NCBI GenBank assembly: GCA_024137785.1
Contig: JAHRHZ010000084.1
Location: 7,344,093-7,408,092, forward strand
From: Ginglymostoma cirratum
Taxonomy: Eukaryota
Length of the DNA stretch: 64,000 nucleotides
Direction: 5' to 3'
In this document: positions 1-64,000 of the stretch, one piece after another
Numbering within the stretch: position 1 is the stretch's first letter
Layout: each line of letters starts with the position of its first letter
Position numbers and translations under genes: made by a program
Notes under the pieces: generated by a model
The model's input: only the letters and a program-made list of their open reading frames with translations
The model's database searches: none
Told to the model about the DNA's origin: nothing

Positions 1-2479
1 GACTCCGGACAATTGTGTGTGGTCAATAAATGCTGCCTAGCCAGCGATGCTCTCATCACGTTAATGAGTTTTTAAAAAGCAAAGGTATTTGTTCGTGTTT
101 TCTCAATCTGGTTGAGAAAAGCCACAGACGAAGCTCTTGTTTAAATGTTGAAACAATTAACTCTTTATATCCTTGCGAGTATTTTCTTTGATTTATGAAT
201 TAAGTTGTTCATCTCACGAAAAAATCCAAAATTTCTAATACGTTATATTGAGCTTGGTTGTGTTAAGATACTCAGCTGCACAAGATAGCAACGGAGTAGA
301 ATGATCCAGCTGGAGCTCCTCTGCTCCGCTCGGTCGTTTTTTCTTTTCCTTTTTATTTCTTCTTCTCTAATCCCTTCTCCCATCATCACACACCTGGCCT
401 GGACGCCAAAGCGGCGTCGGTGGTCAGCAGAGATGCTAGCGGCCAGGGTAACAATGCCAGTGACCAGTGGTCACAGCGGGGACAAATGTCACCAGTGGCC
501 CAAAGTAGGGACACCAGTGCTCAGCGGCTGCAGTGTGAACACCAGCAACTGGAGTGGCAACGCTGGTAAGCAGCAGCCAATGTCAGCACGCTGGCAACCA
601 GTGACCAGAACAGGAATGCCAGCAAGCCCTTGTGCGAAGCAACGAAACCAGCGGCCAGAGTAGATGGCATTTACTGCTGCCATGTCAATGTGTGGTGCAG
701 TTGGTGAATATTTGAGGCTGTGAATTGGGATCAAATCAAGTGGGCTTCTTTGCCTCAGGTGTCGTCCAGCTTCTTGAGTGTCATTAAAAATGTATTCATT
801 CAGGCAAATCATGAGTATCCCATCAAATTCCTCAAGTCTTCCCGGTAGGTAATGGATAGATTTTGAAGAAATAAGAGGCTGCAGAATTCGAAGCCTCCAT
901 CTTAGTCAAGTATATGTCTAGCCCAATTCAGTTCCTGGTCAATGTAACCCTTGGTGCGTCAAATGTGGGAAATTCAGCAATCAGGTGCCAGTGATTGTAA
1001 AGAGAGATAGTTAGATTCTCTCTTGTTGGAAATGGTCATTGCCTGGTACTGGTGAGGTGTGAATGTTACTTGTCACTTTTCAGCTCAAGATGGGATTGTG
1101 CTTTGGTTTTCCTGCACTTGGTCAAGAACTTTTTCATTTTCTGAGAAGCTGCAAATGGTATTGAAAACTGTATGATCATGCACGCTGTTGAGTTTATGTT
1201 AGAGGCAAGTTCAGGAAGAAGCAGGCAAGGTGGTTGGGACAGGACACTGTTATGTTGTTGCATAGTAACATCCATTATTGAAATAATTGACATATAAAAA
1301 AGCAAATCGCCCTTTCTGCTCGATATGACTCCAACCAATGGTATGTTCTAACGAGCCTCATCACCACCAGCCCTTCACCTCCACATCCCACCCTATTCCC
1401 ATTGACTCCAGTTTCTCTAAGGCTCCTTAACACCATACTCGGTCAACTCCTTAGTCTTAAGGGCAGACACATTCACATCACATCTGGAGTTCAACTCTTC
1501 GATTGATGCTTGAACCAATACTACAATGCAGTCAGAAGTTCCTTCACTGTCACTTGGTCAAAATCCTGGAATTCCCTCCCTTACACTATTATTGCTCGGT
1601 CAAATCAATGCATATGGACTGCAGTGGTCCAAGAAGGCAACTCTCCATCACCTTCCCACAGGCAACTAGTGATGGACAATAAACACTGGACCGTTAGGGA
1701 TGCCCATGTCCCACAGGTGAGCAAAATAAGACCTAGTGGAACTCAAATTGAACCTCAGTGTTTTTGTTATTGAAGTACAAGTTTCACCTGATGAAGCTGT
1801 CCCTGAACTTTCTATCTCTTTGTAGAAACTAAACAGTAGTGTAATGGGACGTTAATTGCCCAACGTTTCCTTTGGGTTGCTTTTTGTATATAGGCATACC
1901 TAGATCACTTTTCATTGCTGTGTGGACACCAGCATTGTAGCTTAGCACAAAAGGCTTGGTTAGGTTGCCTGCCTGGTTTGGGAAGACACATCTGCACTGT
2001 TACTGCATAGATATCATCGGGGCAAAACCCTTTTCAGTATCAATCACAGCGTACACTTGAAACAACAGATATACTCACAGTCTGTTGACATGAAGCATCC
2101 TCCCTGCTTCAGTGATGGATATTATGGTCTCCTTATGAGTTTTGAAGGAAAACTCATTGTGCAAATAATAATTTTGTATATAATGGAGAAGGCTAGAAAG
2201 TGACTGGGGTTCATTGAAGAGATATAATTGAAGTGGACAATCTGAACTTCTGCCACTTCAGAACAAGTTGCTCCCAAGTGAAATACCATCTGATTTATTA
2301 CACTATCACATATATCACAGGAAGAGTGAACTTGTATTCACGGTAGTCACAAATCCACAGCTGGAAGCATAGTTTCACTCTATAAAATCCACTGTTGTGC
2401 TGCTAACTAATTCACATGTCATGTCTTTGGCATTTGTATTTCCTAAAACGACGCAATAATCACTCACTTCCTGGGGGTA

Positions 2480-4355
2480 GAAAGTAAAGAGGAACTGAAA
2501 GTATGACTAACATTTCACTGGGGTGTAGGGGGTGCAAGCTGGAGAGTATGGTGATCTGTTGATGTAGTAGGCAGTTGGAAGTTCAGGAGACATTTTTGCA
2601 GTCAGAAAACAGGTGCTCTGCCAAGCAATCACCCAGTCTGTGTTTCGTCTCCCCAATATAGAGGGGACGATATTATGAGCAGTGAATACAATAGGGAATT
2701 GGGGAATCCTCAGTTGAGAAAAAAGTGAACATTTCATAGCCCCCATACAGAAGGTTGCATCATCAGAACAGAGGTGATATGGATGGAAAAACTGGTAAAG
2801 TAAAATGGAGTTCTCTGCAGGAATTGTGGTGTCAGGATGTTTTGACCAAGTAACTATGGGAGTCGGTGGGCTTGTAATGAATACCGTTGGTTAGCCTATG
2901 CCCAGAAATGGATACAGAAATGTCGAGGAAGGGAAGGCAGGAAAAGATGGGGTAAGGGAAGATGAGAGCAGGATGGAAATTGAAAGCGAAATTGATAAAT
3001 TTTTGCAATTTTGGATGTGGCAGGGAAGTACACCAATGAAGCCATTGATGAATGACAGAAAAGCTTGTTGGGACAAACCTGATTGGGATCGGTACAAGGA
3101 ACATTCCATGTACCATTCGCTGGTCTAACTGAACACCAGGCAGATATACTTGGCCAAACCTATGATCTGAGAGGTGTTAAAGGAGAAGTTGTTCAAAGTG
3201 AGGTTAAGTTTGGCCAGGCAAAGGAGGGTGGTGGTGGAGGGGAACAATTCTGACTTTTTCTCCAGAAAGAAGTGGAGAATGCTAAAACCACCCAGATGGG
3301 GGATAAACATCTAAAGGGATTTCACGTCCATGGTGAAGATGAGGCGTTTCCTGCACAAACTGGAAATACTCAAACTGACGTAAAGTGTCACATCAATCAT
3401 GGATGGAAGTAGGAAGAGACCTGAAGAGTGGAGAAAACAGTGAGTCAAGGTAGGAAGAGATGAGGTCTGTGTGGCAGAAACAGGAAGAAACAATGGGTCT
3501 GCCCTTGTAGTCCTGTTAATGGCTTTAGGGAAGAAGGCAGAAGCAGTCTCTAAAGGTTGGTGGACTCTGTGTTTGATGGCTGTGGGGGAGTGGTGTAGAC
3601 TACCAAATCGCCAGACCATTTACTTCCTCCCCCTACACTATTCAAACCTCCAGACGTACCTTACAAATAAACCAGTGGTTTACTCACGCTTCACCCATTC
3701 CACTATACTATATTCATTGTTCACAATGGGGTCTCTTGTTCACTGAGGAGATAAAACATAGACTTGCTTTGCAGAACACCTTCATTCTGTCCTCAAAAAC
3801 TGACCTAGACCTTCCACTTGCCTGCCACTTCAATGCACCACCATGTTCCCTGGCCAGCATATCTGCCTTGGACCTGCTGTAATGTACAAGCATGCCTCTG
3901 TGCAAATTGGAAGAACAGTGTCTCATTTTCTTCTTGGGAATCTTGTAGCCGCCAGGACTCATAATATCGAGTTCAATAATTTTAAGGCGTGAGCAACTTC
4001 TTCCATGTCCTTTACACACCCTTCCAGCCCAGGTCCTGCTAATGACAGAAGCTGCTTTCAGCACAGTCAAATCATTTTCATCTAGTTATGGTCTCTCTTG
4101 TCAGTTTTTCTTTCTTTCTGTCATGTTATCATCCATCTCTTCGTCTGACCAAATGTTGTTCTCAATCTTTTGTCTCCATCCCTGCATATCTGCTCACTCC
4201 TTTAACAACCCCACAACACGTACCATCAAATTCTGTCATGGGCATGTATATAACTTTTTTTCTAGCTACTATCAGTTCTAAAGAAGGGTTTCATTTTCTC
4301 TCTCCAAAGGTACTTCCAGACTGGCTGAGTTTCTCTTGAAATTTCTGTTTCTGAT
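2480..4355. mobile_element. Penelope-like element remnant with internal inversion (about 2480-3610 minus, 3615-4355 plus)
   Basis: Minus-strand RT motif IHYKPTDSHSYL. The plus-strand part resembles the GIY-YIG region at 6614-6990 and ends in the terminal repeat ttctaaagaagggt..ccagactggctgagtttctc. Confidence 0.75.
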
Positions 4356-4834
4356 CCATGTGTTTTAACGTGCTTTAAGTGGATGGATTGCGTTTTATGA
4401 CTGTCTTCTGGGGTGCTTTGAACACTTTGTCATGTTAACGGAGCCAGATCAATGCAAGATGTGTGTATTAATTGTAGTAGAAGTTCTGCATTAAATCAGA
4501 TGTAGGTAAGGATTTGAAAATTTTGCAGCTGGTGCTGATGCAACATGGCGAGATTAATAACATGTAAGTTTTTCCTCTTAAGAAATAACACAGAGTGAAA
4601 ATTCCCTAGTCTTTATGTAACTGTTCCCTCAATAAATTGTTTTACCGATCTGTCATTTGATACATATTATAATCCTCGTAAGCGTATGACACATTCAAAT
4701 AAAAGCTATCAGTCCGTATTCACATTTGTTTGACATCATCATCCTCGGCTACACTTTTGCAACTCATCCTCCTGCTCCTGATTCACAATTATCTGTGTCT
4801 AAATCTTAATGGTAAAATATTATTGATCCTGTAG

Positions 4835-4933
4835 GTAAAGATTATCTACTGATCTGTAGATGGGCAGGTGGCATGCTGGCAATTTTATTATTGATAATCA
4901 TTTTGACAAGACTCGATTAAAAGGCATCAGCTG
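4835..4933 (+). CDS. Gene A (paralog) TM exon GKDYLLICRWAGGMLAILLLIIILTRLD*KASA; Arg in TM and stop after TM (short-tailed receptor or pseudogene)
   Basis: Acceptor gatcctgtag| and donor G|gtaaga. Codon-by-codon similarity to 47086-47190, including the identical end AAGGCATCAGCTG and a similar intron start. AGA at 4858-4860 and TAA at 4918-4920. Confidence 0.75.
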
Positions 4934-6005
4934 GTAAGAACTTCCGTTATTTCATTGAATATTTTTAGTTGCCAACACCCAATGATCCTTCTTCGAAGAC
5001 AAACAGTGCAGATGAATTGTGATTATCTGCAGACGAATAGTCAGTACTTTCCTACATATTTAAAAAATGAAGTTAATATCACAGACGGTTATTTGATAGG
5101 CAATTCAACATGACAATATAAACCAGACTTACTTCACCCCCTCATTCTAACCACTTACTCGATTTACAATCGACCTCCTAGATCTGAAATAGCAATGCAA
5201 GTGTGTTCATTCTGAAGAAGTATCACAGGAACCAAACTGTTTCCCTTTCCTCGGAGATCTCCAAACTAATTTCACAATACAAACGAGACTGTAAATTCGC
5301 CGTCCCTACAAGAGGAAAAGTCTACTCAAGTGTGAGTAGCGCCAAGGCAGTGCTGGTAATGATAATACATCCCATACTGAGCTGTTCCCCTTGGTAATTC
5401 ACGTCACTGGTATTGCTTGTGCACTCAATAAATTATGGCCGCAAACATACATATGAGTTAAAAGCACAAGTAGACCATTCAACTCCTCCAGCTTATTCGT
5501 GATTTCATAAGCTTATGGTTGAACTGATAGTGTTTGGAATTCTACATTCCCAACTAGCCATAGAAACGTTGGATTTCTCTTGCCTAACAGGATTCTAGGT
5601 ACTACTACCTTTAAAATATTCAATAATGCTACCACCACCTTCTGGAGCAGAGAGTTCCAAACTGTCACAGTCATCTGAGACAAAAAAACACTCCTCATCT
5701 CTGCTCCAGAAGGACAACCACGAACTGGTACACTGTATACCATGGTTCAGGATATGCCCATTCGTTCTTTGTCTACCTTTTCAAAATTGTTCAGGATCTC
5801 AGACACTGCAATCAAGACACTCCGCACCCTTGTTAATTCTAGTGGAAAGAAGCCTAGTCTATTCAACTTATCTTCATCAGACAACCCGCTCATTACAGGT
5901 GTCAATCAAATATACTTCCTCTGAATCAGCTCAAGCATTTTTTATAGTTTATTGTTATATTTGTGCGTTTATAACTTACATTCAATATGGGTTTCCTTCC
6001 TTCAG

Positions 6006-6049
6006 GTGTAAGAAGACATTCTGTGGAAGTAGATGAAGCTCAACAGCCG
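6006..6049 (+). other. Gene A 44-nt cytoplasmic exon GVRRHSVEVDEAQQP (downstream of the TM-exon stop, so now untranslated)
   Basis: Acceptor tttccttccttcag| and donor CCG|gtaagc. Same length, phases and RRxS motif as 47798-47841. Confidence 0.72.
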
Positions 6050-6479
6050 GTAAGCTTACCATGTTTCTTCATATGAAGATCAGTTAGGATGGAATAGCAA
6101 GAAGTCTTGCAAACATCTAAGAAGATTAATTAAATCATAGACGAAAAAGGGCTATTACGGAAGTTTAGGTCCTTGAAAACAATTATTCAAGCAGACCAGT
6201 TCTTCACTCTTTGCCCTTATTTCTGTATTTCTGCATTTTTAATGAGCTGTCTCCTTCCTATTTGAAATTTCCATTGACTATGCTCCTGCCACATATCCAG
6301 GAAGTCTATTTTAAAGTACTACAGAAGTTCCCACAAAAGCAGTCCTCATTTTCCTATGATTTTCTGTCAAGAATTTTAAATGTTCACTCTGGATACTGAC
6401 AGATCCACAATTCAAAACATATTTCATAAAAACTGGAAGACACGTTGATACTGTAAATCAAAAAGAAAATCTGTCACGT

Positions 6480-7495
6480 ATTACACTACACTCCCTTGTT
6501 CGCATTCCACAGGGAACATTTCTACAGGGGTTATTCTGGTCCATTCTTCCTTCACGCCCAACACACCCTGCCGCTCACAGCCCCACGGCACGTTACCCCT
6601 GCAAACACTGAAGGTGTATCGCCTGCCCATTTGCCTCCTTCCTCCTCAGTATCCAAGGCCGAAACATACCTTCCAGGTGAAGCAGCACTCTACCGGCACT
6701 TCTCACAATCTAGTCTACTGTATTCGTTACTCACAATGTGGTCTCCTCTACACTGGGGAAACAAAGCTTAGACTGGGTGACCACTTCACGGTTCATCTAT
6801 GTTTTACCCACAAAAATGGCCCTGACCTTCCAGTTGCCTGCCACTTTAGCACACTACACTGTTCCCTGGACAAAATCACTGTCTCAGGCTTGTTGTAGTG
6901 CTCCAGTGAAGCTCAACGCAAGCTGAAATAACAATACCTCATTATCTACTTGGGGGCCCTGCAGCCATTCGGAATCAATGTTGAGTTCAACAATTTTAGA
7001 GCCTGAAATCACCCACGTCTGAGACTCCCGACCAAGATCAAAAGACCTTCATAGAATTCCTACAGTTTGGAAACAGGTCCTTTGTCCCAACAACTCCACA
7101 CAAATCGAAACCAGGTTCCTGGCGCTGTGAGGCAGCAATGCTAACCACTGAGCCACCAATCCTTGTTATCACATTGTCTGCCATTCCACACTACCTATTG
7201 TTAGCCACCAACAGTTTCCATTAAAGCTGGTCACCCGCCCAGCCATATTAATACCGACTCCTTTGTCTAACCAACTGTTATCCTCTTTCCTCAGGCTCTA
7301 TTCCCATCTATCATTTACTCTTTACATCCACCCCCCACCCCCACTCCCAAATTATCCGCAGAATTTAAGGCAACATTTGCCACGCTACCATCAATTCTGA
7401 GGAAGGGTCACCAGCCCGGAAACATTAACGTTGATTTCTCTTCCCAGATGCTCCCAGATTTGCTGAGCTTTTCCAACAACTTGTGTTTTTGTTTA
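6480..7495 (+). mobile_element. Penelope-like element 3' part (GIY-YIG endonuclease remnant plus terminal repeat), interrupted by a SINE fragment at about 7050-7160
   Basis: ORF 6614-6898 contains NLVYCIRYSQCGLLYTGETKLRLGDHF..PVACHF. The terminal motif tctgaggaagggtcaccagcccggaaac lies at about 7397. Confidence 0.82.
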
Positions 7496-7929
7496 CTTTA
7501 TTGAAACTTTTCATTATTGTGAACAACTTTAACAAGCCATCCATTGGCTTTCTCTGTCCTGTGTGAAACAATCATAAAGTGTCTGTTCTACTCAGGGTAA
7601 ATTAAGTTCCTCATTCCTGATACTATTCTTGGAAATCTATTCTGCACGCTCTTCTGGCTGTCACATTCTTCCTGTCTAAATATTCTGAATGAGGTAAAGG
7701 CAGCCCCTCCTTCTTTGCCTTCCTATCATGTAATAAATAATCACAACAATTTGCTGTGCTTTGGCAATTAACTAGGACTTCCGTTCGTACTGATAAATTA
7801 GAAACGAGGAGACACTTTTGATTCTCAAGCTTTATAATTCAAACTGCTCAAAAAATTGGACATTTCCTGGTGCCTAGTTGCTAAATGGAAGCACTAGTAT
7901 AGCACAATCTGAGAAAGTATGATCACCAT

Positions 7930-10900
7930 TGATAGCTGACGATGGGAACTCCAAATGCTATGGTCTATGTCGAGTTTCAAGGGTAAGCACATATCCTCAT
8001 GACTAAGAAGGAACCTGGAGTGGGAGGGGAGAATGTTGTTGTAATAGGATCAAATGACATAGATTCAACAAGGACTGATGTTCTGCTGAGAGAGTTTTCA
8101 TTTTAATGCCGAATAAAACGTGGCAAAAGTATTATATCATATCTCTGAATTGTTCTCTGAGCCACGTGCCAGATGTCATAGGATACAGCAGATTAGATAC
8201 TTCAGCACATGGCTCAAGCTATGCTGTTCGAAGAAGGGCTGTTGATAAATTGGAGGAAAGGAAGCCATTTCATTTTAATATGCACTGCTTAAACTGAATG
8301 GGACCAGTGTCCTGGACAACTGTATAACAAGAGCTGTCATCAAGTATTAAAATGGTGGAGAGGAGGATATGATGAAACAAGATTTATCAACCCAAAGAAA
8401 TAGAATAAGACATTAAGCCAATAGAACAATGCAGTGATATGGGTACAAAGAAAAGCACAAAGGGACTATGTGTTTAGCATTTGTTTTGCACCTGTGAGTA
8501 AAGTCAATGCAGGAATAAGTAGGATAGTAGTGAAATTAAGGGCTCTTTTCTTCTAAATGCATGAAGCAGCTTCAAAAAATTGTGTTAATTATACAAACAG
8601 GTACAGTAAATAGTTTTGACTTGATTACGACTGTTGACATATGTCTGCAAGTTAATCAAGGTTGGGAAATAAATAATCCAGGGTACACGCATTTTAAAAG
8701 GAATTCAGAATTGTAGATTTGGAAAAAGGTTTGATAGTAAGGGACGATGCAACAACATAAGAAACCCACAAAATAGAATGACTCTCCGTGGTAAACGGAA
8801 GTATCAGGAGTCATAAAATTTTAGCGGGAGCAGTTTGGAGAATCCATAACTGAATGAAGTTATCGTAGATTTAACGTTATATAATCAGATATTATTATTT
8901 AATAATGTCACAATATAAGGTCTGCTGTGAAGCAGTGATGTGAAAAACATTGAATTCCAAAGAAGAATCATGTATATTAACCTAGATGAAGCGATGACCT
9001 CGTGGCATTATCGCTGGACTGATATTCTGCAGACTGATAACATTCCCACAGACCAGGGTTCAAATCCTGCCAGGGCAGATTGTGGAATTAGAATTCAATT
9101 TTAAAAATCTGGAATTAACAATCTAATGATGACTATGAATCCATTGCCAATTGTCGGAAAAACCCACCTGGTTCACTAATACCCTCGAGGAAAGAAAGCT
9201 GGTATCCTTATCTGGTCTGGCCGACATGTGACCCCAGACCCACAGCAATGTGGTTGATTCTGAACTGCGCTCTGGGCAATTGGGTATGGACAATAAATGC
9301 CGCCTAGCCAGTGATGTCCACATTCCGTTAATGAATAAAGAAAAAAATCAATTAATCAATATGAGGCAAGAATAGGTTAATTATAGAATTAGGCTGATAG
9401 ATAAATGCACTGTGTGAAGTATTTAAGGACACAATTCAAAATACCTAATAAAATCCAATTTGTTGAATGATAAAATCTCAGCAAGAAACATCATCTATGG
9501 CTCTGTTAGGAACGTAAATATGGTTTTAGATTTTAAAAAGAGGCTCTTTTGCAAAGAATGTAAACTAGACTGAGAAATTGGGGTGCCTCAAGAACTAAGA
9601 AGAAAGCATCGACAAGTTGATAGCGTGGGAAATAATGAAAGTAAAACAGTTAAAAATACAAAAACAGATTGTAAGATCATTATTTATTATACAAAAAGAA
9701 ATACGTTAGCTACAGTAAATATCAGTACCTCAGAAGAGGAAGTAACAGATGTTTTCACAGGCAATGAAGAAATCTACGCTTGCTATGTTCCAATAAAATC
9801 CCTTAATTGCAAAAAAACACTCACAGCAGATTGGGAGCTGGAAAATGTGAACTCACTTTTAAAGATAAAGAAGAAAAAAGACGGAACTGAAGGGCAATTA
9901 GCCCAACATCATTACTTATCAAAATTATGCAACATTGTCCTAAATGTGCAGTATGATTAAAATAAGTCAATGTAGTATGACATAAGGGAAATCATTTTTG
10001 ACAAATAATTTAGATCATGTGGATGCTTTGTCTTGAAAGGTAGATAAAAGGGAACATACATAGTGTGTTGTGATCTCTAAAAGGCACTCAATAAGGTCAA
10101 GAGAAAGCTAAGGACGAATGGAGTTCAGGTTATTACATTAATATCGATTGTAGAAGAAGCATAGAGTGTGTGAAAATTAACACTTTCAACTTGGCAGGCT
10201 GTTATTACTGCATTCATGGATGTATGGTACTTACAATCTTTTTAAATTCTTCAGGTGAGGAGACAAAAAGTATCATATGTAGATTTTGTGATGACGCAAG
10301 CTATGTGAAAAGATATATAGTCAGATTAAGGGTTCTTCAGTTGATTGTAGCTAGAATTCTACACAGGCTTGATGAATTCATGAGATGAATACAAAAAAAA
10401 CGACTAGGATATGATAGATACGGATATATACTTGCAAGGTTAAGAAAGACTGGACTTTGAATTTTAAAGGGTGTGTGATATTACAATAGGATAGTCTCAA
10501 AACAAAAGGGTATGTGTTGGCTCTGCAATAAGTGTTTGATGCGTACAATCCTGAGAAGTCACCTTTGCGCAGAAAATAAATATGCAGTAAATGTGTGGAT
10601 GCACATAATAAATGGCAAGGAGAAGCTACAAGTGGAAGTAACTTCGACCTCACTGATCAGTAGCTACTTTAAAAAAAATCGTTAAATACTGTGATGGAAA
10701 GAAGAGTACTGCAATAGCCGTGGATGATTTTAATCTTAATACAGAATGGACACATCAAATTGACACTTGTAAATACTAATGCTCAGGAAGACGTGGGTAC
10801 ACTTATGCAAGCAACACAGAAAGTCAGCAGGCAGATACAACAATTTGTTAGGAAGTTTAATGACATGTTGAATTTTATTCTGAGAAGCTTGGAGGAAACG

Positions 10901-12760
10901 GAATAAAGAAATTTTGCTCCAATTTTGCCAGGCTTTGGTGAGACAACCTCTGGAAAATGTGTGCTCTTTGCTTTTAACTTTTAAGGAAGGAAGAAACAAA
11001 AAGAGAAATTGCTAGAGAAACATTTCTGAAGAAGGGTCACTCGAAATGCCAGCTCTGCTTTCGCCCAACAGTGCTGGAAGATCTGCTGAGTTACCCCGGC
11101 AATTTCTGTTTCGTTTCAGAATCCTAACTTCCACAATTCTTTTGTTTTTTTTTTAATGTAGAATGTACTCAGATTGAAGAATGCACAGTGAACATTCATT
11201 AAATTTATACGTGAAATAAGTTTGGTGACCATTGATGAGAGATAGAGTAAATTCAGCCTTTATTCTCTGATGTTTCAAAGGATGGGGGGGGCTCTTTCAC
11301 TTGGGAAGCAGTTCATAGAGTGCTCTACGAACAATATTTTAGTACAGGCATTTGTTGAATGAGAACAGTTGTTTGATGATTTTGCAATCAACGAAGCCAC
11401 CAGGGAAAGTAATCATAACTCAAAGGATTTTCACATTCTGTTAGAAACTGAAAATCTTGGCTCTAAAACACGTGTCCAAAGCATAAATTAAAGACAATTG
11501 CAATGATTCAAAGACAGAATTAGCTACGTTGTACTGTGAAGATATCTCAGAGGGAATGAGTGTGAAAAGCAATAAAACACATTCAGAATCTTAACGAAGA
11601 TATTTTCCATCGAGAATGAATACGAACAGCATTGACCAGCCTCAGTTAATTAAAGAACTGAATAGATCCTTATGAAATTCTTCCACTTACTATTTTCAGT
11701 TAAGCATTAACCTGTTTCTTTAAGTAGGTTACAAAAGCAGACAAACACCTTTCACGTCAAGATTCAAACAGGACACCATCATAAAATAAAGAGGGAGAAG
11801 GACGAACCATTGAGAGAAACCAAACCAATTAAGTAAATTCATAAATAATGGGTACTTTTCTTGTTCCATGTAAATGACTTGAATATTGGAATACAGAATC
11901 AAATTTCAAAATTTGCTTGTGAAGGCAAACTTGCAGTGGCAAACAGATGATGGTAGTAATGTTTTATAACAAGATATAGGCTAGTGAGTGGCGAGTGTAA
12001 TTTAACAAAATGGAGATGATGAATTATTGAGAACGTGTAAAGAGAATCCACATAGCCTTATTGGAGCCTTTTTGACGAATGTGCAAGAACTGACAGGCAC
12101 AGAAGGTGTTTGTGAATCAATCTTCGAATATGGCAGGACATAATAAGAATATAGCTGTCAAACCTGATGTTTTCATGAAATTCGTCAATGGGGGCATTGA
12201 GTACTAGAGTAGGGAAGTAATGTTGAAACTTCATAGATCTGGTTAGGTCACCAAAATAATAGTGATTCTAGTTCTGGTCATCACAATTTAGGAAAAGTGG
12301 GTCCTAGAAGAGATTCACGTGAGCTTTATTGGGAAGGTACTCGAGTTCAGAGATAGTAGACATGTGATCCGGTTGGACAAGCTTGGGTTGTTGGCCTTGA
12401 CTAAAGAAGTTTGGAGATCTGACATAACAGGGATGTACAAGATTATGGAACGTTCAGATAAGGGAGACAAGAGAAACTGTTCCCATTCATTTACAACACA
12501 AAGTCTAGAGATCGTTGAGTTCAGGTTTTGGAAAAGAGATGCAGAGGAAACGCAAAGAAGCTTTGTTTAACATGAGTGATATTGGCCTGGGAAATGTATC
12601 CTATTAGGGTGGTGGAAGCAGAGACCATCGATAATTTCAAATGGGAAATCAATGGGTACATGAAGAAAGTAAACCTGCAGGGTGACAGTAATAAAATAAG
12701 GGAGTAGCACTGAGTTGCCTCAAGAAAAGCCTTCAGACTTGATAAGCCATGTGCTGTCTT
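7930..12760 (+). mobile_element. Patchwork of old, heavily decayed CR1 fragments
   Basis: Remnants VVVIGSNDI (ORF1 esterase-like), ADWELENV, ICRFCDD, LRQPLE/ggtgagacaacctctggaa and DITGMYKIM. No long ORF. Confidence 0.6.
8990..9347 (+). mobile_element. tRNA-derived SINE sharing its 3' end with a local LINE family
   Basis: B-box-like gggttcaaatcc. The 3' end gggcaattgggtatggacaataaatgc..aatgaataaagaaaaaaa recurs at 1-78, 49750-49825, 15530-15595 and 1660-1730. Confidence 0.75.
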
Positions 12761-13179
12761 CAATATCTCTAAATTGCTCTAATTTAAAATTATTTTCATT
12801 TATTTACTGATGGCAAACGGGTAGCAACGGATGAGGGCAACACTTCTTGCCTATCTAATTGATGCTGAGGTGATGGTGAGTTAACTTCTTGAACTATTGC
12901 AGTCCATCTGGCGTTGGTACACTCATAATGTTATTAGGAGAATGATTTGATTACTTTGACAAGCAACAGCGAAACGACAGTGGTAAAATTCCATGTCAGT
13001 GTAGAAATGGTGATATTCCAAAGCATCTATTACCCTTCTGGGTGGTAGACGTCACAGGTTTTTGCAACACCAGAAACGTATGAGAGGAAATTTCATAGCA
13101 GCTTTTATTTACAAGCTCAATTGTCTCAAGTAGTGAGTGACAATGAGCTAACAGGTAATATTAAACATTACTTTCACAG

Positions 13180-13345
13180 ACTGAACAAAAAGGTAGAAAA
13201 GACAAGATGACTGTGCTACTTAAAGATTGCTGATTCCAAATCGAAATCATCAAAACCTATACAGCAAGACAATTGTGCGGGATATGGAGGTGTAAAGCTG
13301 ACAAGAGAGAAGCTGAGAATCCAGAAAAGCAGTCTGACGTTGTGA
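13180..13345 (+). pseudogene. Gene A decayed ITIM exon (frameshifted)
   Basis: Acceptor ttactttcacag|. Homologous to 52934-53080 but 2 nt shorter across the first ITIM. It reads TEQKGRKDKMTVLLKDC* (TGA 13231-13233); the ancestral frame resumes as ADSKSKSSKPIQQDNCAGYGGVKLT. Confidence 0.68.
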
Positions 13346-13769
13346 ATTGCTTATATATGGAAGCCGAGCATATCCTATCATACACCATAAAATGGATGTT
13401 AATCACTGTTCCATAGCTCAATAGTCATAATGATCTTGAACATTACAAGTAACTTATGTGCATGATGAGAAGAGAAGGTGAAATGTTAATTTTCAGCTTC
13501 AGTGTTGAGTGTTATATCCATACATAATAGGTTGTCAAACACAGCTCTCCAGTTTACTGTGTAAGACTCTCTGTTCATCTACTTATTCTCCACTGGAATC
13601 TTCTCACTCATTGACTGATATGAATCTCATTACAGTATATTTATCACCAGGCTATGTGAGGACTATTCCAATATCAGATCTTTTCATGAGAAGGGGGGGG
13701 TTGGGTTTTCAGGCAGAAAATCAAAATTTGCTGCAGGCCCTATATTCAACAAAGGGCTAATGTAGAGCA

Positions 13770-15595
13770 TCCGTGCAAAAGACGAGGCTGATGCATTTGT
13801 GTCCATTTTCAACTAGAAGAATACAAAATACATTGCTAACGTACCCAGCATCGCAAATGCCAATCTTCAATGAACATTATTCCATTCATGTGATATCAAT
13901 AAACAAATGAAGTCACTGGTTACTGCGAAGGGCATGGACACTGACAACAATGAGCCAGCTGAAGACTTCCAATCCAGACTAGATTTGTCACGGCCAACCT
14001 GTTCCATTGCAGCTTCACCACAAGCATCTGACTGGCAATGTGTTAAATTGCACACATATGTCCTCAAAAAGCAGGACACCTCCAGATATGCCAATTGCCA
14101 CTATATCAATCTACTCTGCACCAGTGGAAAGGTTATGGAAGGGGGCAGGGCTTTGAAAAGACACTTGCACGGCAGTAAACTGCTCACTGGGGCTCATTTT
14201 TGGGTTCTTCCAGAGGCATCAAGGTATAATCTCATTCAGATTTTGTTCCAAATATGGACAAAAATACCTGAACTCCGGAGGTGCGGTGAGAGTGAGTGCC
14301 TTGAACATCAAGTAAACATTTGACCGAACATGGTTTCACAGCATTCGCAGAACTGGAATCAATGGTGTTCAGAGGAGCAAGATTCCAAGAATTAGAATCA
14401 TTCCCAGCAGAAAAGATGATCGTTGTTGTTGTTGGAAATCAATCAGCTCAATCCAAGCCCAATACACTAGGATACTAAATAAAAAACGAAACAACTGCAG
14501 ACGCTATAAATTAGGAACAAAAATAGACGTGGCTGGAAAAGGTCGAGAGGGGTTACTGGAACCGAAACGTTAACTCTGACCATTTCTTCACAGATGCTCC
14601 CAGACCGGCTGAGCTTTTTAAGTCACTTCTGTTTTTGTTCCAATACAGTAGTATGTTCCTCAGGGTAGCCTCTTAGCCTAAATATCTTCAAATGATTCGA
14701 TTATTTTGTCACAAAATAGTCAGAATTTAATGTATTTGTTGGTGATGGCACAATATCCAACATAATTAACAAATCATGCGGTACTTGTTCATAGGCAGCA
14801 AGACCTGACAAGTACTGCATTGACTGGTGAATGGCAAATAACACTCGTGCCACAAGACTGCCAGTCAATGGGAATCTCAAACAATAGAGAATTAACCATT
14901 GCCCTTCAGCATTTATTGGCATTGCCATCATTGAAAGTTACACTTTCAAAATTCTAGGGTTTCTGTTGAACTGAAATTGAACTCGAACAATTAAATTAGC
15001 ACTGCAATTGATTGAACAGTTGAGGGCAAGGATTTCTGCAGTGAGTAATTTGCCTCCGAACATGCCAATGCCTTTCCACACAAGGCATCAATCAGCAGCG
15101 TCATGGAATACTCTCCATTCGTCTCGGTACGCGCAAATCTGAGAGCAACAAGAAGCTCAACGTCATCCAAAGAAAAGCAGCATATGTCACTGAAATTCAA
15201 TCCAACACACTCCACATTCAATTCATCCACACTTGACATACGGGGAAAACAATGGGTGCTATCTGAAAGTTGCACAGTCACAAATCTCCAAGGCACCTGC
15301 AATAGCAATGTCCAATCCCATGACATCTACCATCTGGAAGGAAAAGGGCAGCAGATGTTGGGGTCATCTGCAAGTTCCTCTTCAAGACACATACTGTCCT
15401 GCATTACATTTCTCATTTTACAGTCGTTTGCTCCTGAATCAAAATCCTGGAGCTTCCTCTGAAAAATAGTATGGAAGCATTTACTCACAAAGCACTGTGG
15501 CATTCAAAGGCCAGCTCAACACAATCAACAAGGATGATTTGGAATGCATAATAAAAAAAAATTAGCCAGTAATATCCATTTCCCATGAATAAAAC
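13770..15595 (+). mobile_element. Decayed non-LTR LINE (RT region to 3' end), partner of the SINE above
   Basis: KKQDTSRYANCHYINLLCTSGKVMEG resembles the KKxDxSxxxNYRPISLL RT motif; gttcctcagggtagc encodes VPQGS; the 3' end is shared with the SINE. Confidence 0.7.
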
Positions 15596-15924
15596 GATAG
15601 TAATTCTTTCTCAGCTTCTTGCTAAGAAGGATTTCAGCACATTCTTGCATTGTGCAAAGTAAATATCGAGTGAACCATGTCCTACACCAATAGAAGGCAC
15701 AAGCTAGTGAAACTTGTATGTGATTCATTATTTTTCAGGACCATAATTTTCGCAAGTCATTTCAACTCAATACCTGAAGTCCAGATCAAATTGCATTTTT
15801 CTTTCGTAACTATCATGTTCTCAAGATATATTTTGATTCTATTTCAAGAATATGTACATGCGACTGTATGACTGACTGATCGTGAAATAATGACTTAACT
15901 GTATTTCTGTCAACTTGTATACCT

Positions 15925-16252
15925 TTCCTTTTTATTCATTCGCTGGATCAGGGTATCACTGACGAGGCAACATTTATTACCCAGGCTGCAGTTCAGAGTC
16001 AACCCCATTGCTGTAGGTCTGGAGTCAGATAGACCAGACAAATATAAGGGTGGCAGTTTCCTTCCCTAAAGGATATTAGTGAACCAGACAGATTTTTCCT
16101 GACAATTGATAATGGGGTCATGGTCATCATAGGACTCTTTTTGTTGGATTCAAATTCCACCATATGCAATGGAGGGATTTGAATCCAGGTCACTGGAACA
16201 CTTTTTTGGATCTCTAGACGGGTGATAATACCATTAGCCCATTGCCTCCCCT
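15925..16252 (-). mobile_element. Same SINE family, minus strand
   Basis: Reverse-complement similarity to 8990-9347 (ggatttgaatcc, attagtgaaccaga). Confidence 0.72.
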
Positions 16253-16435
16253 TGCTGCTTACAATGTGACCTTTTCTGCACTTGGAAAACCAATCATGGA
16301 TACTTGATGATTCTGTTGAATTCCTCCACTCTGTCTGCAGTTTTGGTGTTTTCTACGCCAAAAGGTAAAAGTCAACATTGCAATTAATCTCCATTAACTA
16401 GTCTATAAAAAGCCCTACGTGGAAGGGAAGAAATG

Positions 16436-17161
16436 CCATCGAAGATGCCTGCAGAGTCGGGCGCTCCAAAAGGATCTCCTCTGCTCATTATTTTTCTTTC
16501 TCTTTCTTTTCTTCTCCCCTCCAATCACGTACCCTCAGCGGCAGTTGTCACCAGCAAGTCCCCAGAGCAGCAAAACCTGGAGTTTGAACCCAGGACCAAG
16601 CCGGAATACGAAGTGAAGTTACGTGTCCTGCGCAGCGTGGAGAATGAGCTACTGCGAGACGCGGAGCAATGCAGGACTCGTGAGCCTGGGAACACCGCGT
16701 GGTCTGTAAGCCCTGAAGCAGAGGCGGAAAACGAGCCGGTGCACGGCGAGGAATGGGCCGGTACAGCTTGGCGTGCTAGTCCTGTAATATCGCAATGGGG
16801 AATCCCAAGTCCCAGCGCGGGGTAAGGGAGGCGAATCCCAGTAAAGCGCCACTTACCTTGGTGCTGCTGAGTGCTGGTGACAAGCGGAATGGACGCTGGT
16901 GTGAGGCAGGACCGTCGTTGCACTGGAGCCTGGCGCCAGCTGCTACTGTCTGGTACTCTTACCGGACCCTAATGTAAATCCTTACCTTTCATTCCTCTTG
17001 CATAACGATATTTTTCTTGTACAGTAAAACATTTGCACCTTGATACTTGTTCCTAAGAGAGTGCCATTAAAAAGCAGCTATTGTAAAAACTTTTCACAGT
17101 ACTCCTGTATTTCTCTGCTGGAGTATATGTGACAATAAAATATATTCTATTCTATTCTATT
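16436..17161 (+). mobile_element. GC-rich non-autonomous retroelement-like insert with (ATTCT)n tail
   Basis: Sharp GC/CpG rise; it ends AATAAA..ttctattctattctat. Its 5' part (aagatg..ctcctctgctc plus pyrimidine tract) resembles 283-400. Confidence 0.55.
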
Positions 17162-18734
17162 GATAGAAAGCTTTAATAAACAACGATTCAGACTCACCTG
17201 TTCATTTCAGTGACAATGCGTTTCCCAAATGTCATGTCTGAAAGTAATCATACGCCACAACCTATAATGCTGTGGTTGCACAGACCTCTACCAATATCAG
17301 GTTCCAAAATAATTGCCCGGAGAAGACTTTGACCTTCTGTCAATGGCTGTTGACCATGGCCAACTTGTGTGATGACGGCACCAAAACACCTGACACCTTA
17401 CCCTGCTGTGTATGGCATCAACGATGCCACATCGTTTAGACTTAAAGGCGGGGTGTCTCACGACATTTCAGGATTAAGGATTAATTTAATTGAATTAGTG
17501 TAACCCTATTCAGGCTTGCACTTAGAGTTAGATTTGGCTGTCGATGTTTTTCAAATAAGGATTGGGTTGATAGAATCAATCGAAGTCTGTTTAACCTTGC
17601 AGGTAGCATTGAATTTCGGGCACCTAGTTGGGCTGCTGTTATGATAGCAGCTGACTGTAATACTGTACAATTCAGATCTCAGAGTGAAGGCTGGCTTGAT
17701 AGATCTTCAGTTTTATGTTTGAAGTTTTATAATTGAGATGGCCTCTGAACACAGGAGATGATCCTTTAACTATAAAACACGAGTTTACTACAGAAAAAAC
17801 AACCCAAATGTATGAAAGACAACAAAGAAAAATCTTTACATAATCAGCCACAGGAAAGTATCAACCCTGGTCCCAAAAATATCCTTTACAGTCACCCATT
17901 GCTAGCAAAGTATCACTCCAATCATAACATGTATGTTTCTTACTTCACTGATGATGTCCAATGCATTTCTTTTTGGTGACTTTCACCAGATGTGTTTCTA
18001 CTCATTAGAGTCACCACAAGACATGCACAGACACTGGCTGCTTCATTCATGCTTTCTAATTGAACATTAAGAAAAGCCCTGTCTACTTCAAATACAAAAC
18101 ACTTTAACACTTATTTGCAGCTCTGATAGCTTGAACTGATACAAACTAAACTAAATTACTGTTTTGCTGCTAGGAGAACTGCTCTTCTTTGGAACTCAAG
18201 CTTCTAATAGACAATTGGTTTCTATGTTATAAACTTCAACATATTAAAGCCAAATGCTTATTATGATTCAAAACAATAATAATCAGAATGGTTGGATATC
18301 TATACTTCAAAATGTTTCATAGCCAAAACCAGGTTCAGTCTCTTTCCCACCGTTCAGCATTTCTATTGACGCATCTTTAAAATGACGAGAAAGTAAAATG
18401 GAATCCACAGTGATGTCGCTGGCATGAACAGCCAGTTTGAACGGCTTAATACCATTGGGAGCCGCTAAAATTGGTAGAATAATCAATACAGCTTTTGGGT
18501 TGTGAAATGTACTCAGGCAGTGTTGTCCACTAAAATGCATTCATTTGCTTCCAGAAACATGGCAGATTTGGCACTAAGTCTTGAAGTTCAGAAGAATCTT
18601 CTCACGAAATCCATTCATTTATTCACCATTCGTCTTGGTATTCTTCGCTTTTCTACGGATGTCTTTCATCATTCTAAATAATTATCTTTTCTAACTATTG
18701 TTCCTGCCTTATGTTATTATCCTTACCTCACAAC

Positions 18735-20640
18735 AATTGCCCTGGATACCAAGGACTCTTAGCTTCTCAACTAGTCTGCCATGTGAGAGCTTGTCAAACA
18801 CCATGCTGAAGTGCATATAGAGGATATCATCTATATTACCCTCATTTACACACCTAGTCACGTCCTCGAAAAATTCAATCAAATTTATTAAACATGGCCT
18901 CCTCAAATTAAACACTGGTGGCTTTCCTTAATTAATCCTTGCCTTTATAATTGAAGATTAATTCTGTCATTCAGAATGTTATTCCAAACTTCCCGGAACA
19001 CATGTAGCTGGCCTATAGCTTCCTGATTTATCCTATCACCCATCTTGAATAAACCCGCTCTCCAGTCCACTAACATAATCATTCTGTTAGAGCGGATTGA
19101 ATACTAATGTCAGAGCCCCTGAAATCTCCTCAGTTGCCTCCCGCAGCAGCTTTACATACATTTGGGCCTGGGGTTACTCTGCTTTCAAGCCTGCTAAAAT
19201 TACAATCGTCCTTCCCTCAGTTCAGAATCTTTATTACCAGTCTGTCACTGTCCTTATCCATATTTCATTTAAATCTTTCTGAATTGTGGTCACTCCCAAT
19301 GAAATGCTGCCCCACTGCCAGATCTACCATGGCCAGATCTACCCAATATTGTTCCTGAAAATTAAATTAAACAAGCCAGCAGTAGCCACTGCCCAACTCC
19401 CCAGTTCCCCACCCATCCCAACTCACTCCGTGTTGGATTAAAAAGCTCTTATGAACACATTTGAAGAATTCCACCTACTCTAAGTCTTTCAGCTTTTATC
19501 TACCCCAGCTAACATTGGGGAAGTTCAAATCCCCTACTTTCATTTCCCGAATATTTTTACAATTCTCTCAGATTTGTTGACATATCTCTCTTTCTACCTT
19601 TCCCTGACTGACTGGGATCTACAGTACAACCGTGCGCAGAGATACCCATTTTTTTGTCTTTAAGTACTACCTAAATGGACACATTTGTCTTTACGTATGA
19701 CCCATATGGAGACACTTTAGGAATGTTTCAAGGCATCACCCTCCTTACTGCAGTAACTGACTCTGATTAATGTTGTAATATCACCACTTCTTTTACAGCC
19801 CCTTCCTGTACTTGGCTTAAGGATTCTATACCCTGGAATATTGAGTTGCCAGTCCCTTTCTTCCCTCAAAACTGTGCCCATAATAACAATGATATCATAT
19901 CCTCATGCTTTAATCAAAACCTTCAATTCATCTGGCTTACTCACAAGTCGTTGCATTAAAATAAATGCCATCCAGCCTTTTCACGCTTCCATGTGCATTT
20001 ACTTTATTGTGTTTGCATTGCCCTCTATACTGTCTTGATTATTCGTCTACACTTGTCTGGGCAACCCCCAAATGTACTTTCACTCCATATCTTGACACCC
20101 TACCACATTAGCGCAAACAACCATCAACCACACTAGTAAGCTTCTCTAAAAGTATATTGGTCGTGTTGTTGTTTATGTGACATTCCTGACCCTGGCCCCA
20201 GGGAGGCAACACATCATGTTAGAATTAAGTCCATGGTTGTAGAATTGCATGTCTGTAGCTCGAACTATTGAATCTCCTATTACCATTGCGTTCTCTTTCT
20301 CCCTTCTTGTGCAACTGGGCACTGGTTGCATTCTCACCGTTTTCCAATGCAGAAAATGCACTCTTGAGTGAGGAGCGCTCTGGTACTTTCCTGGTCTGCC
20401 ACCCTTCTTTTGACTGATGATCACCCATTGCCTCCCTGATTGCATGTTTATAAGCTGTGAGGTGATCATGTCCAGAAGTGCTACCAACATAACTCTCAGA
20501 CTCAGAGATGGGTTGTTTTGTGTGCATAAAATGGCGTTCAAGCTCATCAAGCCAGTGGCACTTTGTGTAGAATGCCAGGAGCGTTCATGATTTCGCTCAC
20601 ATTGCAGATGTTGCAACATACCGAATTGATTTCCCCTGCT
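18735..20640 (-). mobile_element. Decayed CR1 (ORF1 esterase-like remnant, endonuclease and RT remnants)
   Basis: AMVIGDSIVRATD..MMCCLPGARVRNV in ORF 20173-20736, and RPCLINLIEFFEDVT..FDKLSHGRL in ORF 18709-18915. Confidence 0.8.
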
Positions 20641-22998
20641 GAATTGGGAATTATCTTTTATCCACCATAACCCAGAAAACAAAATGGAAGCACTTGGTAG
20701 CTTCATGCCTATGCAAGTCAAACAAAACCTTTCCATACAAAAGGTGGATCTCGAACCACTGCTGCAAACTTTGATTATAATACTGTTTCTACGTGGGCAT
20801 TAAATTATTTGAATGTGCTGATTAGCTGTAACACATGTCATTCCACTCATCTAATCATGATCCAATTCCATCTGTGACGTTTGCACCGGAAAAAAGCACC
20901 AGGGCACATGCATAGCAAGGAGAGGAGGTATACGGATGCCGAACGACTATGTCTTTAAGCTTGTTTTAATGGGACGCTTAATGTTTACATTTTGGAAAAT
21001 CCTATCCGTTGATTGCTCCAGTAGAATGGTTTCATACCTTGGTGTGTCTCTTGGCCTTCTTCTCATGAGAAAGGGGCCATTCGCTGTGGGCCTAGCATTG
21101 TTCACATCAAAAAGTTATCGTTTCACTGTCCTGTAGAAGTGTCTACAACTCTGGTTCATGGCCATTTATTTTAGCTCTTTCTCCTCTGCTTGTGCCATGT
21201 TTGTTCAGCTAACCAGTCTGTTCTTGCGCAATCTTAACATGCTAGATTACTTCAACTTTTTTTCGGAAGCTAATTTACTTGCTTCAAATAACATGATCCT
21301 GAAGATTTTTTTTTTTTGCAGCTGATTTTCTCCCTACTGGCCTGCTATACCTTGTCTCAATCTTAAGCCTACCTCCCTTATTATACCATAGCCTTTTCCT
21401 CTTGGACTTACAACCCTACAATGGTCTTAATACTACTACTTAATTCCATTGCTTGTAACTTTCCCTTACTTCCAGTGCTTAATGGCATAATTTACAGACA
21501 GGCCCTAACAACAAATAAATTTACCTAATTTCTGTGGTATCACTCTTGTTATTTATCATTCATTCTAGTCTCTCACCTCCATTGTTTGGCATTGTTCTAT
21601 TAGCTTCCTGAAACTGTTGCCTTTTCAATCCCAACAATTTCTACTTCTCCACTTTCCTTGTGCATTTCCATCTGATCAACTCCCCACAATTAACTGTAGA
21701 TATGTGATATCATAGGTGCCTGACAGAACTGCTGCTTCTCAGATATTTCATACTTGATACTGTTTTAAATCAGTCTTAAGAGCTGAAATCCTTGCACAAT
21801 AGTAATTTCCCTCATGCTCGCAGGGTTTTCCTCCAACTTTAGTGATCAATACCACTCGCCCGGCAAATTCTTCATATACCTGGTTAGTTTTCTTTGTTAT
21901 CACAATAAAGTCTGCTTTGATACCTTTAAGGTCAAGTTGAAAGCATTTGCTATTGCTTTCCATGCTGAAGTTTGATAATCTGCAGATGGTTATTTTTGCA
22001 AACGGCTATGTATGTTCATGGTTGTCCATGTCGGAATATCCTATAAAATTCCAATCCAAACATTATTCAACGACTATATTTACCGGGATATCTTCACAAA
22101 TCAGGTTACATATACTTTCAGTCAATTAATAATAATTAACGTTTCAAACACAAAATAATTTCAGTTCTGATGAGGAGTCACTGGACCAGAAACTTTAGCC
22201 AACTTTTTCTTCACAGGCGCTGCCACACCTGCTGAGCTTCTTCCAACTGTTTCTGTTTTTGTTTCTGTTTCCCACCTTCCGCAGTTCTTTGAGTTTTTTT
22301 ACGACAAAATAATTTCATTTCCCTTCATATTTTGACGTAAGCATCTCGGGATTGACATCGACTTCGCCAATTCTGCTGTGACGAACAGTGAGGTTTTACC
22401 TCGAAGCTCTCAATGTGTCTCGATTGGGTAAGGACAATGCGAAAGCTGGGGATTGGATTTCTATTAAACAGCGCGCCTTCAAGGTAAGTTAAATGTTAAA
22501 ATTGTTTTCCAGCGCTTTTCACTCCGCAGCAGAGAGCTAACAATTGTTACTCTTCAGGCTCCAAAGTCAACGTCATTTATTGGTTTATTTAAAATATTTT
22601 TAAACATGTTTACCTATCAGCTTGAAAGTGGTGACATTTCCATCGGCAGACGAATACAATCTTGCAAGGAAATAGCGATCTCCTCTGGTCAGTCTGCTTT
22701 AGCATTGAGCGAAGACGTTTCAAGAATTTCCAAGTTTGGGGGAAGTAAAGAGATCACCATATTTCACTAGAAATAACAATCAAAGGAAATTTTCGAATTT
22801 GCCTTGATGTGGGGATAACTTTTTCTTACAGAAAAACATATCCATATCACGTCTTTCACACTCACTGGACTTCCCAAAGTGGTTACAGCCAACTTTTTAA
22901 GTGCAGTGATAGTTGTGATTTAGGAGACACCACAGCCAATTCGCACACTGAAATCTTCCCAAATTAACAATGTGATAATAACCAGGTAAACGTTTGCT

Positions 22999-23078
22999 CG
23001 TGTGTGTATGTGTGTGTGTGTGTAAGTGCGTGTGAAAGAGAGAGAGACCGTGGGAGAGGTAGGGTGACAGAGAGAGAG
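22999..23078. repeat. Compound (TG)n/(AG)n microsatellite
   Basis: Directly visible dinucleotide runs. Confidence 0.85.
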
Positions 23079-24710
23079 GCAGATGCTGACTAAATGGTAA
23101 AGATTGAAGATATTCGGCTTAAATCATTCGTTCTACATCAAAGAGGTGATCATAGATACTTCACGTTCACGCACGAGGGTGGATGAGAACTTGGGTTAAC
23201 GTCGCGAGCGCAAAACAGTGCTTCCGATAGCGTGACTTGCTCGGTCCTGCGCAGGAATGTCAACCTCGATATCTGCTGCTCCAGTCTTGGAGTGGGGCTC
23301 TTGCCAAACTACTCCTAAGATAGAACTGAGGGTGCTACCATCTAATGAACAGCTGGCTTTCAAATCTATTTACAACAATAAACAGCTGCGGATGACCTGA
23401 TCAAGGTAATTGCTACGATGATAGGATCTGACTGGGTTGCTCATTCAGAGAAAAATGTTTCTATTTCTGATCGAATGGTAAACTATATGACGGAAAAGTA
23501 AATAGACATCGTGAAATCTAAAATAGAGTTTATGCGTATGAAATAACAATAAATTAAAGGATATGCAAATTGGATTACTCAAGGCTGGTAGGGAGGAGCA
23601 AAAATGGCAGAATGTATCAGATGGTCTGAATTCACGGTGCCTGTGCTATCATCGGATGTGATTGTGAGTCATGAAAACAAAACATGGCCAGGTCACGCAA
23701 TTGGCTGACTAACATCTGTCAAGAAAAGATAAATTAACGTTCAGTCATAGCCCTTCATCACACCGGGATTTTTTTATTTTTAAAAAGTGATCTCAAACTT
23801 CAACTCACATTTTGTTTTGAACACAAACATGTACCAGTTTTGTCCTGAAGGATTAAACAAAATTACACCCTGTCAAAGAAATACCGATAAAGAGAGTGAT
23901 GAAAGACCGATCCTTGATTTGGATTTAAAGAATAATTCTGATTGAAAAGGAAGAAGGGAGTAGCAGAAACGTTTAGGGAGAGAGTTTTCGAGCAGGGAAG
24001 CTAGGAAATGACGGCAAATCACCGGTAGGATACAACATTCCACAGATAGGAAAATGGACTGTAGTGTTACTTGACAGTAGGAAATGAGATCGGAAATGAC
24101 AACGCCAAAAGGAAACTTTATTGAGTACCAGAATTTTAAATTTGTGCCAATAGAGCAAAGGAAAAAATCATAGGTCAACGAGGACTGCGGAGATGTGTGA
24201 GGACGACTTAGTGCAGGATCGCCTATGGACAGGAAAAAATTGGAAGCAATGCATTTCCTTCAATTGGAAGTTGGTGGCACAAGGACTGCATTTCATGAAA
24301 ATAATTAAAATGTAGCTTGTGAGGTTGTATAACTTTGGCAACGATCTGTTTTACATTATTTTTCTCTTAGATGATTGATTCTATTAATTTCTATTCACTA
24401 ATGTTTGAACTTGAAGGATTGAACTAGAATGACTACAGGTAATGATGCAGACATAGAAGGTAACAATGTCTCCAAAGAAGATAATTCAGGGTATCCCCAC
24501 AGAAGAAGTAATTTGTGAATTTAATGGAGACATTCTGCTGAGATAGAAACCAGAATTACTCGACTGTTGCAGTAGGACCTACCATTAAATAAATGGAACA
24601 GAAATGGGAAGGGATCACATTTTATGAGCGAGGAAATACAACGGCCTCCACGTTCCCATTTCACCTCTCACCATTGCTCCATTTGTGTGATTACTTTGTA
24701 TGAATAATTT

Positions 24711-26428
24711 GTATGAATGTAATGAATACTTTTCTTCGGCATTCACAACTGAGAGGAACCTTGTTGTAGAGGAGGACACTGTGAAACAGACTGGTAACAT
24801 GGTCAATGGCTAGAGGAGGTCGTTGTTAGTAAAGAAGATATACTAGGGATTTTGAGGAAGTTGAAGATAGAAAAGTCCTCCAGGCCTGATGGGATTTATC
24901 CAAGGATTCTATGGGAAACGAGGGAAGAGATCGCAGGGCCTTTGGCAATGATCTTTTCATCCTCGCTGTCCACGGGTAAAGAGCCGGAAGATTGGAGAGC
25001 AAATGTCATTCCCTTGTTCAAAAAAGGGAATAAGGATAACCCAGGAAGTTACGGGCCAGTTAGTCTTCCGTCAGTGGTGGGCAAATTATTGGAAAGGGCT
25101 CTTAGAGATAGGATTTATGGTCACTTGAAAAAGCACAGTTTTATTCGTGATAGTCAGCATGGATTTGTGAGGGGTAGATCATGCCTCACAAACCATATTG
25201 AATTCTTTGAAGAGGTGACCAAACACTTGCATGAAGGAAGAGCAGTGGATGTGGTATACATGGATTTAAGTAAGGCGTTTGATAAGGTTCCTCATGGTAG
25301 GTTCATGCAGAAGGTAAGGAGGCATGGGATAGGGGGCAATGTGGCAGATTGGATTCAGAATTGGCTGACCCTTAGTAGACAACGGGTGGTAGCAGACGGA
25401 AAATGTTCAACATGGTGGTCAGTTACGAGTGGTGTACCACAAGGATCTGTTCTGGTCCTTTTCTATTTGTGATTTTTGTAAATGATTTGGATGAAGGAGT
25501 GGAAGGGTGGATGAGTAGGTTCGCGGATGATACGAAGGTGGGTCGCGTTGTGGACAGTATGGAGGGCTGTTCTAGGTTACAAAGGGACATTGATAGGATG
25601 CAGAGCTGGGCTGAGAAGTGGCAGATGGAGTTTAACCCTGAAAAGTGTGAGGTGATTCATTTTGGAAGGCACAACTTGAAAGCAGAATACAGGGTTAACA
25701 GAAAGATCCTTGGCAGTGTGGAGGAGCAGAGGGATCTTGGGGTTCAGTCCCCTGAAAGCTGCCACCCAGGTGGATAGAGTTGTTAAGAAGGTGTGTTAGC
25801 TTTCATTAATAGAGGGATTGAGTTGAAGAGCCGCGAAGTTATGCTCCAGCTATACAAAAGCCTTGTTCGGCCACATCTGGAGTATTGTGTCCAGTCTGGT
25901 CGCCTCATTACAGGAAAGATGTGGAAGCGTTGGAAAAGGTGCAGAGGAGATTTACCAGGATGTTGCCTGGAATAGACGGAAGATCTTATGAGGAAAGGTT
26001 GAGAGAGCTAGGGCTTTTCTCTTTAGAACGACGAAGGTTGAGAGGTGACTTGATAGAGGTTTACAAAATGATCAGAGGTATAGATAGAGTAGACAGCCAG
26101 AGACTTTTCCCTCGGGTAGAGGTAGCTATTATAAGGGGGCATGGTTTTAAAGTGAGTGGAGGTAGATATAGGGGAGATGTCAGAGGTAGTTCTTTACTCA
26201 GAAAGAGGTCGGGGAGTGGAATGCATTGCCGGAGAGGGTGGTGGAGTCGGCCACATTAGGGGCATTTAAGTGGATATTGGATAGGCATATGGATGATAGC
26301 ATAAGGTATGGGTGGAGGGTAGATAGACCTGAGGATTAGGATAAAAGTTCGGCACAACATCGTGGGCCGAAGGGCCTTTACGGTGCTGTACTGTTCTATG
26401 TTCTATGTCCTATGTTCTATGTTCTATG
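24711..26428 (+). mobile_element. CR1 LINE, 5'-truncated, frameshifted RT with 3' (GTTCTAT)n tail
   Basis: ORFs 24852-26259 contain QHGFVRGRSCLTN, YMDLSKAFDKVPH, SGVPQGSVL, FADDTKVG and LERRRLRGDLIEVYK. The copy ends in a tandem heptamer tail. Confidence 0.95.
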
Positions 26429-28639
26429 TATGTACATGTGTGTGAATGTGGGCATAGCATAAAATCAAGACAGTTGAGAAGTGGAGCGTCTGTAGCAGAG
26501 GAAGGTGAACGAACTTAATCCAGGGCTGCAAATTCTCTATCTCTTTGCAGCAAAGTGATCTCATTGCGGAGAACCGAGTGGATCCTGTATTAAGTTTCTC
26601 AGTCTTATGAGGTCATATTTTCAATTCCAAGAGACTGCCCACAATCACGATGTGAGTGTCTATGGATCTGTATGCTATATCTATTGGTGTATGTATGCAT
26701 ATGACTCTGCATGTGCCTGTGATTTATTCAACATAACAGTGACCTTACCTCTTTGGCTTTAAAGTGTTTTGACACCTGCTGACTACCATGGTTAAAAATA
26801 CAAGTCACAATTTGTAACTGCGTGCTTTGTGCGTCTTTATTTTTATGTGATGTTGTTTTTAGTCCGTGCTGAAGTCGATGTCTATATGACTCATGCCACC
26901 ACCAACTCAGTCATCGTTTCATATTCATTGAGCCACATTATCTTCTGATTCTGCAACGTCTTTCGTTTGCAATCCTCTTCAAAATTTTAAATATTAATAT
27001 TTAATATTTTAAATGCCTCCAGTACAGGACATTGTCTTTGTTCCAATTCTGACCACTTGTCCAAGTCCAGTTTTCTCCATTCCGCTTTTTGCAATTATGT
27101 GTTGAAATACACGGGTTCATATGTCTGGATGCTCATCAAGAACCAAGTCTGTTTTATCTCCTCTTTTAAAACCTGCCTCTTTGAACAAGACGTTTCATCA
27201 ATAAATTACTTTGGTCCTGCCATAATGTTCCTTGCCAATTGCTTTCATCGTTTACTACTTTGTAGGCGCTATATAAAAGTAACTTTCCGAATCCGTGTGC
27301 ACCATGATTTTGCTTATGCGTGGGAGTGCCTTCGTTACAATTTGTTCCCTTCATAAATGTAATTTTTATTGGTAACACATTCTACGTTGAAGGAGAGTTC
27401 TGACCACGCAGGCAGGATTTTCCATTCATGTTCGAATGAGTTATTATCGCTGCTCAAGTTTAAACAATTGCAACACATTTCTTTTTAAAGAAAGGTTCAG
27501 TACAGTTGAAGAGAATGGAAACACTTGTGGTTAGATGTTGAGCTCGTTTCAGGGCGTGCAAATTTAGCAATAGTTGCGTTTTAGCCTTCGAATTGAAAGG
27601 AGCGTAATTTTTAAAAATACATTTCAAGCTTGGCAACTTCCAAACAGGCTTCTCCGAACACATTCTGCAAGTTTTATGTTTAGCAACGTCCCAGTGCGCT
27701 AACCCTGAAAAATAAACGAAGTCCGAAGCAATCGTGTTGACGTCACATATATTTGAACGCTATCTGTAACTAACTTTAGACACGCGAAGTTCTTTGTCGA
27801 AGATCGTCCAATTGAGGGGAACATGAGAGAGGCGGTAATCTCTACAAATTACAGAACGACATTATTCTCTGCATCGATCTCTCCATTATTTTCAGCTGTG
27901 TCATCCAGCAAGTTCTGGTTATGCATAATGTTATCCAACACATTAATTTATGTATTTGAACTGAGAGATGTCCTCATTGAAATAACAATGGAGAATTAAG
28001 TGAATTGAAACAAAATATGTATTTGTGTTGAGAAAGCAGAGATACCGTTTCGAGTACAGTGACCCTTCAGAACAAAAATGTATTTATATGGGTCATTTCA
28101 TGATCTCTCGAGATTCCAACAAGTTTAACAACAAATGAAGCACTTTAGTTGTGTTGCCAATCTTCTCTTGTCGTCTTGCCAATCGCTTCAAAGCCCCACA
28201 ACATCGGCATCACAATTAGCGGTACAAAAAAAAGCACAAAGATCTGCGGATGCTGGAAATCAGTAATAAAAGTAAAAATTGCTCTAAAAAGCAGCGGTTC
28301 TGGCAGCATCTGTGGAGAGAAGGCACAGTTGACGTTCTGAACAAGGGTCACTGAACCCAAAATGTCAACTCCACTTTCTCTCCACAGCTGTAGCCAGACG
28401 TGCTGAGATTTTCTAGCAATTTCAAATTCTGATTTGTAATTTGTAATTTGGTTTGCGTGAAGTCAGTTGAGGGACGAACTCAGTAGTTAAAACTGTCAGA
28501 GTCCCTTTGTATCATGACTGGCTTCCACAGGCCTGTGAACGGTGCATGGTGATGTCAGATCAATATGATCTCAAGAACCAGAAGGAGAAATCCCAGCCGC
28601 GATTCTAGGTTCTGGAAGATTCTTGGTTCTCGATTTACA

Positions 28640-29160
28640 TTGGCAACCCCCAGCTATCATAATCCAAGGGAAGGACCGAGACAAACGCCCTCTACCTCAG
28701 CAGCATCCCTTTAGTGCGAGCATTGTGGATGAAATCCAACGTCGACTCCAATGTGCAGGAACAGCCGACAGCCGACTGAGGAACTGAGTGTTAGAAATCC
28801 GAGATCTCAAACTTACCACCGAGCTCATTGTCTGCAGAGCAAGGGTGGTGCCCGTCCTCCCATATGCATCAAAAACATAGGCAACGAATAGCAGAAACCT
28901 CAACTCCCTGAAGAGTTATCATCAGTGCTGTCTTCGTAAAATCCGGCAAACCTATTGCCAGGAAAAGCATAGCAACATGAACGTCTTCTCCCAGGCCAAT
29001 AAACCCAGTGTCGCGGCATTGGTCACACATCGCCAGCTGCGATGGACGGCCAAGTTGTTCACATGTCTCACACATGTCTCTAAACAAGCGCTCTACTCCG
29101 AGGGCCAAGTGAGAATCGCTTGCCTTGGAATGCACATTCTGGAAAAGAAGCATCTGCCAA
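28640..29160 (+). mobile_element. RTE-clade LINE RT C-terminal fragment, decayed
   Basis: Translated remnants IVDEIQRRLQCA, YHQCCLRKI and NVFSQANKPSVAALVTHRQLRW resemble the RTE/BovB-type RT C-terminus. Confidence 0.75.
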
Positions 29161-29174
29161 GGCTATACCATTTG

Positions 29175-31770
29175 CAAGTGAGTAAAGAACCTGCCTCTGA
29201 CATCTATCTTAAATCTATCACCCCTCAATTTGCAGCTATGCCCCCTCATACTAGCCGACGTCATCATCCGAGGAAAAAGATTCTCACTGTCCCCCCTATC
29301 TAATACTCTGATCATTTTGTAGGTCTCTATTAAATCCCCTCTTAGCCTTCTTCTCTCCAATGAGAACAGACCCAAGTCCCTCAGCCTTTCCTCATAAAAC
29401 CTTCGCTCCAGACCAGGCAACATCCTGGTAAATCTCCTCCGCACCTTTTCCAATGCTTCCACATCCTTCCTGTAATGGGGCGACCAGAACTGTACGCAAT
29501 ATTCCCAGTGAGGGCGCACTAGCGTTTTGTACAGTTGCAGCATGACATTACGGCTCCGGAACTCAATCCCTCTAAAAATGAAACTTAACACACCGTATGC
29601 CTTCTTAGCAGCACTATCAACCTGGGTGGCAACTTTCAGGGATCTATGTACCTGGGCACCAAGATCCCTCTGCACATCCACACGACCAAGAATCTTTCTA
29701 TTTACCCAGTATTCTGCCTTCCTATTATTCTTCCCAAAGTGAATCACCTCACATTTATCTGCATTGAACTCTATTTGCCACCTTTCAGCCCAATTCTGCA
29801 GTTTATCCAAGTCTCCCTGCAACCTGCAACATTCTTACACACTGTCCACCACTCCACCAACTTTAGTGTCATCTGCAAACTTACTAACCCATCCACCTTT
29901 GTCTGCGTCCAAGTTATTTATAAAAATGTCAAACAGCAGTGGTCCCAAAACAGATCCTTGTGGCACACCACTAGTAACCGGACTCCAGGCTGAATATTTT
30001 CCATCAACCATCACTCTTTGCCTTCTTTCAGAAATCCAGTTTCTAATCCAAACTGCTAAATCTCCCTCAATCCCGTGCCTCCGCATTTTCTCCAATAGCC
30101 TACCATGTGGAACCTTATCAAAGGTTTTACTGAAGTCCATGTACACCACGTCAACTGCCCTACCCTCATCCACGTGCTTGGTCACCTTCTCAAAAAACTC
30201 AATGAGGTTTGTGAGACACGACCTGCCCTTGACGAATCCATGTTGACTATCTCCAATCAAATTGTTGCTTGCTGGATGATTATAAATCCTATCTCTTATA
30301 ATCCTTTCCAAAACTTTTCCTACAACAGATGTAAGGCTCACTGGTCTATAATTACCTGGGTCATCCCAACTGCCCTTCTTGAACAAGGGCACAACATTTG
30401 CTATCCTCCAGTCCTCTGGTACTAAACCTGTAGACAATGACGACTCAAAGATCAAGGCCAAAGGCTCCGCCATCTCCTCCCTAGCTTCCCAGAGAATCCT
30501 TGGAAAAATCCCATCCAGCCCAAGGGATTTATCTACCTTCACACCTTCTAGGATTGATAACACCTCCTCCTTACTAACCTCAATCCTTTCAACTCTAATA
30601 GCCCGTATGTCAGTCTTCTCCTCTACCATATTCTCCTTTTCCTGAGTGAAAACAGATGAGAAATATTTGTTTAGCACCTCTCCGATCTCCACAGGGTCCA
30701 CACACAACTTCCCACTTCTGTCTTTGACTGGCCCTATTCTTACCCTAGTCATCCTTTTATTCCCCACATACCTATAGAAAGCTTTAGGGTTCTCCTTAAT
30801 TCTACCTGCTAATGACTGCTCGTGTCCCCTCCTTGCTCTTCTTCACTCTCTCTTTAAATCCTTCCTAGCTAATCTGTAACTCTCCATCGCCTCATCTGAA
30901 CCATCTCGTCTCAATGTCGCATAAGTCTCCCTCTTCCGCTTAACAAGAGATACAATTTCTTTTGTAAACCAAGGTTCCCTTACCTTATCACTTCCTCCCT
31001 GCCTGAGAGGGACATACCTATCAAGGACACACAATATCTGTTCCTTAAACCAGCTCCACATTTCGATTGTCCCCATCCCCTGCATTTTGCTACCCCATTC
31101 TATCCCTCCTAAGTCTTGCCTAATCGCATTATAATTGCCTTTCCCCCATCTATAACTCTTGCCCAGTGGCATGTTCCTATCCCTTTCCATCGCTAAACTA
31201 AACGTAACTGAATTATGGTCACTTTCTCCAAAGTGCTCACCTACCACCAAATCAAACACCTGGCCTGGTTCATTACCAAGTACCAGATCCAGTGTGGCCT
31301 CCCCTCTTGTCGGCCCTTTGACATACTGTGTCAGGACACCCTGCTGCACACATTGGACAAAAACCGATCCATCCGACGTACTAGAGTTATAGCATTTCCA
31401 GTCAATGTTGGGGAAATTAAAGTCTCCCATAATGACCATCTTGTTCCTTTCACTCCTGCCCAGAATCGTTTTGCTGATCCTCTCCTCCACATCCCTGGAA
31501 CTTTGCGGAGGCCTATAAAAAAAACTCCCAGCAGTGTGACCTCTCCTCTCCTGTTTCTGAACTCAACCCATACCACCTCAGTAGACAAGTCCTCGTCAAA
31601 AGTTCTTTCAGCCACCGTTATACTGTCCTTGACTAACAAAGCCACACCTCCCCCTCTTTTACCACCTTCCCTGATCTTTATGACAGATCTAAACCCTGGA
31701 ACCTACAACATCCATTCCTGACTCTGCTCTATCTACATCTCCGAAATGGCCACAACATCGAAGTCCCAAA
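29175..31770 (-). mobile_element. CR1 LINE, ORF2 (APE endonuclease end plus RT) broken into 4 ORFs, truncated at both ends
   Basis: Motifs MGDFNFPNIDW, TLDLVL, SDHNSV, SGVPQGSVLGPLLF and FADDTKVGG. It stops at GRFFT without a 3' UTR or tail. Confidence 0.95.
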
Positions 31771-34056
31771 GTACGTTTACAGGTATTCACATCTGCCACT
31801 TTGATGAAAGACTGACCTATCTGCATTCATATGTAACACTTCATTACCTCCCTTATGATAAGTTCCAACATCTGTCACACTGATTAGCACAGGCATATGT
31901 GAAAGAAATTGTGCACACAATATGCCCCATTCACAAAAACAGAAAGCACACGTTTTTTTCTACAACGAAATGCTCCAATAGCTCTTCTTGAAGTGCTTTC
32001 ACTGTCACAACGCTGGGAAAGACGGCGGGCAACTAGCAAACTGAAAGAAATGACGCACAATTAGCAATGTGTATCAGTCCAAAAAATCTGAAGGTTATTT
32101 TGTTGGAAAAAATATTGGCCAGACACTGGGAGATCATGACATGGAAGCGCACTAAACTGAGAAGGCGGGGATCCATGGTATTTTATCTCTTGCTCAGAAG
32201 AACTAGCCCAGGGCCGTGTCCGTTCGGTGGATTAGCTGCGGGAGGCGCAAAGTTATAGGGATAGAGTAGGGGGTGGTGGGTCTGGGTGGGCCCACTTCGG
32301 AGGGTTGGTGTGGACAGATACGCTAAATGGCCTTCGTCCCCATTGTAGGAATTTTAAGATTCTATGACGTTTTCGTGTAACTTTATGACTTTGTGGAACA
32401 CACGGCAAATATTAAATAGAACAAAAGCTAAAAGAGTTTGCGCAGTCTCACACTTCTCCCAATCATCAGGAAGTAGCGCTAAAATTGTCTTGTCTCGAAA
32501 ATAAAGCCGGAATACACTTCATTCGTCCCCACCAACTGTTCTTCCAAACAATCGGAATATTCTTCTCTCCATCACCACCCACACGTTACTCCACTCTCCA
32601 CAGCTTCTCTTCCCCACTTGTGTGAATAATAAAACTCAAGGGTAGTGCCTGGAACAAGTAGTTTAGATGCTTTTGACTGGAAGCTAGTCAAAACTGGAAG
32701 CTAGAATGATTGTTTTGGATGAATAAACATGCGAGGAATATCGAGGGAAACAAAGAAATGGAGACTGTTTTCACTAAAAGATCTGCCTCCATAATTTTGG
32801 TTTTACACAAAAAAAATTGATGTAAAATTTACTTTGTTTTCATAGTTGATCATTATCCCTCATTTGAAAGCTATCTACAACGAAAATGTAACCCTGATAC
32901 AACCCTGGAATGGAAAAAAAAATCCCAACGTCAACCATGCAAATGCTGTCGATTTTCATCAAACCAAACAAGCAATATTCCCCATTGCAAAGGCAGTTGA
33001 GAGTCAACCACATTAATGTGTATCTGAAGACACGCTTCGGCCATATCAGAAAAAGCAAGTAGATTTCCTTCCCAAAAGGACATTAGTGAACCATATTGTA
33101 CTTCTGGGCTCTCAATGTTACTTGCCACTTATAAGCCCAAGACTGAAAGGTGTTTTGGCATTGCTGCGTTTGGACATGTCCAAATTCAGTTTCTGAGAAG
33201 TTGTAAGTATTAACAACTATTCAGCAATTATCAGTAAACATGTGCACTTTTAATTTTATGCTGCAGGGAAGATTATTAAGAAGTAGGTGAGATGGTTGGG
33301 CCAGAACATTGGCCTGTCCTGCTGCAATATCCTGGGTTCTGAAATAATTGACAGACAAGAAAAAACGCAATGATCTTCCCTGTGGCAAGTATAAATCCAA
33401 TCAATGGAGAGTTATATTTACTTTTTACGCCACTCCACTGTGTCTGATTCCCATTGACTTTGCAGTTTGGGTTTCCTTCAGACCATCCATGGTCAATGGC
33501 TGTCTTTATATCAAGCGCAGTAGCTCTCATCTCACCTGCGGCTCTGAGACGATGCTTGGGCAAAGCTCAAATGTGCTCCAAGCAAGAGTAGATTTGATGA
33601 AATTCACCTTGAACCTCAGTGCGCAGATTGTTGTTGTGTTAATCTCACCTGATAGCACTGTTTATGACACCTTTCAGCTCGTTGCTGAAGATAAGGAGTG
33701 GGCTGATGGAGCATTATTTGTCCAGAATTGATTTCTTCTGTTTTTGTCTTAGAGCAGAGGATATTTAAATGGATTACCTTTCAAATTGTTGGGTAGATAC
33801 CACTGATGTGGTCATGTTGAAACAGTTTGGCTCGGGCCCTTACATATCCTGGAACACCAGTCTTTCGTGTTAATGTAAGGGGGTTGCCACACACCATCAT
33901 TCTTCCCACTGGCTGTGGAAAGGTACGTTTCAAACAACTGAGATACTGACAACCCGGTCTTGTGGAATAGAAGCTCCGTTCCAAGATAAATATCATGAGC
34001 GTCTTCCATTTTTTCATGAAAATGCCTGGAGAGAATAATTGATTTGTATATTTGCT

Positions 34057-35524
34057 AGAATTGCTAATGTTATCCCCTTGTTTATGAAGGGTAGCAAGGA
34101 TAATCCAGGTAATCCAGGTAATCCAGGTGGTGAGTCTGACGTCAGTGGTGGGGAATCTGCTGGAGAAGATACTGAGGGATAGGATCTACTTATATTTGGA
34201 AGAAAGTGGGCTTATTAGCGATAGGCAGCATGGTTTTGTTCAGGGAAGGCCATGTCTTACCAACTTGGTAGAATTCTTTGAGGAAGTGACAAAGTTAATA
34301 GATGAGGGAAGGGCTGGATATGTCATATACATGGACTTAAGTAAGGTGCTTGATAAGGTTCCACATGGTAGGCTGATGGAGAAAGTAAAGTAGCATGGGG
34401 TCCGGGGTGTACTAGCTAGATGGATAGAGAACTGGCTGGGAAATAGGAGACAGAGAGTTGTAGTGGAATGGAGTTTCCCAAAATGGAGAACTGTGACCAG
34501 TGGTGTTCCACAGGGATCTGCATTGGGAGCACTGTTGTTTGTGATATACATAAATGATCTGGAGGAAGATATAGATGGTCTGATTAGCAAGTTTGCAGAT
34601 GACACTAAGATTAGTGGAGTAGCAGATAGTGAAGGGGACTGTCAGAGAAGGCAGCAGAATATAGATAGATTGGAGAGTTGGGCGGAGAAATGGCAGAAGG
34701 GGTTCAATCCAGGCAAATGCGAGGAGATGAATTTTGGAAGATCCAATTCAAGAGCGAACTATATGGTAAATGGAAAAGCCCTGGAGAAAATTGATGCACA
34801 GAGAGATCTGGGTGTTCAGGTCCATGGTACCCTGAAGGTGGCAAAGCAGGTGGATAGAGTAGTCAAGAAGGCATACGGCATGCTTTCATTCATCGGATGG
34901 GGTATTGAGTACAAGAGTTGGTAGGTCATGTTACAGTTGTATAGGACTTTGGTTCGACCACATTTGGAATACTGCGTACAGTATTCTGGTCGCCACATTA
35001 ACAAAAGGATGTGAATACTTTGGGGAGAGTGCAGAGGAGGTTCACCAGGATGTTGCCTGTTATGGAGGGTGCTAGCTATGAAGAGAGGTTGAGTAGATTA
35101 GGATTATTTACATTAGAAAGACGGAAGTCGAGGGGGAACCTGATTGAGGTCTACAAAATCTTAAGCGGTATAGACAGGGTGGATAGCAAAAAGCTTTTTC
35201 CCAGACTGGGGGACTCAATTACTAGGGGTCACGATTTCAAGGTGAGAGGGGAAAAGTTTAAGGGAGATATGCATGGAAAGTTCTTTACGCGGAGGGTGGT
35301 GGGTGCCTGGAATGAATTGCCAGCGGAGGTGGTAAAGGCGGGCACGATAGTGTCATTTAAGGTGTATCTAGACAGATACATGAATGGGCAGGAGGCAGAG
35401 GGAGACAGATCATTGGAATATAGGCGATAGATTTAGATAGAGGACCTGGATCTGCATAGGCTTGGAGGGTCGAAGGGCCTCTTCCTGAGCTGTAATTTTC
35501 TTTCTTCTTTGTTCTTTGTTCTAT
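34057..35524 (+). mobile_element. CR1 LINE, 5'-truncated, with (TTCTTTG)n tail
   Basis: ORFs 34127-35430 contain QHGFVQGRPCLTNL, SGVPQGSALG and FADDTKISG. A local (TAATCCAGG)3 duplication lies at about 34101-34128. Confidence 0.95.
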
Positions 35525-38500
35525 ATACGATGCACCGTTGGACTTTTGCAGGTGTTCATTGAGGAGTCAGGTCAGGGTTGGGCCATTTGAGGAGGACACT
35601 CATTCTTCGTGGTCAAAATGCCACTGCACCGTCGCTTTTCAGCATAAATTGTCTCAAATCCATTGCATTACTGTACACTTCAGGAAACTTGTATTCATGT
35701 TTTTATCCAAGAACAGACCCGAACGCAGTTTAATTCTATGACATGCAGTCCTGTGCTGTTAATTAGTTCAGATGTCATGGCTTCTACATTTATGCTTCTG
35801 CAGTCTTAAATAACCCTCTTGAAGATGAAACTGTGAGGAAAATTTGAAATAATAGAATTACTCACATTTTATTATTGCAAGAAGCTAGGAGATTTCGATG
35901 AAAGTAAAGATCCTGGGGTGTATGCCCATTTTGTGAGGATGGCAGCACAACTGAAACGGTAACATGTATTTTAGACGTCATTAAGAGATGGTGCATAAAG
36001 AAAGGAAGTTGCACAAAACATATGTTAAGAGCTATTTAGGCCTCAGTTGGAGTGTTATGTACAAACCTGTAGCCACCCTTAACGTAGAGTTACACGAAAA
36101 TGGAAACACTGTAGTAGACGTTTGCTACAATGAAAACGGGGTCGTGGGATATACTCCCGTGGAGAGATTGGAGAAGTTAATGCTTTTTTCTCGTTAGAGT
36201 CGAGCAGGATGAGGTGAATGTTGTTGGAGTTCAGATTTCACAACAGTTTTAAAAGACAAATTAAAGAAACTGTTCCTAGTTCGTGAATGCTCGGAAAACA
36301 ATAATAAAAAATTAAGGCGATTGACAAAAGCACTACAGGCTACTGAGAAGAAGTGGGGTACAAAGCAGTACTGCCCCGTTGTTGCCCATTTTCAAAATGT
36401 GCCTGGATCAAATGGACGGCAGTGACGAACAGAACTCCTGAATGATAGGCACCTACAGGCCTAGAGCAAAACCATGAAAAGACTGAACAGATTTGCAAAC
36501 TACGAGATATTGGGCACTCTGAATAACCAAAGTCCCACTTCTCTGTTTGTTGGGGTCCTGATAAGAGTCACCGGACTCGAAACGTGAACACTGCTTTCTT
36601 CCCACAAGATGCTGCTCGAGCTTGAATTTCTCCGCAATTTCTGTTCTTGTTCCCACTTGCATTGTTAACTTTTAACTATTATCAGCAAAATGATGATCGC
36701 TTTATTCGGCTTCTCCTCGCACTTCCATCTGGAAATGTCAACGGACAGCGTGAATAATATTTGCTGCCTTTCAGGCTGCTAGATTAATAGCTGTAACTGT
36801 GAACATGGGTCTGGAATTTCACATCTGTCATGAGTAAAAGTAATATTGTCCTCGGCAGGTTTGGACTGAAGAAAGCGAAGTGAGCAGAATGATTAATTCT
36901 AATTGCCGTTCCAGTGATTTCAGCTTGAGATCGTAATGTATTTGTAAATCGCAGCCTAAATATTTTCCCAAACGCACTGACCTGCATGTAAGTGAATGCT
37001 TTAGGTGAAGTACTGAAGACATGGCGATGCCTGCGAACTGAATCATTATTTTCAGACCAAGCCAAGACTTGGAAGTTGTTGCTGACATAGTATTCGAAAG
37101 CAGTGTACCAGTAGTGTCAGAAACCCATTGTGTTCAGACGGAAAATGTTCAACCAGCAGTGAGCAAGGAACCTTCCACTTCCATTGTGAGACTCAGTACA
37201 ATGCGTTTTAAGACAATTGAAAATGGCACCATCTGACTAGCTTTTAATTCCTGGTTGAATTTAATTCGAGTACACTATCATGTACGACTTTAAGCTCCTG
37301 TCCCAAAGCATTGATCCAGATCTCTGGGTTACGAGGGCAATGACAATACAAAGCACCATGCCTTCTCTTTGGTAGAGAAATGTCAAGCAATATACCTTGG
37401 TTTGAGAAACAAGAAAAGTGGCGCAAACAGATGCAAAGTCGTTAAAGATGGCACTGTAAATTGAAATAATTGTTGAAAGGCATAAAGGATCCTTGGTATT
37501 ACAAATAAATTTTAGAGATAGAAACACGAAAGGAACATCTCCGATTTGGGCGTTACACGTTTGGTTGTGATCTGCGGTACACCGCCTGAAAGGGTGTTGG
37601 AGGCAGATACATTTTCATTTGTGGAATTTGAACGGGAATTTCATGATACTTTCAGGATAGTGATAACAACATAACCGTGAGACTAGCTGGGTAGCTAGTG
37701 AGCCCGTAATGTCGGTTTGAGTGGACATTTTTGGTAGCGTATCCATTCAATTGAAACTTTAAGACCAGGCCAATCAGCGTATTAAATCCAATCCGCCATT
37801 CTATGAACTCACCGCTGTTCTGATCATTCATATTGTGATATCAATAAAACCCAGTCATGGTATGAAAAAAGTGTCATTCCTCGCTTCTTCCATTTGAAAA
37901 GATTATTTGGCTAAAAAGCTGCAGAATCTGAAACCTCTGGACAGTGATAATATATAGAGTATTCTCATGCAGGATTTCGAGTCTGAACCAGTCACGATAT
38001 CTGGCTAGATTATGTATAAACATGAGACATATTCTGCTTATGGGTGTCTTCTCAATTATTATTCGTAAAATAAGATATATTTTGAAATATTCACAATATG
38101 GTCTATTTGGAAATACACACAAAATATTCAGTGCTAGAAAAACTTCATTATTTCAGTCGGGGTGCAGGGATTCCGTGACATACAGCAGTCTACTGTCTCC
38201 AATTGACTTACTCAGGAATTCAACAGCGGTTAAATCTAATTCCACTCCATGATCTCATTCAGAACATTATCCCTGACCCCATTCATGTTAGCAGGCCTGG
38301 GAGATTCAATCTCTTTGATTATCAGTTCAGCATATTCCAAATATTTTGTTATGGGCATGAAACACTTCAACGCTAAAATTAAAAAATAAAGAGCATATGT
38401 ATTGTCCCTGTACGAATGTAACAACATCACGGATACAGTCAATGAGGACGTACTCTATAAAAGTTATTGCTATGCCGTTTCAAGATCAGTAACAATTAGC

Positions 38501-40174
38501 TGACGGAAATTGTCGTGCAGCTTAGTTCTTCACCTCCGAAATTTCTGTAGCAATTGTGGGAAGCATAACAAAAAAATTGTGGCACTCGTTGTGCCTGTGT
38601 AAGGAGATTCATCTTTGCTCCAATGATATCTATTTTTACATCTTCAGGAGTTCTTTATTGTAAGTCTGCACAAGCACAACACTGTAATACTCACATGTGA
38701 ATAACTCGTCAATTACTGGGATTTCATGAGAGGAAACAATTGAGCTGATCAATCATTCTTCAACAATCAATTTGCCAGCCGAACTATGCTGCCTCAGATC
38801 GAGCCAAAACTAATTCCACTTGTCGATTGCAATATTAAATATCCCACAGCTGTGGTTAGTTTTTATGATGGGCCATTTATTAGTATAAGTTCCAGGACTC
38901 TGTCCCGATGTTAGGTTGCCTTGCGTTTCCGAGCAACACTTGTCACCTCAGGGGTTGTTGTGCTACAGTATTAGTATCCCCACTTCCGAGGCAACAGACC
39001 ACAGTGCAAATCCCGATAGTTCTTGTAGTGGATTGCAGCATCTCTAAACGGAATGAGTAGAAAATACCAAGACTTGCCAACTTTCCCACTCCCCATAAAT
39101 TGAACAACGAGGATTCCCTCAAGGGTAATTAGGGATGAACAGCCATTCTTTCTTCCCTTAATCGTTGTAAACTATTTTTAAAAGGCAAGCAGAGGAACTG
39201 AATCACATTTTAGTGATTACAAAGAGACGAGAGATTCAATTGAAAGTAAACGTCTGGGGTGTGTTTACAATAATTTGAAGGTGGGGGGACAAGTTGAGTT
39301 ATACTAAACATGAACTATCCTCAGCCTGGAGTCTTATGCTCAACCCTGAGGGATGTCAAGACCTTAGAGGATACTTATTGGAATGATATTAGGGCTGAAG
39401 AACTTCAGTCATGAAGAGAAAGTGGTTCTCTTCTCCTTAACAGAGTCATATACATAGAATCATATATCACAGAAACAGGCCGTTAGGTCCACCGAGTCAA
39501 TGCTGTACATAATCCTAAACTGACATAGTCCCACCTGCACACACGTGGCACATATCCCTCGAAACCTTGCCTATTCATGTACTTATCCAAATGTCTTTTA
39601 GACATTTTAATTGGATCCACATCCAACACTTCCTCAAGAAGTTCATTCCACACTCAAACCAACCGTTGTAATAAAAAAGATGTCCCTCGTGTTTTTTTTA
39701 ATCTTTCTCCTGACACCTTAAAAATGTGCCGCCCAGTTTGCAAATCTCCCACCCTAATGAAAGGACAAATACCACTCATTTTATCTATCCTCTAATCATT
39801 TTATACACTTCCATCACGCCGCTCTCCATCAAGAAGGTTTGCTGCATTCATGCTTGTGAAAAGTTTTGATGGCATAAACTGCCATAAAAGTATTGATTGC
39901 ATAAACTACTGAAATAAGCTGCGTCCTTTCAAATAGACAGTTATTGGACAGATTGTTTAAAAACAACACCCAGAGGCGTTTCACCTTCACAGTAGCATTG
40001 AGTTCTGGCCGAGACTTTCGTGCCGAGGAACGACTCCTCTGATGCTGGTTACCACCGAGATTCCTCAATGTGTTTTGTCTACTAATTCAGGTCTACCAAT
40101 TCAAATAATTTAGTCACAAAACTACCAGCTGCAACACGCTTAACGCTGACGAAACCTGGTCTTACTTTCACAAA

Positions 40175-40426
40175 ATAAAAACCGAAAGAACTGCGGATTC
40201 TGTAAATCAGGAACAAAAACAGAGTTGCTGGAAAAGCCCAGCAGGTCTGGCAGCATCTGTGCAGGAAAAAAAAACAGACTTAACGGTTCGAGTCCGGTGA
40301 CCCTTCCTCAGAACTGGTTCTGCGTTCTGAGGAAGGGTCACCGAACCCGAAACGTTAATTCTGCTTTTTTTTTTTCCTTCACAGACGCTGCCAGACCTGC
40401 TGGGCTTCTCCAGCAACTCTTTTTTT
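40175..40426. repeat. Long inverted repeat (hairpin) of Penelope-type terminal repeats
   Basis: 40217-40314 is close to the reverse complement of 40324-40426, with a 9-nt spacer. Confidence 0.88.
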
Positions 40427-40489
40427 ACTGTAACAAAAGTTCCCTTTCTCCTTCCATTTGGTTAAATGGGGCTGTTCTAAGAGATAAAA

Positions 40490-41102
40490 GGTACTGCAGA
40501 TGCTGGAGAATCCGAGATAACAAGGCGTGGGGCTGGATGAACACAGCAGGCCAAGCAGCATCACAGGAGCAGGAATACTTGACATTTCGGGCCTAGACCC
40601 TTCATCAGAAANNNNNNNNNNNNNNNNNNNNNNNNNNNNNNNNNNNNNNNNNNNNNNNNNNNNNNNNNNNNNNNNNNNNNNNNNNNNNNNNNNNNNNNNN
40701 NNNNNNNNNNNNNNNNNNNNNNNNNNNNNNNNNNNNNNNNNNNNNNNNNNNNNNNNNNNNNNNNNNNNNNNNNNNNNNNNNNNNNNNNNNNNNNNNNNNN
40801 NNNNNNNNNNNNNNNNNNNNNNNNNNNNNNNNNNNNNNNNNNNNNNNNNNNNNNNNNNNNNNNNNNNNNNNNNNNNNNNNNNNNNNNNNNNNNNNNNNNN
40901 NNNNNNNNNNNNNNNNNNNNNNNNNNNNNNNNNNNNNNNNNNNNNNNNNNNNNNNNNNNNNNNNNNNNNNNNNNNNNNNNNNNNNNNNNNNNNNNNNNNN
41001 NNNNNNNNNNNATGAAGGGTCTAGGCCCGAAATGTCAAGTTTTCCTGCTCCTGTGATGCTGCTTGGCCTGCTGTGTTCATCCAGCCCCACGCCTTGTTAT
41101 CT
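40490..41102. repeat. Near-identical inverted repeats flanking the assembly gap (young Penelope-type element)
   Basis: About 40515-40605 is the reverse complement of 41012-41102, with only about 2 mismatches. Confidence 0.88.
40612..41011. other. Assembly gap (N run)
   Basis: Run of n characters; the true size is unknown. Confidence 0.99.
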
Positions 41103-41793
41103 GGGGCTTTTCTAAGCTTGTTTCTCCTCGCACTTCCATCTCCAGGTATCGCCAAACACAGTGTTGGGGATATAACTTGTGTATCATGTGGACTAACAGC
41201 TTCAACTGAAAAATAATTGGAAATGTCTTTCTGTTTTTTACCTCCAGCCAAAATAAAGTTCAAACTGTCCTCATCAGCTCTGAAGTGGAGAACTGGAGAT
41301 GAATATAATTATCAATCCAGTGATTGCTGCTGCAAAACCCATATGTTTGAAGGTTGTTAAAGATGACGGTGGTATGAAACTCAGAGATCCCAGGATAAGC
41401 AGTTGCTTACGTGAAGACGAACAGCTTAGATAAAGAAGCTGGAGTACTGCAGCCAGAAGTGATATTTTCAGCAGTAAGCTAACACTAAAAGGCAAGTGTT
41501 GATAAAGGAGGTTTTTGCAACACAACCTGGTGACTGAAAACAGAACAAAACCGCTGATCTTCAGATTGAAACATTTCAGCAGTGCGTTAGGATGGGTTCT
41601 CTGACTAACGAACCCCCACGGAACAGTACAAACACATCGAATAAGCCACATCAGTCATGTGGTATCGCATGTTATGGTCTCATGTTTAATATTTCTACCT
41701 ATGAAACTCATTTGTTCCTACTCCCCCACCCGGCCGGTCAGAATACTGCCCTCGTTTACATCAAGCAGCCCACTCTTTTATCTCATTTGCAAA

Positions 41794-41848
41794 ATGTTGG
41801 TGAGAGCAACAATTCTGTTCATGGCTTTTCTGGGTATGACATGTTCAG
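41794..41848 (+). CDS. Gene B exon 1, signal peptide MLVRATILFMAFLGMTCS
   Basis: ATG in AAAATG context, hydrophobic 18-mer, and phase-1 donor TCAG|GTACTC. A 208-nt intron follows before the V exon, and the splice creates GAC (Asp) in frame. Confidence 0.8.
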
Positions 41849-44800
41849 GTACTCTTAAACGTTACTAACTGCTTTTTGGAATAACTTAGAATGTAATTCA
41901 TATTTACGGCATCTATGCATTGCAAATTTAGATGCCCTGCTTCTCCAATTCAATGCGCGTCATCATTCTCAATTGTTCTTGTATTTCATTCCTCCGTTGT
42001 TTTTCCATGTCTTCTGTCTGCAATTAGTACCATCGCTTTCACTTTTTTTTTCATAGACGCGAAAGTAACTTCGAGCAAAGTAGATCAGTTTCCGAAGCTC
42101 TTGAAGGCGGCCAGAGGTGACAATGTTTCCATGTTCTGTACTTTTCCCATATTTGAAGAGGTTCCTGAAGTATTTTGGTGGAGACACAACGAGGAATTGT
42201 TTTTGGAACCAGACAGCAGAAAACGTTTTGATGTTCAGAAAGGAAGGGGCTCACTTCATGTTTTCAATGTCGCTCTTCCAGACTCCGGAATGTATCATTG
42301 TAAGATAAAATATCAGCAAACGACACTTCGAGCTGAAGGTGGATCATTGCTGACAGTGTGCGGTAAGTAAAACTGCATCAGGTGCAGGCAGTTTATGTGA
42401 TCTGACTTTTTATAATTACAGAAAAATCGAGTGATAGCATATTAGCTTCACACTTTTGGCTGGATGTCGTCCCCGTTGACCTCGCTGTTCAACAGCTATT
42501 GATTTGCTTCGCTTGTTGGCGCCATTTCTCAAGATCAAATCCACTGCTCATTGTGATCATGGTGTGGAAGTGCCGGTGTTAGACTGGGGTCGACAAGGGC
42601 AGAAATCACGCACCAGGTGATAGTCCAACACGTTTATTTGAAAACATAAGCTTTTGGGGCCTCAGTCTGAAGAAGGACTGAGGCTCCGAAAGCTTGTGAC
42701 TTCAAATAAGCCTGTTGGTCTATAACCTTGTCTCGTGTGATTTCTGTATTTGTCATAATGACATTGTACTGTGCTATGAACGTAATGAGTGTCTTTTAGC
42801 TGCCGGAACAGTTGATATTGAGTCAAGAGAATGAAACAGGATAACTGTTGAAATCTTAGGATGAAGTTAATTCATGGAATAAGATAAAATGAAGAACTGC
42901 AGAAGCTGGAAATCTGAAACAAAGACAGAAATAGCTGGAGAAACTCGGCATGTCTGGTTGTATCTGTGTGAGCTGACACAGAGTCCAGCGATCCTTCTTC
43001 AGAATAGTTCTCGAACAGGTAACTCACTTTTCTCTTCACAAATACCCTCAACAGAAAAGGAAGCAAATTTGGGACTGATTTGCGGAGGAACCTCTTCACG
43101 CAAAGGTTGTGAATCTATGGAATCCCCTGCCAGTGATGCATTGGAGGCTACCTACCTCGTTGGATGTTTTAAGACAAAGATAGATGTTTGAATACTCAAG
43201 AAATTAAGGGTTATGATGAATGGACGGGTAAGTGGAGTTGAGTCCACAAAAATATGAGCCATGATCTTATTGATTGAAGAGCGGGCTCGGCGGGTCAGAC
43301 GGCCTACTGCTACAACTATTTCTTATCTTCGAATGTGGTCAGACCGACTGAGTTTCTCCAGCAATTTCCATCTTTGTATTATAGGTTCCCTATGGGTGTG
43401 GAAACAGGCCCTGCCGCCCAACAAGTCCACAGTGACCCTCAGAGCATCCCACCCAGACCCATTGCCCTATAAAAGCACCTAATCTACACATCCCTGAACA
43501 CTGCGGGTAATTTAGCATGGCCAATCCACCGATCCTGCACACCTCTGGACTATTGGAGGAAACCAGAGCACCCGGAAGAAACGCAAGCAGGCACGGGGAG
43601 AATGTGCAAACTCCACACAGACAGTCGCCCAAGGATGGAATCGAACCCTGTTCACCGGAGCCTGCTCGATTTACCTCTAACCAAAATAATGTTGCTGAGA
43701 TGTGACAGTGGAAACAAGGTTAATACAAGAACAATGTACCCATGTATTGAAAATTTAGAATGCTAACAGAAATTACTTGAAACGTGTCTGAGCATCTACA
43801 GAGGTAATACATGCACAAGAATTAAAAACAAGAGTGGGCCATTCGTCCCTCAAGTTTATTTGGCCATTCGATTAAATTATGGCTGATCTGATTGTGGTGT
43901 CAACCGCACATTCCTGTCCACCTTGATATCCTTGGACTTCCTCATTAATCAAAAACGCAATTGATGTTTCAGGTCATAATCTTTCATCAGAATATTTTTA
44001 GAACCTCCTACATCAATTCTTTTCTACATGGTTACATACAGCACCCAATCAGCGCCTACAAGTTGCATTTATTTTAAGGTGAATGATAATATACCACAGC
44101 CATCAATATTCACCAAATACAAGATAATTTTTCGACCTCCAAATTGCCGATTGAAACATGCTGTAGCAAATCCTTCAAACTTTGAGATGGATAGCAAAGA
44201 AAATTAATACTGTGGATCAATGGAATAGAAAAACATTGGACAAAGGGAGTTGAGATATAGTTCAACCATCACCTAAGTGAACAGTGGAGTAAGTTCAAGG
44301 ATGGTATTGCTTAGTGTTTTGGCTGCGCATTTTCTCAACACTGAAATGCCTTTTTTTTTAAACAACCAAATTACATGATTCAGCGTGATGGCAAGCATTG
44401 ATCTGGCTCTCAGAGTTTGATTATATCCCCAATCCTAAAGCTTTCAAGACAGTAAAATTACCCATTGGCTCTGTTGACTCTGCAGTTCGCCAACTGGATC
44501 CTCTCTGATGTAGGCACAACAGGCAATGTGAATGAAGAACAGTACCAAGCATATCTAAAAGCGTTCGTGCTCCTGCATTCGTAATTTATTATTTCGATGC
44601 AACGGGACTTAAGACAGGAGAACAAGATAATATTTTTTCTCCACGAGAATTCTGTGACATCTGAAGCAGATTCATGGCGAAAATGAAACATTTCTCAGCT
44701 TTTTCTGGCAGTAACAGTTAGCATAAATTTGGAAGTGAATCAAATGTCTAATTTAATAATTCCCTCGCATTACAATTGAGGAGCCAAAAATGTGTAGACA

Positions 44801-47800
44801 ACAGGTGTTAAGGATATTGCTTGTAATAAACATCAGAACAATGTAAACCCACAAATATTATTCTCAGCTAAGCACTGAATGCAGACTGAGAGTCCATAAG
44901 TTCACTTTAGTAAATGCATCATTTAGAATTGATATTTCAAAGAGAGTAGGTTCAGGCCAAGAGGGAAAAATGAATTGGGGACATAAATGACTCGACCATG
45001 TTCTTATTAATGGTTGGATCAATCTCAAAGGGTCGAATTGCCTGCCCATTGGACGCCCAGCTTTAGCTTTTAATTCTGATGCGCCCCCCCCCCCCAGGCA
45101 GAATCTGTTCCAAAAAAAAATTCAACAAAGTGATTTCTCTTACAGAGCGTTGACGTCTGGGATTACGTTACACTTGCAATTTATGACAGATTTTCTCCGC
45201 AGGTTCATCCTTCCTGTGCATTGTTTGAAAAACATCCCAACATTTTTGCCATGCATTTCTTTAAAAATAATAACAAAGACCACGTCTAAAATACAGTAAC
45301 AACGAAAACTGTTGTCACATTAAGAATGGCACAGTATTGGTGTGGAAGGGGGCGGATTGAAAAGTGAAAGAAAAGAATGCAAATTAACCTTTTTTAACGT
45401 TTTACTTTCTGTTATAGTTCCTCCAACCCTCCTGAAAATCATTTCCATGGAAGGGATTTCAGGGAATAATTTGACATTCGAGTGTAAAACGACTTCCTTT
45501 TACCCAGAGGATTTAGGAATCTCCTGGTTGAGAGATGGTGTCAAAATGCAGGCCGGAATAGAAACTGTGAAAAACAAGACCGTGGATGGTCTTTATGAAG
45601 TTACTAGTTCGTTGGAAGATGCACAACCCGTTCGGAGTGGTGCAGTTTATACCTGCCTGGTATCTCATGCCTGTCTTAAGGTGGCCACCAGCGTCAGCTA
45701 CACCTTTAACCGAGGTAAGATTGAAAATGTACCCAATACGGAGTTGAGTGCATGGTGAGAGGTAAAAACTTAGATGTGCATTCTTAAGGCATTGGACTAA
45801 CTCTAACTCTAAGACGTCGAGTAAATGTGCATGGAGTTCATTCTCAATGTCAAAGAAATTGAAACAAAGTAAAATATTCTGAGACGTTTTGCAGATGTAG
45901 CAGGGCGACTAGTTTCCTAAAACGTCCTGAAACGGAAAGTTGATGTGAAAACTACTCAAAAGTTGACAACTCAACAGTTTTATTATGCTAAATGAAATCA
46001 ATGTGTCGATAAAATTGTTCCTTTTCACTTGAGTAACTTATGCAACTTGTACATGTGTGTCGTTTATAAAACTTAGCTGATCTCTGCCAACAATATCTTC
46101 AGTTGCCTGCAACCTACACTTGGAAAATACTGGCCTCCCAGTCTCCCGTTGTGTCTTTCCTTCTTTAAGGTGCCTTTTGAACCTTATTTCTCTCTGTCTT
46201 AAGATTACTTTATGTTGAGCGGACAATGCTGTGTACAGTGCCTTTGAATTATTAACTTGGTTAAAGGCGCAGTTTGATTACAATTTCTGCTTGCAAATAA
46301 GAGTTGCAGTAGGTGCTTTCTGAGAAGGCTGGAGAAAGGCGCCATAAAGCATACAAAATCCTTATAGGTGTTGACAGTGTGAATGAGAAAAGTGTACTTC
46401 CGCTGGCGGACCGCCTAGGACCAGAGAACACAGTTTCAAAATAAGGTGAATGGGAATTTCTTCATCCAGAATCTTTGGAATTCCCCACCCAGAAAGCTGG
46501 GAAAACTCAGTCACTAAGAGTATGAAATACTGAGATCGACAGAGTTCCAAATGTTAAATGAAATGTAGGTAGTGCGAGAAAATAGCACCGTGGAAAAACA
46601 ATCATGATCTAATTGAATGACGGAGCCTGTTTCAAGGTCTCAGTGTCTATCCCCGCTCCTGTTGTCTATGTTCCTTTGTAACTGCCATTAGGGGATGAAA
46701 AATTTGCCAGATCTTGCAGCTGTTGCACATCAGTCTGGTTTGAGACAATGAGCAAATAAGTGCAAATTCCTTTACTCATAGCAAACAGCTCTCCTATACT
46801 GAGAGAACTTACCCATGCTTTTAAGTCATGAAATGCGTTTTCTCCATACAATGCTTTACTGAGCTGCAGTGAATGTCTTCTGGTGCACGTTAAGGCCCTT
46901 GCACAGCTACACCCCCACTCCCACCCCACCCCCACCCCCCATCAAATTAAAATGGTCCAACTTTTCTCACAGTGGGGTTATCCTGGGTGACACCTTTGCA
47001 ATTTATCATCGTGTGCATTATGCTCTGCACATGTGACTCACTGTGTTCCAAACTTGTTCACTTCCTTCAGGTGTTCATCCTGTAGGACAAGGTAGCACTC
47101 TTCCAATGATCGTTGGATATGCAGGAGGAACATTTGCAATGTTACTAATCTTGATCGTCTTCATTAGACTGAAATTGAAGGCATCAGCTGGTGAGAACCT
47201 TCCATATTTCGCCGTGTGCTCTTTATTTCCTTAGACCCAGTGTAAAAAAGCATTAAGAGCAGGTGAGGAATCAAGGGCTGTGGCTTTAAATTTTGGAGTT
47301 GAGAATCTGAGGCGGATATGAACTGCAAATATTTCACCTTCTTATTCGAACTGGACATTCGGTTTGTTCACCTCCGTGTTGCTCCAGTCGAAATTATGTG
47401 TTTTCTATTATTGTTCAGTGCGGATCCAGTTCCCAAGGAAGAAACTTTTATAAACTAGATTTTAGCATTTGGCATTAAAGTGGATGTTTTCGAACTAATA
47501 ATCAGATATGCGCATCATTAGAATTTATTTCCATTGTAATTTGTGGTGCAAATGGGCCGCCGACTTGCACTTTGCACTATCACACAGAGACTAACTCTGC
47601 ATCATTGAGTGCAGTGCAACTTGAGCAGTGAGCAGGTAAAACACAACGTACTACTGTCGGTACAGCTGAATACCTTCGAACTGTGGTTTTCTGTACTATA
47701 CATATAAATTAAATGTGTCTAACAGCGAAGGCATGACATTAGATTTGTTGATACATTAATTCTATCATTAACAGTGCATTACTTTGCTTTGTATTAGGCA

Positions 47801-49121
47801 ACAGGAGAAATTCGATGGACGCAGGTGAAAATGATGAACAGGTAGGACGACAATATTCTTTCAATTCCAAACAAAAATCGTAAGGGAGGTCGGCACATAG
47901 AAAGGGTAGCAACGAATTATGCATTCAGTCGAAATCATTTAGATTTCATAGAACATCGAATTCTATAGCCCAGGATGAAGCTCCCGTACTTCTGCCACCT
48001 CGATGAGATAATAAATCAATTTGTTCCACTCTCGTGTTTTACCTGTATATCTCATTTTTCGTGTCAATCCAATAACTTTTTTGAAATTTCCTATCGAATC
48101 TCTTCCAGTCACTGTCTCAGTTCGTAGGCAGCTCACCACAACGGGCTGCAGAGACAAAACAAAGCTCTCCACAGATTATTTACCTATAATACCGAAAGCG
48201 TGTCGCCTGGATCCGAAACAACATATCCATGAAAATAGTTTTGCCTCATTTACTTCATCACAGACTCTGAAAATGTTAAACCTTTATGTTAAACCTCCCC
48301 TTAAATGTACTTGATCTAAGTAAAATAATCATTTCCAGTCTCCCGAACATCATTGAAATCCCTGAAAGCTGGGACCCTTCCAGTAAATCTCTGCTATATC
48401 CTCTCGAAAACCTTGAGATTTTCCTGAAGTCGTGCCTGGAGTGGGACACAATATCTCAGGTCTTTTATGAACTATATTCCTTTGTTAGTAGTTCTGGGAG
48501 CAGAGTGTATGTGTGGGGTCGGGTGAAGTGAAAATAATGGCTTTGGAGGTGTTGCGAGAGGGTTTTTGCCAAGAACATAATTGTTGGTCGCTATTTAGAG
48601 GATGTAAGCTTCCAGAAATGTTATAAGAACAGCCTAAGGCTTCGCTGTCAGATCTCCTAATAGATTGCGCTAACTATGGAATAAGAAAACCGCCATCTCC
48701 ACAAAAATGTCAAACAGAGCGAGATAAATAAGGAAATAATAAATGTCTACTGGTCATCAGTTAGATGTTAAAATGTAGTTCAATGAATTAAACGCCCTGG
48801 GTTTCATATTTAAAATATTATTCTCGACTACATTGGTGAGATATTAGATGCAAATCACTGACAGTTGACAGGATGCAATTGCGACTTTGCTTGATTGACT
48901 ACTGCCTGAATGTTAACAAGTCTGGTATTCAGTTACAGTTGGTGGTGGCTGGCTGCATAATCAAACTTGCTGCTAATGATATTTCTTACCTCATATTCTA
49001 GCTTAGACAAGAACCAACGAAAGAAAATGTCGCTTATGCTACTGTAAACTTAAAAGCCAAAAAATATGCCGCCAAACCCAGGCTCAAGGAAGAATATGTT
49101 GTCTATTCCCAGGTAAAATGA
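41794..49121 (+). CDS. Gene B: type I membrane IgSF receptor, leader-V(J-like)-C1-TM-cytoplasmic tail with two ITIMs (SIRP/NKp30/B7-H6-like architecture), 6 coding exons, 313 aa
   Basis: Hand-spliced exons 41794-41848, 42057-42362, 45418-45714, 47071-47190, 47798-47841 and 49002-49121. All introns are GT..AG, phases are 1,1,1,1,0, and the total is 942 nt with no internal stop. Confidence 0.88.
42057..42362 (+). CDS. Gene B exon 2, Ig V-type domain with J-like G strand
   Basis: Acceptor tttttttttcatag| and donor G|gtaagt. Translation: DAKVTSSKVDQFPKLLKAARGDNVSMFCTF...VFWWR...GSLHVFNVALPDSGMYHC...AEGGSLLTVC. It shows the B-strand Cys, C-strand Trp and DSGxYxC motif. Confidence 0.93.
42560..42755. 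repeat. Imperfect inverted-repeat element of a second Penelope-type family in the V-C1 intron
   Basis: gacaa..cagaaatcac..caggtgatagtccaaca..tttatttgaa..aagcttt mirrors aaagctt..ttcaaataa..tgttggtctataacc..gtgatttctg..ttgtc. Confidence 0.72.
43385..43660 (-). mobile_element. V-SINE (HE1-like) in the V-C1 intron of gene B
   Basis: Reverse complement of the V-SINE core GGAGTTTGCACATTCTCCCCGTG...CCGGGTGCTCTGGTTTCCTCC, plus the tRNA B-box GGTTCGATTCC. Confidence 0.8.
45418..45714 (+). CDS. Gene B exon 3, Ig C1-set domain
   Basis: Acceptor ttttactttctgttatag|, donor G|gtaaga, phase 1/1. C1 hallmarks: LTFECKTTSFYPEDLGISWLRDG, DGLYEVTSSL, YTCLVSHACL. Confidence 0.93.
47071..47190 (+). CDS. Gene B exon 4, stalk plus transmembrane segment
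   Basis: Acceptor cttccttcag| and donor G|gtgaga. Translation GVHPVGQGSTLPMIVGYAGGTFAMLLILIVFIRLKLKASA is an uncharged hydrophobic run followed by basic stop-transfer residues. An in-frame alternative acceptor (catcctgtag|) gives start 47086. Confidence 0.88.
47798..47841 (+). CDS. Gene B exon 5, 44-nt cytoplasmic exon GNRRNSMDAGENDEQ
   Basis: Acceptor tttgctttgtattag|, donor CAG|gtagga, phase 1/0. An independent paralog of identical length lies at 6006-6049. Confidence 0.8.
49002..49121 (+). CDS. Gene B exon 6, ITIM exon LRQEPTKENVAYATVNLKAKKYAAKPRLKEEYVVYSQVK*
   Basis: Acceptor cttacctcatattctag|, phase 0. VAYATV (49029-49046) and VVYSQV (49098-49115) match the ITIM consensus (I/V/L/S)xYxx(L/V). 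Stop TGA at 49119-49121. Confidence 0.85.
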   Translation, partial: LRQEPTKENVAYATVNLKAKKYAAKPRLKEEYVVYSQVK

Positions 49122-49259
49122 AAGAATTGTCAAATATAAAACGACCATGTCTCTCTCATACGAGGTCAACATAGTGAAAATTGAGTTAATTGCAAAAAAA
49201 AAAGACACTGTACAATACAAAGGGAACGGGGTGCTCTAATTTTGACTTGATGAAACAGA

Positions 49260-49826
49260 ACATGCGGCAGTTATCCAGATGCCAAGGTTCATAATGTGAC
49301 GACCCGGGTTCAAACCTCACAAGGGCAGCGAATGGAACTGAATTGAGTTGATGAATCTGGAATGTCAAACCTCACTAGGACAGCTAATGGAAGTGAATTA
49401 AGTCGATGAATCTGGAATGTAAAGCTAATCTCAGTAAACTTTAATCATGCGAACTGTCATTAATTGTTATTGGGAAAAAATTCCCTGTTTCACTTGTGTG
49501 GAGGATTGGCAAGACCGCTTCTGGAGCATTGTGCACAATACTGGTCACCCTTTTCATGGAAAGGTGTTAATACATTGAAAGCAGCTTAGAGAAGGCTTAC
49601 TAGGCTAATGCCTGAAATGAGCGGATTCCCTTACGTGACCTTATGGCGATAAGACATGGTCTTCAGGGAAGGAAGCTTGCCATCCTTACCTGCTCTACCC
49701 TACATGTAAGTCCAGAATCACGACAATGCAGTTGATTCTCAACTGCTGTCTGGGCAATTAGGAATGCGCAATGAATGCTAGCCTAGCCATTGATGGCCAC
49801 AAACTATGAATGAACTAACAAAAAAG
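49260..49826 (+). mobile_element. Same SINE family just 3' of the gene B stop, interrupted by a CR1 fragment (about 49497-49640)
   Basis: gacccgggttcaaacc head, ggaaggaagcttgccatccttacct body, gggcaattagg..atgaatgaactaacaaaaaa end. Confidence 0.68.
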
Positions 49827-49829
49827 AAG

Positions 49830-51815
49830 TAAGCCATTTCGATCAGCGAATCTGCTCCACCATTCAATAAGGTCAAGCTTGATCTGACAAATCTCCACTT
49901 TCCTGGCTCTTCCCGAAAACACTTTATCGTTCACTAACTAAAAATCTATTTTGGCCTTGAACATTTTTAATAACCCAACCTAGGCAGCCTTTGCAGAAAA
50001 TAATTTCACATACTCACTGCCCTCCAAAAGAAGAATTTCCTCTTCATCTCAGGTTTAAATATGCAACCACTTATCCGAGGATTATGCCCTCTGGACCAGG
50101 ACTCTGACATGGGGAAACAAATTGTCCTCATCCATCAAGTTAAGTTCCCTAAGAATCTTGTACGTTTCAGTCAGGTGTCATTCTTATAAATCCCAATGAG
50201 TACAGGCCCAGCCTACTCACCACTCCGCAAAAGAGATTTCCTTCTTACCTTCTTTACCAGTGAACTTTCTCTGGATATCCTGCAATGCCAATATATCTTT
50301 TCTGGGATAAGGGGAAGAAAACTGTTCAAGTATTTCAGCTACGGTTTAACTTGAGACTTGCATGCTTTTAGCAAATATCCCTTCATTTATATTCCATTCT
50401 CATCGAAAAGTAGGCCAGTATTCCCTTTGCCTTCTCGACTACCTGCTGTAATTTGATGCTAGCTTTTTGTAACTCATGCACGAGGACTCCAAAATCCCTC
50501 TGCTCCGTAGATTTCTGCTGTCTTTCTGCACTTAAATAATACTCAGATCTTCTATTCCTTCTCCCAAAGTGCATAACCTCACTTTTTTCCCATATTATAT
50601 TCCATCTTCCATAATTTTGGCCATCCTCGTAACTGGACTACATCCCTCTAAAGACTTTTTGTGTCATCCTCACCGCTCATCGTCCCACCTACTTTAATGT
50701 TAACCACATGCTTGGCCATTGTACGTGCACTTTCCAAATCCAAGTCTTTAATGTTTACATTTGGAAAATTTGTGGCCCTACCACTAATCTCTATGGCACT
50801 CCATGAGAACCAGATTTCCATTCTGAAAATTCCCTCCCTCCCCCCATCCAAAACTCAGAGTCTCCTATTACTTCGCCAATTTTCTATCCACTTTAGTGTA
50901 CTGCGCCACAACCATGAGTTTTTATTTTATCTTATTAGGCGACCTAATGTGTGGCAGCTCTGAAAATATTTTCTGAAAATCCAAATATGTTAAATACACT
51001 GCTTCTCATTTATCTGCCCTCCTTCTGACCTCTTGAAAGAATTTCTGGAAGATTAATACTGGTGCATCCACTATCGTAGTTACTTCCCTAGCTATCCTAG
51101 GATGCATCCCATCAGATCCAAACTTATTAGTCTTATGTTCCATTAGTTTTCCAGATGCTTCTTCTCCAGTGATAGCTGTTGTATTTAATTCTTCTCCTCC
51201 ATTTGCCCTTGAATATTTAATACTGTGGAATGCTGTTAGTGTCTTCTACTGTGACAATTGATGCAAATTATTCATTCAAGTCTTCTACCATTCTCTGGTT
51301 CCCCATTGTTCTTTTTCACGCCTCCTTCTCTTTCGGGGCCTATGTTCAATTTGGCTTCTCTCTTCCTTTTCAAAAGCTATGGAATAACTAACAGGTATGT
51401 GTCTTCTGGAGTTTAGAAGAGTCAGAGGCGACTTAATTGAAACATATAAGTTCCTAACAGACTTGACCAGGTGGATGTGAAAGAATCTTTCTTTTTAATG
51501 TGAGAATCTAAAACTGGAGGCCGTAGTTTAAAAATGAGGGATCACCTATTTACAGCAGATACGAGGACATTTTTGTTTCTCTCCTCCGGTTGTAAGTCTT
51601 TGGAATTCCCTTCCTTAAATAGCAATATATGCAAAATTTTTAAATGTGTTTTAAGGCAGGGATAGGTAGATTCTCGATGACACAGTGGGTGAAAGATTAT
51701 CGGGGGTTTCAGGGACATAGAGTTCAGCACAAAATCAGGTCAGCGACTACCTTATTAAATGGTGGTGCCGGCTTGAAGGACCAAGTGGCTTGCTCTTATT
51801 TCTTACTTGCTTGTT
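49830..51815. mobile_element. Decayed CR1 fragments (about 49830-51370 minus; 51390-51815 plus)
   Basis: HFGRRNRR..EQRDFGVLVH, IKVGGTMSGEDD, and ctggagtttagaagagtcagaggcgacttaattgaaacatataag. Confidence 0.75.
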
Positions 51816-52933
51816 GGTAATGTCCTTTCGGGAAGAAAATCTGCTGCTCTTACCTGGCCTGGCCGACAAGTGACACAAGACTTTCATCCAGGTGATTGAT
51901 ATTTAACGATGATTAACATTTGATGTAGTCAACCATACACTCAGTTCAAAACAGTTAGCGATGGGCAGCAGTTGTTGACATTGTTACTGCCATCTTTATG
52001 CCATGAAAACAAAAGACAAAATTATGCCAGTGTTAGGGAATCGATGTCTCTTCTGCCGATTTGTTCGGGAAAAAAAATCAAGAGAGATATCAAACGGTCA
52101 GCTGGCTCTTACTATCAGTTTTAGACTGGAGTACAAACAAAACCAACAATATTTAATTTTATGGATTAGCAGTAAGAATGACAGCCCTGAACTGTAACTA
52201 TAGAAACTCACCTGGGAATAGTGGCTAATATCGATTTTACAGGAAAAGTACGGCACCAAGAGCAATCTGCATTACACCTATCCTGTTGAATCCAGCACCA
52301 GGACAAATACAAAACCAGACAGGCAAAGCAGGCTACTATCTATAGCCAAGAGCAGCTACATCTTCAATGTCGTTTGGTACCACACTAAACAGTAGGGAAT
52401 TGAAAGCTCAGGGATTTAACCTACCAACTGTATTGGGCCCGACCATTTCAGCCAAGGCTCACCATATTCACCCTAGGTCCCAGGGTTCTGAAAATCAGCA
52501 GCGGTGGGGTAAACGAGGTTGGAAATGTGACTTGAGGCCTTTCCATGGGATAACCACATCAAATCGACTGTCAGGGCTCAGAAATTGAACCTTGAAAGGG
52601 ATGTTTTGCAATACCAGAATTCCAACCACATTTAACACGCTGGCATTTGATTCCTTTCTATTTTAAAGAAGTAATAACCTGCTGTTTTAAATGGGCAATG
52701 CTAATATTCTGACTTATTTTACGAGAAGTTTAAAGCATAATACCAAGAATTTTTAGGCAGGGCTGTAGAATGGAGAGAGATCGCAGGTTGAAGACAATAC
52801 TAAATTCGGTTGCAATCTGAAGTTGGTACCTGATGAGAGGAAATTCCACCAAAGCCTTTTAATAAAACCTCGACTGCCTCTCACAATAAGTTGACGATGG
52901 CCTAATGGGTGATATTAAATTTTACATTCACAG

Positions 52934-53062
52934 ATCAAGAAAGGAAGCAGAAATAACAAACTGATTTACACGGCTCTGTAAGTGGCTGATTCCAAGAAAT
53001 CATCAAAACCCAAACTGCAAGACAATTCCACATTACATGCAAAAGTAAAGGTGACAAAGTAG
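52934..53062 (+). other. Second ITIM-type exon (alternative/additional terminal exon of gene B, or a relic): IKKGSRNNKLIYTAL*VADSKKSSKPKLQDNSTLHAKVKVTK*
   Basis: Acceptor tttacattcacag|, phase 0. It aligns without gaps to exon 6 (Y12, K21, K25-P26, L28, V38-K39). TAA at 52979-52981 follows LIYTAL directly. Exon and flanks are homologous to 13080-13325. Confidence 0.65.
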
Positions 53063-56000
53063 GCGAGAAGCTGAGAATCTAAATATATTGGGAAGGTGGA
53101 AGATATCAATGGATACAGGTCTAGAGTATTTGATTAATCATCACACAACGTGCTCAAATCACAATTGACATTCATTGCAATCAGACAAAGAACCAATTAT
53201 CTGGAATAGGTGTCCAATAGGAAATGCTACATGGAGGAATTGTTGGCCAGTCCATTACAAAACCAATCCAATGTCGGGCGCTTCCCACGCTAGGGAAAAG
53301 TTTCCAAAACCATTTTCAACTTGACTCAAGTTGAAAGTTAAATTCAGACCAAGAGCTCAAGTTTTCAAACCTGTACTTGTTTGTGCATTTCAACATTAAC
53401 TTTTACTTTGTAGGTTGTTTGTTGATTTTCACAAATATGATTTTAATTCCGTTGGTGGACTAGTTCCTGTTTGATCTGAAAGCAATGATTCACGACAAAT
53501 GATCTTGTTATTTAACTTTCTCGGTCATGGGATAGGTAGGCAGGAGGAACGCCACTGCACCCAAAACTCCACAACTTGCCCCAAAACCGTTTTCTTTCGT
53601 TATTCGAGTTCAAAACAATCAGTGCAGGCTGTTTTCAGTAGAGAAACATATCGTTCAGGCATGTCGTTACGGAACATTTTGATAGATGGTGATGGTGATA
53701 GGACCACTGATTTTGAAAATTCATAAGTCTGCATGCATCAATTCACTGCTTCAAAGTTGGCAGGCCTCTTCGCCTAGCAATATAAGTGGTTTGTCAGAGT
53801 GAGGGATGAGCAACAGGAATTAGAGCGTGTAAGCCACCGTCTATCACTTCTTGTGGTTTCTCGAAGTTACAACCAGTGATCTGTAGTGTCTTGCTGCATT
53901 GCACTTGATCTAAACGTAAATCATGCTTTGTGCTTAATATACAATGTAAATTATATTTCACATCATTCTGAATATTAATAGAATCTTTCTAACTTTTCTA
54001 TACACTATCTATATACAGATCTCTCGAGATACCAAAAAGCTGTAACAGACAGTACATAAGAATGCATAATTACATCCATCAGTTTCAATGCAGTTGGTAA
54101 AAATAGTACATGTCTACAGCAATTCTAGTTAAACAAATAAAACAAAGAACTGTAGATGCTGTAGCTCTGTAACAAAAAGAAACTACTGTCAAAACTCGGC
54201 AGTTTTGGCAGCATTTGTGGGGAGAATGTGAAGTTAACACTTTTTGTTCAGTGATGATCCGGTCATCTGTTTTGATGAAGACTACCTGAATTCTAAATTT
54301 CTGAGTAACACACAGCTTCTGCTAGAGTTAATGTTCTACAGACCCTATTGGCCTAAATAAGTTCAAAGATACATCAAAAGACAAAACAGATTTCTCAAAC
54401 TCTAAGTAAAAAACAATGAAGTAAGATTCTTTTTCTAAAATCTATTTTGGGATGCAAAATGAATCGGGAAATTCTCTTTGCCACCAAGAAAATCACAACG
54501 GACATCTTCCTTGAATTGATGCAGTCTGTGATGATTCCAATTTTTTGAAACATCAAACGCCTCTTGCCAAAAAATGGATGTGACTCATTTTCCATCGTCC
54601 AGATGGAAGCAACTCCGATAAACATAGCACAAACACAAAACAACACAATAAAATTATATTTATTCACGCTCACACATTCCTTACACAGCACACATTCCTC
54701 ACACAGAACTTAAACAATGTACTTTCAAACTATTTCAGCCCAATCACATTCTTGATAATGTGTTCACTATCACATTTCCAGCTGTATAACTATGGTTGAA
54801 TCAATATGTCCCATCAGAATGATTTTGAATTTCAAGTCATAGATTTCTTTGCAGATGGTAACAGAATGCGATAAGTATATACTCGTGATTCTTTACAACC
54901 ATGATGGACATTGACGTTAAGTTGCCAAAGAGTCAACAATAATCATAGTTTCCTTCTCCAGTGTTGAGTACTTCGTCTGATTGCTTTTAGAAAAATGTCC
55001 CACTCTGTTCTCTATTGACAAATTCATCACCTTGTCATAAGCCTGCGCTTATTGCAAAGTTTTTAGCATTAATTTCCATCTGAAACGCTTTGTAAAATGG
55101 GGGGCCGGGGTGGTTACACTAATTTATTTGTTAACATCACCTTCAGATTCTTTCTGTAACAATTCTGCTAAAGGTGCAGCTGTTGTGCTGATGATTGACA
55201 CAAATATTCATTGAAAATCGCAGATTCACAAAAATTTCATGAACTCTGTTTGGTTTTAGGAATGGGGAATTCTTTGAGAACATTTACTTCCATTGTTCTT
55301 AATTTTCAAGTTGCAAACCTCTCCTCGTATTTCAGTTATACTGCAATCCAACTTCATTTCAGTTTATACATCCAAATACAAAAACTGTGTGGTCTCTTAC
55401 AGTAGTCATATCATTGTTTCAGATGAAATCAGTTGCTTCAAATTATATTAGTTACACAATGCTGATTTTTTTTTTCATATTCTAAGTAAACTCAAGGTAA
55501 CAGGATGACATTGTACTGTCTGTATATAACGCCAACTATTTGTTCCCTTCATTAACCTATCCAATGTCGCTCAATAACTTTATTGGTTTGCCTTTTTTAT
55601 TAGAAGCCTAATGAACTACCTTTACTTTGAAGTAAACTATCTGGACTATCCAATAGTTTAATTTTGTATAACAGTATCAAATAAAAACTTTTTTTAATGA
55701 TCTGAGTTTTCTGTTCCTTACTACAAGATTACAATGCAACATTCTCCACTTACACTACTGCTACAGTTTTAATGCTCATTTCCTTTCCTGATGCATGTCT
55801 TTTTTAAAGATTCCTTAGGCGCCTATTGTTGCAATTGGTCTCCTATTTCAGCTTTAGTATGTCCTTTTCTACTGTCATAGAGGAATATTATTTTCTTTCT
55901 GTGACATTTGAGTTCTAGCCTTTCTCTTATCTTGCTTGGAATCCTTCCATTCATTCCCTAAAGCTACCTTTTCAAACCCAAATAAATATCTTCTTCAAAT

Positions 56001-57224
56001 TTCCTCGTTGATTTCCATATGACAAATATCCTACAAGTCATAGGCTGTGTACAACAGCATGGGTACATACCAGGACTGCTGTTCTCAGACTTTTGATATT
56101 TGAAGCTCGTCTAAGTAAGACTTTGTTGTGGCAATACTGTTTTAGAATTCCGTATTTATGATTTTCTTTGAGTTCTCAAAATCTTTTCTCGAACTTCGGT
56201 GAGACACAGTATCAATCCCAATGTTTTTCCTTTCCTACAATTTCTACAAATTCCTGATTAGGTTTGTTTCTAATCAGCTTGGATGTTAATTAATACTTTC
56301 AAGCTCATGTACGTTTAGTTTTTTTATCTAGTTTCATGCTCTGTAAATTGTTCTTCTGACAAACTGACATACATATTTAAAGTGGTATCTAGCAAAATAT
56401 TCTGTAACATTCAATTCCAAGAATCCTTCAGCCATTTCATATTCCAGGTTAAAAACCAAAAGAACTATGGATGCTGTAAATCAGGAACAAAAACAAAGTT
56501 GCTGGAAAAGCTCAGCAGGTCTGGCAGCATCTGTGAAGGATAAAACAGAGCTAACGTTTCTGGCCCGGTGACCCTTCCTCAGAACTGGGGTATGGAGATT
56601 CAAAAGTGGAACGCTCATTCAATGTTCTGAATTCCTCTAAAATCTTGGCTCTGGATTTACATTGGGAAATGTGGTCAATTTTCCATGGGAGAAAACATCG
56701 TAGCTTAATGCTTGCGACTGTCCCTTCATAATAAGATGCTTCATGTGCATTCAGTTCGATAACTTGCAAGAGTCTTCGGGAAATGCTAAATTCCAACTAA
56801 TTTTGTATATGTCAGCTATATCGCCTGGGTGAAATAAGTATATTTTATTCTTATAGAGCACTTCATTAACTTGATTTTGAAATATTGCTGTTTAAGTAGA
56901 AACAGATTTCTTCATGACAAAATCTTATCACCAGGAGTAGATTAAAGAAATCACATGCATACACTGGCAACGTTCTCGAAAGCCTTCACAACTCTGAAGT
57001 ACTTTTGAAGCTTTGACAACAGTTGCAGTTTAAAGATTTATGAAAGACAAATAGCAACCTGGTGAGTGACGTGCACAACAATTAGATAATCTGGAAATGC
57101 CTATTTTGAACAGTGTCTGTCACAACACCAAAAGAGCACTTTGATGCATGTGAAACAATATCTATTATATGAGAGCCTGAAAAGTATAATTCAGGGGAAA
57201 GGCGTTTGTGAACATGAGACCTTT

Positions 57225-58972
57225 TTTTATTAACTCTTTGGCAAGGCACATGGTCACGGCTGGCTAACCAACATTCATTGCTCATCCCTAGCTACGCTTG
57301 AGCTGCCTTCCTGAACTGCTGCAATCGACGTGCTGCGGGATGATCCAGAATGCCCTTAGGAAGGGAATTACATGATGTTGAGCCAGTGACAGTGAAGGAA
57401 TGGTGATATGTTACCAAGTCAGGATGGTGAATGGTTTGTTGGGGAACTGGCAGGTGTCCCCATGTATCTGCTGCATTCGTCCTTCTCGATGGGAGTGGTC
57501 CAGTGTTTGGAACATGCTGTCTGTGGGTCTTGGATGCATTTCTCCATTGCATCTTGTAGATAGTACGCACTGCTGCTACCAAGCATTGGTGCAGTGAAGG
57601 GAGTAGATACTTGTGTATACCATGCCAATCAAGTGGGTTACATTGTTATGAAGAGTAGACTGATTGGAAGGGGATTAGCATTGTGTATTTGTCCGTTTTT
57701 TGTGTGTACAGGAGATACCTAGGAAATGTTCTACATTATCGGTTAGATGTCAGTGTTGTAGCTGGACTGGAAGATCTTGGCTCTAGGAGCAGCATATTCT
57801 AGAGCACATATTCAGTACTGTAGCTGGAATGTTGCCAGGGTCCGTTGACTTTACAGTATCCAGTGCCTCCAACAATTTTCTTGATACCACGTGGAGTGAA
57901 ACGAATTGGCTGTCGTCTGGTGTCTATGATGTTGGGGGCCATAACAGGACACCGAGATGGATCATCCACTCAGGACTCCAACATGACGATTGCTGTGAGT
58001 GCTTCTGTATTATCCTCTGCACTGGTGTGTTAGGTTATTTCAACATTAAGAATGTGGATTTTGTGGAACTTTCTCCTGCACCCGTGAATTGTGTAATTGT
58101 CCACGACTATTCACAACTGGATGCAGCAGGGCTGCACAGCTTAAATCTGCTCCATTGTTGTGGGATTATTTAGTGTTGTCTATCACTTGCTGCTTGTGTT
58201 ATTTGGCATACAGATAGTCCTGCTTGGTAACTTCACCAGGTTGACATTTTATTTTTAGGTGTGCCTGGTGCTGCTCCTGGCATGTGCTCCTGCACTCTCC
58301 ATTGGACCAGTGCTAATCCACTGACTTGATGTTAATGGATGAGTCGGGGTTATGCCAGACCATAACCAAGTTGCAAAAGTGCTCGAGTGCAATTGTGATG
58401 TTCTTGGTGGCCTACAGCTCCTCGTGAATTCCCAGTTTTACAGCTGTCCCATTTTTCATGGTGATTTTGCCACACAACATGGTCGAGGGTATTCTCAATA
58501 TGAAAGTTGGATTTCATCTCCACAAGCACTGTGCGGTAGTCACTCGTACCGATCCTGCCATGGGTAGATGCATCTGCAGCTGGAAGATAGGTGGGATGAG
58601 ATCAGGTCTGTTTCTTTCCCTGTTGGTTCCCTCATTATCTTCCGCAGCCCCAGTCTACCAGCTATGTCCTTTAGGATCGGGCAAGGTTGATCAGAAGTGC
58701 TGCTTCAGAGCCATTCTTGGTGGTCAAAATTTTAATCCCCCACCCACAATATATGTTGTACCCTTGCCACCTTCAGTGCTTCCTCTAAGTATTCTTCAAC
58801 ATGGAGGAGCATTTATTCATCAGTCCAGAGAGGACAGTTTGATAATCAGAAGAAGGTTTTCTTACTCATGATTAACCTGAAGCCACGAGACTTCACGGGG
58901 CCTGGAGTCAAAGTTGAGGATTCCCATGTCAATTCCATCCAGGCTGTGTACCACAGTGCGACCACATCTCCT
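57225..58972 (-). mobile_element. Decayed LINE of the same family as 13770-15595
   Basis: Reverse-complement similarity to the 3' parts of 15250-15595 and 1510-1730. Further fragments lie at about 680-1500 and 33280-33735. Confidence 0.7.
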
Positions 58973-60109
58973 GGGGTCGGTATTGCCAAAATATTTTTCG
59001 AGTGTAGCCGCTATTGTAGCAAGCTGTTAAAAGTTTCAGAGAACCACCGTGAATGCAGACAATCTCCAATTGTTTTCGTAGTGTTTGGGAAGGGAATAAT
59101 CATGGGTTCAGAAACTAACAAAAGCTTCCTCCTATTTCTCCAAATGACGCGTGAGATACTTTTGCCACGGTGTTCTCATTGAATCAAAACTCTATGCAAA
59201 AACAAATGTTGTTTTATATTGCTTAAGATTTAATCTGGACTTCTTCAACATAGGAATTACTGTTCATCTCTATAAAACTACAAAGTCAAACATTTTATGC
59301 TGGAATCGATACTTCTAAGAAGTGCAGCTAATGTGAATGTATTAATATTTGTAAGCATGATTCGAAGCTACATGGTGTCCACCATTTCAATCCTGCACTT
59401 GACCTTCACATTGACCTCTCAGCGCTCAGAATGTCGCTGTGCTCCAATAAAGTTCATTGGAGATTTTACATACTTCCAGACATTATACGGAGTTTAACAA
59501 TTCTTGAAAACAATCTTGCATTTTGTTACAGTTCTTTTCGAGCAGTGTCCTTGATCAATGTTATATAATCCGTTTCATTGTTTCTTTTCACCCATCACCA
59601 CTATCTTTCGCTCTGTCTGAGTAACTTTCCAATCTTTTGATCTCGTCTGTTTTCCACCCATCATAGACCTCATTTTTCCACTCTCTGTCTCTTACACTTC
59701 TGTACTTTAGCAAGTTCTAATCAAAGAACGCAGTCCTTGGAAATTTATTCTGATTTTTCTTCCATCTGCACTGACTGACATGCTGACGGTTTGCAGCTCT
59801 GGTACATTGCATGCATCAGGGAAATGTCACTTTCTCATATATCAACTGCAAGATGTAAGATTCCAGATCTGTTATGATTTCATTAAGTGGAAGAAAAACT
59901 GAGACTTAAACAGAGAAATGTTGTGCCTGTGCGACAAAGCATAATCCAATCTTCAATTATTAATCCCAATGTGATTCATAAATATTGTCAATAGAAACTG
60001 AAAGATCATGAATTTATTTCAATTGTTTAATCTTTAATGTCATGCCTAAATACACAGGATTTCAATTCCCTCGATCCAAATTTACCTTTGCATGTGATGT
60101 TGTGGATAT

Positions 60110-61095
60110 CTGACATTGTGCCCTTTGATCCTTAGTAACAACTGCCTGTTGGAAATTATCATGCGGCTTTTTTCTTCAACATGGAAATTTCTGCAGCATT
60201 TGCAGGAAGCATCTCAAGCAATTTTGACACTCATTTGCATCTGTGTGTGGGGAGTCGTCTCTGCACCATTGATGTCTGTCATTAATTCCTTCATAAGTTC
60301 TTTATTGTAAGTCGGCACAAGGATAACAGTGTTACGCTTAGATGTGAAAATCTCGTCAATTACTGAGATTTCATGAGGTAAATAATTGAGCTGACTAAAC
60401 ATTCCTCAACAATGAAATTGCCAACCGACATTCACTGCTTTGGATCAAGCCAAAGCCAATTGAAATTCCACCTCTGTCTTGCAATGTTACAGATCTCACA
60501 GCTATGACTAGTGTGTAATGGACCATTTATTATTATAACTTACAGAGCTCTGCCCCTAATTAGTTAAAACGTTAGGTCACCTTGTGTTTCCGAGCACCAC
60601 CTGCCACCTCAAGCGTCCCTTTGTGGTGCAGTGATAATGTCCCTACTTTTGGACCAACAGGCCATAGTCACACAAGCTCTAGTAATGTATCATAACATCT
60701 CTAAACAGGTTGATTAGAAAATGACAAGACCGACCACCTTTCCTCCTCCACATTAAAATGAACAATGAAGATGTCCTCAAGGCCAATGATGGATGGAAAA
60801 CAATCCTGCCTTGCCCTTAATGCTCATAAACAATCATTTAAAAAAACAAGCAGGGGAATAACCCACGTTTTAGTGATTGTGAAGAGAATAGGTTTAATTG
60901 AAAGTGAAGTTCTGGGGTGTTTCTACAATACTTTGAAGATAGGAGGACAATTGGGACATAAAATATAAGGCAAGTAAGTTGTGCAAACCATGAACTAGCT
61001 TCAGCGTGGAGTCTTGCACTAAACCTTCAGAGACCTCACAGAGGTGTTGGATGATATTTATTGGGAGATATTAAGGCTGACGAAATTCGGTGATG
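60110..61095 (+). repeat. Segmental duplicate of about 38470-39410
   Basis: Colinear matches, e.g. agttctttattgtaagtc, ctcgtcaattactg.gatttcatgag, gtttccgagca, catgaacta..tcagc.tggagtctt. Confidence 0.85.
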
Positions 61096-61464
61096 GTGTT
61101 ATTACCCTTGATCGATAGGGTTAGCGGTGTTCAAGGCTATGAAAACTTTTAATGGTGTAAACATAAAAGGTTTTAATGGTATAAAATACTTAGGATAAAC
61201 TACATTCTGTCTGAAGAATCGGTTATGAAGTAGATTTTTAAAAGGCCCAGTGGTATTTGAATTTCACAGTTGATGCCAAAACATTAGATGTATTCAAGAG
61301 GCGGCGAGATATAGCACTTGGGGTGAATGGGAACAAAGGTTATGGGGAGAAAGCAGGATTAGGCTCTCGAGATGGACAGTCATGATCGTGATTAATGGCG
61401 GAGCAGACTCAAAGGGCTGAACGGCCTCATCATGCTCCTATCTTCCGTGTATCTATGTTTCTGT

Positions 61465-63685
61465 AGCAGATCGAGAGGACACGCGTTCATCTTAGTAAAT
61501 GGTTAATGTAGAATTGATATTTCAAGGGGGTGGGGTTTCATACGAAGACGGGAATATGAATCGGGAATACAAACCGCTCAGCCATTATCTTATTGATTGT
61601 TAGGTCAGGCTCAAAGGATCGAATGGACTACCCTTTGGAACGACCTACGTCAGGTCCTAATTCATATCTTACCTCCAGGCAGAAACTCCTTTAGGAAAAA
61701 AAATGTTCAACAAACCTAAATTCACTTCCAAAAGGGAAAAAAAAGAAACTCGGATTATACGGCACCTGCACTTTATCATAGATGCTCCAATTAGGTTCTT
61801 TCTCGTTTTGTATCGTTTGCAAATCATCTCAACATTTTGCCCAGCGTTTTTAAAAAGGAATGCAAAGACGAAGTTTAAAATACGATAACAAGGAAAACTA
61901 TTGCTGCGTTAAGAAAGGAACAGCATAACGTGGCGTTGAGAGGAGGGGTGGGGGGAACAAAAGAGAATGTACGTTGACTTTTAAATCATGTTTTACTTTC
62001 TGTTATAGCTCGGCCAACTCTCCTGAAAATCATGCCCGCAGAAGGGATTTCAGAGAATTATTCGAAAATCACGTGTAAAATGATGGCCTCTTATCCGGAA
62101 AATTTAGGAATCTCCTGGCTAAGAGATGTTCCACAAATTCTGGCCGGAATAGAAACTGTGAAAAACTAGACCGTGGATGGACTTTGTGAGGTTACTAGTT
62201 CTTTGGAAGAAGCACAGCTTGTGCAAAGCGGTGTAGTTTATACCTGCCAGGTATCTCATGCCTGCCTTTAGGTGCCTGTAAGCGAAAGCTACACCCTCAT
62301 TCGAGGTAAGATTGAAAATATTCCCAATACGAAAATGGAGGGAGTGGTGGGGGAAAGCTATTAAATGCGTATGCTTAATTAATTGAACAGCTGTTCAAAC
62401 TCGAGGGTACCATGTGAATGTGACCAGTGTCCTTTCTCAATGCAGCAGAAATGGAAAGACCATAAAATATTCTAAGGTCACTTGCAGGTGCAGGAAGACG
62501 AATAGTTCCCTGAAATTATCTGAAATGGGAAGTTGATGCGCAAACTGTTTAAAAGTTGAGAACGCAACAACTTTTCGTATGTGAAATGAACATACAAATG
62601 AAATGGATCCGTTCCACCCGAGTAACTTACACAACCTGTACAGCATCTGTCAGACCTGCTGATAGTTTCCAGCAACTTCTGTTTTTATATTGCTTATCCT
62701 GTTCAGCTGATCTCCGCCTACAAGATTTTCAGTTGCCTGCAACGTCCACTGGCAAAATTCCGACCTCTCTAGCTCGCGCTGCGTCTTATCTTCATTAAGA
62801 CACTTCTTGAACTTCATTTCTCTCTGTCCTAAGATGACTTCATGTTCGGCTGATAATGCTCTGTGAAGTGACTTAAAATTATTATTAACCTGGTTAAAGA
62901 TCTAATATAATTCAAGTTGTTCTTCTTACATATCCTAAAGGTTGCTGTCAGTGTTGTCTGGAAAGCTGGAGGACAGTGTCGTAAAGCATTTAAAAATCCT
63001 TAGAAATCTCCACAGGATAAACGAGAAAAGGATGTTTCTCCTGGCTGATGGTCTAGAACCAGAGAACACAGTTATAAGCTAAGATGCAGGTCATTAGAAC
63101 TGAGGTTACAAGGAATTTCTTTAAGCAGAGGGTGGTGAATCTTTTGAATTCTCCAGCCGAGACTGCTGAGAAAACTCAGTCACAGACAGTATAAACTACT
63201 GAGATCGACAAAGTTCCAGAGGTTAAATGATATATAGATAGCGTGAGAAAATAGCGCTGAGGAAGATCAAACATGATCTCGTTGAATGCTGGAGCATGCT
63301 CCAGGGTCCCAATATCTACCCCTATTCCCGTTGTTTATGTTCCTTTGCAACCGTGGTTTGGGGTTGAAAGCTTTGCCAGATCATGCAGCTGTGGTTCATT
63401 AGTCTAGTTTAAGACAAATGAGTAAATAAGTGCCAATTCCTTTACTCATAACAAACAACCCTCCGCAGCAGAGAGAAGGCTGTCGTGGCTTTATTAAATG
63501 AAATGGGTTTTCTCCACAGCTGCAGTTGATGTCCTCGGATGTACATTAAGGGCCTCGTACAGCTATTCCCGCCGATATTAAAACAGTCCAACTTGGCTAA
63601 CTGTGAGGTTATCCTGGATAAACATTTGTAGTTTGCCATCATGCATGATGCTCTACGTTTGCGATTCCTTGTGTTCCACACTGCG
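61465..63685 (+). repeat. Segmental duplicate of about 44880-47055 (C1 exon with flanking introns)
   Basis: Colinear similarity through unique intron sequence, e.g. ttagtaaatg..tagaattgatatttcaa, gaaaactcagtcac..tactgagatcgaca, aaataagtgc.aattcctttactcata. It ends at tgtgttcca, just before the position of the TM exon. Confidence 0.85.
62009..62305 (+). pseudogene. Copy C: C1-domain pseudo-exon paralogous to gene B exon 3
   Basis: Same 297-nt length and the same acceptor/donor sequences as 45418-45714. It reads ARPTLLKI...ITCKMMASYPENLGISWLRD...YTCQVSHACL, with in-frame TAG at 62167-62169 and 62269-62271 where gene B has AAG. Confidence 0.92.
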
Positions 63686-63772
63686 TATCTGTCATAGTAA
63701 CATGTGCATAACATATATCTAGACCCCAGCCATCCGGGAATTGTCCGTTAATTCTAAATCCCATCTTTTTTG

Positions 63773-63980
63773 CAGGTGTTCACATATGCAGCTTTAATAA
63801 AAGAAAGACTGACACACATTCATATGTCACATCTCGTTACCTTGCCAATGAACAGTCCAAACATGTATCACACTGATTGTTTTTGGAAACGCAAATCTGG
63901 AAGAAATTTTGCACATATCATGATCCACTCACAGCAGCAGAAAAACACATGGTTTTTGACTACGACGAAATGCTGGAAAG
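63773..63980 (+). repeat. Duplicate of about 31780-31982
   Basis: Shared caggt.ttcacat.tgc, gaaagactgac, cattcatatgt.aca, tcacactgatt, ctac.acgaaatgct. Confidence 0.75.
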
Positions 63981-64000
63981 CACCACAACCAGGGGCGGCT

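Follow-up and report, generated by a model that had tools for sequence, protein, structure and literature searches.

The window analysed here, a 64,000-nt stretch of the nurse shark (Ginglymostoma cirratum) genome, is probably a birth-and-death stretch of a cartilaginous-fish V(J)-C1-TM receptor family, in which one inhibitory gene (gene B) lies among broken copies. Judged from its sequence, gene B is a live-looking inhibitory receptor. Its product would carry an antigen-receptor-type V domain and a C1 domain outside the cell, a neutral transmembrane (TM) anchor and two, possibly three, ITIMs inside. Once phosphorylated, these ITIMs would recruit phosphatases of the SHP-1/SHP-2 type and dampen activation, by analogy with SIRP-alpha and KIR. 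Gene B is surrounded by broken copies: a partial duplicate that retains C1 alone (copy C), possibly another C1 relic, and the 3′ part of a further gene, gene A. A paired-receptor organisation is supported at the family level by predicted sequences; within the window it comes down to one inhibitory gene and the gene A fragment.

Gene B and its surroundings

Gene B encodes a split leader, a V domain, a single C1 domain and a neutral TM segment, followed by a short exon acting as linker and by a tail exon that carries two ITIMs. The features of the gene and of the region immediately upstream are as follows:

40512-41105, no strand: palindrome with an assembly gap (N 40612-41011) at its centre; arms 40512-40808 and 40809-41105
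41794-49112, + strand: complete gene model of gene B; open frame, GT-AG splicing
41794-41848, + strand: exon 1, split leader of 18 codons + 1 base, donor CAG/GTAC
42057-42362, + strand: exon 2, V domain (Pfam V-set, E 7e-9)
45418-45714, + strand: exon 3, the sole C1-set domain (Pfam C1-set, E 2e-11)
47071-47190, + strand: exon 4, encoding the stalk and a neutral transmembrane segment; RLKLK stop-transfer
47798-47841, + strand: exon 5, 44-nt acidic linker with the top splice score among all 3n+2 candidates
49002-49112, + strand: exon 6, ITIMs VAYATV and VVYSQ (+V/I) (family HMM, E 3e-5)
52922-53071, + strand: ancestral terminal exon, decayed (tblastn E 6e-8 to the C-terminus of P0015/P0151)

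Seven exons of gene B have canonical splice sites and open frames, and each of them is matched by homologues. The preliminary description had presented the gene as intact, with a neutral TM and two ITIMs; this holds, and a leader, the 44-nt exon and an optional last exon can be added. Exon 1 was placed by a leader scan, by tblastn with the N-terminal 15 residues of Heterodontus P0151 and by a frame check. The V exon is 58% identical to the same Heterodontus protein (tblastn); the V domain has 52 residues from Cys to Cys and lacks a C'' strand. The C1 exon is 74% identical to Chiloscyllium P0004, and gene B possesses the residues conserved across the V and C1 domains of the family. Only one C1 exon is present between the V and TM exons, where neither tblastn nor HMM found a second Ig exon; the C1-to-TM intron is 1.36 kb long. 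Without exon 5, the TM and ITIM exons would be out of frame with each other; its peptide resembles the homologous stretch in P0151 and P0165.

The two ITIM tyrosines of the tail are spaced 23 residues apart. Exon 6 is followed either by a read-through VK-stop or by the donor CAG/GTAAAA; an optional last exon at 52934-52981 (48 nt) would add a third ITIM, LIYTAL, and then a stop, according to a splice and frame check. The ancestral terminal exon has suffered a Gln-to-stop change and two Tyr-to-His changes. The J-like G strand is also degenerate (RAEGGSLLTV versus the family consensus GNGTGSxLxV), so that gene B is itself partly touched by decay. Among the annotated proteins searched, to which length limits apply, none was flagged as encoded in the window, and the gene B model was absent. 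Words of gene B were almost absent from two small RNA runs under the same species label, a result uninformative either way.

The assembly gap is located 783 nt upstream of the leader exon and affects no exon. The 100 bases on either side of it are 97% reverse complements; as the gap occupies the centre of a palindrome, continuity over it cannot be taken for granted. All that hangs on this join is how gene A is placed and oriented with respect to gene B and copy C. All family pieces share one scaffold and the + strand, as expected from the three same-strand tandem paralogs described earlier, but gene A is fragmentary and lies across the palindrome gap from gene B. No host genes usable for synteny flank the family pieces in the window, only LINEs. 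A minus-strand ORF at 21748-21963 with a YYCAR-like motif was dropped, having no Pfam match.

Relatives in cartilaginous fish

A family search returned 712 representatives at E <= 0.001, the single-domain, high-identity matches being V-C1 proteins of cartilaginous fish. Two wider searches gave 31 and 42 matches, all of them cartilaginous-fish proteins within the reach allowed by the word index. Within the same reach, profile and tail searches retrieved no bony-vertebrate protein; a tail-only search for SIRP-alpha relatives returned Callorhinchus paralogues alone, which is uninformative given that index. As far as searched, the family is apparently a non-rearranging V(J)-C1-TM multigene set that occurs throughout cartilaginous fish and is confined to them. 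NCBI automatic names of its members are "SIRP-alpha-like", "tapasin-related" and "NCR3LG1-like". The family is not unseen, since databases already auto-annotate it as SIRP-alpha-like; a literature search found no paper describing it. This large SIRP-resembling family of sharks and rays is apparently undescribed, though auto-annotated.

Sorting the relatives by TM charge and tail, as had been suggested, gave three classes among predicted shark, ray and chimaera proteins, which are gene predictions and not cloned cDNAs. These are ITIM-rich long tails, short tails without ITIM preceded by an Arg in the TM (e.g. P0165 of Scyliorhinus and P0106 of Mobula) and an R...DH TM type. The R...DH TM module appears to be conserved and to have its own short C-terminal exon; a motif scan of the window found no TM exon of this type. 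In other species, the same ectodomain occurs in combination with ITIM tails, with Arg-TM short tails and with the R...DH TM. Within species, the ectodomains of different tail types are 88-93% identical: 93% for P0165 (Arg-TM) and P0166 (DH-TM), 88% for P0151 (ITIM) and P0164, and 92% for P0043 and P0066. In the C1 tree, tail types are mixed inside species clusters, and expansions are species-specific. Among members with a GG-type TM, tail tyrosines are lost in 5/6 with Arg versus 6/29 without it (Fisher p 0.007, the proteins being non-independent). Near-identical ectodomains across tail types are a hallmark of paired receptors and support pairing at the level of the family. The proposed division into inhibitory and activating members is supported for the predicted proteins of other species; in the window, the putative activating partner, gene A, has no visible ectodomain.

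The model of the gene B V domain (AF2, pLDDT 91.4) has VNAR (shark IgNAR V), TCR V-alpha and VL as its nearest folds (TM-score about 0.8, Foldseek). That of the C1 domain (AF2, pLDDT 88) is nearest to MHC class II beta-2 and IgNAR C, and the best PDB sequence match of the C1 exon is UrIg2 (1.3e-17). UrIg2 (9dmx) is also the best PDB match of the family profile (8e-36), and IgA, too, scores above SIRP-alpha. The profile is colinear with the V and first C1 domains of SIRP-alpha (1.5e-30) and SIRP-gamma (3.9e-27), its top non-Ig PDB matches besides UrIg2. B7-H6 (NCR3LG1) and tapasin-related proteins were absent from its best 60 PDB matches. The antigen-receptor-like character ascribed earlier to both domains is borne out by these folds and by the UrIg2 and Ig sequence matches.

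Gene A, the broken copies and their possible readings

The remaining family pieces in the window are:

4835-4933, + strand: transmembrane exon of gene A; Arg codon AGA 4858-4860, stop TAA 4918-4920, donor GT 4934
~13165-13342, + strand: decayed, frameshifted terminal ITIM exon of gene A (blastn 70% over 253 nt to gene B 52833-53079)
22358-22567, + strand: heavily degraded C1 exon interrupted by stops, possibly a fourth relic (tblastn, weak)
61466-63682, + strand: copy C, a 2.2-kb partial duplicate of gene B 44881-47054 (69% at the nucleotide level)
62009-62305, + strand: C1 pseudo-exon of copy C, interrupted by TAG at 62167 and 62269

Copy C had been taken for a C1 pseudo-exon, and so it is: two stops interrupt it, it sits inside the partial duplicate, and there is no V, TM or tail exon. 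It is 81% identical to the gene B C1 exon in nucleotides and 68% in amino acids. In the C1 tree, copy C, gene B and Chiloscyllium P0004 group together (SH-aLRT 99). In a search of the whole window, the possible relic at 22358-22567 was matched by a single family member, P0074 (E 1.4e-4).

The TM exon of gene A is related to that of gene B (tblastn E 5e-5; blastn 69% over 104 nt) and is found by the family HMM at E 4e-4. Its TM is 74% identical to Heterodontus P0015 over 31 residues, compared with 53% for the gene B TM. The Arg falls within the outer third of the TM; the five codons past the stop are identical to gene B. The acceptor is displaced by 12 nt relative to gene B: the ancestral acceptor AG is gone, and the one that replaces it follows a weak pyrimidine tract. 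In the terminal exon, a motif of the LTYAAL type now reads MTVLLK and one of the AVYAEV type AGYGGV, so that one Tyr and one ITIM context are gone; family-HMM matches there are weak. A Gly-to-Arg change in the outer TM third and a stop removing the ITIM tail would be activating changes of the KIR/Ly49 type, the decayed ITIM sequence downstream of the stop being the presumable leftover of the lost tail. The Arg, the stop and the destroyed ITIM exon attributed to gene A in the preliminary description are real, but only the 3′ end of the gene is present. Neither tblastn nor HMM found a V or C1 exon for it at useful significance across 1-41000. The window holds 4.8 kb upstream of the TM exon without V or C1, whereas the equivalent intron measures 1.36 kb in gene B and copy C. 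For exons 5 and 6, no blastn or HMM trace was found at 4934-13080. A candidate C1 remnant at 3629-3805 (weak tblastn/HMM) was dropped, as inspection by eye showed a GIY-YIG fragment of Penelope-like type, read in a different frame; blastn was blank. RNA reads from the two small runs cover 1-6000 in repeat-derived pieces only and leave 4801-5000 uncovered, which is no evidence either way.

On balance, a relic is somewhat favoured over a working activating gene with V and C1 upstream of the window. The chance that gene A is a dead 3′ fragment, with its Arg and stop products of ordinary decay and the window silent on pairing, falls only a little short of even. The missing V, C1 and exons 5 and 6, the lost acceptor and the frameshifted terminal exon point to this reading, as does the local abundance of partial dead copies, exemplified by copy C and perhaps by the relic at 22358. 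Moreover, no constraint is visible on the TM exon, as its nucleotide identity to gene B (69%) is no higher than that of the decayed terminal exons (70%). However, its two disabling-looking changes are exactly those which define activating partners and recur in intact relatives, and the agreement of the five post-stop codons with gene B also argues against simple decay. Arg, stop and a decayed ITIM exon downstream form the classic signature of a switch (PMC2213150), and the intact predicted proteins P0165 (LIIGRVGG) and P0106 (ICRSIGGG) bear an Arg one or zero residues away from that of gene A in the same TM. It is possible, though rather unlikely, that gene A is a working activating receptor which pairs locally with gene B, its V and C1 exons lying upstream of the window in a transposon-swollen intron; its TM Arg would then, from its position, dock an ITAM adaptor of the FcR-gamma, CD3-zeta or DAP12 type. 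The TM exon is open until the stop and its hydrophobic core is nearer to Heterodontus than that of gene B; intron expansion is plausible because 1-4400 is largely repeat-derived. The absence of an ectodomain exon from the window, the replacement acceptor poor in pyrimidines, the lack of reads (with the reservation above) and the dead adjacent copies speak against a working gene.

Two further readings concern the family as a whole. That the shark genes are plain orthologues of tetrapod SIRP-alpha/beta, and so an already characterised group, seems quite improbable. It would agree with the automatic names and with the colinearity of the profile with SIRP-alpha and SIRP-gamma; yet the shark proteins have one C1 domain and not two, their V lacks C'' and is nearest in fold to VNAR and TCR V rather than to SIRP domain 1, UrIg2 and Ig score equally or higher, bony-vertebrate proteins were not returned within the reach of the word index, and the expansions are species-specific. 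A two-domain VJ-C1 gene has been postulated as the precursor of antigen receptors before RAG (PMC12227049, Fig. 2). The shark family, with its ectodomain shuffled among ITIM, Arg-TM and R...DH modules, might be a living relative of that precursor, and the window might catch a switch in progress; this reading is held to be unlikely. Birth and death around an inhibitory gene B is the preferred account of the window.

Comparison with known systems

Paired activating and inhibitory receptor families are found in mammals, birds, frogs and bony fish, where they steer innate self/non-self decisions. A well-defined family in cartilaginous fish, the oldest jawed vertebrates, built from V and C1 domains of antigen-receptor type, would date the principle to the beginnings of the jawed vertebrates and would offer a concrete non-rearranging VJ-C1 receptor, beside UrIg, NKp30 and SIRP, for reconstructing antigen-receptor origins. 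What the window contributes is the model of an intact inhibitory gene and, possibly, an instance of an inhibitory-to-activating switch, with the decisive partner gene outside the view.

As in SIRPs, the N-terminal V domain does not rearrange, contains a J-like strand and is followed by a C1-set domain and by either a tyrosine-rich inhibitory tail or a basic TM residue with a short tail. The family tail pattern LTYAxLxL ... K-rich ... xEYAxhQ presumably recalls the SIRP-alpha tail. However, SIRPs possess two C1 domains (V-C1-C1) and the shark family one; the shark V is short and without C'', the TM residue is Arg near the outer face and not Lys, and there is an additional R...DH TM type. Teleost NITRs are likewise clustered, fast-evolving V receptors with a J-like motif and ITIM or charged-TM variants, but they lack a C1-set domain and represent a separate lineage. 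With the V of IgNAR, a structural neighbour only, the shark V shares a fold without the C'' strand; IgNAR V is, in contrast, rearranged and hypermutated, and the two are identical at only about 20% of positions.

In KIR and Ly49, a few nucleotide changes turn an inhibitory into an activating form by introducing a charged TM residue and removing the ITIMs from the tail, and this switch recurs in separate lineages (Abi-Rached and Parham 2005, PMC2213150). The Arg at adjacent TM positions in nurse shark gene A, Scyliorhinus and Mobula is comparable, although KIRs are built of C2-type Ig domains and Ly49 of lectin domains, and the switch in the window is known from a gene fragment alone. UrIg and UrIg2 are elasmobranch non-rearranging genes of the VJ + C1 type; nurse shark UrIg2 has nine C domains, is expressed mainly in liver and gill and is described with no mention of an ITIM (Flajnik et al. 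2025, PMC12227049), whereas the family described here combines a single C1 domain with immunoreceptor-type tails.

Gene B and its partial copy

Gene B is a complete gene for a putative inhibitory receptor with one V and one C1 domain (41794–49112). A seven-exon model on the + strand, in which all exons are open and have GT–AG borders, was obtained from self-tblastn, motif scans and 37 homologues used as tblastn queries. Numbers beginning with P denote predicted homologous proteins of other cartilaginous fish.

Exons of gene B
41794–41848 (+): exon 1, split leader, matching the N-terminus of Heterodontus P0151
42057–42362 (+): exon 2, V domain
45418–45714 (+): exon 3, C1 domain
47071–47190 (+): exon 4, stalk and neutral transmembrane segment (TM)
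47798–47841 (+): exon 5, 44-nt acidic linker
49002–49112 (+): exon 6, tail with VAYATV and VVYSQ
52934–52981 (+): exon 7, optional, would add LIYTAL and a stop

The preliminary description of an intact gene with a neutral TM and two ITIMs is borne out by the open spliced exons and by the motifs VAYATV and VVYSQ; the leader, exon 5 and the optional exon 7 are additions to it. Exon 5 had the best splice score of the candidates, and the peptide it encodes matches P0151 and P0165 over the corresponding stretch; it is needed, since the phase-1 exon 4, if joined directly to exon 6, would meet a stop there. Exon 6 is followed either by two read-through codons and a stop or by a donor (CAG/GTAAAA) leading to exon 7. 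The ancestral last exon of gene B (52922–53071) is recognisable against the P0151 C-terminus (E 6e-8), with one Gln changed to a stop and two Tyr changed to His. The two sure ITIM tyrosines are 23 residues apart, a spacing within the typical range of tandem ITIMs, as in SIRP-alpha and KIR.

The earlier characterisation of the V and C1 domains as antigen-receptor-like holds. The V exon matches V-set (E 7e-9), with I-set a close second in Pfam, and encodes just 52 residues between the cysteines. Its AlphaFold model, built with a 42-sequence family alignment, has a pLDDT of 91.4 and no C'' strand; the closest solved folds are shark IgNAR V, TCR V-alpha, VL and CD79b (TM-score about 0.8). The C1 exon matches C1-set (E 2e-11), and its PDB sequence matches are headed by UrIg2 (1.3e-17), followed by Ig heavy constant domains and SIRP-gamma domain 3; the folds nearest to its model (pLDDT 88) are MHC class II beta-2 and IgNAR C. 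The J-like motif, GNGTGSxLxV in the family, reads RAEGGSLLTV in gene B, where the GxG is gone. At its end, the V exon encodes a Cys (LLTVC, 42359–42361) that is common to relatives P0004, P0111 and P0063. By analogy with UrIg2, whose G-strand cysteines form an inter-chain disulfide, this Cys could form one as well.

Partial duplicate of gene B
61466–63682 (+): copy C, aligning with gene B 44881–47054 at 69%

Copy C ends 16 nt before the TM exon. In its C1 exon (62009–62305), the splice sites, the two cysteines and the Trp are preserved, and TAG stops occur at 62167 and 62269, in agreement with its description as a pseudo-exon. In the C1 tree, gene B, copy C and Chiloscyllium P0004 form one clade (SH-aLRT 99).

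Gene A and the layout of the window

Gene A, the 3' end of a related gene, comprises two pieces only.

Pieces of gene A
4835–4933 (+): TM exon, matching that of gene B (tblastn E 5e-5, 69% nucleotide identity over 104 nt; family HMM E 4e-4)
about 13165–13342 (+): remnant of the terminal ITIM exon, 70% identical to that of gene B over 253 nt

The TM exon reads LLICRWAGG... and ends ...TRLD-stop. Its identity to Heterodontus P0015 is 74% over 31 residues, against 53% for the gene B TM. The Arg codon AGA (4858–4860) is GGA in gene B, and the five codons after the TAA stop (4918–4920) are identical to those of gene B. The ancestral acceptor AG is lost; judging from the sequence, an in-frame AG 12 nt downstream (cctgtag/GT) could replace it. 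The terminal ITIM exon has a frameshift and has lost one Tyr and one ITIM context. Thus, the TM Arg, the stop and the destroyed ITIM exon reported for gene A were all seen; as a gene, it is represented by these 3' pieces, with no trace of exons 5 and 6 and no V or C1 exon found in 1–4834 by tblastn with 37 relatives, the family HMM or blastn. Since the C1 exon lies 1.36 kb upstream of the TM position in both gene B and copy C, the gene A ectodomain is either more than 4.8 kb upstream, off the window behind transposon insertions, or gone. A weak C1 match at 3629–3805 was dismissed as chance; it falls in an element that looks Penelope-like by eye. Contigs of two sequencing runs matched on repeats alone, with none on 4801–5000, which bears neither way on gene A.

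The sole N run of the window (40612–41011) is located 783 nt 5' of gene B exon 1, outside every exon. Its flanks, about 100 bases on each side, are 97% mutual reverse complements (arms 40512–40808 and 40809–41105), placing the gap at the centre of a palindrome, and an identical peptide can be read before the gap (+) and after it (−). The palindrome reflects either two repeats meeting head to head or a fold-back (mis)join, so continuity between genes A and B cannot be assumed. The inverted arms (40512–41105) look repeat-derived. The gap separates gene B and copy C from gene A and the possible relic at 22358–22567; the order and orientation of A relative to B and C, and with them the claim of three tandem same-strand paralogs, therefore depend on an unverified scaffold join.

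Other features of the window
3560–3900 (+): ORF resembling a Penelope-like GIY-YIG endonuclease by eye; translation with a stop
6449–6895 (+): ORF resembling a Penelope-like GIY-YIG endonuclease by eye; no confident Pfam match
7392–7493, 11021–11150, 14480–14641, 22162–22298, 42892–42957, 56450–56587 (both orientations): short interspersed repeat, about 65–140 nt
21748–21963 (−): 71-codon ORF ending YYCAR-like, recalling VH framework 3
22358–22567: badly decayed C1-like stretch, matched by P0074 alone among family queries (E 1.4e-4)
24852–26259 (+): LINE fragment, RVT_1/endonuclease domains (Pfam)
29163–31490 (−): LINE fragment, RVT_1/endonuclease domains (Pfam)
34127–35430 (+): LINE fragment, RVT_1/endonuclease domains (Pfam)

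The LINE fragments (RVT_1 up to 2e-28, Exo_endo_phos_2 2e-10) occupy much of the interval between genes A and B. The short interspersed repeat also makes up a false N-terminus in predicted family protein P0066. The 71-codon ORF has no Pfam match and its surroundings match 55913–56103, so it probably belongs to a repeat. The C1-like stretch at 22358–22567 is possibly a fourth relic.

The family in cartilaginous fish

An exhaustive search with the gene B C1 exon returned 712 representatives at E ≤ 0.001. Among them, the single-domain matches of high identity (reaching 74%) are V-C1 proteins, which come from sharks, rays and the chimaera Callorhinchus. Their automatic NCBI names (SIRP-alpha-like, ‘signal-regulatory protein beta-1-like’, ‘tapasin-related’, ‘NCR3LG1-like’, ‘Ig lambda-like’, ‘TCR beta-like’) are so scattered that orthology of the family is not established. 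The multi-domain matches are Ig heavy chains and one ‘titin-like’ white-shark protein of 1105 residues; the latter has ten C1 matches and is probably UrIg2. Two wider searches returned no proteins from outside cartilaginous fish, and no window-encoded protein was flagged among the matches, where length limits could hide one. No published description of the family was found in the literature searched, largely without subscription journals. A conserved V-C1 relative (P0089, P0158 and P0159, from Hemiscyllium and Chiloscyllium) is >90% identical across three carpet-shark species and has a Lys/Pro-rich tail without an ITIM. Its Chiloscyllium punctatum accession (GCC26424) differs by two from that of the closest match of gene B (GCC26426), and the two genes are therefore probably neighbours.

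The C-terminal parts of family proteins are of three types. Type 1 (23 proteins) has a neutral GG-type TM and a long tail alternating LTYAxL-like and TVYxQT-like motifs. Type 2 combines a GG-type TM, bearing an Arg close to the outer end, with a short tail that lacks the type 1 motifs, as in Scyliorhinus P0165 (LIIGRVGG), Mobula P0106 (ICRSIGGG), P0129, P0081 and P0070. Type 3 (eight proteins) has a distinct TM carrying R...(I/V)DH, and a short, conserved last exon often comes after it. In the type 3 proteins P0013, P0166, P0167, P0175, P0043, P0046, P0118 and P0126, all from other species, the Arg is near the TM start and (I/V)DH near its end; in several, the short C-terminal exon reads RLxISA...HN.... 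To our knowledge, no adaptor rule matches such a TM.

Among proteins with the GG-type TM, tail tyrosines are lost in five of six with the Arg versus six of 29 without it (Fisher p 0.007, indicative only, the proteins being interrelated). Within species, ectodomains are nearly identical across tail types (93% for P0165 and P0166, 88% for P0151 and P0164), P0043 and P0066 share 92% identity over C1, and the tail types are interleaved inside species clusters of the C1 tree. The paired-receptor interpretation holds for the family, not demonstrably for the window, and the preliminary description as a whole is partly confirmed.

Comparison with known paired receptors

From the observed architecture, motifs and family pattern, a mode of action similar to that of SIRP, KIR and other paired families may be proposed by analogy. 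Phosphorylated ITIMs of gene B would bind SH2-domain phosphatases and thereby signal. Members with an Arg in the TM would depend on an ITAM adaptor whose TM contains an Asp; the position of the Arg in the outer third resembles that in FcR-gamma-coupled receptors.

In a PDB search with the family profile, SIRP-alpha (1.5e-30) ranks below UrIg2 (8e-36) and the IgA1 heavy chain (9e-35), with SIRP-gamma at 4e-27; the SIRP-alpha alignment is colinear over V and the first C1 domain. However, two C1 domains are a defining feature of SIRP, and gene B has one. The near-identical ectodomains joined to differing tail types follow the same pattern as in KIR, LILR and SIRP. Activating KIR and Ly49 receptors formed recurrently from inhibitory genes (PMC2213150). 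The shark and ray family, three lineages of which have an Arg at neighbouring positions of the TM, recalls this recurrent switch.

What the first reader, a model, noticed from the sequence alone, without database searches (positions are those of the whole stretch)
41794..49121. Intact non-rearranging antigen-receptor-like inhibitory receptor (L-VJ-C1-TM-2xITIM)
Seen: six exons splice in phase to 313 aa, although the ORF track misses the last two exons and shows the others only inside longer ORFs. The V exon includes its own G strand (AEGGSLLTV, a degenerate GxGTxLTV) and I found no RSS. Known: C1-set domains occur mainly in Ig, TCR, MHC, beta2m, tapasin, SIRP and some B7-family proteins, and tandem ITIMs recruit SHP-1/SHP-2. 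Inference: a germline single V-C1 chain with an inhibitory tail, relevant to models of the pre-RAG antigen-receptor ancestor.
Basis: partly seen in the sequence, partly recalled or inferred. Interest (0 to 1): 0.78.

Follow-up and report, generated by a model that had tools for sequence, protein, structure and literature searches.

The report
Shark SIRP-like V-C1 inhibitory receptor gene
This looks like an intact cartilaginous-fish gene for a non-rearranging surface receptor with one variable-type and one constant-type antibody domain and an inhibitory tail; it belongs to a large family that databases predict under inconsistent names, so it is a useful but not unprecedented find.

Summary
Six exons with GT-AG borders (41794-49121) add up to 313 codons. 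Pfam calls exon 2 V-set and exon 3 C1-set. No RSS adjoins the V exon. The tail has two VxYxxV motifs.

The model is probably one exon short. Exon 6 has a CAG|GTAAAA donor inside the second motif, and 52934-52981 matches the family's last exon (63% over 41 aa to a bamboo-shark protein). That gives 326 aa and a third motif, LIYTAL, followed by a premature stop.

The gene is not a lone relic:
- The scan has met this family repeatedly on other DNA of the same genome.
- Kin come from 14 shark, ray and chimaera species, under names such as "SIRP-alpha-like", "tapasin-related-like" and "NCR3LG1-like".
- The nearest is Chiloscyllium plagiosum P0155 (83% V, 82% C1; trees 100/99).

It works like SIRP-alpha on paper, but it has one C1 domain and a short V that is not specially close to SIRP V. 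I therefore do not file it in the SIRP family proper.

Expression is untested: the two runs laid covered no exon. No paper on the family turned up.

The parts
41794..41848 (+). Exon 1: ATG and signal peptide (18 codons plus 1 nt, phase 1). The donor is CAG|GTACTC.
   Evidence: 60% identical over 15 aa to the leader of Heterodontus P0151 (E 0.007 in the small family database).
42057..42362 (+). Exon 2: short V-type Ig domain that includes its own G strand. Cys27-Cys81 are 54 residues apart, with a WW motif and an NVS glycosylation sequon.
   Evidence: Pfam V-set E 5.4e-9, I-set 1.8e-7. 83% identical over 100 aa to P0155. The family-invariant G20, C27, W40, D75, G77, C81 and G95 are all kept.
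42332..42358 (+). J-like G-strand motif AEGGSLLTV, a degenerate form of the family's GxGxGSxLTV. It is followed by Cys and the splice donor.
   Evidence: There is no adjoining RSS.
45418..45714 (+). Exon 3: the single C1-set Ig domain, starting with the PPT.LK motif and carrying NLT and NKT sequons.
   Evidence: Pfam C1-set E 1.5e-11. 82% and 79% identical to the two C1 domains of P0155. The invariant P2, C22, P29, W36, C79 and H83 are kept. It is the only C1-like exon between V and TM.
47071..47190 (+). Exon 4: stalk, uncharged transmembrane helix (about 47100-47165) and a basic stop-transfer stretch, RLKLK.
   Evidence: 59% identical over 37 aa to Scyliorhinus P0157 (E 2.7e-11 in the family database).
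47798..47841 (+). Exon 5: a short acidic cytoplasmic exon (14 full codons) that ends in phase 0.
   Evidence: Its likeness to the same position in relatives is weak and not significant (36% over 14 aa, E 0.22).
49002..49121 (+). Exon 6: the first ITIM pair. VAYATV lies at 49029-49046 and VVYSQ(V) at 49098-49115. An internal donor, CAG|GTAAAA, follows 49112. Read through, the frame stops at TGA 49119-49121.
   Evidence: 54% identical over 37 aa to P0155. Relatives have an exon boundary after the matching ...VYSQ.
52934..52981 (+). Probable exon 7, with acceptor ttttacattcacag|. It encodes 15 codons ending in the third ITIM, LIYTAL (52961-52978), and then TAA.
   Evidence: Read with X at the stop, 52934-53059 is 63% identical over 41 aa to the last exon of P0155 (E 3.2e-14 in the family database) and 56% to Heterodontus P0038 and P0151.
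52982..53059 (+). Cut-off remainder of the ancestral last exon, in frame behind the premature stop. The fourth tyrosine motif of relatives reads H instead of Y here.
   Evidence: 71% identical over 24 aa to P0155. Relatives have Q where the window has the stop.

Best explanation
The locus is an apparently intact gene for a type I membrane receptor of a family specific to cartilaginous fish. Its parts are a signal peptide, a short germline-joined V-type domain, one C1-set domain, an uncharged transmembrane helix and a tyrosine-motif tail.

By homology the gene has seven exons, not six. Exon 6 most likely splices from the donor after 49112 to 52934, giving a 326-aa product with three ITIM-type motifs: VAYATV, VVYSQI and LIYTAL. 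The ancestral fourth motif was lost to a premature stop. The 313-aa form would then be an unspliced read-through variant.

Inferred mechanism: the V domain binds an unknown ligand. Src-family kinases phosphorylate the ITIM tyrosines. The first two lie 23 residues apart, which suits a tandem-SH2 phosphatase. SHP-1 or SHP-2 is recruited and damps activation of the cell.

This is the inhibitory arm of a paired-receptor system like SIRP-alpha/SIRP-beta. Other family members carry a different, charged transmembrane segment and no ITIM tail.

Shown here: the exon structure, the domain types, the absence of an RSS, family membership and near-orthology to a bamboo-shark gene. Inferred: expression, use of exon 7, phosphatase recruitment and cell type.
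For: - All borders are canonical and all frames are open.
- Pfam finds V-set and C1-set, and the invariant family residues are kept.
- Five of the seven exons match family proteins clearly: V 83%, C1 82%, TM 59%, exon 6 54% and exon 7 63%. The leader matches marginally (60% over 15 aa, E 0.007). Exon 5's match is not significant (E 0.22).
- Both the V tree (43 rows) and the C1 tree (39 rows) pair the window with C. plagiosum P0155 at 100/99 support.
- Of 45 family proteins, 38 have a predicted transmembrane segment and 25 have at least one strict ITIM behind it.
- The tails of relatives are built of repeated [xxYAxL ... xVYSQ] units, with the unit boundary after ...VYSQ where the window has its internal donor.
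- No AATAAA or ATTAAA lies in the 1,080 nt after the 49121 stop; one lies at 54136, behind exon 7.
- Neighbouring copies show what decay looks like. The C1 pseudo-exon at 62014-62304 has 2 stops in 97 codons, while this gene has none in 313 codons.
- ITIM recruitment of SHP-1/SHP-2 in SIRP-alpha is described in PMC12975943 (passages read).
Against: - There is no expression evidence. No RNA run was listed as holding the stretch. The two runs of the same species label laid on 47060-53059 gave depth 0 on exons 4-7 and matched only intronic repeats at under 99% likeness.
- The last exon carries a premature stop and a Y-to-H change, and the J-like motif has lost a glycine kept by at least 90% of the family rows aligned. 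Both could be early decay.
- The flanks hold decayed copies.
- No protein of this gene itself appeared in the three word searches.
- Use of exon 7 rests on homology and splice signals only.
- Phosphatase binding, ligand and cell type are inferred by analogy.
Confidence: 0.7

Rival explanations
1. The gene is a young pseudogene or a silent copy. It still reads open but is no longer expressed or selected, like the decayed copies around it.
For: - Exon 7 has a premature stop and has lost the fourth tyrosine motif.
- The J-like motif is degenerate.
- A C1 pseudo-exon lies at 62014-62304, a C1 remnant at 22358-22567 and a TM-like exon with a stop at 4822-4932, all in the same window.
- No exon was covered in the two runs laid.
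Against: - There is no stop or frameshift in 313 codons, and all ten splice signals of exons 1-6 are intact.
- All family-invariant residues are kept.
- The degenerate J motif and the extra cysteines are shared with the bamboo-shark protein P0155, so they are old and tolerated.
- The truncation still leaves three ITIM-type motifs.
- The runs laid were small contig sets, only guessed to be RNA, and cannot show silence.
Confidence: 0.18
2. The gene is a true member or ortholog of the SIRP family (SIRP-alpha proper) and binds a shark CD47.
For: - NCBI's pipeline names many relatives 'tyrosine-protein phosphatase non-receptor type substrate 1-like'.
- The full-length family profile hits SIRP-alpha 2wng at 105 bits (E 3.6e-29) and SIRP-gamma 4i2x at 93.5 bits, aligned colinearly over V plus C1.
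- The C1 exon alone hits SIRP-gamma at E 9.7e-11.
- The tail has paired tyrosine motifs, and inhibitory and charged-TM forms coexist.
- From memory, the tail's paired-tyrosine layout resembles that of SIRP-alpha. No call showed this.
Against: - There is one C1 exon, not two.
- In the V-only profile search no SIRP V domain is among the best 60 chains, while TCR V and PD-L1 V are.
- Ig light chains score as well per V-C1 unit (69-86 bits) as SIRP-alpha does over three domains.
- The same pipeline calls other members tapasin-related, NCR3LG1-like, Ig lambda-like, PD-L1-like or MHC class II alpha-like.
- The word search limited to the tail found only ray proteins and no bony-vertebrate SIRP (7 hits among 46 candidates). 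That search can only find proteins sharing exact 5-residue words.
Confidence: 0.1
3. The gene is a direct relic of the pre-RAG antigen-receptor ancestor, closer to Ig/TCR than other non-rearranging V-C1 genes are.
For: - It has a V with a J-like strand in one exon, followed by C1, the topology of one antigen-receptor chain.
- The family profile aligns over V plus C of lambda and kappa chains in one stretch (69-71 bits).
- The V-only profile aligns end to end (positions 2-99) with a TCR V domain including its J part.
Against: - The V is short and scores nearly as well as I-set.
- The V exon alone finds no Ig, TCR or SIRP V at E 0.01 or better in the PDB.
- The UrIg and UrIg2 genes of the same animals have the linkage and multi-C structure on which the published candidate rests (PMC12227049; abstract and passages read). 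That main text mentions neither ITIM nor SIRP.
- The same argument has been in print for SIRP since 2009 (PMC2785349).
- This member has a degenerate J motif.
Confidence: 0.04

Closest known systems
SIRP-alpha (SHPS-1/PTPNS1) and the SIRP paired receptors
   Same: - Both are non-rearranging type I receptors with an N-terminal V domain carrying a J-like strand, a membrane-proximal C1-set domain, and a tail with paired ITIM-type tyrosines.
- Both families also hold members with a charged transmembrane segment and a short tail.
- Profile hits to 2wng and 4i2x support the likeness.
- The SIRP architecture and signalling are as described in PMC12975943 and PMC2785349 (passages read).
   Different: - It has one C1 domain instead of two.
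- Its V is about 12 residues shorter than an Ig lambda V, and no SIRP V domain is among the best 60 chains found by the V-only profile.
- The family is known only from cartilaginous fish in my searches.
- The ligand is unknown.
- Synteny could not be tested.
Ig light chains and TCR chains (rearranging V-J-C1)
   Same: They share the V-then-C1 topology. The family profile aligns across V plus C of lambda and kappa chains (69-71 bits in one stretch; 86 bits for single light chains).
   Different: There is no RSS and no separate J segment. The V is short. The gene has a transmembrane segment and an ITIM tail, and it belongs to a multigene family of germline genes.
UrIg / UrIg2 (shark non-rearranging antibodies)
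   Same: All are non-rearranging VJ exons followed by C1-type domains in the same animals. UrIg2 (9dmx) is the top-scoring chain for the C1 exon, summed over its three matched C domains.
   Different: UrIg2 has one V and three C domains and forms disulfide-linked homodimers (PMC12227049, abstract and section headings). The window gene has one C1, a transmembrane segment and ITIMs. Its best single UrIg2 domain score is only 27.6 bits.
B7 family (PD-L1, B7-H6/NCR3LG1, CD276)
   Same: These are V plus C ectodomains with a transmembrane segment. PD-L1 V is among the best single-domain hits of the V profile (42 bits), and CD276 scores 85.5 bits with the full profile. Some relatives carry these names.
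   Different: Pfam prefers C1-set (1.5e-11) to CD80-like C2-set (7.5e-5) for exon 3. From general knowledge and not tested here, B7 ligands lack the multi-ITIM tail.
Teleost NITRs (novel immune-type receptors); recalled from memory, no call
   Same: They are a multigene family of non-rearranging V(J) receptors with ITIM-bearing inhibitory members and charged-TM activating members.
   Different: As I recall, NITRs have no C1-set domain. I ran no sequence comparison.

Membership tests
Chondrichthyan V-C1 receptor family (predicted by pipelines under mixed names; no name in print that I found) | Short V domain with the WW(K/R) motif, the invariant G20, C27, W40, D75, G77, C81 and G95, and a J-like G strand | tested here: met
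   All invariant columns are kept, but one glycine of the J-like motif that at least 90% of the 13 aligned rows keep is lost. 83% identity to P0155.
Chondrichthyan V-C1 receptor family (predicted by pipelines under mixed names; no name in print that I found) | A single C1-set domain directly after V, beginning PPTPLK-like | tested here: met
   38 of the 43 rows of alignment A2 match Pfam C1-set; one of those rows is the window's V exon itself, which cannot match. The window has one C1 exon between V and TM.
Chondrichthyan V-C1 receptor family (predicted by pipelines under mixed names; no name in print that I found) | A tail built of phase-0 exons, each carrying an [xxYAxL ... xVYSQ] unit | tested here: met
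   Exon 6 and exon 7 match the corresponding units of P0155, P0151 and P0038.
Chondrichthyan V-C1 receptor family (predicted by pipelines under mixed names; no name in print that I found) | Groups inside the family in a tree | tested here: met
   It pairs with P0155 at 100/99 support in both the V and the C1 tree, inside a shark clade. The trees hold family rows only, so they do not test the family's outer limits.
SIRP family | N-terminal V-set domain | tested here: met
   V-set E 5.4e-9.
SIRP family | [quoted passage not shown] | tested here: not met
   The gene has one C1 exon. The two C1 domains in the Gnomon model P0155 are 93 of 98 identical, which points to a recent duplication or a model artefact.
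SIRP family | V domain specifically related to SIRP V (the CD47-binding domain) | tested here: not met
   The V-only profile search of the PDB lists no SIRP chain among its best 60 of 2,773 matches. The V exon alone finds none at E 0.01 or better. CD47 binding itself cannot be tested here.
SIRP family | Cytoplasmic ITIMs that recruit SHP-1/SHP-2 (alpha type) | tested here: inconclusive
   The motifs are present. Binding cannot be tested. Tail homology to bony-vertebrate SIRP-alpha was not shown (one search found ray proteins only; one search found no PDB chain).
SIRP family | Orthology or synteny with the SIRP locus | not testable with these tools
Rearranging antigen receptors (Ig/TCR) | An RSS flanking the V segment, and a separate J segment | tested here: not met
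   The G strand is inside the V exon, which ends in a splice donor.
UrIg / UrIg2 | A V followed by three C domains that forms homodimers (V-C1-C2-C3), linked to the MHC or the antigen-receptor complex | tested here: not met
   The window gene has one C1, a transmembrane segment and an ITIM tail. Linkage cannot be tested. The paper's features are from PMC12227049.
ITIM-bearing inhibitory receptors (functional class) | (I/V/L/S)xYxx(I/V/L) motifs in the cytoplasmic tail behind an uncharged transmembrane segment. The motif definition is recalled. | tested here: met
   VAYATV and VVYSQV/I are in exon 6 and LIYTAL is in exon 7. The TM core has no charged residue.

The most novel reading that the evidence does not exclude
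The chondrichthyan V-C1 family, this gene included, keeps the single-C1 state of the lineage that gave rise to the SIRPs, and stands near the V-C1 unit from which rearranging receptors were built. In that reading the unpaired cysteine at the V-C1 junction (shared with the bamboo-shark and chimaera proteins) would let the chains form disulfide-linked dimers on leukocytes. That would be a living model of a non-rearranging, signalling proto-antigen receptor with paired inhibitory and activating forms.
Probability: 0.08. Interest if true: 0.75.

Novelty: new variant of a known kind. Interest (0 to 1): 0.4.

Why it matters
C1-set domains are almost confined to molecules of adaptive antigen recognition. 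SIRP-alpha's V-C1 layout has been used to argue that a myeloid V-C1 receptor stood near the origin of antigen receptors (PMC2785349).

Cartilaginous fish are the oldest lineage with that system. A large, fast-evolving family of V-C1 receptors there, with inhibitory and charged-TM forms, is the natural place to test that idea and to look for shark counterparts of paired receptors.

This gene is a clean, apparently intact inhibitory member with a near-ortholog in another shark order-mate. That makes it a good candidate for expression, ligand and SHP-binding studies.

The value lies in the family more than in this locus. Databases already predict the family under inconsistent names, and the scan has met it many times on this genome.

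Tried and rejected
Work that led nowhere or was rejected:
- **RSS.** The exact pattern gave 0 hits. A tolerant scan gave only background hits inside intron 2. Rearrangement is rejected.
- **Extra Ig exons.** tblastn of the six exon translations and of all fetched proteins under 450 aa against the window found no further V or C1 exon inside the gene.
- **UrIg kinship.** The C1 exon's top PDB chain is UrIg2, but only by summing three domains; the best single domain scores 27.6 bits. The architecture also differs, so this is rejected.
- **Tail homology to SIRP-alpha.** The word search limited to the tail of P0150 found 7 proteins, all from rays. A PDB search with exon 6 found nothing at E up to 10. 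This is inconclusive, not negative.
- **Expression.** The look-up of sequencing runs listed no holder, only two runs of the same species label. Laid on 47060-53059 at 85% likeness, they covered no exon.
- **Literature.** Searches turned up no paper describing this shark family. Only the listed rows were looked at, for example 15 of 67. I did not ask for supplements. Those of PMC12227049 and PMC10751288 may list further VJ-C1 genes that I could not see.
- **Big HMMER search.** Of the 150 rows shown, 129 are proteins of 485-7,608 aa with two or more matched stretches. I set these aside as titin- or contactin-like multi-Ig proteins without further study. 21 short rows were kept as family-like.
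- **Species label.** 'Nurse shark' comes from earlier scan notes. My own evidence shows only that the nearest protein is from Chiloscyllium plagiosum and that all named kin are cartilaginous fish.

Full report
**What is there.**
- E1 41794-41848: ATG and an 18-codon hydrophobic leader.
- E2 42057-42362.
- E3 45418-45714.
- E4 47071-47190.
- E5 47798-47841.
- E6 49002-49121: ends in TGA.

Every acceptor is a pyrimidine tract plus AG, and every donor starts with GT. E1 to E4 end in phase 1 and E5 in phase 0. The lengths add to 942 nt, which is 313 codons plus a stop.

**Domains.**
- Pfam calls E2 a V-set domain (E 5.4e-9, profile positions 2-108 of 109, so the G strand is in the exon). I-set is close behind at 1.8e-7.
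- Pfam calls E3 a C1-set domain (E 1.5e-11) against 7.5e-5 for the CD80-like C2-set.
- The two V cysteines are only 54 residues apart. In the profile alignment to a lambda chain, the lambda V carries about 12 extra residues between strands C and D. This is a short V that probably lacks C''.
- The G strand reads AEGGSLLTV (42332-42358). In an alignment of the window's V exon with 12 relatives the motif is GxGxGSxLTV, and the window has E where at least 90% of the rows have G.
- E4 encodes a stalk, an uncharged hydrophobic helix and RLKLK.
- E6 carries VAYATV and, 23 residues on, VVYSQV.

**Not rearranging.** The exact heptamer-spacer-nonamer pattern is absent from the window. A tolerant scan of 41500-46000 found two weak sites, both in intron 2, at the background density of the window (24 sites in all; shuffles averaged 9.3). 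The V exon contains its own J-like strand and ends in a splice donor.

**A seventh exon.** The last codons of E6 read TCC CAG|GTAAAATGA, so a good donor sits inside the second motif.

Behind an acceptor at 52932-52933 lies an open stretch, 52934-52978, ending in LIYTAL and then TAA. Read with X at that stop, 52934-53059 is 63% identical over 41 aa to the last exon of a Chiloscyllium plagiosum protein, P0155 (E 3.2e-14 in my small family database). It is 56% identical to Heterodontus P0038 and P0151. Relatives have Q where the window has the stop, and Y where the window has H in the fourth motif.

In relatives the tail is a string of [xxYAxL ... xVYSQ] units, and the unit boundary after ...VYSQ falls where the window has its internal donor. 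No AATAAA or ATTAAA lies within 1,080 nt behind the 49121 stop; one lies at 54136.

I therefore think the main product has seven exons, 326 aa and three ITIM-type motifs: VAYATV, VVYSQI and LIYTAL. The 313-aa form would be a read-through variant. This rests on homology and signals, not on RNA.

**Relatives.** The one full HMMER search, run with the V exon, gave 674 proteins at E 0.001 or better. Of the 150 listed, 129 are long multi-Ig proteins, which I set aside. 21 are short proteins matching in one or two stretches at 30-60% identity.
- 18 of the 21 carry a name, and all 18 are from cartilaginous fish. 3 come from unnamed ENA or Logan contigs.
- Word searches with the full-length kin P0038 and P0155 gave 17 proteins (E 1e-10 or better) and 24 proteins (E 1e-20 or better). 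All are again from cartilaginous fish.
- Fourteen species appear in all: Heterodontus francisci, Chiloscyllium plagiosum and C. punctatum, Scyliorhinus canicula and S. torazame, Heptranchias perlo, Mustelus asterias, Carcharodon carcharias, Mobula birostris and M. hypostoma, Hemitrygon akajei, Hypanus sabinus, Narcine bancroftii and Callorhinchus milii.
- Many copies of one species lie on one chromosome-sized contig.
- The names given by sources are inconsistent: 'tyrosine-protein phosphatase non-receptor type substrate 1-like' (that is, SIRP-alpha-like), 'tapasin-related protein-like', 'NCR3 ligand 1-like', 'immunoglobulin lambda-1 light chain-like', 'PD-L1-like', 'class II DP alpha-like' and 'uncharacterized'.
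- No row in these searches was a protein of the window itself.

**Nearest kin.** P0155 is 83% identical in V, 82% and 79% in C1, 54% in exon 6 and 63% in exon 7. The next-best V is 60% identical. Maximum-likelihood trees of the V exon (43 rows) and the C1 exon (39 rows, none dropped) both pair the window with P0155 at 100/99 support. The pair sits inside a shark clade with species-specific expansions. Ray clades and mixed shark-chimaera clades lie outside it.

The P0155 model has two C1 domains that are 93 of 98 identical, and it has no transmembrane exon. The window has only one C1 exon between V and TM.

**Family make-up.**
- All 43 rows of the family alignment (the window's V exon and 42 relatives) match Pfam V-set, and 38 match C1-set.
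- By a crude script, 38 of 45 members have a transmembrane segment and 25 have at least one strict ITIM behind it.
- A subset (for example P0158, P0159, P0022, P0089, P0129, P0123 and P0163) has a different membrane segment with Arg and Asp/Glu-His and no ITIM tail.
- That is the pattern of paired inhibitory and activating receptors.

**What it resembles among solved structures.**
- The C1 exon alone hits thousands of C1 domains. UrIg2 (9dmx) is top by summing three domains (best single domain 27.6 bits). A lambda constant domain scores 29.8 bits and SIRP-gamma reaches E 9.7e-11.
- The full family profile gives 69-71 bits for V plus C of lambda and kappa chains in one stretch, and 86 bits for single light chains. 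It gives 105 bits for three-domain SIRP-alpha (2wng), 93.5 for SIRP-gamma, 123 for four-domain UrIg2 and 85.5 for CD276.
- A V-only profile finds I-set proteins by summed score. Among hits to chains with one or two domains it finds a two-domain TCR single-chain construct (43 bits in one matched stretch, aligned over positions 2-99, so including the J part), the one-domain PD-L1 V (42 bits) and NCAM1 domain 1 (32 bits). No SIRP chain is among the best 60.

The ectodomain is thus a generic V-C1 unit, about equally far from light chains, SIRPs and B7 proteins.

**How it most likely works.** By architecture and tail it is an inhibitory receptor of the SIRP-alpha type. Ligand binding by V would be followed by tyrosine phosphorylation of the ITIMs and recruitment of SHP-1/SHP-2, as described for SIRP-alpha (PMC12975943, passages read). 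Nothing of this was or could be tested here.

**Membership.** It is a member of the chondrichthyan V-C1 family, with all features met. I do not file it in the SIRP family proper, for four reasons:
- It has one C1 instead of two.
- Its V is not specially SIRP-like.
- Tail homology to bony-vertebrate SIRP-alpha was not shown. One search found only ray proteins and one search found nothing; both searches are weak.
- Synteny could not be tested.

**Expression.** No listed run holds the stretch. The two runs of the same species label are small contig sets only guessed to be RNA. Laid on 47060-53059, they gave depth 0 over exons 4-7 and matched only intronic repeats between 49.5 and 52 kb, none at 99% likeness. 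This neither shows nor excludes expression.

**Intact or decaying.** In favour of function:
- There is no stop in 313 codons.
- All splice signals are intact.
- All invariant residues are kept.
- The odd features (the degenerate J motif and two extra cysteines) are shared with P0155.

By contrast, a neighbouring C1 pseudo-exon (62014-62304, 81% nt identity to E3) has two stops in 97 codons. Against function stand the truncated last exon and the lack of RNA evidence.

**Literature.**
- The idea that a non-rearranging V-C1 receptor stands near the antigen-receptor precursor is in print for SIRP-alpha (PMC2785349, passages read).
- The current shark candidates are UrIg and UrIg2, which have one V and three C domains and form dimers (PMC12227049, abstract and passages read). 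That main text mentions neither ITIM nor SIRP.
- My searches and a look into the whale-shark genome paper found no description of this family. Supplements were not seen.

**Earlier scan notes.** The scan has met this family many times on other DNA of the same genome. One cluster lies 0.3 Mb and another 7.3 Mb upstream on the same piece, and earlier follow-ups called it 'SIRP-like'. I treated these notes as leads. My own searches agree on the family and its taxonomic range, and are more reserved about SIRP membership.

**Verdict.** This is an apparently intact inhibitory member of a large V-C1 receptor family of cartilaginous fish. Pipelines predict the family, but I found it undescribed in the literature I could search. 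Interest is moderate.

Noticed in passing
window 62014-62304 (+): A C1-type pseudo-exon, 81% nt and 67% aa identical to exon 3, with two in-frame stops. No matching V exon was found between 53100 and 62000. It looks like the remnant of a downstream tandem copy.
   Followed up: partly
window 22358-22567 (+): A weak, stop-riddled C1-like remnant (E 1.4e-4 to Heterodontus P0097), probably an older decayed copy.
   Followed up: no
window 4822-4932 (+): A TM-type exon like exon 4 (46% aa, 69% nt) with an in-frame stop. An earlier scan note reads it as the tail of the upstream neighbour gene.
   Followed up: no
window 24852-35430, both strands: Several long ORFs that look by eye like LINE reverse-transcriptase fragments. 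The N-terminal part of the public Heterodontus model P0123 matches them (E 4e-13 to 5e-14), so that model seems to have swallowed a transposon piece. I ran no Pfam scan.
   Followed up: partly
window 42359-42361 and within 45420-45713: Two extra cysteines: one as the last codon of the V exon (..LTVC) and one in the C1 domain (..SHAC..). Both are shared with bamboo-shark P0155. The junction Cys is also in chimaera P0164 and P0095. They may form an extra disulfide or a dimer bridge.
   Followed up: no
P0155 (Chiloscyllium plagiosum protein), residues 142-239 and 241-338: The public model has two C1 domains that are 93 of 98 identical and skips the transmembrane exon. This is either a recent exon duplication or a model or assembly artefact.
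   Followed up: partly
family proteins P0158, P0159, P0022, P0089, P0129, P0123, P0163: These members share an alternative membrane segment with Arg near its start and Asp/Glu-His at its end, and they have no ITIM tail. They are candidate activating partners of the inhibitory forms.
   Followed up: partly
window 40527-41090: The N run 40612-41011 is flanked by near-identical sequence in inverted orientation. The ORFs entering it from both sides start with almost the same 26 residues. I did not fill or search the N run.
   Followed up: no
window 49460-52060 (intron 6 of the seven-exon model): Repeats in this stretch match many contigs of the two laid runs at 85-95% likeness, with depth up to about 2,000 in one bin. 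They are probably expressed or abundant transposon families.
   Followed up: no
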